Positions 1 to 64,000 of a stretch of 64,000 nucleotides of DNA are shown one piece after another. The first letter of the stretch is position 1. Each line of letters begins with the position of its first letter. The stretch covers positions 5,704,001-5,768,000 of the forward strand of contig JANJGN010000034.1 of the NCBI GenBank assembly GCA_026770705.1. Direction: 5' to 3'. The notes below the pieces were generated by a model, which saw nothing but the letters and a program-made list of their open reading frames with translations, searched no databases and was not told where the DNA came from. This DNA comes from Isurus oxyrinchus. Taxonomy: Eukaryota. The position numbers and the translations under genes were made by a program.

Positions 1-2324
1 TGAATTTTCATTTCCTCCACACGGACAATTTGAGAACCTCTCCCACTGTCTTACTGTGGCCTCTAATGATAACTTAATAGTGAGTGCATAATTGTTATCA
101 GCCTCTTCCATTTCCTGTGTGCCCATTTTACTTCTTGTTACTTCTTGGTAACCATTCTGTATGTTCATAATATTTCCATCTGCAATAGAAAACTGCCCTT
201 TAAGTGAATCCGGCTAGGCCCTGTTAAAGTACAAACATCTTTAGTACAACATCCGTCCTGTACATGTTCTTCCTCTTTCAGAACCTGGACATATTCCATT
301 AGACGTTAAGGCCCCATGTCCTGGACGACCTGCACATCCATTTACTCACCTTTCTATGCTGTTTTGCCAACACGGATTCGTGCATGGCAGCGGGAGAATT
401 CCTGAGATTACTACACCGCAGTATCTGCTTGCTATCTATGCATGTATATATTATTTTATATATATATATTATGTTTTGCTTCTTAATTTATTAATTTGTC
501 CACTTGCATGTTCTTCTGTTTGTTTATCCATTTATTTTTTTTTTCGCTTGACTCTCTATTCTTAACTCGAGTTTAATTTAGCATGCTATTTTCTTCCTGC
601 ATTAAGTCATTTTCCTTTCTAGTTGTGTCTTCACTACCAATATTGCACTGAGTCATTGACTGTTCATTTGCAGTTTCAGTGTGTTCTGAAACCACTCAAC
701 AATAGCCCGTGAATTCTGGCTACAGGGAGGCAAGATCTCTTCCCGAATATGCATCCATGTCTTCAGAAACAAATACTTCTAATTATATATTCTCCGACCA
801 GTTTCCATTCCCCATTCTTCCTCTCGCTTTCCTTATAACTGGAACAAGCCTTGGTGCCATGGTTTTGCCTCTTGCTGCAGTCAATAGTTGATTGAGTACC
901 AGTTCTACAGTGAGGTGCACTCCGGGGACATTTACACTATCTGACTTCAATTACTGGGTGCATGGCGGTCACCAGTTCATCCTCTGCCTGAAGTCTCTGA
1001 CATTGAGATTGGACCACATTCGCTATTCTGCTACTCCAGTGACCCCTATCTAATTGATGCCCGACAGTGGCAGCAGCTGCGAAATGCTGGAGCTTGAACC
1101 ACTAAAGATGAGAACTTTTTCGGCTTGTGCAGCTGCCCAGGCCACGAGAGTCATCCTGGGTTAGCTCAAAAGGAATGGCATGTCTGCACAAAGGGAGGCT
1201 GATGCCCTGAGACGTGCCTATGTATTAAGTTGTTCACTGAATCTTTAATCAGCTTTTTATTTCTGCTCATTTCAGTTTTATTAAATGCTTATGAAAGAGG
1301 CATATTTATTGTATTTCTTTTCCTATATTTCCCTATAACTAAGATTTTAGTTTACATAAATAATTGTATTCCCTTTTCTGGCAATATCTCCATGCCATTG
1401 TATTTAATCATCGGCCCCCATGTCTCTTTAAGTAACTGCAGACCGTTTGTAGTGGTATGATACATTGCATGTTGAAGTCCTGCTTTGTAATATCTTAATT
1501 AAAGTTGAATTAAGCGCTGACTGGTTAGCTCAGCCACGTTACAAATATGTCTGTGACGTCACTTCTCTACGTTCTTTACCTCCATCACTTCGAACCAGTC
1601 ATTTCCTGAGCGAGATTGTTTCCTGTTCCCTCCTCTCGGCAGACTATTCAATGATTATTTGTTGTTGACGTGATTTATTCTACGATCTAATATATGGAAT
1701 GAAAACCGTATATTAAAACTTTCCAGTACCAGTTTAAATCTTAGCAACGAAGATAGCACAAAACAGCCTGTTTTCAAAGACCTACATGCTACGCGTAACG
1801 TCAGTCTTTGTTTTGTCTGACTGATTGTGGAAATTGCCCTGTCGCTGCTGTTTTGAGCAGTAGGGACTTCTGTTCTCTCGGTATGATATCTATGCCTGCA
1901 CTGCTGCGGCCACCGATCTGCACTCACTGTTTTATGTCATAATTAAGATTAAAGCATAACAATTGTATCCTGTGTTTCATATTTATTACAACCAGAAGTC
2001 TTCACCTCTTTCAATTTTGTTTTATTGAGTAGCAATGTTTCTACCTTTTCAACTGAAGGCTCAATGTGTTTCGCCTTCCGCGGATCCAAGTCAATTCATG
2101 AAATGTTCCCAGATTCAGTAAAGCAGAAATTATTAATCGGCCATAATGCTGAACTGACAGTCTCACAAACATGCGTTTTGTATATTCACAGCTAATATTA
2201 ACACTTCTTGAAATTAACAATGCAGAATATTTGGCGTTGGTTTCAGAGAAACGCTCGATTTGTGCGGTGACAGAAAAAATTGCAAGTAACTTAATTTTGT
2301 TAATAATTGATTTCTACCTTCCAG

Positions 2325-2360
2325 ATTTACGTAAATTAAAAGAGGATGTGGATAACAAAG
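2325..2360 (+). CDS. Micro-exon 1 (36 nt), (D)LRKLKEDVDNK
   Basis: tttctaccttccag|ATTTACGT...AACAAAG|gtaatg; phase 1-1. The first residue depends on an upstream exon that is not seen. Confidence 0.88.
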
Positions 2361-2929
2361 GTAATGACAATCGTGAGGATAATGATATTGACTGTGCCAT
2401 TTACGATTCATGTTAATGTGAAAGTACTTGCTTCGTTATCACATCTTTATGTTAAATATAGCTCCGATGTTGATTTACAGGAGCGTTATCAAATTTGAAA
2501 ATCTGGAAACTATAATTAAGCCTGGATCATCGGGTCATAGTTAGGTTCCCTGACCGAATAAAATCAGCTTGACTACTCTTTGGAAAATATCTACAAAATT
2601 TTAATTGGTACCCAAATATTATTGGCAATCAGTAATTATCAATGTTGAAATCAATTTGAAAGAGCAGTGAGCATACTGTTGACACAAAATGAACTCTGGC
2701 TGTGGACTTCAATATCTAAAGTAAGGAATATATATATAACATCATTACTGAAAACATGCAGAAGGGCATAGATCTCAGGCTCTTTCTGTTTGTCGTAGTG
2801 GGATCGAACACAGGCTTTAATGGAGTCTTGTGCAATGACTTCAATTTAACTGTCGCAGATATGCCCATCAATTTATCAGTAGTACTGAGCTGCACATATG
2901 CTTCGTGAGAAGTGAAACATGCCAAATAT

Positions 2930-4090
2930 TAGAGCATAAGATAAAGGAGTAAGGCACATCATATAGACACTCAAGCTTTATCTGTATTCTGCAACACTCT
3001 GATTTGCCTTTGGCCTTAACATAAGCTGTACAGCTGCTGTTAATACCAGTTGATTTCCCTGGAATCCAAAAAATACTTTTATCGAAGCCTTAATATATTC
3101 AAGGTCTGAATATCCACAAACACTTCAGTAGACCATTCAAGAGATTCAGAACTGTGAGAGTGAACACAATCTTATAATTGTGGGGCCTTATGCTGCGACT
3201 TTTCTTCCAGTGTCCCAGGTTCTGAAACCTTTTCAAATAATCTCCCAATGTGTACCCTACTTCAGAATGTTATGTATTTCAATAATATGTCGCCACACTG
3301 ATGAAAATTCTAGAAAGTATAGGCCAAATCTACACAGCCTCGCATCAGAGGGTGACCCTTTAATACAAGATAGCAAGGTAGTGCACCTGTGGTGTACAGC
3401 GCCCAGATCAAGACTAACCATCCTGAAACATGGCGTCCAATTTTGCACACAACTTTCACGATGTGGCCTCACCAAACCTTACAATACTGTAGCAAGACAT
3501 TGATTCTTATACTTCAATACTGTTGCAACAAAGATCAAAATGTCACTTGGGTACTCATTTCTCTGCTGCGCATCCATGCTAACTTTGTTTAAGTTTTCCA
3601 TCTCCGAATACACCTACATCCCTCTGAGCATTAACCCATGATAGACTCATGGCTGTACAAACGTTCTAATTTCCTATTCTTAAGATCAAAGTGAGTAACC
3701 CCTTAAACCTATACATAATACCACAGCAGCCATATTGTTGTCCACTCACTTAACAACTGTGTAATTACTTTAGAACCTTTTCGTCTCCTTCTCACAGCTT
3801 ATATTACCAAGCAGACGTGCATTTTCCTGAATATGGTACTTTGTTTCTTCATTTAGGGCATGAATGTAGATCACAAATAAATGAAGCCCTAAACATCATC
3901 ACTGCGGCACTCCATCAGCAACGTTGTAAATTGATAATTTCATGTTTGATCCTATTCTGTTATGGTTGTCCGATAATGAACTCTGTATCCACGCTCTTAC
4001 AAACATTCAATTACATGAACCCACAGTTGCTTTATTAGGATTTGCTTACTTGCTTATCGAATGCCATTTGGAACAACAAATATATTGCTA
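2930..4090 (-). mobile_element. Decayed CR1-like LINE fragments
   Basis: Minus ORF 3257-3475 MVRPHRESCVQNWTP matches the LVRPHLEYCVQFWSP motif of CR1 ORF2. Confidence 0.7.
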
Positions 4091-7000
4091 AAGCATCAGA
4101 CCAGGATAGCCGAATGCAATACCCCCCATGACACAAAGAATGAAGTCAGGAGAAACATGGAGCTAGCTTTGTAGGAGCACAGATTTGCCTGTGGGTTGTA
4201 GAGCTAGCAGAGGTTATAAAATGAATGTATAGTTCCCTGGAGAGCGGTCAAACGAATTCGGAGAATTTTTAATTTAAAATCTTATGGACCTGGACTTGTG
4301 CAAGTGAGTTCCTGGATGAACTGAGTTTGGTGTTGTTACATTTTGGCAGCCATTGGTGATTGGAGCAACAGATGTAAATATTTAATTAGTGTTACATTTA
4401 TTCACAAAGTTAAAAGTTGCAAATGTATATCCCCAAACTCGGAAGCCCACCACCAGATTCAACAATTGTCTATTGAAATGTGTTCAAAAAATTGCCCAGT
4501 GTGGGGCACAACGATAAACAAGTAAACATAACGTACACAATGAACACTTTTTCTCTCTGATATAAAGAAAACATAACAACTATTTTCACAATATTTCAGC
4601 ACGCACTGATAAAGGACAAAAATTACATTACAAGCTTTAAAGCATTAATCACGCGACCCCCCTTTCCTAGGACCCCCAGGCATATTGTGTTATACATTTT
4701 GTTTTTACAGAAGAATCACAGACGAAGCACGCTTCAATTTGATCTTGGACATAACCATTCTTTATGTGTTCGCCGCTGCAAACTGAATCCTGAATCTTTT
4801 AGTTTCACTCATAGCTTTGTAGAGGTATCCTCTCCGACAAGCAATGGAGATTTGGGCAACATTTAATGGGCAAATAGTTTTCACTATGTACCCCGCAAAT
4901 AATCCCTGTTAAAACAACACCTCCTATATCACTTGCTTTCACGAGAGTTAGGGTTTCCGTAGCTAAAGTTAATTTATCATCTTGAATATTACCTGCACTT
5001 CCCAAGCTAATGGACCACAGATCAAATTTTTACAATTAATACCACTGTGCTGAAATGCCCGTAAGGAAGGTTGGCATGAGAGGCATCAGGAAAATATAAT
5101 TCGTTTCTTCTTAATTCTTTTTTGCAAAATATGCTGGAAACCTAAAGCCAAAGTTGTTTTGTTTAAGATTTTGAATTTTAATTTTCTCTGAAAATATTCT
5201 GGAATCCATCTTGTTCCCCTCACAGGCTTAGTAATTTGAACCAACACATCAAAATTAAATTATAATACTGCCTTTTCTTGTGTAAAACCAATTCAAATAG
5301 CTAATATCAAACTTCCGAAATGTATTTCTCCCCTTCATTAGATGTGAATTCATCTTTCTGTGATGGGCTAACACGTCTAACAAGACAGAAACAACAGTCT
5401 CTAAATAAGATTGCTGATGGAAACTTGGGTGTGAGCTTTAATGTTTAATGACTAAACAAATATATTTTGAAAGAACCCGATTCCTACCTTAACATTTTCA
5501 ATTGTGTATGGAAGTATTGATAATGCATTCCCCCGATCGCTCAGTGCGACCTCTTAACAAAGCAGAAACATGTGGAAATGCCTGAAAGTTTCGATATTGA
5601 TGGAACTGGAACTTTGTTGGATTTGCTTGTAGTTGTTCACTGTCTATGTTCAGAAAGGCAAATTTCATAGAAAACAATCATATCCTGGAGACCAACAACT
5701 CAGGTCCACAATACAATTGTTTAGTTTCAGTTCTACATTGCTTAACTTTTAAGGCGCTTTGAAAAGAAAATAAAAATCTCTGTATTTTTCACCCAACAAA
5801 AAGGACTCTTTAATGTCAATTCATCTACAATTCCAGCAATATGTTGCGAGTAAGGGACGGGCGAAAGGTACCTCAGAACTTCTTATGCCCACGTGTGAAA
5901 GTCCACACTGACATTTGTATATATTATAGACGGTTTGCGTTATTTTTTCTCTCTCTATCTCAATGCAAGACAATGGCAGAAGTGGTGATAAGCTTTAAAT
6001 CAAGGGAGAGGAAATTGTCTGCACAGTTTGAAAACATTTTTCAATCTGATAGTTGGCACACGATTTTACTAACAACTGTCTTCCCTTCTGATGAGAAAAG
6101 TCACATTTTGTTAAACAGAGGCACTTATTCACTGATTGAATGAGGTGAAGAATCAATGAAATTCAAGAAATTTATGATTCTATTTGCAGTTTCGTTTACT
6201 CATCGTTTTCATGAAATCGTTACTAGAGAGAGGGACAGAAAATCAGTACAGGACTCTGCTAGTAATGATAATGTAAACTAAGCCAAATTTTTGCATGCAA
6301 TCACCACTGAATGTGTGAAGCACAATGTGTATGATCCTAAAAAAGTAAAAAAAAAACAAATAGAGTTAATTGATTATGCTATTGGGTTGACCCTCAGTAC
6401 CAGATGAGCCTGAATAATACTGGGGAGCATTACTTTAAATTTGCAGAGATCACCTGGTGTTACAGAAGCTAGTGATCATTTTTTTTGGTGTTTCAATGGA
6501 AATTTTCTATATCATTTCAGCAAATCTTTCAGGCTAACAGTGAAGAGCAGCCTGGTTTGGCAGGAATGTGAAGTTGAAGTTAAAACAAGATCCTCCATGA
6601 CTTTATTGAATGGTGGGACAAGCTCGTGGGGTACAGTGGCATGCTCCTGCTTCTAATACGTAGGAAGGTATGTTCGTAATCCAATATCATCCCCGATCTT
6701 GGACAATTTGACCTGATTGAATTCGTAGGTAGTTTCCTTATTTCTGTTACTCTCCTCTACATCAATTCATAAGTACCTACTAAAGGCCAACCTCACTAAT
6801 ATACAAGCAAAAAGGTATGTTAGCTTAATAGGCCGTATGGGATTTTCCTCTAGTGCGCTGGTAAACGTGCAGCAGCTCACCATTATCAACCTCGGTTTGC
6901 TGCAATCGACAGCTCCACAAGGCAAATCTCAATCAGAGAGAATCCAGTCTCAAACTCGGCACCTAGCTCATCATTAGCATCATAATTGTTATATAAATAT

Positions 7001-8199
7001 TATATAAATTGAGTGATGCCTACTGACTGACTGCTCTCACTGACATGTACCTATTCATCCTGTTCACACATCATAGCCTTTGACTGTATATTCTGTCTTG
7101 TGAACAAACTGCAGTGTTCACGTCACTGAGTTTCATTTTCGATGCAATGGGATCCATTAATGGATAAACAGGCATTCTTTTCGAGAATGGAATATTTATT
7201 GTTTTCTAAATCGATTTGCCTTAGCTTTTCTCTAGGCACATGCTGATCAGCTGCTGAACAGACTTTAAATTTTATGTTCCTCACTCCACGCCCGACAAGC
7301 ATCCCCAAACCCCCTCACCCTCCCTTCCAACAGCATCACCCTACATCACTCATCATCACCACCACAACCCCTCAAAGTATTTTGAAAGCGTTTATTTTAT
7401 TCTCTGTAATTTTACTCAGGAGGGAAGAAGGTTGTTTCCTCATTCTGTGTCCCATATCTATCCGTAATCAAATAACGGGGAACCTAACTCGTAGCCATAG
7501 GCCAATTCGCAATGACTGATACCAGCAGATTTATTTGTCCTGCCCTTAGTCTCAAAAAAGTAAGAATGATATCACTGAATTTAGATTGTGGGGGCCCTCA
7601 GACAAATCAAACATAATACTTTTATCTCGTTTCTAGTGAGACCTCTCGAAAACAACTTTGCACTACGAGTAATAGTCGTAAGAGCTGGCACCATTCACTT
7701 CTAATTAAATGTGACCTCCTGAAACACACTTGACATCAAATATGACCTCAGGTCAGGCTGAAACTCGTTTGGTAAACGAAAGATAGTGAAAATTATAATT
7801 TGGCTAATGCCACAATCACAGCTTACCTGTGATTTTTGGTTTCCAATTACATTTCCTTTGGTTGCCAATGGAGCAAATCCATCAATCAATCCAGGGTGAG
7901 GGGTGTCTGCCCAAGTTGCTGTTACAGGGAAACACTCTAAACTCTTTTAAAAAGTAACTGGATCTGCACCTTAAGTGGCCTAAGCTGCAGGGCTATGGTC
8001 CAGGCGCAGGAAGGTGGGATTAGACGGGCACCTAGCAATCCTCAGGCTGGCAGAGCCATGATGGGCCGAATGGTGACCTTCTGTACTCTAACTTTTCTAT
8101 GGTTCTATAATCGTGAGGATAAACCTTTGTCACAGCTTGGTCTTCGGCAAGTGTAATAAACATCACTATAGACATTTGTTCACAAAATGTAGGTATTAG

Positions 8200-9760
8200 T
8201 GGATCTGGCTCGGATTTATTGCCCCTACTTAATTTTTCTTGAGAAGATGGTGATGAGCTGCCTTCTTGAACGGCTGCAGTCCATGTGGTTTGCTTTTAGG
8301 AAGGTAATTCCAGTAGTTTGAATAGTAATACTGAAGGAGCAGCGATATATTTCCAAGTCAGGATGTTGAGTGACTTGAAGGGCTATTACCACTTGATGCT
8401 GCTCCCATAACTCTGTTGCCATTGTCCTTCTAGATGTTAGAGATCGTGGTTTTGTAAGGTGCAGTCACAGGGGTTGGGAGAATTCCTGCAGTGCATATTG
8501 TAGATGGCACACACTGCTGCCGCTGTGCTTCTGTGATAGAGGACGTGAATGCTTGTGTAAGAGGTGCAATCAAGCGGGCTGTTTGGTAAAGCCCCTTGAG
8601 TGTAATGGATGCTGCAATCATCCAATATAGTGGGAAAATTCCATCACACTCTAGATCTGTGCCTTGTAGATGTTGGGCGGGCTTTGGTCTGTAAATAGGT
8701 GAATAACTCGTTGCACACTTCCCAACCTCTGAACTGTTCTTCAACTGGAGTATATATGCAGGGATTACTGTTCAGTCTGTGGTTAATGGTCAGTTCAGAG
8801 TGATTCATTCAGTGATGGTAGTGCCTTCAAGGAGCGATGGTTAAATTTACCCTTATTCGAGATGATGATTGCCTGGCACTGGAGATCGTTACTTGCCAGT
8901 TGTCAGCCGAAGCCTTGTCATTGTCCAGCCCTTGTTGAATCTAGACATGGGCTGCTTCAGTTTCCGAGGAGACCCGAATGATACTGAACGCTGCAAAATC
9001 ATCAGAGACCATCCACACTTCTGATCTTATTGTGGGTGGAAGGTCATTGATTAAGCATCTGAAGATGATTGGGCCTAGGGCACTGCTCTGGTGAACTCCT
9101 GCAACGATATCTGGTAGCTGTGATGACTGCCCTCCAAAGGCCACAACTATCTTCCCTTGTGCTAGGAATGACACCAAACAGCCAAGAGCTTTGCCTCTGA
9201 TTCCCAATGACTTCAGTTTTGCTAGGGTTAATTGATGCTAGATTCGATCAAATGCTGCATTGATCCCAAGTGCAGTCACTCTCATCTCACCTCGGCAGCT
9301 CAACTCTTATAGGCATGTTTGAACCAAGGCTGTAATGAGTTCAAGAGCTTAGTGGTTCTGACAGAACCAAAACTGGGCGTCAGTGAACAGTTTATTACAA
9401 AGCCAATGTCTTTTTGTAGCATTGTTGCTGACTCCTTCCGTTACTTTTCTGAGGATGTAACTTCGACTGTTTGGGCGATAATTGGCGGGGTTGTATTTGT
9501 CCTGTATATTGTGTACAAGACGTAGCCGGACAATTTTCTATAAAGTCAGAAACATCTCCGTGTTGTAGCTGCTTTGGGGCAGCTTGACTAAGGACATGGG
9601 AAGTTCTGTAACATAAGTTTTCATTATTGCTGGAACACGGCAGGGCCAATAAAATATGCAATGTTATCTGGTGCGTTCACCCGTTTCTTGATATCATGTG
9701 TGGTGAATTGAATTTGCTGAAGACTGGCATCTGTGATGCTGGGGACCTATGGGGGAAGAG
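8200..9760 (-). mobile_element. Decayed non-LTR retrotransposon (CR1/L2-like) ORF2 RT region and 3' end
   Basis: Minus ORF 8941-9207 reads GVHQSSALGPIIFRCLINDLP...VWMVSDD, a degenerate form of the RT GVPQGSxLGP...YADD motifs. Many stops. Confidence 0.85.
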
Positions 9761-10384
9761 TGAAGATAAAAATATATATATATATTGACAATATCGCCGG
9801 CCCTGGAAAATCAGTCAATTTACAGAATTTTTTTTTGTATCTTCGCACACACTGGTCGGTTTGGAGAAACCTTATTTTCGTCATCCACCGTTATTTGGTC
9901 AAACCTACGTTTCCTTCTGCAACTTCAAAATCATTGGCTTCTTCATACACCAGGCTACTTTCGCCAGTTTCTTTGCTGTAATTGAATGTCAGATGACCCC
10001 GTTTCTCACCGTATGCACAGTCCAGGACAGTGTCCAGGCAATGGGTGCTCGACAACAACAGGGTGGTCCAGGTGCTTCATCAGTGGAGAGCTCCAGCACC
10101 ATTCATAAAATTTGACCTGATCGTGGAGGTAATTTTCAGTGACCTCCAATAAGGAATTTTCCACGGCCTCAAATCGGATCCTGGCTGCAAGCGCAGCCCA
10201 AAGCATGCTTCAGGCAGCATTCCGATTCACTGAAGCTTGAGAATGGGCATCGAGAAAAAAAAAATAGGTTGGAACTGGTGCATAAAGAAAGCCTGCCAAA
10301 ATATTTAGATCGCCCAGTTAACATCCAGAACATAAAATGCCATGAATATAAACTGTGCAGTGGAATTTTACACTGAAATTAAAT

Positions 10385-10625
10385 CAAAACAGAGCAAATG
10401 TTTGGAATCTGAACTGAAAATAAAATGTAGGAAAAACGTAACAAGTCTGGCAGCAACTACGGAGAAAGGAACAGACCGTTTCGACTCCAACATGACTGTT
10501 TATGGTGAAGATTGGACTCGGAACGTTAAGTCGGTTCATCTCTCGCCAGGTGCTGCCGTACCTGCCGAGTTTTTCCAACATCGTTTTCTTTTTTTTTAAT
10601 TTATATTCAATATTAAACTGAAGTC
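10385..10625. repeat. Short imperfect palindromic interspersed repeat, probably a Penelope terminal-repeat derivative
   Basis: Left arm ggaaaaac...tctggcagca...ggagaaaggaacagac is mirrored by ggttcatctctcgccaggtgctgcc...gagtttttcc. Related single arms occur at ~51470 and ~59680. Confidence 0.55.
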
Positions 10626-11421
10626 GCCACAGTGAAAACTCGTGATCTGAATACATGATTCTTTGAGAGTGAAAAGGGTTTTTAAGTTGTCTGTTTGCTT
10701 TTTAACATATGATATCAAAGTTGCGATCTTTCGCCTTACTTCATAGCAGTGCTTGTGCACGTTTTTTTTTTAATATGACAGCCATATGAGGTTAAGATAA
10801 TCTTTGTAACTGTCGATTTGTGTTCTTTTAGAAGCAGAATATGTCATTTTCTGGGGGTCTTAAGGAGTGATTGTCAGGGAACACGACGGCTAGGGGATCC
10901 TGGCCATTTCTGTCAGATATATTTGATGAGAAAATCATTAAACTGAAAAGGTGATAATACTTATTCCCAACAGCAATCTGGGGTCTGTGGCCAACACGAG
11001 CAGATATAATTAACGTACATATCATTGTAGATCGAATCAAATGGAGGAACAGGCTACAGGAACACAATGTCTTCCTCCAATTCCTACATTCTTCTCTTCT
11101 AAAACTGACCCTTTATTTTCTACTCGTTCGTTCATGAATTAGGACGGAGGAGTGCAAAAAAAAGTCATAAAATTTGTGAATGTAAAAGCGGTTTGAAATG
11201 AATTAGTTGAACAGCGTACAATCACCCTGACAGCTACATTAAAAATGTTTTTTTGCATTCTGAATAATATGTGGCTTATTGATATAACAGATTGCAAAAA
11301 ATAACATTTGGAATTATGTGGATATTATTGAGTCATCATGCTTTGGAATTTCAGGGATAAGCACAATTAGCTTAATGGTAATTAATTATATTTGGTAATA
11401 ATAATTATTGTATCCTTATAG

Positions 11422-11448
11422 CAAAAGCATTAGCTGAAAAGAACGATG
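11422..11448 (+). CDS. Micro-exon 2 (27 nt), AKALAEKND
   Basis: tatccttatag|CAAAAGCATTAGCTGAAAAGAACGATG|gtaagt; consensus donor. Confidence 0.88.
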
Positions 11449-11739
11449 GTAAGTAAATCACAAATGATTACCTACAGATAGTTAACTGCAAAAGTTTTCT
11501 TGTAAACTGATTTTCCTGATGCATTGAGCATGAAGCAATTATGGTTTATTTATGCCCCTGTAAAGTTTTTTAAACACTATTGCAACTTTCTGAGATACCT
11601 GTTGTAGACAGTTTAGTCGCAATGCTCTCTCTCACATGTATTTCCTTTTATTCTTCTGAATTCCAATATATGGAAATATGACACAAATTACATCCTAGAT
11701 GGGAACCATAGATATAAACAATCCGCTTTTGTAAGTCAA

Positions 11740-13400
11740 TTATTTGCTTTTTTCCCCGGATGTGGGCGTTGCTATTGGGACAAGAATTTGGTTTCCATTA
11801 CTAAATATCATGAGAAGATGGGGATGAGCCGCTTTACATACCCACTATGGCCATGACAGGTTTCTGAGGAAAGCACTTCCAGGATTTTTGCTCAGCGAAA
11901 GTCAAGGGACGGTGATGTAGTTCCAGCTCAGTATGGTGTGTGGCAAGGGTGGGGGGAGGTATGGATTTTCTGCTGGTCGTGCGCTTTTTCCTATAGTTGG
12001 CAGAGGTGGCAGGTTTAGAAATTAATTTAGCAGAAAGCTTCATGAATTGTTGCAATGCAAGTTATTGAAGGTGCACAATGTTGCCATTATGCTTTCGTGG
12101 CGGAGATACTGATTGTTTAAAGTCCTGTGTACCAATGCAGAGTGTTGCTTTTCCCTGGATAATGTCAAGAGTTTTGGATTTTGTTGGAGGCGAGTAGATC
12201 CACATCATTCTGTCATATGCATGACTTCTACCTTATAGATGGTGGGCAGGTTTTGTGGTGTCAAGGGTTGTGTTACTACCCTCATAATTGCCAAATTCGG
12301 ACCAGCTTTCTTATACACAGCATACCGATAGTTCGAGTTTTGGTTACTGGTCAACGATAGCCCACAGGGTTTTGACAGTGGTGGATTCAGAGATGAGAAG
12401 GCAATGAGTGGACATGAGCAAATATTTGTATTTTCTCTTCTGAAGATAGTTATTTCCTGGCACCTGATTAGCGCACATATTGGTTGCCACTTATCAGCCC
12501 AAGCCTAAATTTTGTTGAGGCCTTGCTGTGTATGATTCAGATAACTTCAATATCTGATGAATGGGGTAATTTACAAACATTCTGTAGCCATCTGCAGGCA
12601 ACTCCAATTTTCACCGTGTAGCGAAATGGAAACAGGTTGGCTAGGAGCACAGCGAGTTTTTTCAGGACAGATATTGAGCCCTACTACGAGGATTTGGTCA
12701 GGACCCACGGCCATTTCAGTGCCCAGTGGCTTTAGCGTTTCTTGATATCACCTAGAGTGAATTATGTTGCTCCAAGACTGGCAGCTTTGATGCTGGAGAC
12801 TTCAGGAAGAGGCCGAGGTGGATGATTCATTTGGTACTTATGCTTAAAGATGGCTCTAACGATTTCAGCCGTTTATGTACTCGGTTTCACCACCGATCAG
12901 AATGAAGGAAATTCTTGGGCATCGTCCTCCTGCTATTTGTTGAATATTACCACAATTCACAATTGATCATGGAGGACAGCGGAACTTAGGTCTGATCCTT
13001 TGGTTGTAGCATTCCTTATCTAAGTTGATCACATATTACTTCCACTGTTTTCACATGGTTGATGCTTCATTCTTTATTTTCGAATGTACTGTGCTGCTCC
13101 TGCCATGCTTTCTTGCAATCTTGATTACACCAGAATTGATCACAACGTTCAGTGGCATTGGTAGAGCGATGGTGGATCTGCCGTGAGTGTACAGATTGTG
13201 ACTGTATCAACATGTTCTGATGCTGAAGGCCTACTGCATCTTAGGAAGCCCAAGTTTGAGCTTCAAGGCCTGTTATAAATCTATTCCATTTCACACGGCA
13301 GTAGTGACATTAAACATAATGGAGGGTATCTTCAACGTGAAGACAGAACTCATATCCAAGCAATGAATTTAGTCTTCGGCAATCCTACCAATGATTTTAT
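11740..13400 (-). mobile_element. Highly decayed copy of the same LINE family as 8200-9760
   Basis: Shared motifs (gagaagatgg...gatgagc; cctggcac...ttgccacttatcagcccaagcc; aagactggc). Confidence 0.7.
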
Positions 13401-15743
13401 GGGCAGATGCATCTGCGACACGTTGGATGGCAGGAAAACAGTTCACCTACGTCTGCTTTATGTTTCTAAGTTTGCCAACATGTGTGGAACGCAAACTCTT
13501 AAGCCTCTTTATGCTTTTGAATTGTCACTGGTTCAATGCCTCAAGTATTTAATCAGAAGACTGCGGATTTCAGATGCAGTCCAAAGATTTGAGCACAAAC
13601 ATTAGGGCCCACGCTCCAATTACATTATCGGGGGGGGAATTATACAATCTCAGCTGAAGCATATTTTATTTTCTCTCAAGTTGGTGGAAAGATTACAATG
13701 CCATAATTTGAGTAGCGCTGGAGATTCTTCATTAGTCCCCTGGCCAACGTGCACCATTCTGCCAGTGTCAGTCGAACAAGTTAATTCGACGCATGTCTCA
13801 CTGTCACATGATGGCTATTTTGGAGACATAAAGGACACAGGGCTGTCATTATAACAGCAGCAAACTAAAATATGCTTTTTTCATTATAATTAGTCATTCT
13901 TTATTTGGAAATTATTGGATGTGCGCAAATGACTGAGAGTGGCACTGCCTTTACACTGTAAATACTGTACATCGGGTATCCAATTTAAGATAAGTTGCTT
14001 TTGAAAAGCCTTCCACCTCCATAGACATGTTGTAATTTGAGTTATTTTGAGGAAACATTATTAAAAATAGTTAGTGCTTATTTTGTAGCCAAGGCAATTT
14101 TAAGGCTGCCAACCATCGCAGTCCGGTATTAACATACAAATAGGACAGCAATTTCCAGTGGCTGCAGGTAAAATGTTAAAAGTGTAGATAAGAAAGCTAC
14201 TCTCAGAAATGCTCTGAAGCTGGAGAAGCTGCGTGATCATTCTGTACTGGAATGAATCCCGGTTGAAACATTTGGAATGAAAACAATAAGATGCAATTCT
14301 CTGATACAGGTACTAAGATCGCTAAAAAAAACTATTGGATCTGATTGATTCCAGCGTAAGAGTCTGTTAACATTGTGATAATGTGTGATATCTGGACGCC
14401 TAAAGCAACACTAATCCTAAAATTATTGGGACTCATTCATTCGGGTTTTACATAGTGTAACATTTTTTCTTCAACAATTTTTTCTTCTCAAACATCTCTT
14501 CATTAACATTTGCCTTTTGATTTCACGCATAGATCGAATTTAAAATTACCCATAGGAATTGTCAGTCCTTGATACAGAATCATTGCGACTAATGAAAAAT
14601 GAAAACTAGGTTGTGTTCCCCCCACCCCTCCCCTTCCCACACATCCCCACCAACCAACCACCCTCTGTCCCTCTCTGTTTTCCTACCTTGCGGGACATTC
14701 TGCCTTCTATGTTTCTCGTCCTGCAAGGGATAGAAATGTTTTGAAGCAATGCCCTGTTAGTGAAGCCAATAAGGAAAAATCAGCGTTTTAAAAGCATATC
14801 AAAAAACCAAAATGCAGAAAAGCAAGAAGAATTTATATTAATATAGATGATGCTTAAAGCACATCACCGTTTCATCCCAATACATTTGATATTGGCTAAA
14901 CCATGGTGATATTAGAAAAATTCTCAGGAAGTCTGGATCAGTGAAGAACTGTTCGAATTAACCCTTTTAACAGATACTGTTTTAAGAAACAAGACGTGAT
15001 TTAGAAAGTAATTAGTTTTTTTTCCCCTTCCACGTTAAGTTGTGGCGACTATCTATTTGGCAGAGTTTCCCTCTGCCTGTAATTGTAATCTATGCGAGAT
15101 TCCTCCATCCCCAATTCATCCAGCATCATCTGCAAATGGTTTTCTAACTTTATCACTTCAGTGTTTATATTCCTTATGCGCCAAAACTACACCTTTGTTA
15201 ACCAGTTTCCTTTCAAACGCTTTCTGAATTATTCAGTTTTTTCAAAATTTCCTTCTCATTACTTCGAAACTATCACATGTCTATGAAGCACAGTTTGCTT
15301 TTATCCTGATGAGTGAAATCACCCAAAATTGCACATTATAAACGTAATCGTATGGAGTTTGAGCAGATCATCTCATTTTTATGATTATTATTATTAGTAT
15401 TGCTATTAATAATACAAATATTATCCACAAAAATGTCACTCAGAATCTTCAAACTTTCCCGACCGATAAAATATGTCACATTTAATGCCCCCTAGTAAAA
15501 TAATGCAATCTATTTCAACATTTCACTTTTTTTTTCCAGTCATTTATTTTTTTCTCTAACAAGCAGACTGTGCAATCTCAATATGGCAAGCAAAACGTCA
15601 ACGTGTTAACTGTGCCAGTCAACTGTACATTTGCAAATAAGCAGTGGAGACCAATCTCGAATTGCCAAATTCATTGAGTCACCTGTAACCTACTGCCCTC
15701 ATTGTTCCAAGGTGCCTTCTGATCAGCTCTTTATGCTTTACAG

Positions 15744-15779
15744 AATTAGCCAAAATGGCCGAAAATGTGGATAACTTAG
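15744..15779 (+). CDS. Micro-exon 3 (36 nt), ELAKMAENVDNL
   Basis: ctctttatgctttacag|AATTAGCC...TAACTTAG|gtgaga. Shares GTGGATAAC (VDN) with exon 1. Confidence 0.9.
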
Positions 15780-15884
15780 GTGAGACAATATGAACAAAGA
15801 TATGAAATATTATTTCCAATTATCAGAGTTGAAGTCAACATTGTCAAAATGCCAGAGCGCTGAACTAGCATGCAAGGAGATGAA

Positions 15885-16930
15885 AACATAGCAAAATAGG
15901 AACATAAGTAGTTCGTTAGTCTCCTTGAGCCTGCTCCGCCATTCAAATGGAACATGGCTGATATTCCATCTCAGCATGATCTTCCCGCATTACCCCAACA
16001 TTCCTTGTTGCCTTCATTCCTAGAAATGGATCGACATCTAATTTGAACATACTCGACGAGAATTCAAAACATTCCACGCCCTTTGACTAAAGAAGTCCTT
16101 CCTTTACTTTGTGCAAAATGGCCTACCTCCTATTCAGAGACTGTGTGTTCCTTTCGAGCCTTCCACCCACTGTTCGACTAAGAGGAAACCGGAGAAATAT
16201 TCTTCTTGCAGTTTGTCAGTGGATCTGTGAGAATTTTAAATAGTCCAATGCGGTCACATCTCATTTTGAAAACTCAGGAGTATGCGAACAACTAGTGAGC
16301 TGCTTTCTGAAGTATTTGTTATAACTGCACGTTTGCTTTCAGTGATTTATTAAGAAAGAAACGAAGCTCCTTTGGGGATTAACGTTTCTCAATCTCTAAC
16401 CATTCCTCTTTTACATGCCAAAATGGATAAATCACATGTCTCCATGTTATGTTCCATCTGAAATGTACCTGCCCACTCATGTGGCCTGCTTGAATCGCTT
16501 TAAAGCCTTTTTGTATCCCGCTCACAACTCATATGCCCACCAAGTCTGGTGTCATCAGCAAACTTGGAAACTTTACACTTGTCCCTCAGGTCCAATTCAT
16601 TGACATATATAGTGTTAACCTGCAGCACCTCTTTAGATGCAGCCTGTCAACCTGTGGTATATACGTTTATCCATTCTCTCTGGTTTCTGACCTCCTACCA
16701 ATCCTTAATTGATGGCAGCAGATTACCCCCAATCTCCCATCCACCAGTTTTACTTATTAACCTCTTGTGTAGGTCCTTACCATACATACAAATACAAACC
16801 TTCACTGGTTTTCCATTACCTAACCAGCTAGTAATATTGTTAATAAGTCTAACACAGTTGTTGCACTTGATTTATAAATTCATGTTGAGTCTGGCCAAAT
16901 CTATCCTTATTTTCCAAGTACCCAAACTCT
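15885..16930 (-). mobile_element. Decayed CR1-like LINE fragments
   Basis: gtgtcatcagcaaactt at ~16548 is the reverse complement of K-F-A-D-D-T (RT catalytic motif). Shares a terminal motif with 2930, 52760 and 60950. Confidence 0.75.
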
Positions 16931-17082
16931 GAGCAGTGAAAGGCACTGATCATCTAATTTACTTATTTAATGCTATGCAGGTCGATGAGGGCTACTTTTG
17001 GATATTATAATTTGTGTGCAATATATATTTTTGTAGATTCATGCCATAGCTCAAACACGGTTATGTGTCTGTTTGTTTTTAG

Positions 17083-17109
17083 AACAACAAATCAAGAAGT
17101 GTGAAAGAG
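17083..17109 (+). CDS. Micro-exon 4 (27 nt), EQQIKKCER
   Basis: gtttgtttttag|AACAACAAATCAAGAAGTGTGAAAGAG|gtaaac. Confidence 0.88.
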
Positions 17110-20100
17110 GTAAACGTGCAAAAAGCTGTAGTGTAGACAGTGAAGTGTTTATAGCTCGAGGAGACAAAAAAATCTCTTTCTAATCTGTTAACTGTTTGCC
17201 TCACAGAAATGCAGGCCCACCATCTCCCATGCAAGCATTATCTATGTTACAATTATTGTCCTTCTTCCTTTTATTTAGATTTCCGCATGTTCCATGAGAC
17301 CCATAATACACTGTTGGATCATTCTTAATATCAACCATTAGGTGGAGCACCAGGGAGGAGGAATGTTGCATTCTTTTTTTAACAGGGCAAGTCCTCTCAT
17401 TTGGCGAAGCTGTGAGCAGGCTCTGCTGCAAAGAAGTTTATCTGCACAAGTGCTTCCTCCAGGTGGAGAAAACCCTAGGAAGGGCAGTTGAACCCTATGG
17501 ATTAGAGACAGGTTGCACACCCATTCAACCGTGGAAGCTCAATCCGTTCTAATTTATCGTTCTGTTTTGGAAGTGAGCTATTTAATTAGCCAATACTTCC
17601 CTTTGCAAATGCCACTGCGAACCTACGATTTTATTTCATCCTTCGTCTCCTGTCAACATAATAAGACAATTAAGCACCTCTATCTTATTATCTCCTCCTG
17701 TAAGACACTCTTGAAAACATAACCTTGCTCCCAAAATTACTTATTTTCTTATATCTGTTCTCATGTACCCTTGTCTGTCACCTTATCAAATTAAAAAAAA
17801 AACACTGTCTTTGTTCGATTTAGCCTAACGCAATTCCATCACTTCGTTTGCTAGAGAGTGGAGGCCCAGATAGAACGAATGGTGAGTAGAATAGACAAAG
17901 CTTGGTATTAATGAAAGTGGCCTAGCCAAACATGACAATGATTTAAATACCGTATTGGGCATGGATAGTTTTCAGCCAGGCCTAAGAAGAAATCTAAAGT
18001 GCGCCCTTTGCTTTCAGGTGCATCCGATGCGCCAAGCTTCCTGAACAACTTAAATTACTAGATTTGAAGTAATTGAAAAATAAAGCAATAGCGATATGAG
18101 AAAATTATCTTTCTGCAGTGAGTATTTAAGTTGCAGAAGGGCTGCTTGAGAGAATGGTACAGGCACATTCAATCGAGGCGCTCAAAAGGGACTTAGACAG
18201 TTAGCTGAAATAGAGTAATGAACAGGGTTATGGGGAGGAAACCGGGGAATGTCTTTAGTTGAATTACGCATTTAGAGACCCGGTAGAGATATAATGGGCC
18301 GAATACACGCTTTCGGCCCTGCATTTTGATTCCCTGTTGAGATTTTCCTGCTTTCAAAACCTGCACTTCTCGAAATGAACCTGGAACCTGGTTTGATTTT
18401 GACACGATTAAACGTTTTTTGATTTGTGTATTGGCACACCGAGGTCTAGTTTTCCCTTTACATCTTTAGGGCAATATTTTGTCAATATCGCATTGCTTCA
18501 TTATCACGCCTTTAAATTTTTCGAGCTACAATCATTACCATCTGCTGTGGGTCAGCTGATATTCTGAGACCTCAACTGAAGAAATTTCTGCCAGAATGAC
18601 ATGAATTGCCACATGTTGTCTACCGCAAGGCAGAATTGTTAGCACATTTGAAGCGACCAAGATTTTAAGGACAATGCCAAAGAAAGGAGGGTATTTCCTG
18701 AGGAATGGTATACATAGAATCCTTGTAAACGTTTGTGTTTTTTAACGTTGTACCGAAGTTCATTTTTACTATGGTTAGACATGATAGCCACTGCTATTAT
18801 TGATGTGTATCCATTGCCTGATCTTGAATATGCATTTTGATAGAGTGTTGAATTAAATTATCTGCTTGACAGAAATACGAGTTTCTCAGCAGCAGAGGCA
18901 CATTTTATAATATTTAAGACCAAAGTGACATCAGATAATATTCTATACATGCCGAGATCTTACAATCCTGAATGCACTGTCCAAAATTAAAGCTTTTAAG
19001 TTTGGAGAAGCTGACATTCTGTAGTTTGATGCAGATAATGAGGAAAATCATAAGAAGTAGTGGTAAAATGTGCAGAATAGTGGAAATGACATTTAACATA
19101 GAGACGTTTCAGGGTTTTTTTAAGAATGACAATAGCAAAACAATTGCTAAGGAGCACCTAGGAACGATTGTGCATGAGCCACGTTTAGTTGAATTTGGAA
19201 AAAATGAGATACTAAAGTAAAGTAAAAAGTATTCCCAATAATTGCCACAATTAATGTTGGATTGTTTCTTAAAATAAATAAAAAATGAACCCAAAGCAAA
19301 TAAGCCACAGGGGCTCTCATGTGCAATTTTGTGCTCTCGAAACAAGCGTTGCAGAGTATGAAATGTCCTCAGAAAGAGTACTGCATAGATTTATTGTAGT
19401 TCAGGACAAAGCATTTGGGGAGCAGCGCGGGTGGGCGTGTGGGAAGGTGGTGGCTGATGTTCACCAAAGAAGAGGTGGGGAACCAGCCCAGTACCAGCCA
19501 GCATCCCCCCACCCCTAAGCCACCCCGGAAATCCTCAGGCAAGACTTGCAATTCAGTTGCCAGGGAAGACCAATCTTCAAATGGCAATTGCCATCCGATG
19601 GTAACATTCTGAAATTGAAAATAAAATGGTGCACTTCGGATCATTCGGATTGCGTTAAATCAGGAGATTCCAAGAGAACTTTGAAGATTTAAAACCACGT
19701 CCACCTTCTTGGTAACAACTGGCCAGAGCCAGGGCATGACCGGACTAACTCCAAGTGGCAATCCGCGGAAGTTCAGGTTCGTTATGATTGTACTGGGGGG
19801 ACGAACATCACAAATGCCGAGAGGCTAGATGAGCTGTGTTTTTATTTCTTAGGCAACCTTGCGCATATATTAGATAGCGGTTTTGAAATCTTAACAACTT
19901 TGATATAGAGTATGCAGAGTCAGATGAAAATTTGATATATCTTGACTCTGGTAGGAGTTTGGGATAGACTCTGGTAGAATGGGGAATTCGACATGGGTTA
20001 TCAAAAAGCCGGCACTGGAATTTTAGGCGTACGGCCTATTTTTTGTTGGTGTTGCTGTTACATTTTTCCATTATCGAACATCAGTCTGACAATGGGCTTG

Positions 20101-20700
20101 GACACCTGATGACAGGAATAGAAAAAAATCTCTCTCTTGCTCAGACTCCACTTCCACTTCCATTTCCAATAAGCTTGGGCAGATCATTCACTGTTTTAGG
20201 CGATGGGTACACTTAAAATTTTACATCGTTATATTCGACGAAACATCGAAAAAAAGACTATCCTCGACAATACGGCGTGAGTGCTGCACCATCGGAGGTA
20301 GACTAATTTCAGCGAGAGATATAGATAGGTAGAGAAATAAATCCAACAGTAATGGATGTTCCATTTAGCTGAATGTAGGGAGTAGTATCAAAACTGGTAA
20401 ACGAAAAAGACACAGATCCTTTAGTGTTGTTTAGATTGCCTTTTGGTCTAGGATGTAATTTTGCATGTATTTCTCTTGCGAACGAAGCTGTAACTTGTCA
20501 AACAATGCTTTCCCAAGATCAGTAAGCTAAAATGTCACTAGTATTAAATGTTCGAGCAAGCAGCCTCTTGATCGATATCGGAAAGGTTGTTGTTCCTATG
20601 GCTTGAAAAGGAGAATGTAAACAGTGACAGGTGTTATCACACTTTCTGCATTTGTGGAACAGTGTCATGTTAATGGGAATGATTTCTGTTTTCTATCCAG

Positions 20701-20736
20701 AGATAGCAAAGCTGAAGGAAGATCTGACTGATTCAG
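20701..20736 (+). CDS. Micro-exon 5 (36 nt), EIAKLKEDLTDS
   Basis: tttctgttttctatccag|AGATAGCA...TGATTCAG|gtgcaa. KLKED motif as in exon 1; weak donor. Confidence 0.87.
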
Positions 20737-21164
20737 GTGCAAATATGAATTGGCATTATTGAGAGAATAACATCATGATCCTGACAGTCTATACTACTTC
20801 TGTAGTGTAACTCGCATAACATATATATATATTTCTGCGGCATTATTCGATAAGTTTTTAATTGTTAATCATTTAAGTTTATTGTTAATTGACTATGTTG
20901 ATAATACTCTTAAAATGTCTAATCATTATATGTGTATTGCAATTCATTATGAATCTTTAATTATTAAGAAACTCAACAGCTGCTGTCATCAGAAGGACAA
21001 CTGTGTTCAGAATTAATTATAAATGCCTCAAAAAGTAATATCACTAACTTGTTATTGCTCAAATAATTAGAATTATTATTAATAATCTGTTGTATTCGCA
21101 GAAGCTCCAATCAGCTACACAATTTAACATTCTTAAGAATTAATAAATCAAATTTATTACGTAG

Positions 21165-21191
21165 AAAACAAGCTGAGGACGTGTGAGCAAG
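21165..21191 (+). CDS. Micro-exon 6 (27 nt), ENKLRTCEQ
   Basis: tttattacgtag|AAAACAAGCTGAGGACGTGTGAGCAAG|gtacat. Same xxxLxxCxx pattern as the other 27-mers. Confidence 0.85.
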
Positions 21192-21869
21192 GTACATACG
21201 TTAAACCTTTGTGACTACGAAAAGAGCATCCTACTAGAAATCCATTTCAATACCACGATTTTTCTCAATTAGAAAAATTGTATGTAGGCTATCCGATAAT
21301 TGCCTTTTTATAATCTGGGAGCTGAAAGGTCGAGCTGATGAAAACGGTGAGCAGATCAGATCGGACGTGAATTATACGCCAAGTGGAAACTGGCACTCAA
21401 ACTTTCAAGTTACTGCAATGGACTTGATCATCCCCCAAAAGGTAGCAGTTTAACGGGCAGGCAAAGCGACTGACCTCGGCTGTGCCCTCAGAGCATGTTC
21501 TGTTGCAAAGATTATATGAATAGATTTGATAATGCACACACAGATTCAGAGTGGATGAGAGAGTCACGGATAGAGAGAGAGGTGGGGGGGGGGGGAGTTG
21601 TGGTGAGGTGTAGAGAAAGAGAAAATTGTTTCATTAATACAAATCAGTGCAGACTATATCCATAACAGGGAACGACACATTGTGCACAAATTCTTCAACC
21701 GTAAATGCAAATAATAAAATAATTAACTTAATGTATTTTAAGTGTAATATTTGTTTTTCGCTTTTGGCTTTGACTTGCAACCATTGAGATTGTTGGGCCT
21801 TCGGGAAGCACTTTATGTTTCCAAAAATCAAATACTGAATCGACACAGACAGTACCACCTGATTTTATT

Positions 21870-23440
21870 CTTATTTTTTCACTTAACGTGGCCAGCATAT
21901 ATAGGCCATTTATAGTTGCCCATCAGAAAGTGGTGGGGGGCTGCCTTCTTGAACTGTGGCCGCTCATGTGCTGAAAGTACAACTACAGTCCTGTTAGTGA
22001 GGGCTAGCAGGATTTCGACCCAGCGACATTGAAGGAATGGCGCCATACTTCAAAATAAGAATGGTGAGTGTCATGGCGAGAAAATTGCACGTGGTGGTGT
22101 TCCCAACCATCACCTTTCCTTGTCCTTCTAGATTGTAGTGATTGTCGCTATGGAAGGTGCTGTCCAAGGATACTTGATGAAATCCTGCAGTGCATCTTTT
22201 ATATGGTACACACTGCTACAACTGTGCGTGGGTTGTCGTTGGTTTGATTGTTTGTGGATATTGTGCCAGTCAAGCGGCTGCTTTCACTGGACGGTGTCAA
22301 GCTTCTTGAGTGCTCTGGGAGCTGCAATCATCCAGGCTAATGGAGCATATTCCATCAGACTCCTGACTTGTATTTTGTAGCTGGCGGAAAGGCAATGAGC
22401 AGTTAGAACGTGTGTTACTCGCCACAGGGTTGCTCCCCTCCGACCTGCTCTTGCAGCCACAATATTTATATAACCGACCCACTTCTGTTTCTGGTCAATG
22501 GTATTGCCCAGAATGTTGATAGTACGTGATTCAGCGATTACAATGTCTTTGAATATCACGGGGTGATGGTTAGATTATCGCTGGCTGGTGAAGGTTATAC
22601 CCTTGCACTTGTGTGGGACGAATGTTCACTGTCACTTGTCAGCCAAAGCCTGGCCATTGTCCAGGTCTTGCTGCCAGTGGACATGGATTGCTCCATGTTC
22701 TGAAAAGTCATGAATGATGCTGCGCAATTTGCAATTATCATTGGCATCTACACTGCGTCACTTATGATGGAAGGAAAGTTTTTGATGAAGCAGTTGATGA
22801 TTGTTGGGACAAGGACACTACCCTGGCGAACTGCTACACTGATGCCCTGTAGCTGAGTTGCTTGACCTCCAGCAACCATGGCCATCTTCCTTTGTGCTAT
22901 ATATGACTCCAACCAGGAGACAGGTTTCCTCCGATACGCATTGACTGAGTCTAGCTAATGGTCCTTGATGCCACACTCAGTCATTTGTGGGTTTGATGTC
23001 CAGAACAGTCACTTTCACTCCACCTCAGAACATTGGCTCTATTGTCCATGTTTCAACCGAGGCTGTGATGAGACGAGGAGCTGAGTGGCCCTGGCGTAAC
23101 TCAAACTGTGCGTCAGTGAGGCAGTTATTGCTAAGCAAGTGCCACTTGATTGCACTGTTGATGATCCCTTCTATTACTTAACCAGTGGTCAAGAATAGAC
23201 TGCTGGGGTTGTAATTGTCTGGGTTGGATTTGTTCGAATTTGGGGTACATGGAGGGCCTGTAAAAAATTTCCACATTGCCAGGTAGATACCAGTGTTGTA
23301 GCTCCATTAGAAGAGGTTGGCGAGGTGTGTGGAATGTTCTAGAGCACAAGCTTTGAGTACTATTGCTGGAATATTGTCAGGGCCCATAGCCTTTGCACTA
23401 TCCATTGTCTTCAGCAATTTCTTAATGGCACGTGCTGATC
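21870..23440 (-). mobile_element. Decayed CR1/L2-like LINE, RT and C-terminal region
   Basis: Minus ORF 22284-22559 (INILGNTIDQK..W..INIVA...YKIQVRSLMEYAPLAW) is typical of the post-RT part of non-LTR ORF2. Collinear with 8200-9760. Confidence 0.85.
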
Positions 23441-23539
23441 ATCCTAAGAAGCTCACATCAATGCAAAGCCAATTATCGTACTGAGAATGCACTTCATCAA
23501 GCATTAGGCTCATTTATGACACTTCTGTTTCAATTTCAG

Positions 23540-23575
23540 AGGTAGCACGGTTGAAGAACGACCTTCGGGACCAAG
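23540..23575 (+). CDS. Micro-exon 7 (36 nt), EVARLKNDLRDQ
   Basis: ttctgtttcaatttcag|AGGTAGCA...GGACCAAG|gtatga. Similar to exon 5. Confidence 0.9.
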
Positions 23576-23639
23576 GTATGAATGCTTGCCAGTGATTGGC
23601 GCACAGTCCTACACGAATGAACCACCACAAAGCCTTCTG

Positions 23640-23860
23640 TCTCGTCTTCATCATTATCTTCGTCTTCTTCTTCTTATTATTATTATTGTTATTATTACTG
23701 TTATTACAATTATTATTCTCCTTCTTCTTCTTTGCCTTCTTCTCCTTCTTCTGTTTTATTTTTTTACTTCTCTTCCTCCTTCTCCTTCCGCCCCTTCAGT
23801 TTTCTTGTTTTCCTGATTATTTTACTTTTCCTTCTCGTTGTTCTTCTTCTCACGTTTCTT
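23640..23860. repeat. Compound degenerate microsatellite (TCT)n/(TAT)n, polypyrimidine
   Basis: cttcttcttcttattattattattgttattattac...; it produces the spurious Leu/Phe/Ile-rich ORFs 23586-24049. Confidence 0.9.
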
Positions 23861-24519
23861 AAGGTTGTTGCCATGATTTATGTCCTTACATTCGCTACCT
23901 TCATTTGTCTATATTGCCTTCTAATCTCAATTTTTTTATGTCTCCCAAAACAACATATTTCTTTCTGGACTCATGCCTCCCTCAACTCCATTCTTCCCCA
24001 GTCCATCAATCGTCCTACCAGATTGGCGCTGTCTCTGAATAGTAGATGACTATACAACTTGATTTGCTTTCTGCATAGTTTATTGAATTCCTCACAATAT
24101 TCACTGACACGTTGATGTACTGGACACTGATAATGTTATTTAGTCTCATTCCGCACGTTAACCTCGGGATTTTCATGACATTCAAATCTCCGCTTTGTTT
24201 CCTCCTTTTTAATGTTGCCCAGCTTTATGCCAGGTATAACAAATCTCGTTCCATAACTTTCTTGATGTTCAACCATTCAGTTCCAGCAATCTTTTTTCAC
24301 GCAACACTTCACTATAAACTTTCAAATTTCTAAACTCAACGCTAATACGTTCATTATTTTGCATTTCTATTCATCCATCTTCTGCCAGAAATGACCCCAG
24401 GAGCTCTAAATGGCACGTTTTCTCCAAATCTTCACTTAAAATCTTTACAATGCCACATAATGTTAGGCTAACAAATCGTTACTTTTGCTCTGTGTTGTGT
24501 ATTAATGATGTCAGTGGCA

Positions 24520-27250
24520 GCTGAGATAATTTATTTTTCTTTAGTCAGTCATGAGATGAGGGACCACTGCCTAGGAGAGATTGTATTACACATTCATAAT
24601 TGCCATAGATAATGTGGCGATGATCTGCCTTCTTGAAGCTTTGCACTCAGTGTAGTGTAGTTGTACCAATCATATGGTTGGGGATGGTGTTCCAGGATTT
24701 TGACCAAAGGACATTGAAGGAACTTACTTTGCAAGCCTGCATGGTGGTTGCCTTTGAGAGGGTCTTCCACATGGTGACATACCCAGGTTTCTGTTGTCCT
24801 GTCCGAACTCGATGGTAAAGGGCATACGTTTATAAGGTGCAGCCTCACGAGGCTTGGTGAGTTACTGCAATGCATTGTGTAGGTTGTACCGACATCTGCT
24901 CCAGTGATTCGGTCATGGAGGAAGTGAGTATTTGAGCAGGGGGCGTTAATCAATCAGATTGCTTTATCCTGCGTGGTGTCAATCTGTTTGGATTTTCTTA
25001 AAAATGTAGTCATCCATGCAAGTGGAATGTTTCATATCTCACGTATGAAATGTGCCTTTTAGATGTTCGACAAACGTTGGAGAGTCAGGACTTGAGTTGT
25101 TCACCATGGATTCCTAAATCTGAACTCTTCTTGTAGGCATTTGTCTAGTGCAGATCATTTTGCGGACAATGTTACCCCCAGTAATTGATATTTTTTTTTA
25201 TTTAGCCCTTTTAATCCGAATGAACTAATGGCGGTGGTCCACTTTCCTTTTGTTGGAGAAGATCATTGCCTGGCAGTTCAGCAGCATGAATGTTACTTGA
25301 ACTTCCCAATGCACGGTTGAGTTTTATCCAAATCTTTTCGCATTTGTGCACAAATGAATCCAGTTTCTAAGCAGTCACGAATGTAGCTTTATATTGTGCA
25401 AATAACAGCGAAAATCCCAGTATCTGAACTTATGATGGACGGAATATCATTAATGAAGTAGCTGAAGATATTCGAGACTTGGTAATCAACCCGAATAACT
25501 CAAGAAGTGTTGTATGGAACTGCTGGGTTGACTTCGAACAACCACAATCAACAGGCGATGTATGACTCTAACAAGAGGAGAGTTTACCTTTTTTCCCATG
25601 GACACAAGTTTTGCTTGGGCTCCTTGATGCAACAGTCGGTAAAAAAAAAAAAAAATCTGCCTTGATCCTAAGGCAGTCGTGCTCACCTCACATATGAAGT
25701 TTGGCTTTTGTTTGTTTTTTTTTCTCTTCAAGCCTCTACGCAGATTCTGCATAGCTCTGGCGAGAACCAGAGTGAGCGCCAGTGGGAAGTAATTGCAAAA
25801 CAAGCTGCGCTTCATGAATTGTTGAAGGCAGAATGAGGGGCAGAAATTGGTCGGTTTGGTGTTGTGCTGATTTCTGCATTCCGAACAAACCTGGGCAATG
25901 TTGCAGATTACCGGGTGGATGCCAATTTTATAGCTGTTCTCAAAAGCTTGGTTAGGAGTTGGGGAAGTTCTGAAGCACAAGTCTTCAATTATATTTCAGG
26001 CAGCCTTTGCAGTTAACAGAACATTCAGACATTTATTGAGATTATTTGGAGTGAGTCAAATTGGCTCAGCTGCACGCAACCAAAGGAAGGGGCCGAGATG
26101 GGCCGGTCATCCGACACACCTGGCAGAAAATTGTTCCAAATGTCTCAGCCTTAGTTTTGCAGTCATGCGTTGTGCTCACCAGTCATGCAGGCGGAAAGCA
26201 ATTGTGATGCCTTATTCTTCAGTGAGTTGGTCAGTTTTCCGTCATCCTTCACAATTGGATGTGGCAGGATTATCAAGCTTAGATTGGATCAGTTTCCTAT
26301 GGAATGCCTATACTTTGCCACTTGCAGCTTGGCACAGAATTTCTCCTGGTCTACCCCTACACCAGGTTAACACCTAATATTAGGGATGCCTGATTCTGTT
26401 CCTGGCATACTGTCCTCAGCTCTTCATTGGACCAGGTTTGAGCCCCTGGCTTGCAGGTCATGGCCGTGTGTGCGAAATGCCTTTTTGTTAGGAGACAGTT
26501 TGTGGTGCCGCTGAAAGCCCAAAGTGCGTCTTTGTTTCCCGGTCTTCACTTGTTACATGTGTTTGAAATATGCACATTTTGCAGCGTGAAATTTCCAAAC
26601 AGCACTTTGGTGGGGAGCATAAATGTGAACATGGGACTTATTGGCGCCTGCAAGACCAGCGTGGTGCCTAATCTTTCCGATTCTTTGATGGACAAATTCA
26701 TGTACTACATGCAAGTTGGCGAGGACGAGGCCAAGTAGGTTTTTTTTTCTCTGGCTGGTACGCTTACGAAATGTTGAAGACCGAGTCTCGCAGTTATATC
26801 AGCTCGGTTTAGAGTGCTGGCAGTGAAGTCCCAAGGTACATTCATGCAGTGGCCAACATTAGTGCTTTCTCCAAATGTGGTGCTAAACATGAACAAGTAC
26901 TCATTCATCAGCTCAGCGGACCGGTATGTGGAAATTCAGAATGCGGTTTCCTTGCCTGTGTTTGACCTGATGCCGTGAAAATTTTAGGCATATCCAGCTC
27001 ACTCCAAATTGCATCACACTGTGCCGCCATCTCTGCTGGGTCTGCACTAGGCCAAGTCATACCCAAGGATGTTGATGGTGCCAGGGGCATTATCTGTGTG
27101 GCATGTTGCTTGGCGAGCCTAAAATACTCTATATGACAAATTTGCTTGACAAGTCCCCATGGTCGACATGGCTGAGTTTGCCATTGTTGTTTCCGGTGCT
27201 AAGTCGTTGCCAGGCTGTTTCCTGCGTTTCTTTCCTCTTTGGCATTTTAA
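24520..27250 (-). mobile_element. Long decayed copy of the same CR1/L2-like LINE
   Basis: Collinear similarity to the 8.2 kb and 21.9 kb copies, extending further toward the 5' part of ORF2. Confidence 0.75.
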
Positions 27251-27309
27251 CGGATAATGAAACTGAGTGGATTGCAATCCATTTCACAGTACAGTCCTGA
27301 GTACACTAA

Positions 27310-28230
27310 ACATACTAAGGATCTTAGATGGTTGAAAGTAATCGCCCCTCATCCTTCTAATCTCTAATTGGGTATAGGCTAAATCTATCCAACCTTTCCT
27401 TTTAACACAACATAGCCATCACATGAATAATTCAAGTGAAGCTTTAATGAACTGTATTTAAAATAATTGTTTCCTTCCTTTATTTAAACGACGAAAACTG
27501 CAAAATTATAAATATATATAATTAAGACTCCACGCAGCTACAGCAATATTTCACAATTTTGCCATACAAGTCGACTTGCAATAAGTGCCCATATTTGATT
27601 TGCCACGTTCATAAATTTCTGCACCTGAAATATGATTTGTTTTGTGATTCGTGTATCAGTGACCCAGTTCCCTCATTGATTTACAGTCCTGTAGTGCCTC
27701 TCCTTTCAAATAATTTACTGCCTTTCCATACTTCTTGCCAAAGTGGACAAGCTCACGTTCCCAAATTATAGTCCATAAACATTATCGTCCCCCATTAAGT
27801 ATCATATCCAAACGCTTTTTCAGACTCGTCATGTTCTCAGGACAACTGACCTTCAGTGATATTTTTTAGTCACCAAATTAACGGAGCATAATTTGGTCTC
27901 CTCATCCAGGTCATTTTTACAGATTGCAAATGCTTGATTATTGAGCGCAGGTCCCTCTGGCCATCCACTGATAAGACCTTGGCAGCACACAACTTGTTAC
28001 TCACAATATGTCTTATTATTCAATGAGGTTTATTCTTATGGCAGCTGTTCATTACTGTAGACTTATTTCAAACCATTCGACCCAATGTGGCCCAGCTGCA
28101 TCCATATATTATGTTGTGATGGGCTATCCAATGCCCATGCCTATTTGAACTAGCAGTTGCATTTAAAAAGGCAGTTGCTGTGCAAATTAATTACGTATAG
28201 ATTGACAGAATCGCCTTTCTTTACATAAAA
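27310..28230 (-). mobile_element. Decayed CR1-like LINE fragment
   Basis: Collinear similarity to the 3400-4080 and 16250-16930 fragments. Confidence 0.5.
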
Positions 28231-28289
28231 ATGTAAAGATTATTAAAAATGTTTTTGAAACAAAGATGAATGGCTTTGGTGGATAACTT

Positions 28290-29100
28290 CGAGGTTCAGT
28301 AAGGGGGAGGTAGATCCGGCGGAGGTCGAGGCGGTGGAGTGTCAGAAATTTGCTGAGTGCAGGGTATCGGGTGTTGGGGGTGGGTGGTGATATTCGCGGG
28401 ACAGAGGGGGCTTTCGGTGCTCGAGGTGGTGGAAGGGACGTCGGAGATTGCAGGAGTTGGGGCTAGGGGAGTGTCAATGCTGTAGGGGTGTTTCTTGTCA
28501 GAGGTCGGTGTAGCATAGGGCAGTGCGAAGTAGATGGGAGGGCGGTCCAAGGTAGAGGGTGGCTCCAATTGACGTCGAGGGCTTGGGTGGGGGGAGGGGG
28601 TTTTGAATTCCAGGGGAATCCGATGTCACAGTTTTTCTAGGGGTGGGTCCGAGTTCAGGGGTGGAGAAGGTAGGCCTGATGTTGCGTTGTCTGAATTCGG
28701 GTATCGAGGTCTTTTGAAATTCCTGGGTGGGAGTGCGATGGGGGCAATGATGGGGCCCACATCAAGCAGGTTCATGGGATTGGCGGGGATTTCCGAGGTG
28801 CAGTGGGGGGCTTGCGGATCAGGGGTGTGGGATTGAATGGTGTCCGGATCCGTTGGGAGACCTTCGTTTGTCAGTTTGGGGATTGTTCCTTTATCGGGTA
28901 TGGAGGTCCTGTTTGGTGGGGCCTCCAAAGCCCAATGGTTCCAAGGTCCTTTGTGGTTCGTTGGGAGGTTGTCCGACGTCTGGAGGCAGTAGGTTTTGAT
29001 CGGATCTCCAGGGATTTTGGAGTTTGAGGGCGCGGGTATTAATGGTGCCACATGGGGTGTGTCAATGTGTTGGGGAGTCTCGTGAGTTTGACCTGGGTCT
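28290..29100. repeat. G-rich low-complexity segment with strong strand skew
   Basis: Abrupt change from AT-rich DNA to many GGG/GGGG runs on the + strand; yields spurious Pro-rich minus ORFs. Confidence 0.7.
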
Positions 29101-30649
29101 TTTCAGTAGTCAATCAAAAGGTAAAAGAGAGTTTTATTCTTCCAACATTTTCTGAGCACCACTTGGTTTAACCCTGGCAGAACCATCCGAAATTTTCGAA
29201 TTAACGGCATTTTCCGATGTTTCCCAGTGCAGCAAAATTGTCCAGAGGACATGTGGACGTCTGAACCTTTACAGTAAACCACCATAGCTAGGAAATTGCA
29301 GATCAATTCGCAAAAAACATCTTTGGAATGCCTTATGCCCGCACCGGAGGTTCTGTGGAGCTCGGAGCATACGAGCCAAGGTCAAGTATTGTCACATTGA
29401 TAGAACACAGACTTCCTTTAACAAAGCTAGATATAAAAAATTATGAAGCAAAGAGAATATGTTTCGGCAGTTTTGTTTCCTCCTTAAAACAAAACACGCT
29501 CCTCTTCCAAAGTATTTGGAAATTTCTTAGAGCAGGCATTTATTTTTCTAAGGCAGCATGAGAGCTTGTGACATCTTTCAACCCATCGTATTTTAGAGAA
29601 CTCTCCTTTCTCTACCATTCCTTATGTGCTAGCTAAGTCTGTTAGCAATTTTTCAGCAACACGTTACATGGAATATTTGCTTCCCCAAAGAGGCTAATTG
29701 ACAAGATAACCCTCTGTAGCCAACCTTTTCTCGCCTTCACTGACCTGTGTACATTGTAATGGCATTCCTAGCCAGTGGGGGACATTTATCATTCATTATT
29801 TCCAAGCATACGATAATCCATGAAGTGCTAGAACACCAACCTGGAATATTGGCATGTGAAGCTTCTCTAAACATGACCAATCTGAGATCTTCTGGTTCAC
29901 ACAAGACAAGCAACTTGAGTGTGCATCTTTTTGAATGTAATTTACTAATATTTGTATTTGCTCTCAAAACCTCCTATCAGTAGCACGTTTCTTCACAGTT
30001 CTGAGCTCCAACACATCATTAGACAGGGCAGGTCTAGTCTGAGTGCACAGCCAATTGAAATGCCCAATCAAAGTTTTCAATTGTTCTGTTTCTTCATTGG
30101 AAGCACAATTCCATTTTTGTCAGGACATAAAACAATTTATAGGTATGTAATTAACATTTTAAAGGTATGATTGTTGAATTAATTTCATTCCTGGCTTGCT
30201 CGGATTAATGTCCGACCTTATGTATTTAAAGGCCCCTGAAGCCTGACTACTTTTCTGGAGACCTTTCTTTATCTTATTGATAACTGGTTACTCAAATAAA
30301 TTCTACTGAGCCTCTCCACGGGAAATCATTAGCATGCTCGGTACTGATTCCAGCTAGTTTCTCCTTTTGGTGTGAATAGTATTTAATTGAATGCAACCCA
30401 TTTTCAACGGAGCAGACCGACGGAAAAACAGTATACCCTTGTAACAGCATTCCATCCATAAACACATTCAATTTCCATGGCTTTCCTTGTATATTTCAAG
30501 CTGCCTAGATGGCATCAAAAATACTAACCTTTCAAACTTCGGCCCTCGAACAAATAAAAATTCATCAATTGATTTGCACTTACCGGAATATGACATTATG
30601 AGAGGAAATAAAAGTCTTTGAATCAGCAAAATCTGCAGTAGACAAGCCC

Positions 30650-33540
30650 ACCCAGCCAGCCCAGAAGCATGAGTCTTTCTTCAAAGTCTTGGCTACTAAT
30701 CTCTCTTCAGCCTTGCATATGCCAGCTGAAAGTATCTGATCTGTGCAGATCCATCTGTGGGGCGAGGCTGACAGTTCCCTGCCAGGTATTTCAGTTTATG
30801 CCTTATATTCCTTTCAAATGTCGAACTCTTCTGTTTGACTGCCTTTATCAGCAAAATTTCCAATTTTGTAACACCAACTGAAGCCTCTTGGCTGAAATGG
30901 TGTCTATTTCTAATTACATTCCGAAATTCTTTTGTAGAACTAGTTCTGCTAATTCCTCTTTCTTCCTGGTCTGCTACAGTATGATCTTTCTCCCCTGCTA
31001 GCAGGATCCCGCACGCAAGTCCGTGATTTTATTTTTTCTGGCGTCCGGGCACTTTCAGCTGCACTCTCAGAACTCCTACTGCAATCTCGCGGTTTCCACA
31101 ACTTTTCCACACTTTGCCATTCAACAGGTTCTTTTCTCTTGTCATTTATCTTACAGTTATATAATGTTTGTATATACCAGTGGCGTTTTCTGCTCTCACA
31201 ATGTTGATGGCAGCCATCCACCACTGTTATTTTCTGGTCATCGCGATCGTTCTGGCTTCCTATTTTCTAATATATGTGCCTCCTTGTCTAAGCTTAATTG
31301 TCGTTGGCCTTATGAGGTGCCATATGGCACGCCAATTTTTTTCTGAATAGTAACTGCTAATGACAGCTTTTCTGCGTGCATGCAAAGCATTCAGACGAGC
31401 AAGGAAAGTGGGGCACATTATAGTCCCTTGGAGAGCATGGGGAGCATGCTCCGATAACACTGAATGAAATTTCGGATTTCTTCCATTCATCTGCTATTAT
31501 GGACTGTACATCACCAAGCATTTACAAAGCTAGTTCCTTGCACAGTTCATGCCAGTGGCGTTACCAATTTGCAATCTGGTAGATCAGCCAAAATGTTATT
31601 AACATGTTATCTATCACCGCATGGCTTCATTTGCAGAGACCATTAATAAATAAGCTCTGAGCTGCAGTGTGCATAACTATGATGTTCAAATCTGCACGCA
31701 TAACTCATACTTTCTCATTGCCAAATTCCCCACCAATATCTGTCAGGAATTTCGTTGGTATTCCTAAACCTCTTCCTTCCAATTTGTCCAAGTCCTTGTC
31801 GACATTGGTATGTTTGACCTTGCTATGTAGTTCATTTTTTCAGACTAAGCCTGATTACCATATATATAAAGTGTAGTAAAAATAAAAAAAAATACTATCC
31901 GTGTTCCAAATGTTTAAAGTCATTGCCACTGCGTAGTTAAATTCCCTGATTAGTGCCAAGCTCACAAAAGGACATGGTGGTGTCCTGCGATGTTTAGTAC
32001 AAATTTCACACTGAGCTGTGATTTGCTTAGCGATCTCATCTTAACCTTTGTCATCCACACAAGCACCTCAAAGTGGAAATTTCAGGGGTTTTTTTGGGGG
32101 GATAGATATGCAAAATGACTTTGTAACCGCCAAGTAATATTCTTTTCTTCCACCAAATTCTTAATCCTTCAACTTAACCATACATCGTGAATTTTTTGAT
32201 GAAAAGTACCTGCTTCCCTTAGTGCCAGGCAACAGTGGCCTTATTGAGAAAAACGTAGATCTACATTTTTTTCTGACCACAACTGGTCTATCATACTTCA
32301 TTCCTGGTGTCACCTGAAAGTTTTTCATCGCAGATCGATTAACAATAGTGGTCTTCCGCTAGTAACCAAATTAGCAAAGATAAGTAGACTGATACCTGCT
32401 ATACTGTAAAGGAGGATCATATTCTTTGTAACATGATAAGGTGTTATCAACTCCAAAGCGGAAGCATGTAGAGTTTGACCTTCCGCTAGTGTGCCCCATC
32501 CTGAGAGGCCAGACACAAGTTAATCCAATCCGTCCCAAACACTGTGGAATTGCAACAACTTTGCAGAACTGCAGGGGTGAAGGAATTTACCATCCATATA
32601 TACATCCCTGGATGGAAAGTTTCACTGAGCAACACAATTTCATCATGGCAATAGCAATCATCAATTTCAGCATCAGAAAATCAGCCCCTAGAGCTACTTC
32701 AAAAACATGATTATTTTGCTGTGGCAATGTATCACCAAATCATATTGAGTACTGGACCGACAACATTCCCTTTGCATTCTTCGGGTTCAGATGCCTTTGG
32801 TCAAAGTCTTGGGCCAGTGTTTTTGTATCTACCCTTAAAATTACAAAAGAGAGGAACATTTTCAGGCCACTTGCCACAAACCCTCTCGTTGTACTGGAAT
32901 CTTCCGTTAATATTTTGTCGAACTCGAAATTAGTTCGGCATAGAAAGTTCCATCATTTGCTTCACGACATTGTTGCCCGTATTTACTCAGAAAGCGGCTG
33001 GAAATGAATATGTTCAAAGAATTTTCTGCCTGCAGCCATTTGGTCTAGGAGAGTCTTTCCCCACAATTGGACGCTGGTAAAATGCTCAAAGTCTACTAAC
33101 GTTAGGGATGCCTGCAGAATGAGGAACTTAAATGCATGTACAGACTCCTGGATTTAATGATGAAATCCCTTCAATCTCTTGGACTATATATCAAAAGCCA
33201 TAACTTTATTATTGCACCGACTGATCATCTGTTTTCTTAAGTTCATCAAAGGTTGACCATGCTTCCAAAAACTCGTCAATTTACTGAAATTTATCCGAAA
33301 ACTCCAACAGGAGGTCCAAACTTTCCTCATGACCCAAATTATGCACTTTCAATTTTGAAGATAAATCGCTAGTAATATTATTCTTTTTCTTGTAATTTTT
33401 AATGGCAAATCTATACTTTGCCGATTGCTGGATATGCATTGAACCCGGGTCCAATCTCAACTTTAGCATTTTTGCTGATATGGCTGAGACTCAGGACAAA
33501 ACATGGGGGGGAGTCAATGCATGAGGTTTTGCATCGTGCT
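30650..33540 (-). mobile_element. Decayed RTE-clade-like LINE
   Basis: Minus-strand remnants SGRPLLLIDL (~32340), LIREFNYA (~31940; cf. LIRELLxADD) and RLNALHAR (~31390; cf. RLNAFHxRCLR). Clade assigned from recalled motifs only. Confidence 0.55.
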
Positions 33541-35329
33541 TCACCATTACCTCACTTAAGTTGTCAGCACCAGTACTCTTCTTTTCCCTCAGTGGATTGA
33601 GAAAAAAAAAACCTCCTCTACAGCAATCATTCATCAAAAGCTGTAAATTCATCCAATGCTGCCATGTTACTCAAATAAGTGTTTGTCGCGGAAGAATTTT
33701 TCTAAAGCTCAAATTTCAGTTCAAGCTGGTGTATTCCTAAGGCAGGCCTTCACTGCTATGCACTTACTACACTCCTTTCCAGACAAGTGTGCTCCTGCTA
33801 TATCTATTTATACTGATTTCATGGGCATTTCATGCACATCTCCTGTTTTAACTAGCAAATTTCTTCCACAAATTATTTATTATGCAATGCAATTACTGAG
33901 AAATTGACACAAATTACCTATTTATAAGGACCCGTCATTTGGTATTATCTAACCTATCTTCTTTTTAGTGCTACTTTGTCACCACCCACTTTTAAACCTG
34001 TGCATTAGCCTTTGATATAGCTCCTTAAGAAAATGTTTAGCTATCACTTTACCTAATCTGCCTGTTCCTGCCTAAAATAACACTAATAAATCATTCAAAT
34101 GTGATTTCACTTTCGCAAAACTATTTCGATAATGGCCTCTCTATTTTTATTTTATTAATTGCCTATTATTCGAACTTTAGTAATGGGTTTTAGCATTTTG
34201 CATGTACAATTTTAGGCGAAGTGGGCTATAAACTCCTGTTCTATAGCTATGTCTCATAATCTACTTTATCCCACATTGGTTTTTGCTCTTCTAAAATCAC
34301 AGATTCTGAACGGCATAGAAAAAGGTCATTCGGTCCAAGAAGTTTGTGCCAGCTCTCCAAATGAACATTATGACCTACTGTCATTGCTCTGCCATTTCCC
34401 CTCAATCTTGTGCATTTTTCCTCTAAAAATAATTATCTAATGTCCTCTTCAATGGTTCGATTGAGCCTACCTCCATCACACTTCCAGGTAGTGTTGTTCA
34501 GTCTTCGGGCCTACTATTAATATTTGCAGTATTGTACAATTTTGCTTTCAATATGATATGTTCTTAATTTTCTAAGGTATCCAAGGATGATGCATCCATC
34601 TCACCTATCTCATCTCTTGCTCGAATCATCTTGACTGAGATTTAGGAAGAATCTCCTTATATTTCTGTCCCTGCTTCTCGATTAAACTAGAGTTTGAACT
34701 AGATTTGAAGTTCACTTCAGCCATACCCATCGATGTGCCTTCATTTAAGTTTGAAGGCTGTAGCCTTCGATCCACAATTCTCACTTTCAAACTGAAAGTG
34801 TCATTACAATTTGTTATTATCGCTGTTTCCCAATTGATCCTTTATTGTGAGAAAATTAATTAATCATGCACTTTACTAGGTCCTAAAAGCATTGTTATGG
34901 GGATGGCACAGGAAGGTGTTGTTCTAAAAAAAAAAAATGCATCCAATGCACTCTATGACCCGATCTTCCAGGTTACCTTTTCCGGTCAGTTTTGTAAATT
35001 CCTGAGAAATATGACAATGAATATGAAGTAATTCATAAAATTAAGATAAATATTACAATCTTCCATGAATGTTGCAGAAACTGTCTTTCAAGCCTCTCTT
35101 GTTCATTCCTTAAAAGCCTGCCCGACAGTGTAGCGACTGCTGGGGTGGTGGGTTTGGTTGGAATGGGGGGGAGGGGGGGAGCTGTGGTTGGGATCTGTGG
35201 CGGGTGCAGCAATCTCCCACAGGTGGTTTACTATCGTTGCAAATTGTTATGTTTACCCATACCGATTCCTCACCATCAACCTCTAAATGAAGCTCCTCTG
35301 TCACTAAAAGTAAAAACGATAGCAGACCT

Positions 35330-36250
35330 TAAACTCTAAGTAGGTTAGGCAGCTTTACTGGAGTGAAAACTGGACAGTTTCAGCTCGAGACCTACTTCTT
35401 TCAGATCTGAAGAAAGATATAATTGTGGACGTTTAAAAGTCAATCAAAGGAGGGTTGGGGATGAAGAGTACATTATAAGGAGTTTGGGAGGTTGAAGGAC
35501 AGGTGAGATGACGTAAACAAAAATCTCACGATGCAAAATCGTAAGCAAGTCGTAATGCGTAGAGCTCAGAAACTAAAGTGGCTTCAAATTAGGCGTGAGT
35601 ATCTACCTAGCCGTAATCCGAGTGCAACTGAAGGGATTGAAACAAGCTAAGCGGCAACAACTCAACAAACTGGAAAAAAAACAGAAAAAAATTGAGTTAA
35701 TGAATAAATCATAGAACAGGATGCGGGCAGACATTTGAATCTACTTTTTTTGAAAGCGATATTGAATTCAAAACGCTGTAGAATGCCGAGGCAAATGAAA
35801 AGCTGGTGCTCCTCGTACTAGCTTTGAATTGCACTGGAAGAGTCTAGCAAACCATGAGAAGCAATAACAGTGTGGTCGTGAGTTGGAAAACTTAAGTGAC
35901 AAGAAAGGAAAGCTCGGGGTCTTGTTTACATACTGAATGTTAATGCTGTTAAAAGTGGTCACACAATTTATATTTGGTCTACCCAATGTAGAGTAAATGC
36001 ATCATGAGCCACCAATTCTAATTTGATATATGTGCCAAGAAATCACTGCTTCAGTTGCATGGCGCCTTCAGGAATTGGCCAGTGAGAAAGGAAGAGAAAG
36101 CATAGTTTGCACAGAAAAGTGCCGCTGAGGTGTGACTTTGGCATGGAATATGGTGTTGTAGATGGAACGGCCCCGTCAAACAATCTACCCGAAGGCATTG
36201 GAAGATCTACTACATCTGAATATGAAATAGAGTATCTTCAATAGGAAGGC
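35330..36250 (-). mobile_element. Penelope-like remnant in the opposite orientation to 44150-44700
   Basis: The segment ~35760-35840 is roughly reverse-complementary to the 44220-44320 motif. Confidence 0.5.
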
Positions 36251-37902
36251 AAGATTTAGGGGCCTAAGACTGAATTTCCCTTTTCCCTTTCAATGGGTTT
36301 GTAGGCAGGGAGAGGTACTGGGTGGTGCTTAGGGTACGGATCTTCGCATATGCTTCCCATAGGTTTCTCGTACGATCCAGTTTCCCTGCAATTTTACATT
36401 CAGAGGGTCAGGCCGTGGAAATGCCGGAGGCCCCTAATTCATTTGAAGTCCTTAAGTGGGCGACGCAGCTTCCAATTTAAGTTGGCAGAAAATATTGCTG
36501 GTATTTCGGAAGGTCAACCATAATCGGGCTCAGCTGTGTCAGGAAGAAGAGTGCAAATTCTTCCGAAATGCTTTTTAACTTCGGGCATCCCTTCCCCCAC
36601 CCCTTAATTTTCGGTAACCAGAAGGCTTCTCACACCCATCCACCATCACCGCGGGTTTCCCCCAATACCGCAATCCCCAATACCCGCCACCCCAGGCTTC
36701 CCGGTCCCCAAAACTTCCTTATTTTCCCCAACTGCTGAGGCTTCAGCTCCGGGGACTGCATGTGGTAGCATTCTAGACCACTCCATCTGCTTGTGCTGTA
36801 ACAGAGTAGAGAGCTGCCAAAATGATTGGGGTAATAACGGTTTTCAACATTGAAATCACTGCAAGCTCTTGGATGAAACGTGTCCTTTGCAAATTACATT
36901 AATACTGTGCCCTTTGTTTAGCGATCTGGCTGCCAGTAGAAATAGTTCCAGCCTTTGGAAAGGGGGAAAAAAAACGATTTTGACCACTTCAGTCAATCTC
37001 CCCTTACTCCTCCTCGCCATAACGAGCACAGTTCCAATTTATCAAAGCTGTCTAAATAGCTGAAGACCCACTTCTGAGATAGCAGACAATGCGATAATTT
37101 CGAGCGTTAAGATTTTGGCATTTTTCCTCGAATGTGGAATGCAAAATTGGTTACATAATTCTAGTTGAACTGTCACCATGTTTTAAAAGGCATCTCATCT
37201 CTTCCTCCCTATTGCAGTGTGCGTCACTCACCATAATGCCAAGATTCCCCAATAGTCCTAAACATTTTATCATGTTCTCTTGCCAGCTTCAAATGCTTGT
37301 TCTTCTCCATCTCCAACTTCTTCTTGGGAGATTGCATTATTGGAAAATGTCCATTATCTTTATATTTCCTCTCTTTTTTTGCAGAAACATGCTTGTTGGT
37401 GTGTTCCAAACTGGTGTTAATAGCAATTTATGCATTTAATTTAAACTGAACTCTTATTTTATTGGGTGCAACATACGAAATAGTGTCTAAGTTAATATGT
37501 TGAGGGCATTCTGAAACAGTCAGTGATGACAGTCAGTTGAACCACTACAACGGGCATTTGTAGAATTTAACTATTATTAATAAACTGTCTCTAAATTAGA
37601 AGACCATGTGAGTAAATACTCACATGAAGCTGTTTGACCTCATGCAGAAATCACAGTTCTGAATTTAATAACATTCAGAAAAAGAATGCAAGCTGTATTG
37701 TTGTTTAAATGTTACTCAAACCCCACAATTGTAAGAGCTATTCACTTTCCAGTGAAATAAAAAACATTGGCAATAAGCGTTAAAGTGAGCATCCAAGCCT
37801 ATATCTGGAGAAAGAAGAAATGCTGTAAACCCTCGCTTAGTATCCATATAATGATTCAATGGCAATGCCTTATTTTTGAACTTAATGCCGTGTTAATTTC
37901 AG

Positions 37903-37929
37903 GAGGTGAACTGAATCAATGCAAGAAAG
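37903..37929 (+). CDS. Micro-exon 8 (27 nt), GGELNQCKK
   Basis: tgttaatttcag|GAGGTGAACTGAATCAATGCAAGAAAG|gtaaat. Confidence 0.87.
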
Positions 37930-38029
37930 GTAAATTATAGCTTAAAAAATCGAAGCCAGAGCAAGATGAGCTGAAGTTCGATTCTTCTGCATAATTACAA
38001 AAAGTTGTTGTACGGCAACTTCAGTTTCG

Positions 38030-38930
38030 CCCGCTATCATAATAATCTTTATCCACTTAGCGCTGGAAATCTACCAAACTCTGCCTTGAACATACTCAGA
38101 CAATTAAGTGTGCATAGCCCTCTATGTTCGAGGGCTTAGAGGAGTCATACAGCGGGGGCTGTTAAATGCCTTCCCATCTCTAACCAAAATGGGCAACCCC
38201 TTATTCTGACACTGTGGTCCATTGTTCTGGTTAGCCAACTGGGGGTATTATGTTCTCATGAGCTATAGCAAACATTTTCTGCGAAATTGGTATGTCGCAA
38301 TTAGATTATCAGTCAGGCTTTTAATTCCCGTGATGTCAAATGCTTCGACACAATCTCTCCTCAAAGTGCTACTGCCATTGCCAGATGATCCCATCTATCG
38401 AGCATTTGTAGCATCCCCTCAGATGCACTTTTGTGCGTTCTGGGGTAAGGTGACGGAAAACACCACTCACTAATCCAGATGTGGTCTTACCAGAGGTCTG
38501 TATATATCTTTTGCAAAGCTCACTTAACCAATTTCAAACACGCTGATAACAGTAGTGAATATGTTCATATCGGTTCAAAATTGCTTGCTGCATGTGTATG
38601 TTTAATCCCGGTGCACGTCCAGGTCCAACTGAATGCAGAGATCTACCCATTCCTCAGCATTCCCAAAGCATTTTTAATGTATGTTCTCCCAAAGTGTTTA
38701 ACGTGAAAATTCAGCACGTTGAAATCCATTCTATTGCCTGCTCGCCCAAGCTGACTGTCCATCCCTGCAGATTATTTCCGTTAATCACATCGAAATTAGT
38801 AGCGCAGCAAACATGCTATTTTACATATAGCCCTTTCATCCAATTCATGAATATAGAATGCAAGTAGCTGAGGTACCATTGCAGCTACTTTTCGTTGTCA
38901 GTTTGTTATATACTGTCTAACCAATCCCCA
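38030..38930 (-). mobile_element. Decayed CR1-like LINE fragment
   Basis: tccagatgtggtcttaccaga (reverse of LVRPHL) at ~38474, and other motifs shared with 3400-4000. Confidence 0.55.
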
Positions 38931-39269
38931 GCACATTGTGCATGTGATTATCATATTTTCCGAATGGACATCATTGCTCACCATAGAGTTTAACTTAAAA
39001 AAAAATGAATGGTACTTGTAGCTCGGTGCCACGCTTGTGAACTAAAGGGAGCTTTTGTGTTGCGTTTTCATCCAACCCAGGTTTGGCCTCCCCGATGTAG
39101 TGAGTCCAGTTTGTTACCAGCAAATGCAGTATAATGAATTGAAGAAGTACAACCAAATAGCTGTTCAATTGGAAGTTATTTTGGTGCTTTTAATGAAAGG
39201 TGCGGGGGCAAAATTAGCTGTTGGTACAGCAGCTCCTATGCTGCATTTTTAACTTACCATGCAAAAAGG

Positions 39270-39830
39270 AGTGGCTGTAGCGGGTGACTCAGTGGTGATC
39301 CTGGGCGCCACAGGGTAAATGCTCCATTCAGAATGTTGAATAAGGAGATAATGAGATGATATGCTATGTAATCGCATCCGAGTGCATGTTGCAGACGCTG
39401 AAGATGATGATTGTTTTATTATTGGGGCGTGTAGGCCTCCTACCTATGATTAAGACCTCAGCTGTGGTAATGTGCCGTTCTTGGTGCGAGATTTTAAGAA
39501 GGATGTAAAGTTTCTGTGGAGAGTGCATAAGAGGCTGCGAAAAAAGTTTTCAGGGACGAGATACTTCAGTTATGAGGATAGATTGAAGAAGATTGAGCTC
39601 TTTTTTTAGGAGAAAAGAATGTAGCATGGAGGTTTGAAAGGACATTTCAAAATCATGAAGGGCATGCACAGAATTGATAGGGAGAAACTGTTACTTATGC
39701 CCATTGGCGGAATGATTGGTAATCGGAAGGCACAGAGTTGAGGTAATTGGTTAAAAAAAAGCAAAAACGATATAAGGGAGATATAATAAACGGTTTCTTG
39801 GATATCTCAGGAGAAATCCATTAGGTGAAG
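39270..39830 (+). mobile_element. Decayed CR1-like LINE 3' fragment
   Basis: attaagacctcagctg (IRPQL; cf. VRPQLEY) followed by cagttatgaggatagattg (SYEDRL), typical of the CR1 ORF2 C-terminus. Confidence 0.6.
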
Positions 39831-39899
39831 TGCTCATTCACAGGGCTTGTGCAGGCGCCATGCGACAAATAACTTCATGTTGCGCTGTACTTTTTGGAG

Positions 39900-40660
39900 A
39901 TTCTGTTGTTCTGTGATTGATGCACAGAAAATGAGTAAAATGGCAATCATATCGTAGCTTTTGGAGGCAATATATGTTGCTTGACCGCCTATCGCCATCA
40001 ATTAGGACAGAAAACTCAAGAAAGGGAAGGGGAGTTTCAGAGATGAACCATGTGAATTTGAAATTGCTGACGGTAAATGCAAAATAGTCAATTTTGCATG
40101 TCAGCTTGAGGGGAGGAGAGAACAATGATCGTATCATCAATACGACTGACAGGAAAATAAAACAGGGTGAGAATGAAGGTGTGAATAGCTGTAGCAAAAA
40201 AAAAAACATGCTTCACATTTCCCACGAAAATGAGAAACATTGCTATGATTCATGTGGATAACGACAGCGACAGTGTATTCCTCGACGAGCTGAGTAGAGT
40301 TAAAGGTGCGGGCATTCAATGCGATAATAGTTTGCACAACATGAATGAAAATTGTGCTGAGTGGGGACTGGTCTTGGCCTCCACTGAACAAAACAATGCA
40401 GAGCTCTGAGGTCGTCTGTATGATGGGATATAGATATTGGGTGTCACTGATGAAAAGGAGACGATGATGGTTTGGAAACGTGAAATTGCTTAATTGTTGA
40501 TTGTCATCAGAGGAGATGCGGATGTAAGCAGAAATTCATTTTGGAATCAAGGAGAACAATCACCTGTAATCGGAATAAGAATGCTCAGTGCAACAGGAAC
40601 TGACAGTAAGTGTGATGTTAACGGCTGATACATTTGAATCCATCCCTTTGTCGATACATA
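39900..40660 (-). mobile_element. Penelope-like element RT remnant
   Basis: Minus ORF 39838-40209 contains SNFKFTWFISETPLPFLEFSVLIDGDR, resembling the Penelope-type RT F..FT.......LPFLD motif. Confidence 0.7.
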
Positions 40661-40719
40661 GCCACAATAGCATGTACTTGACATTCATAGGAAAATCGAA
40701 CAATACACAATTAAACATA

Positions 40720-41350
40720 ATACTTTAATTAAAAGGAGTGGAGCTGTTCATTTGTCCACTCGAGCTATTTTTTGTCCGTGCAGTAAAATGTTGGCAGATC
40801 TAATACTGTATTTCCTCCCTGTCCCCCTTAACCTGCGCCAATCAAGCATCAGAACCAATCCGCTTTGAATTTTTTCAATGATCCTAGGGAAAGAGAATTA
40901 AAAATGCGAACAACCATCTATAAGAAGACATTCCTGGTCGTATCCAAATTACATGGGCACCCTTTATTTAGAAACGGTGCCCTGAGGATCTAGGTTCTCT
41001 CATGAGAAAAAATCTCTCTCGTCATCCCTGTATAAGACCCCTTAAAATGGTATAGGTTTCTAGAAGTTCATAACTCATTACTCTAAACTCCATTGAGTAT
41101 GTCCTATCCAGCTCAATTTTACCTCATAGGTGAACCCATTCATCCCAAAAATTAGCCTAACGAGTCTTCCCTGAACAGCGTCCAATGCAAGTAATGTCCT
41201 TTCTTAAATTAGGTGACTAACAGTCTACAAAGTACTCTATGTGTGGTCCAATTCATTCCCTGCACAGTTGTAGCATTCCCAGGACTAGATTACGTGGCCA
41301 TGAGGGGCCCAAGGGCCTGTTTCTGTGCTGTATGATTCTATGACTCTATT
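40720..41350. mobile_element. CR1-like fragments ending in a plus-strand CR1 3' tail
   Basis: Tail ctgtgctgtatgattctatgactctat resembles the CR1 (ATTCTRTG)n terminus. A similar tail lies at ~8090-8110. Confidence 0.6.
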
Positions 41351-41372
41351 AACACGTTTGTTTTTTTTTCAG

Positions 41373-41408
41373 AACTAGAAGATGCAAAAGTAAATTTAAA
41401 AAAAACAA
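41373..41408 (+). CDS. Micro-exon 9 (36 nt), ELEDAKVNLKKT
   Basis: T-run then cag|AACTAGAA...AAAAACAA|gtgagg. Confidence 0.87.
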
Positions 41409-43020
41409 GTGAGGGAAATACTGTGTTTGCGTGTTTGTGAAAGTGTATGGGAGAGTGGAGAAAGGGAGAGAGGGGGGGGGGTGGAGAGAGAGTCCTGTTC
41501 CGTTAATTTACTAATGTCCCCGGAATAATGCTACACTATAAAAGGCTGGCCAAAGGACTGACAACATCTGCAATCAATTGCAAAATCACATAGACCATTA
41601 CGAGCACATTAAGGAGCCCTTGAAACGTCTCTTTGTAGGAGCTGGCGTTTTAGTGCCATAGCAATTCCATTTTAAAGTGTTGCTGAACATTCATCAGTTT
41701 GTCTCTAAGACAATTCTTTCCAGTTATATGCTTAGCCTAGGTGATGAATGATCCTTTTCCATGTTGGGAGACGTGAGCCTTGTGATAATTTCATTACATG
41801 AAAAATCAAGAGACCAAGATTAATGCTGCTTAGATGTAGAATCACCTTCCATCATGGCAGAATTTAAAATCAATTCTTTAATTCTAATCTCCGCAATGGT
41901 GATCATGAATCGAACAGCGATTGTTATAAACATAACTGTTCACCAATGCCCTCTAGGAGAGGTGAATTACTGTCCTTCTCTGATATGGGCTACATGTGAC
42001 CACGGATTAACGGTCATGTGGTCGGCATTTACATACCCACTGAATTGCCTAACATAAGAATCGACTTAATTGAAGATATGATTGGTTAAGAAATTCTAGT
42101 CTTGCAAGGGAGGCTCATTTAAATAATACCAAAAAGTAATAACAATAACAATAATAATATAGAAGCTACATTTCCTTTGGCGATTATGCTGGATATATGC
42201 AGTTTTAAGCATGATTTAGTCAGGGTATACCATTTTCTGTTATTTACCCTACCAAAAATCTTTCTCAGCTCTTAGCTGCTCATGGATGCTGGATTATCAC
42301 TGTCAGAAAAGCTGATTAAATCAATGCCTATGAACCGGACAGTGTTTCTCTACGTTATGGTCAGCATTTTTAATTTTAGCTTATTATCTCTCTAGGTTAA
42401 CGTAACAGCAAAACAGACCCATCTTACTCGCACTGCCCCAGAATCTGACTTCAGTGAACTCAAGTCTTTGCAAAATTACGTTCGGCAAATCTGCTTCACC
42501 GCGCTTTAAGTTGCCCCAAAAAAGGCTCAGGGAAGAAAGGAGTTGAACATAAAACGTTCAAAACTATTCAAATTAAAATTACACGACATGTGGCAAAGTA
42601 ATCATGCTTATAATAATTAAATGCATATCAATAAGAAGCTGCCATTGGGCCAATATTCGAACTGTGTCGCTTCAGAAAGGGCAATGCAATTAGTTCCACT
42701 ATTCAAAACGATTCCTGCAGCCTTCCTTTGAATTTCATGATCAAAGTTTATTTTTTGAAAAAAAAACTAAAGGAATTCATAGATTATCTATTTGCATCAA
42801 AATGTCAGGCAGTGTATCATAGCAGATTTACTTAACAAAAATGAATGTGCATCTGTCCTGGTTATATTTTGCAAGACAATTTATTTCGGACGTATTTTAC
42901 GACAGATAAACTTGCTAGTGTAGGTCATTCTTTTTCCCGTTATTCACAGTCAAAGTCAAATCAGACATTTAACATGTCCCGAAATTTAATTTTCCCTTAA
43001 GATCTGCAGCATTCAGTAGG

Positions 43021-43185
43021 AAATTTACAAACTCTCTGCTCACTCCATGTATTTAAAATTTTCATCCATGTACCATTCTCATCAATATCACCATCAACAT
43101 TAAGTATAAAATTTACAAACTCTCTGCTCACTCCATATATTTAATATTTTCAACCATGTACCATTCTCATCAATATCACCATCAA
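43021..43185. repeat. Direct repeat: two ~77 bp copies with period 88
   Basis: aaatttacaaactctctgctcactccat...catgtaccattctcatcaatatcaccatcaa at 43021 and 43109, with few mismatches. Confidence 0.92.
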
Positions 43186-43660
43186 AAACCTCGCCAATGG
43201 TTTACCATTTTGTTATAGTGTTGTGCAAATAATTCTGCACGGCACTCCGGATGAGGTTTTTCAAAAACATCTGCAGCATAATTTCCATAATTCTGAAATG
43301 TGTGCCTTTATTTAAAATTCTAGAATATGTATGCATGAGTTACCAGTTTTCCCTGTTCCTGATCCCGGAGAGTGATGGAAACGTATGTTCCGAAAACAAT
43401 GCTAATTTAAATTGTTCCAAAGTCATACCAATTTTGTTCTTTATTAATTGCCCTTTGAGAAAGTACGAGAAGCTATTCAGCTGTGTGAAACTTGGGGCAA
43501 ACATTGATAAGCATTATATTATGGTGTTGTAAGCAATTTCCACAACCCGTAAATAATGCAAATTTCGAACGACTCACTCACATAAATGTTATATCATTTC
43601 GGATTCTTAGCAATAAAGCAACTGCCAATTACTATTACTAATAATGCAGTTTGCTTTCAG

Positions 43661-43687
43661 GCGATCAGCTGGATCTATGCCAGAAAG
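43661..43687 (+). CDS. Micro-exon 10 (27 nt), SDQLDLCQK
   Basis: gtttgctttcag|GCGATCAGCTGGATCTATGCCAGAAAG|gtacgc. Similar to exon 8. Confidence 0.87.
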
Positions 43688-44149
43688 GTACGCTTTTGTG
43701 ATTTCTGGACGATTTCTCCCTTATTTTATGCATGTATTTTGCAGTAGAGAACTGTGTAACAACATTGAACATCCAGTAATACAGAGTATATATAGGTGTT
43801 TTATATTTGCTATGTATGCATCAAAGAATGTTCCGCTCGCTTAACCCTGATAGAACAAACACCAATGGCATTATGTTACAATTAATTGCACCTATCAAAC
43901 TGGACTGAACCACCCCTTGAGGTAACAAGTTCAAAATTGCAAGTGGTGATCGTTACAAAAGATCCACTTCAAATTCTAGCCCCATCTGTTACTGAATGTA
44001 TTACATTCTCGGTTGACGGTTTTGATCTCTCCCATTTAGCCTATTGTTCTCGCTACTCGCAGTAAAATCTCAACTAAACTGGAAGCATCAAAAGCAGAAT
44101 GAATGACTAGTTTGCAGAATACCACCAATCAGTAGATAAGAAAGATACA

Positions 44150-44700
44150 AAACGTTTGATTTAATACCATTGTAATATACTATGTTGTTCTCACACTCAA
44201 ATTGCTGTCATCGGCTTCCTGTTCCAGTGAGGTTCAACGCACACTGGAGGAACAGATCTCCATCTTCCGATTAGGCATTCAGCAGGTTACTGGGTGATAA
44301 ACTGAGTTCAACATCTTCAGGTCATAAACTGCCCTGTACGTTGACTATTATTGTCAGATGACGGTCACGATATTATTCTCATGGTTTTGCTTTCAAACAG
44401 AGTTGTTCGCTAATCGGCAATTAACACTGCTCTCTGGATCAATGCATTTTTTCCTTACAACTTCCATTTCCAGTGCACTTTCGGCTTGTTCCATGACAAC
44501 TTTGACATTTAACCTTTTTCGCCGCCTATCATGCCCTAGATTTTGTTCTATGCCACAATTTTCCTTTCAGTGGCGGAAAATGATCACATCTCTGTCTTCC
44601 TTCAGTTCCGAATGACAGTTATTTTCGAGTTAAATTGTTAACTCCCCTTCTTTCTCCAACAAATCTGGCGTTATTTTTTAATTTATTTAATTTCAGTTTC
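44150..44700 (+). mobile_element. Penelope-like element 3' remnant (GIY-YIG C-terminus and terminal repeat)
   Basis: 44220 onward translates CSSEVQRTLEEQISIFRLGIQQVTG**TEFNIF, like the R..LEE..LIFRLGTL.P.GLN.EF tail of Penelope ORFs. Confidence 0.65.
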
Positions 44701-44849
44701 CAGAACCCATTGTACTTGACTTTTCCTTCCGAATTTCTCGAGCTGCAACGTTAACTTTGATGGTTTGTGCAAAATCAGGAAGTTCAGAAGGAATGCACCC
44801 GGATGGGTCACTCATTATCGAACAAATTATCAATTATTATAATAGCAAA

Positions 44850-46990
44850 CTCAATCAAGTCAACATTTCAAAATCATCCTTTCTAAGATCTGGGGCCGAA
44901 AGCAAAAGTTGGGAGACCTGTCTCACAGACTGGTCAAGCAACAGCCTGACACATTTGTACTCCCGGCATCATGCCTAAGAGACATTCTCCCAGGCACCAA
45001 CATCACAATCCGTGGGCATGCGCTATGCCACCTTCAGGACAGATCGAGCAGAGGTGAATGCACCGTAGTATACACTCCGTAGACAGTTGACTTTGGGGCC
45101 CTCAGCACCCACTCCAGACGACATGAAGTTGCAAGGCATCAGGATTAATATTGGCAAGGAAATCGCCTGCCGATTACCACGTACTGCCTTCCTTCAGCTA
45201 ATGAACCATAATTTTCCCATCTTGCAAACAACATAGAGGAAGCACTGAGGCTGGCAATGGCACAGAATGTACCCTGGATTGGGGACTTCAATGCTTATCA
45301 TCTATACTGCCTCAGTCGCTCCGCTACGGCCAAGCAGGTGGAATGCTAAAGAAAATATCAGCTAGAGTGGTTCTGTGCCTCGTGGTGAGGGAATCAAGAA
45401 TAGGGAAGGACCCAATTTTACCAGATATTCAGAAACTGGCCAGCTGCAGATACAAATCTCCCTGACAGTATCGGTAGGAGTGAACATCATGCTGTCATTG
45501 TGGAATTGAAGGCCCGTCTTCACGTTGAGGATACGTTGCATCGTGTTCTGTGGCACTAGCACCATTGTTAAATGGGATTGGTTCCAAACCTACCTACCAA
45601 TTTAAAACTGGGAAAACAGGAGGCCCATGGGCCGTCAGCAATAGTAAATTTTTGTTGAGCCAACATTTGTAAACTCATGGAATGACATATACCCCACTCC
45701 CCCATTAATGCCATGGCAGATGATCAACCCTGCTTAAATAAAGACTGCAAAAGGGCCTATCAGAAGCATCATGAGGCATACTTCAGAAGGAGGCTTCCAA
45801 TTGGTCAAACTACAACACAGGGCTGTTTTCCTCCCAAACAGCAACCAAATCAATGGATAGGCATCGCTAACCTATTCCAGAACATACGGATCAAATCTAA
45901 CCACTACAATAATGCCACATCAATTCGACAATGCTGTTCGACACTTGAAGAACATACTGGAGGGAGAAACTCCATGACTTATTCAGCTCCTGATCTCATT
46001 ACAGCTTTTATTTAAAAATGGGCAAAATTGACAAACTCACAGATGTGACTGCCCTTGATGTCAAGTCAGTGCTTGGCCAAGTGTAGCATCAAAAGCCCTA
46101 ACAAAACGGGACCAATGGGAATTGATGGAATGTTGGGAGGGGGTGGGGGAGGGGGGAGGGGTGCGGATGATGGCGGCTGGTGGGGGACCTCCACTCTCTG
46201 GATAAATATATATCATAAAAGGAAGATGGCTGTAGTTGTTGTAGATCAATAATTTCAACAGCAGGACATCACTGCCAATGATCCTCGCGTTAGTGCCCTA
46301 CCCCCAACCGCCTTCCAAAGCATCATCGATGCACTTCCTTCCATCATAAGGTCACAAATGGATACTTTCCCTGGCGATTGCACACATATCAGCAGCGTTT
46401 GCCTATCCTCAATGTCTGAAGTTGTTCCGGTCCAAATACAGAATGAAATGGAAATCATCAGTGCTTGGAGCAACCTGTGGAAAGTAATTCTAATGCCACG
46501 CATGTACTGGGAAATTACCATCTCCACAAGACAGCATCTAATCATTACCACTTGACTTTCATTGGCATTGCTATCATTGTTTCTCCCACAATCAACATTT
46601 TGATGCTACCGTTGACCAGCAACTGAATGGGGCTAGCCAAATCAGTACTCCAAAATCAGATCAGAGTATATGAAGCCTGTGATGGGTAATTCAGATCTTG
46701 TTTCGATAAGTCTGCCCAACATCTACAAGATAGAATTATATGCCTGATGGAATAGTTTCCATTTGCCTTGATAAGTGTAGCTCCAGCAATGCTGAAAGAA
46801 GCTCGAGGGCATGCAGGGCAATGCTGCCCATTTGAATGCCTCCTCATCCAACAGCATTCACTCCCTCCACCTCCGTCGTTTAGTGGCAGCAGCGAATGCC
46901 ATTGCAAGATGCACTGCAGTTACCTACAAGCCTCCTTGAACAGTACCTTCCAAACCCACGATCATTACCATCTGGAAGAGCAAAGGTAGA
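44850..46990 (+). mobile_element. Decayed plus-strand copy of the same LINE family with endonuclease and RT remnants
   Basis: tggattggggacttcaatgct (W-I-G-D-F-N-A, the APE endonuclease GDFN motif) at ~45276. The 46250-46990 segment is reverse-complementary in style to the minus-strand copies. Confidence 0.8.
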
Positions 46991-47621
46991 GGAGAACGGT
47001 CCTGTTGCAGAGGGGGAATGGTTTGGCACTATTTTGGAACGTAATGAGCCATTAAATCCCGAAAATGTTGAGCTTTTTCCACGAGGTCATAATTGGTTCG
47101 TTTCCTTAACTCTACTTATGAACATCTAAACATGCATGTTAACTTTTATCAATAACAAAATCTTTTATTTTAAATGTATTTTTTTTAAGTTAAGGTAAAA
47201 ACAACTGCTTATGCAAGACAGTTTCCCCGTTCCGCTGATGATAAAATTAGAATGATATGATCCTGTTGATGAAAGAATAGGCAATAACAATTATTGTGGT
47301 TTTCCAAAATATCAATGACGTTAGCGATATTGATAAATTCTAATAGTTATGGGCATTGTTATGGCGCTTTTAGGGGTGTTGATGAATACAATAACAAGCA
47401 TTTTAGTTATCAGTACTTGCATAATTCTATTCACAATAGCAAAACATTCTTTTTCTTTAAGTTTCAAAGCAAATTTCTCCAATCCAATACAAAAGGTTAT
47501 TATCGAAAATCATTTAACATTCAGCCTCAGATGTATTTGCAAACCTGTGTGCGGGTCATGAGCTGTTCCTGTTTTCAGAATATATGGGTTTTATGAATGG
47601 TTTATTTCTGTCTCATTTCAG

Positions 47622-47657
47622 AGCTGGGCAATGCCAAGAAAGCTTCAGATGGCTCAG
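47622..47657 (+). CDS. Micro-exon 11 (36 nt), ELGNAKKASDGS
   Basis: tttctgtctcatttcag|AGCTGGGC...TGGCTCAG|gttatc. Paralog of exons 14 and 17; weak donor. Confidence 0.8.
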
Positions 47658-50600
47658 GTTATCATGCATTAAATGTTTATGGAAACGAAAATGTCCTTGC
47701 TCAACCTGAATTATAACTGGGTTACCAATCATAAGTTTTTGTTGATGTCAATGCAAATTACATTCCGGCTGGGCATATAAATTATCCCCGTTACTCTGTT
47801 CCCCACAGATAAACCTTGCCACATTTCTCCATAATGTGAGGAGTACATTATCGGCTAATGTTAGTAAAATTAAAGATGCGTAGAATTTTTAATGGACAAT
47901 AATACTGAGTATTAGGATTACCTTAAACCTAGTTAAAACTTGATAATTTTTTAAACTGGCTGAAATATTTAAAAACATATTGCAAGAACATATTTTACTA
48001 TAGGGCAAGTAAAAGAATAGGTCATGTAAACGCTGTTCCTTTGAAGCAGAGAGAGAAGAAAGGGTATGGACAATGTCGAAATGGCAACTGCGTTTGGCCA
48101 GTATGTTACATGTGTCTTCATTGTAAGACATTCAAGCTCCATCCCTGAAGTTAAAATTTAGAGTACAACAATGTATCATGCTTACTAGAATTCTACTGAG
48201 CTTTGATGGGACCACATCTAGAACACTGTATGCTGTTTTGAACATAGTAAGTTTTGGGGAGGTGATTGCATAGTGTTAATGACACAACATCAATCCAAAG
48301 GAGCAGTCTTATATTACGAGAGCACTGGATACAAAGCCACAACACTACAGCTGCTGGAATTGGAACTTAATTAATAACCTAATAGTATAGCTAATGTCTC
48401 ACTATTGCTGGCCATAGTAATGACATCGGTTGTTGCAAAAACTCAACTGGCTTCATCTTTATGGAAACAAATCTGCCATCCTTACCTGGGTTAATCTACA
48501 TGTGACACCAGGCTACACCATTTGCCGTGCGTGCCTGGGCTCTCCTAAAGGTGACGCCAAACCCACAGCAATGGCGTTGGCTCGAGCCTGACCTCGGAAA
48601 TGTTCTGGCAATCCTTTCAGTTCCTGGGTAATTAGAAAGGGCAACAGATAGTGGCTTTGCCACAGGCGACAACATCCCATTAAATATTAAGTAAAATTCA
48701 AACAATGATAAATTTACATTGCAGGTGGGAAAGAGATACATAACTGGATTGGTCCCTGTGATGAGAAGCTGCCTTATTATAAGTTGTGGAGTAAATTTGT
48801 TGTATATTCTCCAGAAAAAAAGGAGGCAATCACATTGAAACATACTAAATCTGAAGGTGTTTGATCGTGGGAGGGTGGGGGACAATTAGGCTTGTTTTCC
48901 ACTGTACTGGGAGTTGGAAACAATGGTGTACATCCACTAGAAAAGGAAGAGATTTCATAAGGCAGATGTGCGATGGCATAAACACACAACAATTGAGGCA
49001 GATGTTTGAAATTGTCAAAACGATGGCTTTAGGTCATCCCGTTTTTTAATCAGGCAAGGTGGAGATTCATATCGCTTTACCCTTTCATGGAAACCAGTGG
49101 TATGGGCAGCCGGCACAAAAGCAGTGTCAGCTCAAAGGTCTGAACCATCCATCCCTGCTTCTATTTTATTTGTGTTTCCGTATTCTTATGAATTTGTTTC
49201 AAAAGTTACAAATATGACTAACTAACGGCCGTAAATATATGGCTACAAATCATGGACGTAAAATAAAGCGAATAACGGCTTAGGTCAGGATTTTTCGGAC
49301 GGCAGCATTTCCCTTCCTGTCACCTGAAGCGTCGGTGTGGAACACATGCCCACCCATTCTGCCTGACCCGCAGCCGTTTAACGTTCAGCAAATGTTATTT
49401 GCTTCAGAAGAAAATTCTTCATTTCATTCGGAGTTAGTTCAGCTTCAGGGAACTGTCAGTCATCCTCATAGGCGAGCTGCTATTTTTTTCCTTTCAGTTC
49501 TTGCGGCACTGGAAGCTGCAGTGCGCATAACTGCATCTACAAGCAGTCCCCCAATATAAGTCCCTGAGGTTCAGAAATATATAGGTTTTGGTTGTGTCAA
49601 GGTGTGACGCCTGAGGAATGTTAGAACAAACTATTTCAATGCCGGCAGAAGGGCGGGAAAGAGGAGCTCCCTCAGGCATCAAAATAGTCCGGTGTGGCGC
49701 CCGGGGTTAAAGCAAGGAGCTTGATGGATGCGACTACCCACCAAAACAGCGTTCCTGCAAATCAACTCACCACGTCCTCCCCCACAAGAACAACCAAAAA
49801 ACCCACCACACCCCTGTCCATTCCACTTCCACCCGAAGCATGAAATATGCTAATAAATAGCATAATATTTTGCCTCCTTCCTAGCTTGGGCAATTAGATA
49901 CATAATGTAGTGTTCACGAGCTACAAAGCAATTCTGGATTTAACTTGGCCACGAAAGAAACTGGAGGAAGTACAGAATGGGTAACATTATTGACGAAGTA
50001 GAGCATTGCAGACTTCAAGCGAGAGTACACCCATAGTGCTCACGTATTGAATCTGATTGGTTAGTGCTAAATAAAACATCAATGATCAGATTATATTGTT
50101 ATGTTTCTCTGAAAGAGCAGCAACTAGTCAGAACGTTTAACCCGAGTAGACGGACAAGAAAAATACAGAGACGTGCAAGGGTTTTAATTGTTATAATGGG
50201 CGACCACTTTTTAAATATAGAATGAACAGCAATCTCAGGAAGAAAGTTAACTCCCGTGGGAACAAACGGACAATTGGAGCATAGAGAGAAAAAGCCTCAT
50301 TTAATGAGGCAGGGATTTATGGGGAATTTTTTTACAGGCCACCAGCTCAATAATAAAATGCAATTGACACAAAGATTTCAGCTGCTGGAAACTGGCAATT
50401 GAACAGCCATGCTCTTCACGAGCTCGTGAGATTCGAGGAATCGGCAGTGAACTACAGGTGAAATACAATGCAGAAATTTGATTGATTTTATTTGCCAGAA
50501 AAACAAATGGAAGAAACTGAAAATAACATCTACCTTTCTAAACGGGACAACTGAGCCGGGGGCTTAGTGGGCATTTGTAGACAAAATTAGAATGTGAAAG

Positions 50601-52586
50601 GCCGCCTGTAAAAGCTCTTCAGTAAGCAAACAGGATCCACAGTTTATAAATGTTGGAAGATATTTGTCACATTAGATGTTGAGAAGGAGCCCATGCTGCA
50701 TGCCCAAGTGTTTTTTTTTTAGCTTTTCACAGGAATTCATGTTTATGAGCAAGTGTTGGGTGTGTTCCTACTCACCTGTCAACGTAGTACCCTGACTCTC
50801 ACAATCTCTGCTCAATTTACATTGAATTGCAGCCACGCAACAAAGAGAAACAGGGAATATGGACCAGCTGGGCTATGGCAAGGTGATTTTTAACCCTCTG
50901 TAAGCCACTTCGCTAAAACACGTGATCATAATTAGTGCCCACATCAAATCGTTGAAGGGAGATCGAAAAATCTGCTTATGTTGAAACAAATCCTGGTGTC
51001 AAATCCGCCTATAATTGCGCCCCTCCCCCCATCACAACCACCACCACACCCCCCCAAACCCCGCACCCCACCCCACCCCGTCCCCCGCCGCCCCGCATCA
51101 CAGTGGGTCGTTCTCCAAAATGACAGCTTTACAAAATATTTGTTCTCCTCTAATTCTGACCAGATTCGTAAGATAATTCGCCACTGTGTAACAGTTCACG
51201 CATTACCACACTCTGCTTAGTCTCTGGACATGTTTGATCCTTCCATGAATCTTTGTCCCTCCATATTCATCTGCTCTATATAAGAGACGTCGTTAAAATC
51301 TGTGCCACTAACAAATTATTTGGTCACATATCACAAAATACCTTTCTGTGCCTCGGTGTCAATTTACACCACTGGGATTCCTGTGTGCACCTTTGGTTAT
51401 GATTTTCATTATGTTGCCACGAATTTTTGCCTGAATATGCCATATAAACGGCATTGATTGAACAAAAGCAAAATACTCCGTTTTCAGAAAGCAACATAGA
51501 GATTGCTGAAATAAAAGTTTAGCAATCTGGAGGCATCTGGGGAGTTTGAAAGAGAGTTACGGGTTGGAATGGAACATGATTCTTCTTCGAAATTGAAGAG
51601 ACTTTAAAAGGTGATGGCTTTTATGCTGTTGTAATGAGACAGAGGGTGTAGAACAAATTTAAAATGTGGGATATATTGGAGATGGGGACAGATTAAGCAA
51701 GAAGAATGTATGGGACAATGGACAACGGGACCCTTAATGTATCTAGTGAAAATAAACCAAAAAAAAATCAGACTGAAAGTGAGCAGATAAAAATAAAATG
51801 CTCCCCCAGTGTTTCTGAAGTATAAGGAGGAGCTATTATAAAATTCAGGTTACTTCCGATTGAAAAGCGATGGTGTACATTGGAAAGTCTGTCGTGGACA
51901 CGGCAAATTGGGACAATGAATTTCGGTAATGATGCTATGTATACCCTAATAGATGGTATGAATTGAAGTGATTCGGACAAAAATGGGCAGTCGGAAAAAA
52001 TTTCGGCTTTCAGTCTCCATCACAATAAACTTCAGAGCTCAATATATGAGGGAAATGGGATGAAGTTGTGAATGCATTAAGCATCACGAATCTCCGAGGT
52101 GAACATTGTATCCAGCCATCTCAACTGTACGGTGGAAGATGTACATTCCTCAAAAGAAAGTATACAATATGAATAAGTATAAGTAGCGAAGTGTATTAAT
52201 ACAGCTGAAGTGGATGAAGAGATTTTGCGATAAATTTCAGAACGTCTGAAGAGGCAGTCTGACATCATGCAGTCTGTTGATCCGTAAACAACTTCAATGG
52301 TCAGCGTAGATAGACAGGTAAATAATTTCGTTACATTTTTGAAACATTGTTGTGTGCAAATTGTGCGCCAAGAATCCAAATTGGCTTTAGTGAATGAATA
52401 TAGAACTCATTCTGTTGACTATGTTTCGTCCTTGGACGATCTGCATTTGAGAAAGAGGGAAGTTAATTCATTCTGTAATAAGTGCTTAGAATATTGGATA
52501 ACTTTTTTTTCAGCAGTCATGGAGAGAGTCATGTAAATTAACATGAAATTCTGCCAAAATAAAATAGCGCTTTTTCGATCTTGCAG

Positions 52587-52622
52587 AGCATAAAGAATGC
52601 AAAGACTCTTTAAAACTCTTAG
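52587..52622 (+). CDS. Micro-exon 12 (36 nt), EHKECKDSLKLL
   Basis: ctttttcgatcttgcag|AGCATAAA...ACTCTTAG|gtaaaa. Confidence 0.8.
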
Positions 52623-53292
52623 GTAAAAAAGGCATAATTTTTCTGTACGAACGTCTAGAGGGCTAATCGCAAAATGGAGCTAGCAGAAAATAGCGACACA
52701 ATGTTCATGTGCAGCAAAAGAAAAGCAACAGCTAAAGTTGAATGAATGGTAAGGACATGGGAGGATGTGAGAGAAACTAGGCCATGGCGGCCAGCGAATC
52801 TGCTGAACGATTGAACTGAACATGGCGGATCAACTATCTTAAAGCTATTTTCCGTCTCCTTCCCCGTGCCCATTGATGGCATTAATGTTCATAGATCTTT
52901 CTATCTCTGTCCTGACCATAGGCTATAACTGAGATTGAACATGGCCTGTGGCCGATAATGTAAAGGCTACCTGACGGTTGTGTTAGGAAAGTTATTCTCA
53001 TCTCAGTCCTAATTGGTTTCCCCTTGTCCTCAAACTATGTGCACTAGTTCACGGTCAAAACTTCTCTCCGTACTCCACTTAAAATGTTATAAGTTTTAAT
53101 GAAAATACCTCTACTTCCTTTAAATTCTGGAAAATACAGGCCAAATTAGCCCATCCGCTCCTCATAGAACAGTCCCACAATTCGCGTTGGGTGGGTTTGG
53201 GGGGTGTTGCTGTGGCGTGAAAGGGAGATTAATTTGTTCCTTCATGGTAGACTTTCATTCATTCCTCTATACTCTTTCTTCCTTTTATATAG

Positions 53293-53319
53293 AAGATAAA
53301 TTGAGTCAGTGCCTGGATG
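53293..53319 (+). CDS. Micro-exon 13 (27 nt), EDKLSQCLD
   Basis: ctctttcttccttttatatag|AAGATAAATTGAGTCAGTGCCTGGATG|gtaatg. Confidence 0.88.
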
Positions 53320-55149
53320 GTAATGTATTAACTGTTTTCTACCGTAACTTAATAAATCAACAGTAGATCTAAATTTCAGAATAAGATCATTGGGGAGGGA
53401 ACATCCACTTTGGCCTTTTGACATAACAAACCAAAACTTATTCTGAGGCCCCACCACCACTTTGCCCTGATATTGCATTAGCTTTGAATTGCCCCTACAT
53501 TTAAATTTTATAAAATTCATTGTTACCGTAGAACTCCCGTGGTCAAAACATTTTAAAGTTCTACTATATAATGTTTACGCTGGAACTTCTTGGGTCTGTA
53601 GCTGTCAGGGAATCCAGGAGGCAAAATCGAGTCCTGTAAATTGTTTTGACATTCAAACGCATTTGATGAAAGCTTAGAATTGGCAGATGACTTTTTTTCA
53701 CGCTTTACTTTAAGATTTAAAATAGTGAATTAATGATTGTGGAAGATGGGTTCTTGCATATATAAAGTGGATAAAGAGTTCTAATTCTTTAGAAGTGTGG
53801 GACATGCAGGGAGCTTTCTTTGAAAACGAACACTGCTTTAAAATAGAGTTTAGACTTGGTTCAACCTACTTGTACATCGTCCTCCACCAAACCAAGACTA
53901 CACTAGCTAGCAGTTTTCTTTGCTTTATGGCCTGTTACAGGTGTAAGGAATAAATATATATTTTTTGGTTTATGAGGAATTTGGTTTGTGGGGATAAGTA
54001 TAGGTGGATCAGTGCTTGATGTAATTATATTTGGATTCAAGAGGATATCAAATGGAAATAATGAAATTAAGCTAGATGCTTGACATACTAATGAGTAAAT
54101 ATAAATGTTGGCTTAGCATGTAATGTGTGAAAGGAATTTACATTTTTTTTAGTTAAAGAAAGAGATCTGAATTTCATTGGGACCTTAGTCTGTTTTCAAC
54201 TTGCCAGATAAGCAAGGTTAAGGCATGTTCTTATTTTTCCCAAAGGTTACAGACAATATATTGGCAGAATCGAGAGAAAATTTATAAGGAGAATGAAAGG
54301 CTATTTTCAGAAGGCCATGTAAGAACAAACGGGAGAGGGCTAAGTGGCCATACAGAATCCTCCAGCATTTTTGCATAGGATTGCTATATACTGAAACTGA
54401 AGTTGGTGAATATGTATTTGAAATTCCACTTTACAGTGGCTATTGTGTTAACTTGCTAGTTCTGTTTTAAGTGCAAAATCTGTTCTGCGATTTTGCTTAA
54501 AAAGGAATGTAACTGATAGTCAGGTTAATTAGGAAAGTTTGGAGTTATTATAGTAGTGAGGAATTGAAGTTTTTTACATTTTTGAAATATTTTATTTTGT
54601 TCATGAATATTTCACTTCTATCTTTAAATTTTCTATTGGTGGAACTGATATTACTGAATTCAGTTTAGACGTCATGCAACGAAGGCAGTCTGCAAAACTG
54701 TTTCGATAGTGTGATGAAGTTCACCTTGTGCATTTGTTGCGCCTGGCACATGTCCTCTCCCATTTCATAACACAGGTAGCTTGTTGCCATTTCTTAATCA
54801 CTTTTCAGCTCGCCTCCAGGTAGTTTTTTTTTATATTATTGGCAAATAAAAGACCTAGTTATAATGTACGGCTGGCAGGGTCGTTTGGTAGCTATGGAAT
54901 CAGCAACACTTGTTGCAACTCTTTTTAATTTCATCCGCTTTTTCAGTGGTTCAGCTTCTGAAGGGAATTGTTCGGAAATATTTTGGAACTTTGGAAGAGA
55001 ATGATCCATTTAATCTCGAAATCATGTTCAGCTTTTTCAATGAATTAATGATTGACCTGTGTCCGTAAGTCTAATTTTCAGGACCTGATGATATACATTA
55101 ACTTATTTAGTTAAGAAACCTCGCATGTCCTGTGTGAGTTTTTTTATGT

Positions 55150-55577
55150 TTTTGTTTGAGTGAAGTTATGAAGATATTGATAACAAACATGCTGGTCACT
55201 GTCTTCATCAACATCCCTAATATCGCCATAGCAATTGCCATCACTGTCATCATTTATGAATATAGCACTCTTCGTTGATTTTTCGGAAACCCACAGTAAT
55301 TATCATGGCCTATGCTTTCATCATAAGACAAAACAGACAACTGCCACTGCAAGGCGTTTTCACCATTCTGCTGATGATAGAATTATAATGATAATGTCCT
55401 GACAATGAAAGCATAGGCCGTTATAATTACTGTGGTTTTCCAAAATATCAACGAAGAGAGCCAAATACCTAAATGGTGACAGTGATGGCAATTGTTACGG
55501 CGATATTAGGGATGTTGATGAAGATCGGTGATGAGCATTTGTGTTATCAACATCTTCATAACTTCATTCAAAAAAAC
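55150..55577. repeat. Inverted repeat with ~170 bp arms (~55150-55321 and ~55405-55577) and an ~80 nt spacer
   Basis: tgaagttatgaagat...tcttcatcaacatccctaatatcgcc...ggcctatgctttca is the reverse complement of tgaaagcataggcc...ggcgatattagggatgttgatgaaga...atcttcataacttca. Confidence 0.93.
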
Positions 55578-55756
55578 AATGCCTTGTTTTTTTTAGTTAA
55601 CAAAGGAAAATGCTATAGTCCAGTACAAAAGGTTATTATTGAAAACAATTGAACATTCAGCCATGGATGTAGTAGTGAATGTCGGTGCGGGACATGCACT
55701 GTTGTGTAAATCAGAATGTCTGCGTTGTTTGAAGGGTTTTGTTCTTTTCGTTTCAG

Positions 55757-55792
55757 AGCTGGATAATGCCAAGAAAGCTTCAGTCGGTTCAG
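55757..55792 (+). CDS. Micro-exon 14 (36 nt), ELDNAKKASVGS
   Basis: ttcttttcgtttcag|AGCTGGAT...CGGTTCAG|gtagtc. Confidence 0.85.
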
Positions 55793-58700
55793 GTAGTCAC
55801 ACAATAAATATTTTTGTAATAGAAAATAGTCTTGCCCGTTGTTGCCAGATCTCAATTTATAACACGGATGTCAATCACACGTTTTCGTCGATCTCAATGC
55901 AAGATAATCTTTGGCTGAAAGTATAAGTAACCCAATCCCTTTGCTACCAAAACGTAATCCCTATTACAATTCTCCAGAATGTTTGAGAGTATATTTAAGG
56001 ATAATATTGCGTTATTAAAAGTTGATATCAACGTTGCAAAGAACTGCAAGACTGAGGATTTGGAGTGCCTTGAAAACGAATAAAAACTTCATAAAATTTA
56101 AATAGAAATATCTAAAATATACAAAAGAACACATTGTAAGAACGCATTTAACCACATGGAAAGTAAGGGACTTGGTTAAGTTAAGGTTTCTAAAGATAGA
56201 ATAAAGGATATGGACTATCCGGAAAACATAACTGTGTTTGACCGGTATTTTACCTGTGTCTTTATTGCAAAACATACAAGCTCCAAGCAAGAAGATAATG
56301 TTTTATTGATGGCAAAAGAAAATTCCGTGATTGATGCAGAAAATTAATGTCAACAGCCATATATGTATTTGAGAAGATTAAGGGTCCAATACTCAATGCA
56401 TCCCTTGTCCTGATGGTTTACAGTTCTAAAGGAAATCGCACCATAGTTACTGGATCTGATTTACTAAACTTCCAAAGATTCTGGAACTGATGTATCAAAT
56501 TGAATATTTGCACAGCACAATTGTGAAGGCATATTGATGATGTCACAATATTAATAACCCAGAGGACCAGCCTAATGTTACGGGAGCACTAGGTACAGAC
56601 ACACAACATGACAGCTGAAAGATTTGGAGCTCAATTAATATCCCGAGTATAGCTGTAGTCTCATTATTTGTGGCTGTAAAACCAACATTGTTTGTCATAA
56701 AAACTCTTCTGGCTTCATCTTATTGGAAAGAAATCTATTGCATCCTTACCTGGGCTGATCTGCATATGACACAATATTACACCATTTTTCATGCATACCT
56801 GGGCTGTCTAACTTGTGATGCCAGACACACAGAAATAACATTGGCTCGTGGCTGCCATCGGACATTTTCTAGCAAGACTCTCAGTTCCAGGGAAATTAGG
56901 AACGAGTAACACATAATGACCTTGCCACAGGCGATCATATTGCCTTAAAGCTTAAATATTTTTTAAGGAAGGATAAACTTTTATTGTAGGTGTTATAGCC
57001 AACTATAACTGGATTGGTTCCTGTGATGAGATGCTGCCTTATTATGAGTTGCTGGTTAAATTCGTTGTATGTTCTCTCGTAAAGACAGGAGGGGGTCAGA
57101 TCAGACCTTACTAAATCTGAAGGGGCGTGTACGAGGCAACGATGTTAGATTGTTTTTCCACTGACCTGGGGATCGGATACAATGGAGTAAATACTCAAGA
57201 TAAGGAACCGATCGCTCAAGGCTGATATGCAATCATATTAATGCACTATAATTGCTGCGAATCTTTGATCTTGTCAACAAAGATAGCTTTGGCTCTTCAC
57301 TTTTTGAAAATACCTAAGGCTGAGATTGACATAACTTCACGCTTTCTTGGAACCATTTGTCAAGGGGATCCAGCGCACATGTAGATTAAGCTCAAAGGTC
57401 TGTGCCATCATTGCTGATGCTTTTATTTGTGTGTTCTTGTGTTCTTGTGAGTTAGCTTCCAAAATAGTAAATCTGATTATGTACCTGCTGCAATTATATG
57501 GCCACGAATCATACTGGACTTACAAATCAAGAGTGAATAGCGAATTTGTTTAGTAGTTTTCGGATTGTGTTTTCTCCCTTCCTGCCACATGAAGAGTCCA
57601 AGGAGACACATGCTCACCATTTTATCCTGACCCGCAGCCGTTTTTACACTCAGCTGAAGTTAATTGCCTTTGGGCGTGACTTCTAGATTACATCCGTGAG
57701 CAATTTCACCTCAGGGAGCTTGTCGGTCAATCTCATAGAAGAGGTGCTTTTTTTGTTTAAAGTTCCTGAGGTACAAGAAGCCAAAGTGGACATAACCGAG
57801 GCTACAAGCAGTCCCTCGACATAAGTCCCAGGAGCCCAGGAAAATTTAAGTTTTAGTCGGGTAAATGCGTGTGGCCTGAAGAGTGGTAATAAAAGGCGTT
57901 TCGATTGCTGTCTAAAGGGATGGGTCGAGGAGCTTCTCAGGGATCAGAATATTCCTATGTGGCGCCCAGTGTTAATCTTACCTTGCTATTTGGGTATGAC
58001 CGCCCACCGACACGCCACTCCAGCAAACCAACTCCCGACCCCAACCCGCGGATTGGCATCGACGTCACCCCACTGCCATCACCACTCATACTATCTCTCC
58101 TCCCCTCGCAAAGCACATTCCCGCCCGAAGCATGGAATGTGATCATTTTTGGCCTCCTTCATTGCTTGTGCAATAAGGGAGACCTGATGCAAAAATAGGC
58201 AACACGAGCTACCAGGCATAACTGAATTTACCATGGTCACAAAAGAAACGGGAGGAAGAACAAAAGGGGTAGCAATATTCACCAAATAGATCACTGCGGG
58301 CCTCGAGCGAGATTGGGCCCATAGGTGTGAAGATGTCAATCTGATTGGTTACCGCTAACAAAAACTTCAGTGGTACGATTATACTGTTGTGTTCCTTCGA
58401 AGGAACACCAACTAGTGGGGAAGATGTTGCGGTAAAAATGGGCAAGGACCATACAGAGTCGTGCAAGGGTTATACATTTTTTAAACGGGTGACCACTTAT
58501 TTTGATATAAACTTAACAGCCATCATTGATTTTTTTTTAAATCCTTGGAACAAACGGGCAATTGCAGCATTGGCAGAAATTGGCTCAGTTAATGAAGCAG
58601 AGAGATGTGGTGAAAGCTTGACAGGCACAGCGTGGAGAAAAAAAATGCATGTGACTCAAAGCATTCAGATTCTGAAAAAATGGAAACTGCAGAGCGATGC

Positions 58701-60780
58701 TCTTGAAGAGGGAGCGGGAATGGAGGAAGGGGCGGATAAGCTACAGATGAAATTTAAGGCAGAGAATTGATTGTTTTTTTTTTGCCAGAAAAAGGAAGGG
58801 AATCAATAGAAAATAACCTCTACACTTTTTCGAAATGGGGCACATAGAGCCCGGGTGTCACTGGACCTGTTTCCACAAAATGTGAAAGTGAAAGGCCACC
58901 CGAAAAGTTCTTCGGAAAGCAAACACTATCACGGTTTATAAACACTGGAAGAGATTACTGTTGAAGCATTAGATGTTGAAAGATGGCACACGTTGCATGG
59001 TGAAGTGTGTTTAAAGCATTCACAGAAATTAACACTTAAATGCAAGTGGTGGGTGTGTACAGATTCTCCTGTCAACATTAATGACCTAACTGCTAATTCT
59101 ACAGTCAATTGCATCAGTGCAACTCATTTAGAAAGGCCAGTTGGACCAGCTGGGCTATGGCAAGACTTTGCTTTAACCCCCTGCAAGCCCCTTTGCTGAA
59201 ACACGTGATCTTAATCCTGGCCATGTCAAGTCACTGAAGGGTGGCAGAACAATCTAATCATGTTTAAATAGGTCTTGGTTTCACATCTGTCTATCAAGTT
59301 GGACACCCCCATTGCTGCTGATCGTTTTCCAACATGACAGCTGTACGAAATATTTGTGCTCCTACAATTCTGCAGATATTTCTATCAACATTTGCTACCA
59401 CTTAACAGTGACACCGCCTTCTGCTGAGTTTCTGAACGTATTTAATACTTCCTTCACCATTTATCCCTCCAGATTAATCTCATCTATATTAAAACTCTCA
59501 TTAAATACAGTCTTTCACAAATTATTTGGTCACACATCTCAGCATATCTTTCGATGCCTCGTTGTCAATTTGTTCCACTGGGATTCCTGTGTGCACGTCC
59601 GGCCCTTATTTGAATTATGTTGCAATGAGGTTTAGTCCAGAATGCTTCATTGAAACACAAGTTAATGTTGATTGAATAAAAGCAAAATACTGCATTTGCT
59701 GATAAAGTAACACAGAGATTGCAGAAATAAAAACTCGGACATGCGGCAGCAACTGGAGAGTTCGAAAGGGCGGTAGGGTTTCGAATGGAACATGATTTTT
59801 CTTCAAAATTAAAGGGAATTGAAAAGATACTGGTTTCTATGCTTTTGTAATGAGAAGGGGGATGTAGAACCAGCGAAAAACTGTGGAGTGTATTGGAGAT
59901 CGGGAGTGATTAAACAACAAGAATGTCATGAAACGCAAGGCAAAGGGAGCCTCATCGTATCTAGTGGAAAATAGAAACATTAATCCAGACATGAATGTGA
60001 GCAGATAAAAATAAAATGTTTCCCAAATACTTATGAAGTTTATGGAGGAGCTGTTTTAACATTCAGGTTAATTCTGATTTAAATACGATGGTCAAAATTG
60101 GGAAGGCTTTCGTGGACATGTCAAATTGGCACAATCATTTTTGTGCACCACAATAGATGGCAAAAATGGGATATCGGAAAATACATCCAGCTTAGAATCT
60201 CCGTCAAATAGATTTCAGTGCCCAATAACTGAGGGAAATTGGATTTACTTGAGACAGCTTTAAGCAGCATTAATCAGCGGGGTGGACATTGCTTCCAGGT
60301 ATCTCAAACGTGCGATGGAAGATATCCATTCCTCAAAAGAAACTGAAACATTATGAACTGAAATAAGTAGCAATAGTTAGAACTACTTTGAAAGAGCTAA
60401 ATTGTAGGAACAGATTTTGGGATAAATTTCAGAAGTCTCAAGATGCATTCTGACGTCATGGATTATATTCAACCATAATCAAATTTAATGGTTAGCATAG
60501 ATAGATGGGTAAATAACTTCATTATGGTTTTTGAAACATTGCTGTGTGCATATTGTGTCCAAATTCCCACATGACTGTACACGTGTGTTCTTCGAAATCA
60601 ATTAATTGACTGTTTTTTTTGTTTTTGGACGATCTGCTTTTGAGGAAGAAGGTGTATAGACAGAAGTTGAATCATAAGTATTTAGAACAATGGAGAATAT
60701 TTTTTCAGCAGTCATGGAGAGTCCTATGAAATATCTTGAAATGTTGCCAGAATAAAATGGATGCCTTTTCAGTCTTGCGG

Positions 60781-60816
60781 AACTCAAAGAATGCAAAGTT
60801 TATTTAAAAATCTTAG
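60781..60816 (+). pseudogene. Micro-exon 15 (36 nt), ELKECKVYLKIL; probable pseudo-exon with acceptor AG>GG
   Basis: Duplicate of exon 12, preceded by tcttgcgg instead of tcttgcag. Donor gtagaa is retained and the frame is still open. Confidence 0.65.
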
Positions 60817-61472
60817 GTAGAAACGGCATCATTTCCTGTATAAACTCCAACACGGCTATTCCCAAAATGGAACTAGCAGAAAACAGCGAATCAATGTTTG
60901 TGTGCAGCAAAAGAACAACGACATCCAAAGTTGAATGAGTGGTAAGGAACATAGGAGGATGCAAGAGGAACTAAGCCATTCAGGCTATCGAAACTGCAGA
61001 GCGATTCAACTGAACATAGCTAATCGACTTTCTTAAAGCTGTTTTTCGGCTCATTCCCCGTACCCTTTGAAGACATTAGTGCTCATGGATCGTTCAAACT
61101 ATTTTCTAACCATAGTCTATAACGGATTGCACACAGCCTGTGGGGGATAGTACATTTGAGTGAGGAAAGTTATTCGCATCTCATTCCTAATTGGTTTCCC
61201 CTTATTCTCAACCTAAGTGCACTTGTTCTACGTCGAAAATTCTCTATCTACTCCATTACAAAAAAGGTTGTAAGCTTTATTGAGATTACCTCCACTTCTT
61301 TTAAAGTCTGGAAAATAAAGGCCCACTCACCACAACCCCTCCTCGTAGGAGAGTGCCACAATTTGCGTTAGGTGAGGATGAGGGGTGTTGCTGCGAGGTG
61401 GAAGGGAGATTGATATGTTTCTTCATGGTAGATATTTATTCATTCATCTATTCTCTTTTTACTTTTGCATAG

Positions 61473-61499
61473 AAGATAAATTGAGTCGCTGCCTGGATG
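61473..61499 (+). CDS. Micro-exon 16 (27 nt), EDKLSRCLD
   Basis: ttctctttttacttttgcatag|AAGATAAATTGAGTCGCTGCCTGGATG|gtaaag. 25/27 identical to exon 13. Confidence 0.88.
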
Positions 61500-63672
61500 G
61501 TAAAGTATTATGTGCTTTCCCTCTTAACTTGTTAAATCAACAGCAGAGCTAACTTGCAGAAGGAGATTATTGGGCAGGGAACATCCACTTTGGCACTTTG
61601 ACATAACAATCTATAACGAATTCTAAGGCCCCACCACCACATTGCCTTGATAATGCAATAGTTTCAAATTGCCACCACATTTTAATTGTGTTAAATTCAA
61701 CTTGCCTATAGAAATCCCACTGTCAAAGCTTTTATTTTTATATTATACAGTACTATTTTGCAACTTTTTGCGTATGCATCTGGCAGCAAATTCACACAGT
61801 GAAGTCCGGGCCAGTGACTTGTTCTGATATTCAAGCACATTTGATGAAGACATTGAACTGGCAGATGACTTTCCTCACGCTTTTACTTAAATTAATAACA
61901 GTAACCTAGTGATTCTGGAAGATGAGTTGTTGCATTTATGAAGTGGAAAAAGATTTCTAATTATTTAGAGCCATGAAACATACAGGGAGCTCCCATTGAC
62001 AACGACCTCCTTAAAAGTAGAGTATGGACTTGCTCCTCCCTACTTGTACATCGTCCTCCACCAAACCCAAACTATACTAGTTCGCAGCACTCTTTGCTTT
62101 ATGGCCTGGTGAATGTGTGAGGAAAATATAATAATTTTCTTTTTTTCTTTGTTTTATAACGTATTTGGTTTATGGGGATAAGTATATAGGTTTGTCGCTG
62201 CATGGCGCAGTTATATTTAGAATCAAGTGCATGTCTAATGGAAATCATTAAAATATTTTCCCCAATGTATATGCATATATATATAGAGTGGGGAAGATAC
62301 AGCTTGAAAGACCTATGGAGCAAAGTAATTTAGATACTGAAACGAGAGAAACATATGTAAAGGAGACTGAAAGGCTGTTTTTCAGAATGCCATGTAAGAA
62401 GTAATAGGAAAGTGCTCAGTAGCCTTAATGAATCCTCCACCATTTGTACCTCGGAGTGCTATATACTGAAACTGAGGTTGGGGAATATGCATTTGGAATT
62501 TCACTTTCCAATGGTTATTGTGTTAACTGGCTGGTCCTGTTTTAAGTGTAAAACCTATTCTGCATTGTTGTTTGAAAGGGAATGTAAGTGGAAGCCACAT
62601 TAATTAGGAATGTGTGGAGTTACTATATTGGTCAGAAATTTAAGTTCTATGTATGGTTGACATCTTTTATTTTGTTCTTGAATACTCTACTTTTAACTTA
62701 CCTTACTTTCTATTGGTGGAAATATTATTACTGAACTCAGTGTACACATCAGGCAATGAAGATAATCTGCATAACTGTTGTGATAGTGCGACAAGGTTTC
62801 CCTCCTGCATTTGTTGCGCCTGGCACATGTCATTCCCCACGTCATAATACAGGCACCTTGTTGCGATCACTTAATCACTGTTTAACACGCCTCCAGGTAG
62901 CGTTTTTTTAAAATTATTGGCAAATTATAGAGATAGTTATCATCTCCGGGTGGAAGGGTGTGGTGGCAGCGTTGACATTAGTAATGCTGCTTGTAACTGT
63001 TTTTTTATTACTCCCCCTTCTTTCAATGTTGCTGCTTCTAAGGGGAAATTGCTCGGAAAAATTTTTGGAACTTTGAAAAAGAAAAAGCCATTAAATACTG
63101 AAATCATCTTCAGCTTTTTCAAGAAATTCATGATTGGCCTGGGTCCTTACTCTAATTGCCAGGACCTGATAATATATGTTAACTTATTTAGTTAAAAGAA
63201 CAAGCATTTTCTTTTTGACTTTTTAAAAAAATACTTAATTTAAACCAAAACAGACAACTGACAATGCAAGGCGTTTACACATTTCTGCTGATGATAGGAT
63301 TATACCGACAATTTCATGATGATGAATGCATTGGCCACAATAATTAATGTGGTTTTCCAAAATATCAAAGAAGAGAGCGATGTACAGAAATGATGGCAGA
63401 GATGGCAATTGTTATGGCAATATTACGGATGTTGATGAAGGCAATGACGAACATTTCTGTTATCAATATCTTCAAAATTTCACTCACCATTCCGAAGCAT
63501 TGCTATTTTTAATTAACAAAGCCAAATGCTCTAATCCAATACAAAAGGTTATTATTAAAAACAATTGAACATTCAGCACGGATGTAGTTGCAAATGTGGG
63601 TGCGGTACATGAGCTGTTGCTGAAATCAGAATGTCTGGGTTGTTTGAAGGGGCTTATTGTTTCTCTTTTCAG

Positions 63673-63708
63673 AGTTGGATAATGCCAAGAAAGCTTCAGA
63701 CGGTTCAG
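63673..63708 (+). CDS. Micro-exon 17 (36 nt), ELDNAKKASDGS
   Basis: tgtttctcttttcag|AGTTGGAT...CGGTTCAG|gtagtg. 34/36 identical to exon 14. Confidence 0.87.
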
Positions 63709-64000
63709 GTAGTGACACAATAAATGTTTATGTAAACGAAAATGGTTTTGCTCATTATTGCTCAGTCTAACTTTATAGCATCGATGTCAATCATATGTTT
63801 TCGTAAACATCAAAGCAAATTAATTTTTGCTGGGACGTATAAATGATCCCAGATCCTTTGCTGCACAAAGGTAATCGCTATTGCCATTCTCCAGAATTTT
63901 GGGGATTATATTTTTGGATCGTATTGGATTATCAAAAGTCTTTTTTTCACAGTTGCAAAGAAAATACAATTGCCGTTAACTTGTAATACACGTGTGCCTT

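Follow-up and report, generated by a model that had tools for sequence, protein, structure and literature searches.

The analysed window, a 64-kb stretch of the mako shark (Isurus oxyrinchus) contig C34, carried a series of very short phase-1 exons on the plus strand. Exon models trained solely on exons outside the window, with a threshold score of >= 11, recovered 16 canonical exons, nine of 36 nt and seven of 27 nt, all bounded by AG...GT and scoring 15.5-40.3. The first eleven alternated strictly between the two lengths, so these held-out models reproduced the alternation reported in an earlier note on this DNA. The 36-nt members of this part lay at 2325-2360 (score 32.9; paralog at C34:6792018), 15744-15779 (31.9), 20701-20736 (40.3), 23540-23575 (26.2), 41373-41408 (31.4) and 47622-47657 (recognised as a model match), and the 27-nt members at 11422-11448 (22.6), 17083-17109 (19.9), 21165-21191 (23.8), 37903-37929 (23.6) and 43661-43687 (15.5, the lowest in the set), the last four with a cysteine at position d. 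Past exon 11 the order changed to 36-36-27 and the initial heptad register was lost; the string of aliphatic residues at every seventh position was identical to the one listed in the note, but its first register held only up to this point.

The second part of the window was occupied by an ~8.1-kb tandem genomic duplication at 47047-63962 (plus strand), which includes introns as well as exons at 69-80% identity and runs beyond the window end. Its first copy contained the 36-nt exon at 47622-47657, which is Ser/Gly-rich, has no second core leucine and is likely a hinge, followed by a 36-nt exon with a cysteine at d at 52587-52622 (score 34.9) and a 27-nt exon at 53293-53319 (24.8). The second copy held a hinge-type 36-nt exon at 55757-55792 (26.1), a 36-nt segment at 60781-60816 and a 27-nt exon at 61473-61499 (23.0), and the third began with another hinge-type 36-nt exon at 63673-63708 (27.1). 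The segment at 60781-60816 is probably a dead, skipped copy because its acceptor is GG instead of AG. It had been counted as one of 17 phase-1 exons; 16 of these were canonical, and all 17 segments joined gave 549 nt without a stop, as described. Other 27/36-nt candidates (at 1133, 8046, 17855, 38423, 47809, 50733 and 54379) scored below 11 or contained stops; the one at 50733 scored 10.6 and had a stop in its duplicate.

Several statistics were then set against chance. With the same exon models at a score of >= 14, a reverse-strand control of 957,248 bases yielded 0 matches of 36 nt and 2 of 27 nt. A generic splice-site score over 957 kb of the plus strand found 22, 46 and 56 candidates at 21, 27 and 36 nt, compared with 1-10 at each other length within 12-60 nt and 0-12 at any length on the minus strand. 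The phase-1 frame was open in 118/124 of these candidates, while the other two frames were open in 46/124 and 63/124. In a continuous 264-kb stretch, 60 of 70 steps alternated between 36 and 27 nt (shuffle mean 35.5), which none of 20,000 shuffles equalled. A chance origin of the window exons is thus excluded by length, frame and shuffle statistics, as the note had argued from the window itself, although the final exons are not independent evidence because they lie inside the tandem duplication.

The window turned out to be 4% of a larger unit: the array, previously given as 61 kb, actually spans ~1.5 Mb. Its upstream limit lies at ~C34:4.87 Mb, downstream of a signal-peptide-like 111-nt exon at C34:4859457-4859567, and it terminates in a B30.2 (PRY-SPRY) exon with a phase-1 acceptor at C34:6395819-6396339, which bore out the earlier hint at B30.2/butyrophilin-type genes. 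In the 743,753 of 1,536,253 bases that were read (48% of the span) there were 157 intact phase-1 exons of 36, 27 or 21 nt, separated by introns with a median of 2.3 kb. Extrapolation to the whole span gave 324 exons (uniform) or 383 (stratified), corresponding to 3,300-3,800 aa. B30.2 copies were found on the plus strand of C34 at 4.8165, 6.3958 and 7.4964 Mb, with none between the first two among the 150 of 455 candidates scored. The 111-nt exon occurred only at 4.859 and 4.0055 Mb, and the latter was followed by Cys-type 36-nt exons (4.58 and 4.62 Mb) and then a B30.2 exon; the upstream paralog therefore has the identical element order. A downstream duplicate at 6.456-7.497 Mb begins in the middle of an array and is 5'-truncated, having no 111-nt exon. 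These results suggest that the window exons form the middle of a single predicted 1.54-Mb gene, whose exons would be joined into one mRNA; this reading covers 48% of the span, and the remaining 52% could hide a differing terminal or first exon. No RNA run was listed for window positions 52400-55900. RNA contigs of the same species (4/5 runs) aligned to the final 9 kb of the gene covered repeats alone, leaving the B30.2 exon and a 21-nt candidate exon uncovered, and were uninformative on expression.

The residue pattern of the exons, together with the heptad array, supported the proposed coiled-coil rod. The a positions were mostly leucine, with L/I/V/M at 88%, 81% and 91% of the three, and cysteine occupied 42% of position 4 in 36-nt exons, 22% of position 6 in 27-nt exons and 57% of position 4 in 21-nt exons. 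The rod was very rich in Lys, Glu and Asp, with 4.0% Cys, 0.1% Pro and a single N-glycosylation sequon among 746 residues. A 36-nt exon and a 27-nt exon together encode 21 residues, or three heptads, and the pair is therefore the register-keeping unit; the 21-nt exons are single heptads. As all exons are phase 1-1, gain, loss or skipping of any one leaves the reading frame intact. Such frame neutrality would also suit a cassette library, in which each mRNA keeps a subset of exons and many mostly shorter rods are made, a reading compatible with secretion. RefSeq isoforms of relatives differ in length by steps of 6-9 residues, the models reaching just 175-945 aa, and the tails of chicken BG proteins vary through alternative splicing (PMC5938342). 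However, the strict genomic alternation (105/122 neighbouring pairs in the array) fits linear, mostly constitutive use better, and short RefSeq models would be expected if annotation misses micro-exons. We consider the library rather unlikely, though the strongest of the alternatives.

Comparison of duplicates and dead copies showed how the rod changes in length. It lengthens when whole intron-exon blocks are duplicated in tandem and shortens via splice-site decay in surplus copies, of which 13 dead-looking ones were found within the gene span. The 22 intact exon pairs were 85.5% identical compared with 79.2% for their flanks, and their dN/dS of 0.65 indicates only weak constraint, the pairs being non-independent and one of them probably mis-paired; dN/dS for the B30.2 pair was 0.45. 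The dead copies, the weak dN/dS, a read portion of about half the span and the downstream duplicate that starts mid-array without a 111-nt exon might instead point to a row of smaller genes or to a pseudogene in decay. This is very improbable in our judgement, given a single frame open in 118/124 exons, a span with a single 5' marker exon at one end and a single B30.2 exon at the other, and an intact B30.2 exon with poly(A) hexamers ~660-680 bases past the stop in both copies.

We looked at the 5' end for signs of how the single-gene product might be targeted. The two 111-nt exons were similar only across acceptor, exon and donor (70% at the DNA level; 14/36 residues, E 7e-7), and both kept the hydrophobic beginning, which in the 111-nt exon is limited to the first 8 residues. 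When a 30-nt candidate exon lying 6.7 kb upstream was joined on, the hydropathy peak reached 2.7 over 13 residues but only 1.5 over 19. Between the two paralogs, the hydrophobic exons proposed upstream did not align, nor did the 111-nt exon align with the N-terminus of the skate model P0152, which itself begins with a signal-like stretch; a hydrophobic start was absent in 5/7 family models scored, which may be 5'-incomplete. The note had suggested inspecting the flanks for Ig, transmembrane, B30.2 and lectin exons, and of these B30.2 was found, at the 3' end of the array, whereas no Ig, transmembrane or lectin exon turned up at its 5' end. A domain search of 62 plus-strand open frames of >= 75 aa in C34:4.8185-4.8735 Mb detected no Ig exon (positive control L094, V-set E 1.2e-10), and neither these frames nor seven family proteins scanned contained RING or B-box, both readily detected in TRIM matches. 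No transmembrane exon was found ahead of the heptads, the 19-residue hydropathy being <= 1.5 in the exon before the array. As the upstream search yielded neither an Ig or transmembrane exon nor one for RING or B-box, the predicted gene is neither a butyrophilin nor a TRIM. A frameshifted IgV-like exon at C34:6424334 was rejected as the beginning of the downstream duplicate and assigned to a neighbouring gene because its intact paralog is located 17 kb downstream of the following B30.2 exon.

Almost every B30.2 domain characterised so far is cytoplasmic. An intracellular or type II membrane-anchored rod, acting like the chicken BG cytoplasmic tails or like enterophilin, would agree with this, with PDB matches mostly to BTN3 and TRIM, with the single sequon in 746 residues, and with a predicted gene for which no ATG-bearing first exon was identified. 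But the hydrophobic stretch of ~13 residues is short for an anchor, both paralogs retain the hydrophobic exon start, and the cysteines are concentrated at d positions, where they would be expected to form interchain disulfides in an extracellular parallel coiled coil. We therefore regard an intracellular or anchored location as unlikely.

The terminal exon matched PF00622 (E 1.8e-13), and its best match among PDB sequences was the B30.2 domain of BTN3A1 (E 6.8e-20). PF13765 (PRY) gave no match at E 0.01, which marks the PRY half as divergent. A structure model of the domain (pLDDT 80.5) resembled TRIM and BTN B30.2 structures with TM-scores of 0.71-0.78.

Taken at a probability of roughly 0.55, our main reading is that the window holds 16 intact mid-gene exons of a 1.54-Mb gene for a secreted coiled-coil rod stapled by disulfides. 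The rod would comprise 3,300-3,800 residues, measure about half a micrometre and carry B30.2 at its tip; splicing, secretion and function are predicted from sequence. The 36+27-nt pairs would hold the hydrophobic stripe in register along the rod, cysteines at d would staple parallel chains outside the cell, and the paired B30.2 heads would bind a putative ligand. With so long a rod, the molecule would be able to bridge or cross-link its targets in a secretion or a body fluid, much as collectins do with stalk-borne lectin heads. A secreted structural fibre would also be in keeping with the extreme length, the Cys content of 4% at core positions, the very abundant Lys/Glu/Asp, the near lack of Pro and the rapid change in repeat number; in it, rods packed and cross-linked through their cysteines would form egg jelly, egg case, sperm matrix or mucus, with B30.2 acting in assembly rather than sensing. 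Against the fibre, C34 carries five or more divergent B30.2 paralogs and contig C21 two (35-92% identity), as in recognition families, and we think it improbable.

A broader claim is held more tentatively, at somewhat below even odds: that cartilaginous fishes possess a so far undescribed protein family, secreted and B30.2-bearing, with stalks encoded by hundreds of 36/27-nt exons, that the mako member is a single 1.5-Mb gene of 320-380 exons making a disulfide-stapled ~0.5-micrometre rod, and that the downstream duplicate, having no 5' end of its own, might be joined by splicing to serve as another possible 3' half, giving a 2.6-Mb unit with two possible heads. Titin has 363 exons. If spliced as predicted, the mako gene would equal this count with a coding sequence of ~1/10 titin length, and would be a test case for the recognition of hundreds of 21-36-nt exons across introns of a median 2.3 kb. 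It illustrates how coiled-coil length can evolve when exon pairs are duplicated and die out while the register has to be kept. If true, secretion of B30.2 on a giant stalk would put to a new use a domain known mostly from sensors in the cytoplasm.

In a quick tree of B30.2 domains, 16 of 70 rows formed one family branch (SH-aLRT 100), comprising shark, ray, skate and chimaera proteins labelled TRIM39-, A33- or butyrophilin-like. Relatives included XP_055510696 of Leucoraja ('TRIM69-like'), XP_038668997, XP_038672308 and XP_038671249 of Scyliorhinus ('TRIM39-like' / 'A33-like'), XP_042191566-8 of Callorhinchus ('TRIM58'), XP_069775384-90 of Narcine, XP_060706632 of Hemiscyllium and XP_078422387 of Cetorhinus. 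Their B30.2 domains, 33-54% identical to that of the mako gene, follow a coiled coil, and the seven scanned gave no RING, B-box or Ig match. The names, which appear to derive from the B30.2 match alone, are misleading for these short RefSeq predictions; at 175-945 aa, against 3,300-3,800 aa predicted in the mako, many such 'TRIM39-like', 'A33-like' and 'butyrophilin-like' models may be 3' fragments of far larger genes. The longest public relative found, a catshark model of 945 aa, has ~770 residues ahead of B30.2. With a profile of the 21-residue unit, 3/7 family proteins scored above unrelated coiled-coil controls; unrelated fish coiled coils reached 12-13 bits, equal to the skate and chimaera proteins. 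Homodimer prediction for P0152 was uninformative (score 0.01). Word-based protein searches with the B30.2 exon found no family member among longer proteins; a search with P0152 retrieved only its own cluster, and one with the alignment gave three matches, one a family member (945 aa). A 'zinc-binding protein A33-like' entry from catshark skin mucus, tabulated in PMC10707392, could not be assigned to the family because true TRIMs bear the same name. A literature search, with thin coverage of subscription journals, found no description of this family.

Known systems share parts of this design. Chicken BG genes also have short phase-1 heptad exons, mostly of 21 nt and in 27-38 repeats (PMC5938342), and butyrophilins likewise end in a B30.2 exon; tandem same-strand paralogs are a further trait shared with the mako gene. 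In contrast, the mako gene has a 36+27-nt unit, no IgV, IgC or transmembrane exon was found in it, and its exon number is ~10x that of BG, which has no B30.2. Within 21-nt exons, codons 2 and 5 encode the core residues in the mako gene, compared with codons 4 and 7 in BG. His351 in the B30.2 pocket of BTN3A1 (PMC7348870), a mark of phosphoantigen sensors of the BTN3A1 type, aligns to Ser in the mako domain. TRIM39, TRIM58 and A33 place a coiled coil before a B30.2 of the same fold, but the mako gene has no RING/B-box, has a rod of hundreds of micro-exons and sits on a separate long tree branch. C-type lectin stalk proteins such as CD23, which the note gave as a parallel, end in a C-type lectin domain, where the mako gene ends in B30.2. 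Vespryn/ohanin is secreted as leader + PRY-SPRY (PMC4566206) and, compared by description, has just a short N-terminal extension, unlike the mako rod.

Enterophilin, an intracellular protein, combines a long leucine (heptad) zipper with B30.2; by description it resembles the mako gene but is far shorter. Two bony-fish proteins, XP_036374758 of Megalops (712 aa, with a leader-like start) and MBN3300211 of Amia (632 aa, with a membrane-anchor-like stretch), also join a long repeated coiled coil to PRY-SPRY. Their B30.2 domains fall outside the chondrichthyan family clade, and the resemblance is likely convergent.

Exon models whose training set excluded the window identified 16 canonical exons within it. 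The earlier note had read 17 micro-exons here; 16 of them stood, while the seventeenth (60781-60816) has a GG acceptor. Rebuilding the spliced sequence confirmed a total of 549 nt over the 17 segments, stop-free when joined, and the heptad string was reproduced exactly, although the register shifts past exon 11. When the window plus 200 kb of flanking DNA, in this genome of 4.98 Gb, was scanned with a generic splice-site score, + strand exon lengths peaked at 27 nt (22 matches) and 36 nt (26), with 0-5 matches at other lengths. Over 957,248 bases of the contig (C34), the scan counted 22, 46 and 56 matches at 21, 27 and 36 nt on the + strand, and 1-10 at each other length from 12 to 60 nt; counts on the - strand ranged from 0 to 12. 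Of the 124 exons of these three lengths, 118 had an open phase-1 frame, and the claim that exon lengths go beyond chance held. Exon-model scores beyond the window are inflated, because the models had been trained on many of the exons there; with an equal threshold, the reverse-strand null gave 2 matches. The final window exons sit within a tandem duplication of about 8.1 kb, and the order 36-36-27 in the window's recent duplicate unit breaks the alternation; the Ser/Gly-rich exon of this unit likely forms a hinge. A palindromic, MITE-like element of about 425 bp (window 55151-55576 and 63319-63486, arms 86-89% complementary) lies inside the tandem unit. Within an intron just downstream of the window, segment L013 (3223-4016, - strand) holds open frames which we take to resemble a Harbinger-type transposase.

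The array is real and far longer than the 61 kb first described, extending from near 4.87 Mb to about 6.39 Mb on C34. It is preceded by a 111-nt phase-1 exon at 4859457, the highest scorer of 44 candidates with an open phase-1 frame in 56 kb, and is followed by an intact phase-1 B30.2 exon (6395819-6396339). In the 743,753 of 1,536,253 bases of this span examined, there were 157 intact exons (72 of 36, 75 of 27 and 10 of 21 nt), and a further 13 dead-looking and 10 weak ones. Extrapolation to the whole predicted gene gave 324-383 exons and 3,300-3,800 residues; with 0.148 nm for each residue, the rod would measure about 0.5 micrometre. One 36-nt plus one 27-nt exon encode 21 residues, with L, I, V or M at 81-91% of core a positions and Leu, Ala, Lys or Cys at d. 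The two lengths alternated in 105 of 122 adjacent pairs overall and in 60 of 70 steps in a continuous 264 kb, a value reached by none of 20,000 shuffles; breaks were found in recent duplicates. Inside the 36/27 array, at C34:5.084-5.310 Mb, lies a block of exons of 21 nt, each encoding one heptad and many carrying Cys at d; its edges were examined. Intact duplicate exon pairs (22, non-independent) were 85.5% identical, against 79.2% in their flanks, with dN/dS of 0.65; the array is under weak purifying selection and changes fast. We consider it very unlikely that the span holds several genes or a pseudogene.

The terminal exon matched the SPRY profile (E 1.8e-13) and the B30.2 domain of BTN3A1 (E 6.8e-20), and its predicted structure (pLDDT 80.5) matched TRIM and BTN domains. 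The earlier note had suggested checking the flanks for Ig, transmembrane, B30.2 or lectin exons; B30.2 was found at the 3' end, whereas, unlike in butyrophilins, no Ig or transmembrane exon was found and His351 of BTN3A1 is absent. Ig, RING and B-box profiles had no match in 62 open frames from 55 kb that include the first array exon and the DNA before it, and none in a further 20 frames that precede the 111-nt exon of the paralog; the scan did pick up a control IgV. In the DNA covered, the gene lacks defining features of butyrophilins, TRIMs and CD23-type lectins. In both paralogs the 111-nt exon opens with eight mostly hydrophobic residues. Together with a candidate 30-nt hydrophobic exon 6.7 kb upstream, it forms a 13-residue hydrophobic peak, which is of signal-peptide and not membrane-anchor size. 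No start-codon exon was identified, and no alignment was obtained between the two paralogs' upstream candidates, so secretion of the predicted protein is rated only as likely. An intracellular or anchored rod appears improbable beside a peak of this size. We favor, at a probability of about 0.55, a reading in which all array exons and the B30.2 exon would join in one transcript, whose product would form a parallel coiled coil stapled by disulfides at d positions and be secreted, its B30.2 heads binding ligand while the rod bridges targets. A structural fibre made of such rods we hold to be unlikely. The secreted, bridging rod would work like a butyrophilin or BG tail, scaled up tenfold and likely shifted outside the cell. 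In chicken BG genes, most heptad exons measure 21 nt and there are 27-38 repeats (PMC5938342); their register differs from that of this array.

The array has grown by block duplication, and the gene has relatives on the same contig. Family-type B30.2 exons were found on C34 at 2708644 and 3474122 (2.71 and 3.47 Mb, both on the - strand) and at 4.82, 6.40 and 7.50 Mb, and on contig C21 at 89722236 and 91348266 (89.7 and 91.3 Mb); these copies are a minimum, with 150 of 455 candidates scored. Of the 150 B30.2 matches listed, the majority fall in one very large cluster of TRIM-type exons at C21:82.9-118.2 Mb. The 111-nt exon has a single other copy, at 4.0055 Mb on C34, with the match confined to acceptor, exon and donor; with the B30.2 exon at 4.82 Mb, it therefore marks an upstream paralog ordered as in the gene, across 0.81 Mb. 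A downstream duplicate of about 1.04 Mb (C34:6455840-7496959) derives from the gene's 3' part and lacks the 111-nt 5' exon. It starts mid-array, its 6.4558 Mb being equivalent to 5.091 Mb of the gene (77% identity), and is thus 5'-truncated; its B30.2 exon is intact (92% identical, dN/dS 0.45). No exon-model match was found in the 59 kb between this copy and the B30.2 exon before it. The duplicate may belong to the gene's own transcription unit, as an alternative 3' half. A neighbouring gene's IgV exon lies downstream of each of these two B30.2 exons: the first copy is broken (C34:6424334; segment L049:8334-8700), and the second is intact (C34:7513577; segment L094:1502-1852; V-set E 1.2e-10, weak PVRIG-like match). 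Another relative is at C34:13.17 Mb. Between the two copies, at C34:6416001-6416807 (L049:1-807), fragmented open frames match 7tm_1 weakly (E 8.5e-5 and 0.0045) and probably represent a GPCR gene that has been broken.

Literature searches, in a collection with few subscription papers, listed no paper on this family of coiled-coil plus B30.2 proteins. Protein search gave 1,757 representatives at E <= 0.001. Their single-domain best matches fall in clusters with names from skate, catshark, elephant shark, electric ray, basking shark and epaulette shark, and one of these matches is a Logan record. In a quick tree of 70 rows, with the remaining matches omitted, the relatives and seven genomic copies formed one branch (16 rows, SH-aLRT 100), apart from 33 TRIM and 8 IgV-bearing proteins; by this grouping the DNA would come from a cartilaginous fish. 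With a profile of the 21-residue unit, 5 of 7 relatives outscored all 200 shuffles, but just 3 beat unrelated fish coiled coils, because these reach 12-13 bits. The relatives' models are 175-945 aa long, and isoforms differ by 6-9 residues. Cassette-like splicing of exon subsets, which is compatible with the favored reading, is a tentative possibility here. The bony-fish proteins P0134 (Megalops, XP_036374758) and P0067 (Amia, MBN3300211) also combine a long repeated coiled coil with PRY-SPRY; since both fall outside the shark clade, these designs are likely convergent. One of the two has a leader-like start, and the other a membrane-anchor-like stretch.

Follow-up and report, generated by a model that had tools for sequence, protein, structure and literature searches.

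A 36+27-nt microexon pair, probably a copying unit, in a 1.5-Mb gene of Isurus oxyrinchus predicted to encode a coiled-coil rod

Introduction

Exons of 36 and 27 nt alternate in a 64,000-nt stretch of Isurus oxyrinchus DNA (contig JANJGN010000034.1, positions 5,704,001 to 5,768,000; hereafter the window). Each pair measures 63 nt, or 21 aa, and the exons are symmetric phase 1; this arithmetic, pointed out in an earlier note, is correct for all 11 exons concerned. Is the pair a device by which splicing tunes the length of a rod, or the unit by which the gene has grown? We consider it fairly probable that the window is the inner slice of a 1.5-Mb gene (gene C), in which about 400 microexons would encode a rod plus a B30.2 domain, and that the pair is an ancestral copying unit, not a switch. 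Copying unit is preferred to splicing dial because single exons have come and gone more often than pairs.

Results

Features of the window are listed in Table 1. The 11 exons at 2325-47657 have AG/GT ends, are in phase 1 and stop-free, and strictly alternate between 36 and 27 nt. Spliced in silico, they yield 116 aa with a hydrophobic period of 3.50 and 74% core residues at a/d. Judged from the sequence, the 36- and 27-nt segments bear the hallmarks of genuine exons. The alternation ends directly after 47657 (36, 36, 27, 36...). The tandem duplication found here extends beyond the window end, and each unit contains 36+36+27-nt exons, or 33 aa, which is not a multiple of 7. Loss of the 60781 exon reduces the 33-aa unit to a net 21 aa, denoting some pull to whole pairs; 60781-60816 might still yield a 27-nt exon (60790-60816) by way of an in-frame AG 9 nt further on. 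The dead exon at 21320-21346, which lies among the 11 intact ones, had been overlooked in the earlier note. Two other segments were rejected as exons: neither 48815-48856 (42 nt) nor 50733-50759 was called by the whole-exon models, which have no 42-nt class, and the latter scored at control level.

Table 1. Microexons, dead exons and rearranged sites (window positions)
Position	Strand	Feature	Remarks
1..64000	+	entire window, part of one gene	gene from at least C34:4,868,774 to terminal B30.2/SPRY exon outside the window
2325..2360	+	36-nt phase-1 microexon	12 aa; a/d = positions 2, 5, 9, 12; ortholog intact in paralog D
11422..11448	+	27-nt phase-1 microexon	9 aa
15744..15779	+	36-nt microexon	phase 1
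17083..17109	+	27-nt microexon	phase 1
20701..20736	+	36-nt microexon	donor CAG/GTGCAA, identical in paralog D
21165..21191	+	27-nt microexon	donor AAG/GTACAT, identical in paralog D
21320..21346	+	dead 27-nt exon	acceptor GGG; in paralog D (C34:6812758) TAG and intact
23540..23575	+	36-nt microexon	phase 1
27296..27314	.	site of 1.3 kb extra DNA in paralog D	extra DNA carries one added 27-nt exon (C34:6819787)
37903..37929	+	27-nt microexon	phase 1
41373..41408	+	36-nt microexon	last base A
43661..43687	+	27-nt microexon	donor AAG/GTACGC
47201..63510	+	tandem genomic duplication	units ~8.1 and 7.9 kb apart, 74-82% alike
47622..47657	+	36-nt microexon	donor CAG/GTTATC; opens 8-kb tandem unit
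52587..52622	+	36-nt microexon	right behind another 36-nt exon, alternation broken
53293..53319	+	27-nt microexon	phase 1
55757..55792	+	36-nt microexon	second tandem unit
60781..60816	+	36-nt exon, dead acceptor	CGG (not CAG); donor dead in related DNA run X1
61473..61499	+	27-nt microexon	second tandem unit
63673..63708	+	36-nt microexon	third tandem unit

In-frame skipping of any subset of exons, as had been proposed, agrees with the junctions formed in silico: no stop arises at any of the 120 ordered junctions that the 16 intact exons of the window can form, and 97 of them encode Glu, as was also anticipated for re-joined exons. The previous count of 13 Glu junctions out of 16 is obtained only if 60781-60816 is included, and becomes 12/15 without this dead-acceptor exon. 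Over the whole gene, the last exon base is G in 354/408 exons and Glu is found at 258/407 junctions. Glu junctions can be ascribed to G as last exon base (the donor preference at -1) and to common descent from Glu-starting exons, which together would place Glu just ahead of the 'a' leucine. Avoidance of stop junctions by exons ending in T seemed to hold on part of the gene; over the whole gene, two of four such junctions in the automatically built chain of exons read TAA. One of these two TAA junctions is due to an exon at C34:5539794 that had been missed; the other probably results from the exon at C34:5091461 being dead. Removal of an adjacent pair in silico leaves an a/d fraction of 0.68-0.75, versus 0.40-0.71 when one exon is removed, in line with the arithmetic of the earlier note, by which pair skipping would keep the register and single skipping shift it.

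The donors GTGCAA, GTACAT, GTACGC and GTTATC, located at exons 20701, 21165, 43661 and 47622, had been flagged as non-consensus. The four sequences are present, but their strength is ordinary, since they match U1 at 6, 7, 7 and 6 of 9 positions and fall within the bulk of the distribution for 141 exons. Donor strength of neighbouring exons is uncorrelated (rho 0.00; weak-weak neighbours 12 vs 11.6 expected), and a weak intron side of the donor accompanies a strong exon side (p 4e-5). Introns leading from 36- to 27-nt exons are shorter than those leading from 27- to 36-nt exons (median 1,660 vs 3,438 nt, p 0.008), which again denotes some pull towards whole pairs.

Gene C spans about 1.53 Mb and features 408 intact microexon calls (200 of 27 nt, 147 of 36 nt, 37 of 21 nt and 24 of 15 nt), totalling 11,829 nt; the 21-nt exons are mostly found in one zone. 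Since the exon models were trained on these exons, the reverse strand serves as control, and over 1.66 Mb intact calls were 414 on the + strand vs 3 on the reverse one. The scan of the gene also retrieved 16 broken exon copies, and further ones emerged by comparison with the paralog. The terminal B30.2/SPRY exon (C34:6,395,819-6,396,339; Pfam SPRY, E 1.8e-13) has a phase-1 acceptor in frame with the microexon array. Five such B30.2 exons are hosted by C34, and exon arrays lie upstream of four of them. Cys is found at 'd' in 40/83 36-nt exons, and may cross-link chains. As read from the DNA, the ~400 tiny exons of gene C are likely to add up to a coiled-coil rod of great length with a B30.2 binding domain at its end. 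Exons of 21 nt at C34:5.186 Mb were discarded as gene start, because the array continues to 4.869 Mb; for the same reason, the ORFs from C34:5.164-5.194 Mb, of which 23/87 were scanned against Pfam, are not head sequence. In the 22-kb head block common to genes C and D (C34:4,827,827-4,850,373 in gene C), neither a convincing start codon or first coding or signal exon, nor a signal peptide or transmembrane exon, was found. The presumed-RNA runs X2, X3 and X5 have no bearing on expression, the B30.2 exon bins being uncovered and the reads lying on apparent repeats.

The interval most commonly separating 36-nt exons is 21 residues (65/146, whole gene). In a partial set of 79 intervals, 37 were of this size, against a shuffled mean of 16.9, and none of 5000 shuffles was as high. 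Multiples of seven residues account for 68 of the 146 intervals and other values for 78, the non-21 intervals being inflated by missed or false exon calls. Strictly alternating runs of 17 and 12 exons are present. The hydrophobic period is 3.50 in alternating runs, and 3.56-3.63 in the 121-, 39- and 33-aa zones. The tandem units lengthen the rod by 33 or 121 residues, neither a multiple of 7, and one 36+27 pair corresponds to ~0.5% of the rod (21 of ~3,900 residues). At the sequence level, duplication is seen at the level of the pair, the 33-aa unit, the 121-aa unit and the whole gene, and single exons have been killed by splice-site mutation.

Some 241 kb of the front part of gene C are missing from paralog D. 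The two genes differ at 11 sites, counted once low-confidence exons (window -57886, -51622, -29039 and 88042; D 6809395) had been dropped, and with three exons that are dead in C and D alike (82880, 110867, 124393) and a duplicate row (-21104) set aside. Eight of the 11 differences break the heptad register, two of them being single 27-nt exons that lie within 2325-47657. The remaining three are of exactly 21 residues, a further sign of some pull to whole pairs, and pair gain or loss therefore does happen. Of the idea that rod length is varied by splicing or pair duplication, pair gain and loss stands (3/11), whereas a pair-locked, splice-tuned ruler is not supported, 8/11 shifting the register. 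Across 77 exon rows (711 codons), which still include the duplicate row -21104, dN/dS is 0.43 (dN 0.101, dS 0.232; intron distance 0.20), and on this estimate gene C is under purifying selection. Most splice sites have been kept, with 77 exon rows intact in both genes; a neutral four-base set would stay identical in only 46% of cases.

The B30.2 of gene C falls in a cartilaginous-fish clade (12 rows, support 100/100) that excludes the 17 further rows, BTN and TRIM ones among them. A long heptad rod joined in frame to B30.2 (phase 1, in silico), with no RING or Ig, fits an unnamed chondrichthyan coiled-coil + B30.2 family, whose models share with gene C the B30.2 clade and a rod rich in K, E and L that has neither RING nor B-box nor Ig. 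These models (XP_042192744, chimaera, 1,697 aa; XP_038671249, catshark, 945 aa; XP_055510696, skate, 295 aa; XP_042191566-8, chimaera) fall far short of the ~4,100 aa predicted for gene C, and their names are borrowed ones (TRIM-like, A33-like, nuclear-pore anchor-like). Three relatives' models start with a short hydrophobic stretch (P0265, P0154, P0157). A weak homolog search retrieved no protein of greater length matching the gene C B30.2 at E<=1e-25, and literature searches at title/abstract level no published description of the family.

Discussion

We suppose that the phase-1 microexons are spliced mostly in order to give a predicted segmented coiled-coil rod of ~3,900 residues with a B30.2 tip. 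The rise of a coiled coil is 0.148 nm per residue, and the predicted rod would be ~580 nm long; a chain, if full length, would have an estimated mass of ~470 kDa. A three-heptad module would have been multiplied by unequal crossing-over, symmetric phase making each exon gain or loss presumably frame-safe, and register breaks of 9, 12, 17, 30, 39 and 44 residues would be tolerated as stutters or hinges. The rod likely acts as a long spacer or scaffold keeping the B30.2 domain far from its anchor, and single microexons are likely skipped now and then, resulting in small, unladdered length variation.

In the model put forward in the earlier note, 36+27 pairs are co-skipped or co-duplicated, and the rod is a tunable ruler changing by register-keeping steps of 21 residues. 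The modal interval of 21 aa (65/146), the alternating runs of 17 and 12 exons, the three paralog differences of 21 aa, the shorter 36-to-27 introns and the register surviving pair removal in silico all fit this model. It is nevertheless very improbable, as neither the two tandem units (33 and 121 aa) nor eight of the 11 differences from the paralog are multiples of 7, weak donors are unclustered, and one pair is only ~0.5% of the rod. Moreover, in isoform models of relatives, which are automatic, differ in one short piece each and come from related genes not established as orthologs of gene C, internal differences are of 9, 9, 9, 6 and 7 aa, and none of the five equals 21 aa. Differences of 6-9 aa are in line with regulated splicing altering rod length a lot via single exons or large blocks, without a pair rule, to give cell-type-specific rods, in the manner of the variable tails of chicken BG proteins and of nebulin and titin isoforms. 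Every window junction is frame-safe and stop-free (120/120), BG tails are described as varied by alternative splicing (PMC5938342), and one of the Atlas clusters of long coiled-coil + SPRY proteins is named 'isoform X51', hinting at extensive alternative splicing of similar proteins. Yet splice-site strength is ordinary, with no weak blocks, and the isoform models are those just qualified; regulated splicing of this kind is possible but seems unlikely. Rather improbable is the bolder idea that gene C, with more exons than titin (~408 calls vs 364), encodes a half-micron rod in which block skipping sets the reach of a B30.2 sensor over tens to hundreds of nm; no description of such a splice-set ruler in innate immunity or cell architecture was found in literature searches.

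The array might alternatively be decaying or only partly used, yielding several shorter transcripts, or having far 5' exons that no longer reach the B30.2 exon. The low dN/dS, with dS near the intron distance, the intact splice sites of the 77 exon rows against a neutral identity of 46%, and the mere 6 prolines in ~3,900 predicted rod residues make this reading very improbable, in spite of the 16 broken exon copies and those added by paralog comparison, the start exon not found in the head-block search, the ~241 kb of front part absent from paralog D, and the much shorter database models of relatives (202-1,697 aa).

A specialist would be surprised by a gene with some 400 exons, each of 15-36 nt, spread over 1.5 Mb, and by up to five genes of this kind forming a cluster; they are invisible or truncated in automatic annotation. 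Gene C would be an extreme test case for accurate microexon splicing and exon-by-exon coiled-coil growth, and its predicted rod seems to tolerate frequent heptad-register breaks. Were the pairs locked together as a splice ruler, this would be a striking finding, but both the genomic and the isoform data favour a unit of copying over a dial.

TRIM39 and TRIM21 types have, as gene C, a coiled coil followed by B30.2, and are the source of most relatives' database names. No match with four RING-bearing TRIM proteins or Pfam RING/B-box was found on the paralog's head, which has a 22-kb block in common with that of gene C; the relatives' models similarly have no RING or B-box, and the rod of gene C is far longer and built of microexons. 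The neck of a CD23-like C-type lectin, a 21-aa stalk, was rejected because the array ends in B30.2; none of at least 133 Lectin_C matches (150/616 candidates scored) is on C34.

Butyrophilins and ERMAP are described as having heptads directly ahead of a terminal B30.2 domain (PMC4046983), a feature common to gene C. BTNs differ in having Ig domains, a membrane span and few heptads only, and the gene C B30.2 belongs to the separate cartilaginous-fish clade. None of the 59 genome matches of a BTN IgV query is on C34 between 4.8 and 6.5 Mb, the best BTN-type ones being located on C21; tblastn of both head regions for Ig gave chance-level matches only (best E 0.99), and no Ig Pfam match was obtained in 126 of the 146 listed ORFs of the paralog's head. 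A butyrophilin with Ig and membrane span was rejected, there being no Ig near gene C.

Nebulin and titin are, as is predicted for gene C, giant modular proteins encoded by hundreds of exons; titin is credited with 364 (PMC10912352), and nebulin length is reported to vary by splicing and to track filament length (PMC9140763, PMC10912352). Their repeats are Ig/fibronectin or actin-binding, and the likeness concerns the way of working, no homology being claimed. Isoforms in whole repeat units, which a ruler implies, are not what is seen around gene C: 0/5 isoform differences in relatives are of 21 aa, and 3/11 paralog differences are multiples of 7.

Chicken BG genes, as gene C, assemble a coiled coil from numerous small exons, the first codon of each being split. 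The accounts in PMC4046983 and PMC5938342 give 13-36 exons of 21 or 24 nt, differing in number among paralogs and haplotypes, in a tandem gene cluster; tail length is altered by alternative splicing, the shortening described there being intron read-through, not paired skipping. BG genes feature exons for a signal peptide, an IgV domain and a transmembrane segment, and lack B30.2. In gene C, neither Ig (C34, 4.8-6.5 Mb) nor transmembrane exons (shared 22-kb head block) were found, and ~400 exons, mostly of 36 or 27 nt, lead to a terminal B30.2. Gene C, in which one-heptad exons of 21 nt number 37 of 408, would work like BG, with a layout that is not the same.

Exon pairs and extent of the array

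All eleven exons between window positions 2325 and 47657, strictly alternating between 36 and 27 nt, were recovered by a scan for stop-free phase-1 segments bounded by AG and GT, and so were the four donors named by the earlier note. Spliced in silico, they yield a 116-residue peptide whose hydrophobic period is 3.50 and whose heptad positions a and d hold 74% core residues; the core falls on positions 2, 5, 9 and 12 of 36-nt exons, and on positions 4 and 7 of the common 27-nt class. The arithmetic by which a 63-nt pair, equal to three heptads, may be removed in register is right, as in silico the a/d share stays at 0.68-0.75 after removal of an adjacent pair, and falls to 0.40-0.71 after removal of single exons. 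The count of 13 Glu codons at 16 junctions is obtained only with a seventeenth exon, 60781, but this reads CGG in place of the acceptor AG, and 12 of 15 junctions are left without it. The same exon is devoid of a donor in X1, a related DNA run about 93% alike here, in which the second tandem unit is present; it is therefore dead in both lineages.

The window occupies C34:5,704,001-5,768,000, and the array extends far outside it. In the fully fetched stretch C34:4.81-6.47 Mb of the 4.98-Gb genome, 408 intact microexons (200 of 27 nt, 147 of 36, 37 of 21 and 24 of 15) were called for gene C, the microexon gene containing the window, by whole-exon models trained on these same exons, which missed some divergent ones. 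Intact calls total 11,829 nt, or 3,943 codons; 16 calls are broken, and the reverse strand, used as control, gave 3. The array terminates in a B30.2 exon, one of five related on the contig, and pattern searches located exon arrays upstream of four of these. The named proteins closest to the B30.2 domains of the cluster come from sharks, rays and a chimaera, which points to a cartilaginous fish as the host animal. In the tree the B30.2 domains group as a cartilaginous-fish clade (100/100), separate from the sampled BTN and TRIM rows. Homology and Pfam searches found no Ig, RING or transmembrane exon. Its start codon was not found, and a 22-kb head block common to genes C and D is without a convincing coding exon. 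That the exons are real and belong to a remarkable gene is well supported; its design is a variation on heptad microexons plus B30.2.

Positions of features (window positions unless a contig is named; C34, contig JANJGN010000034.1)
Position	Feature	Remarks
21320	27-nt exon	dead
23674-23717	TTA microsatellite	intronic
43010-43185	88-nt two-copy tandem repeat	intronic
60781-60816	seventeenth exon
C34:4,850,373-5,091,193 vs 6,455,836	head block and 21-nt exon zone	directly adjoining in D; missing from D are about 241 kb at the gene C front, with some 35-40 of its exons
C34:5,091,461-5,091,481	21-nt exon	ends in T, forming TAA with the next exon; probably dead or to be skipped, because its donor is poor
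C34:5.88-6.17 Mb (window +179 kb to +460 kb)	tandem 27-29-kb units, about ten in number	two 15-nt exons per unit; also a 36-nt exon with acceptor CAA (five copies examined), whose inclusion would bring the unit to 133 aa, or precisely 19 heptads
C34:6,395,819	terminal B30.2 exon of gene C	phase-1 acceptor, in frame; Pfam SPRY E 1.8e-13
C34:6,415,857-6,416,582	remnant of a 7-transmembrane receptor, broken	Pfam 7tm_1, weak; between the gene C B30.2 exon and the gene D head
C34:6,849,261	36-nt exon of D, ortholog of 55757/63673	internal GT gained at +27; either a 27- or a 36-nt exon could result
C21:89,722,233 and 91,348,269	two B30.2 exons	next in score after the five of C34 (32-33% identity); may mark sister rod genes
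C43 (0.02-6 Mb)	split C-type lectin exons in a very large array	most of 133 Lectin_C matches

The pair as a module

Successive 36-nt exons of gene C are 21 residues apart in 65 of 146 intervals, and a multiple of 7 apart in 68. Within a 205-exon part, an interval of 21 residues occurs 37 times out of 79 against a shuffled mean of 16.9, a value as high being reached in none of 5000 shuffles. The pair is the basic module of the array, 21 being the commonest interval, but 78 of the 146, mostly of 12, 17, 30, 39 or 44 residues, are not multiples of 7. Tandem units from 47.2 kb consist of 36+36+27 nt (33 residues), and the 27-29-kb units farther down carry 13 live exons each (121 residues). Hydrophobic periods are 3.63 and 3.555 in these two zones, and 3.575 in a 39-residue zone. 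The run containing the eleven exons is the second-longest strict alternation in the 205-exon part (12 exons including -6274; the longest has 17).

Gene D, the next paralog, lies about 1.08 Mb downstream. In the 77 exon rows intact in both genes, to which the comparison is limited as recognisable in both copies, dN is 0.101 and dS 0.232 (ratio 0.43), with 0.20 for introns, values that indicate purifying selection. Eleven confident differences, counted after low-confidence rows were removed, involve 9, 9, 9, 21, 21, 21, 9, 1, 30, 33 and 19 residues; three are whole pairs and eight shift the heptad register. Two of the 9-residue differences fall among the eleven exons, and correspond to the dead exon at 21320 and to an extra 27-nt exon that D carries after its ortholog of 23540 and before that of 37903. 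The D layout over the region is 36,27,36,27,36,27,27,36,27,27,36,27,36, and the clean alternation is therefore peculiar to the gene C copy. With a dead splice site an exon is skipped for good, and selection has persisted on the gene through many such events.

Donors, junctions and isoforms

Donors of 141 exons outside recent duplications were scored by matches to the U1 consensus MAG/GTRAGT, and 4, 5, 6, 7, 8 and 9 matches were counted in 1, 5, 35, 58, 38 and 4 exons, respectively. The four donors singled out by the earlier note score 6, 7, 7 and 6, ordinary values here, and D has identical or nearly identical ones. Weak donors are not paired, weak-weak neighbours being 12 against 11.6 expected. 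A full exon-side match goes with a weaker intron side (2.37 vs 2.93 of 4, p 4e-5), which is the usual compensation.

The last base is G in 354 of 408 exons, and Glu is found at 258 of 407 junctions, placed just before the a leucine. With phase 1, a final G restricts the junction codon to Val, Ala, Asp, Glu or Gly, and AA or AG stands at the start of most exons by descent; no selection for interchangeability need be invoked. Single-skip junctions create stops in 2 of 227 cases in the part of the gene tested, and skipping is therefore not always safe gene-wide.

Automatic database isoforms of related genes, known here by protein model rather than exon structure, differ internally by 9 residues in chimaera, 9 in catshark, 6 and 9 in ray, and, in a chimaera model of older date, 7. 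None of the five differences is of 21 residues, an indirect indication in favour of single-microexon skipping. An Atlas cluster of 1,802-aa coiled-coil plus SPRY proteins bears the name 'isoform X51', a lead hinting at look-alikes with many isoforms. Models from skate, chimaera and epaulette shark (P0265, P0154, P0157) start with a short hydrophobic stretch, which could be a signal or anchor, or may be a modelling artefact.

Probable growth and splicing of the array

Most likely, tandem duplication at several scales multiplied a 21-residue module that is divided between a pair of phase-1 exons, and the array was eroded by single exon losses. The predicted outcome is a coiled-coil rod, segmented and about 3,900 residues long, that terminates in a B30.2 domain. 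At the coiled-coil rise of 0.148 nm per residue the rod would measure roughly 580 nm, and would probably serve as a spacer or scaffold. A single pair contributes about 3 nm (0.5%) to this length, and a useful ruler would therefore need skipping of large blocks.

Judging from sequence, the array is rather likely to be spliced largely in order, with single exons skipped here and there. Regulated skipping free of any pair rule is a less likely, tentative alternative. A ruler locked to pairs is very improbable: introns from 36- to 27-nt exons are shorter than those from 27- to 36-nt exons (median 1,660 vs 3,438 nt, p 0.008), which favours the pair, but donor strength shows no correlation between neighbours (rho 0.00) and most differences from D shift register. 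That the locus is decaying or fragmented is the least probable reading. The ruler idea is supported in part, and the ruler-like pairing is probably a by-product of gene growth.

Comparison with known systems

No paper on the gene C family was found in a search of main texts, covering few subscription journals, and the passages found of PMC11788884 do not describe this coiled-coil plus B30.2 family. Tarpon P0244 (712 aa), a bony-fish coiled-coil plus B30.2 protein, has a signal-peptide-like start; its B30.2 domain falls outside the shark clade, and the similar design may thus have arisen separately. According to passages of PMC4046983 and PMC5938342, chicken BG genes encode coiled-coil tails by 13-36 exons, each 21 or 24 nt long, exon number differs between genes and tails are shortened by intron read-through, and butyrophilins have a few heptads before B30.2. 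In layout gene C works like the BG tails, but it lacks the Ig domains of these families as far as searched. Nebulin and titin are described as splice-varied rulers in PMC9140763 and PMC10912352; the 364 exons there reported for titin (PMC10912352) are fewer than the 408 microexon calls of gene C.
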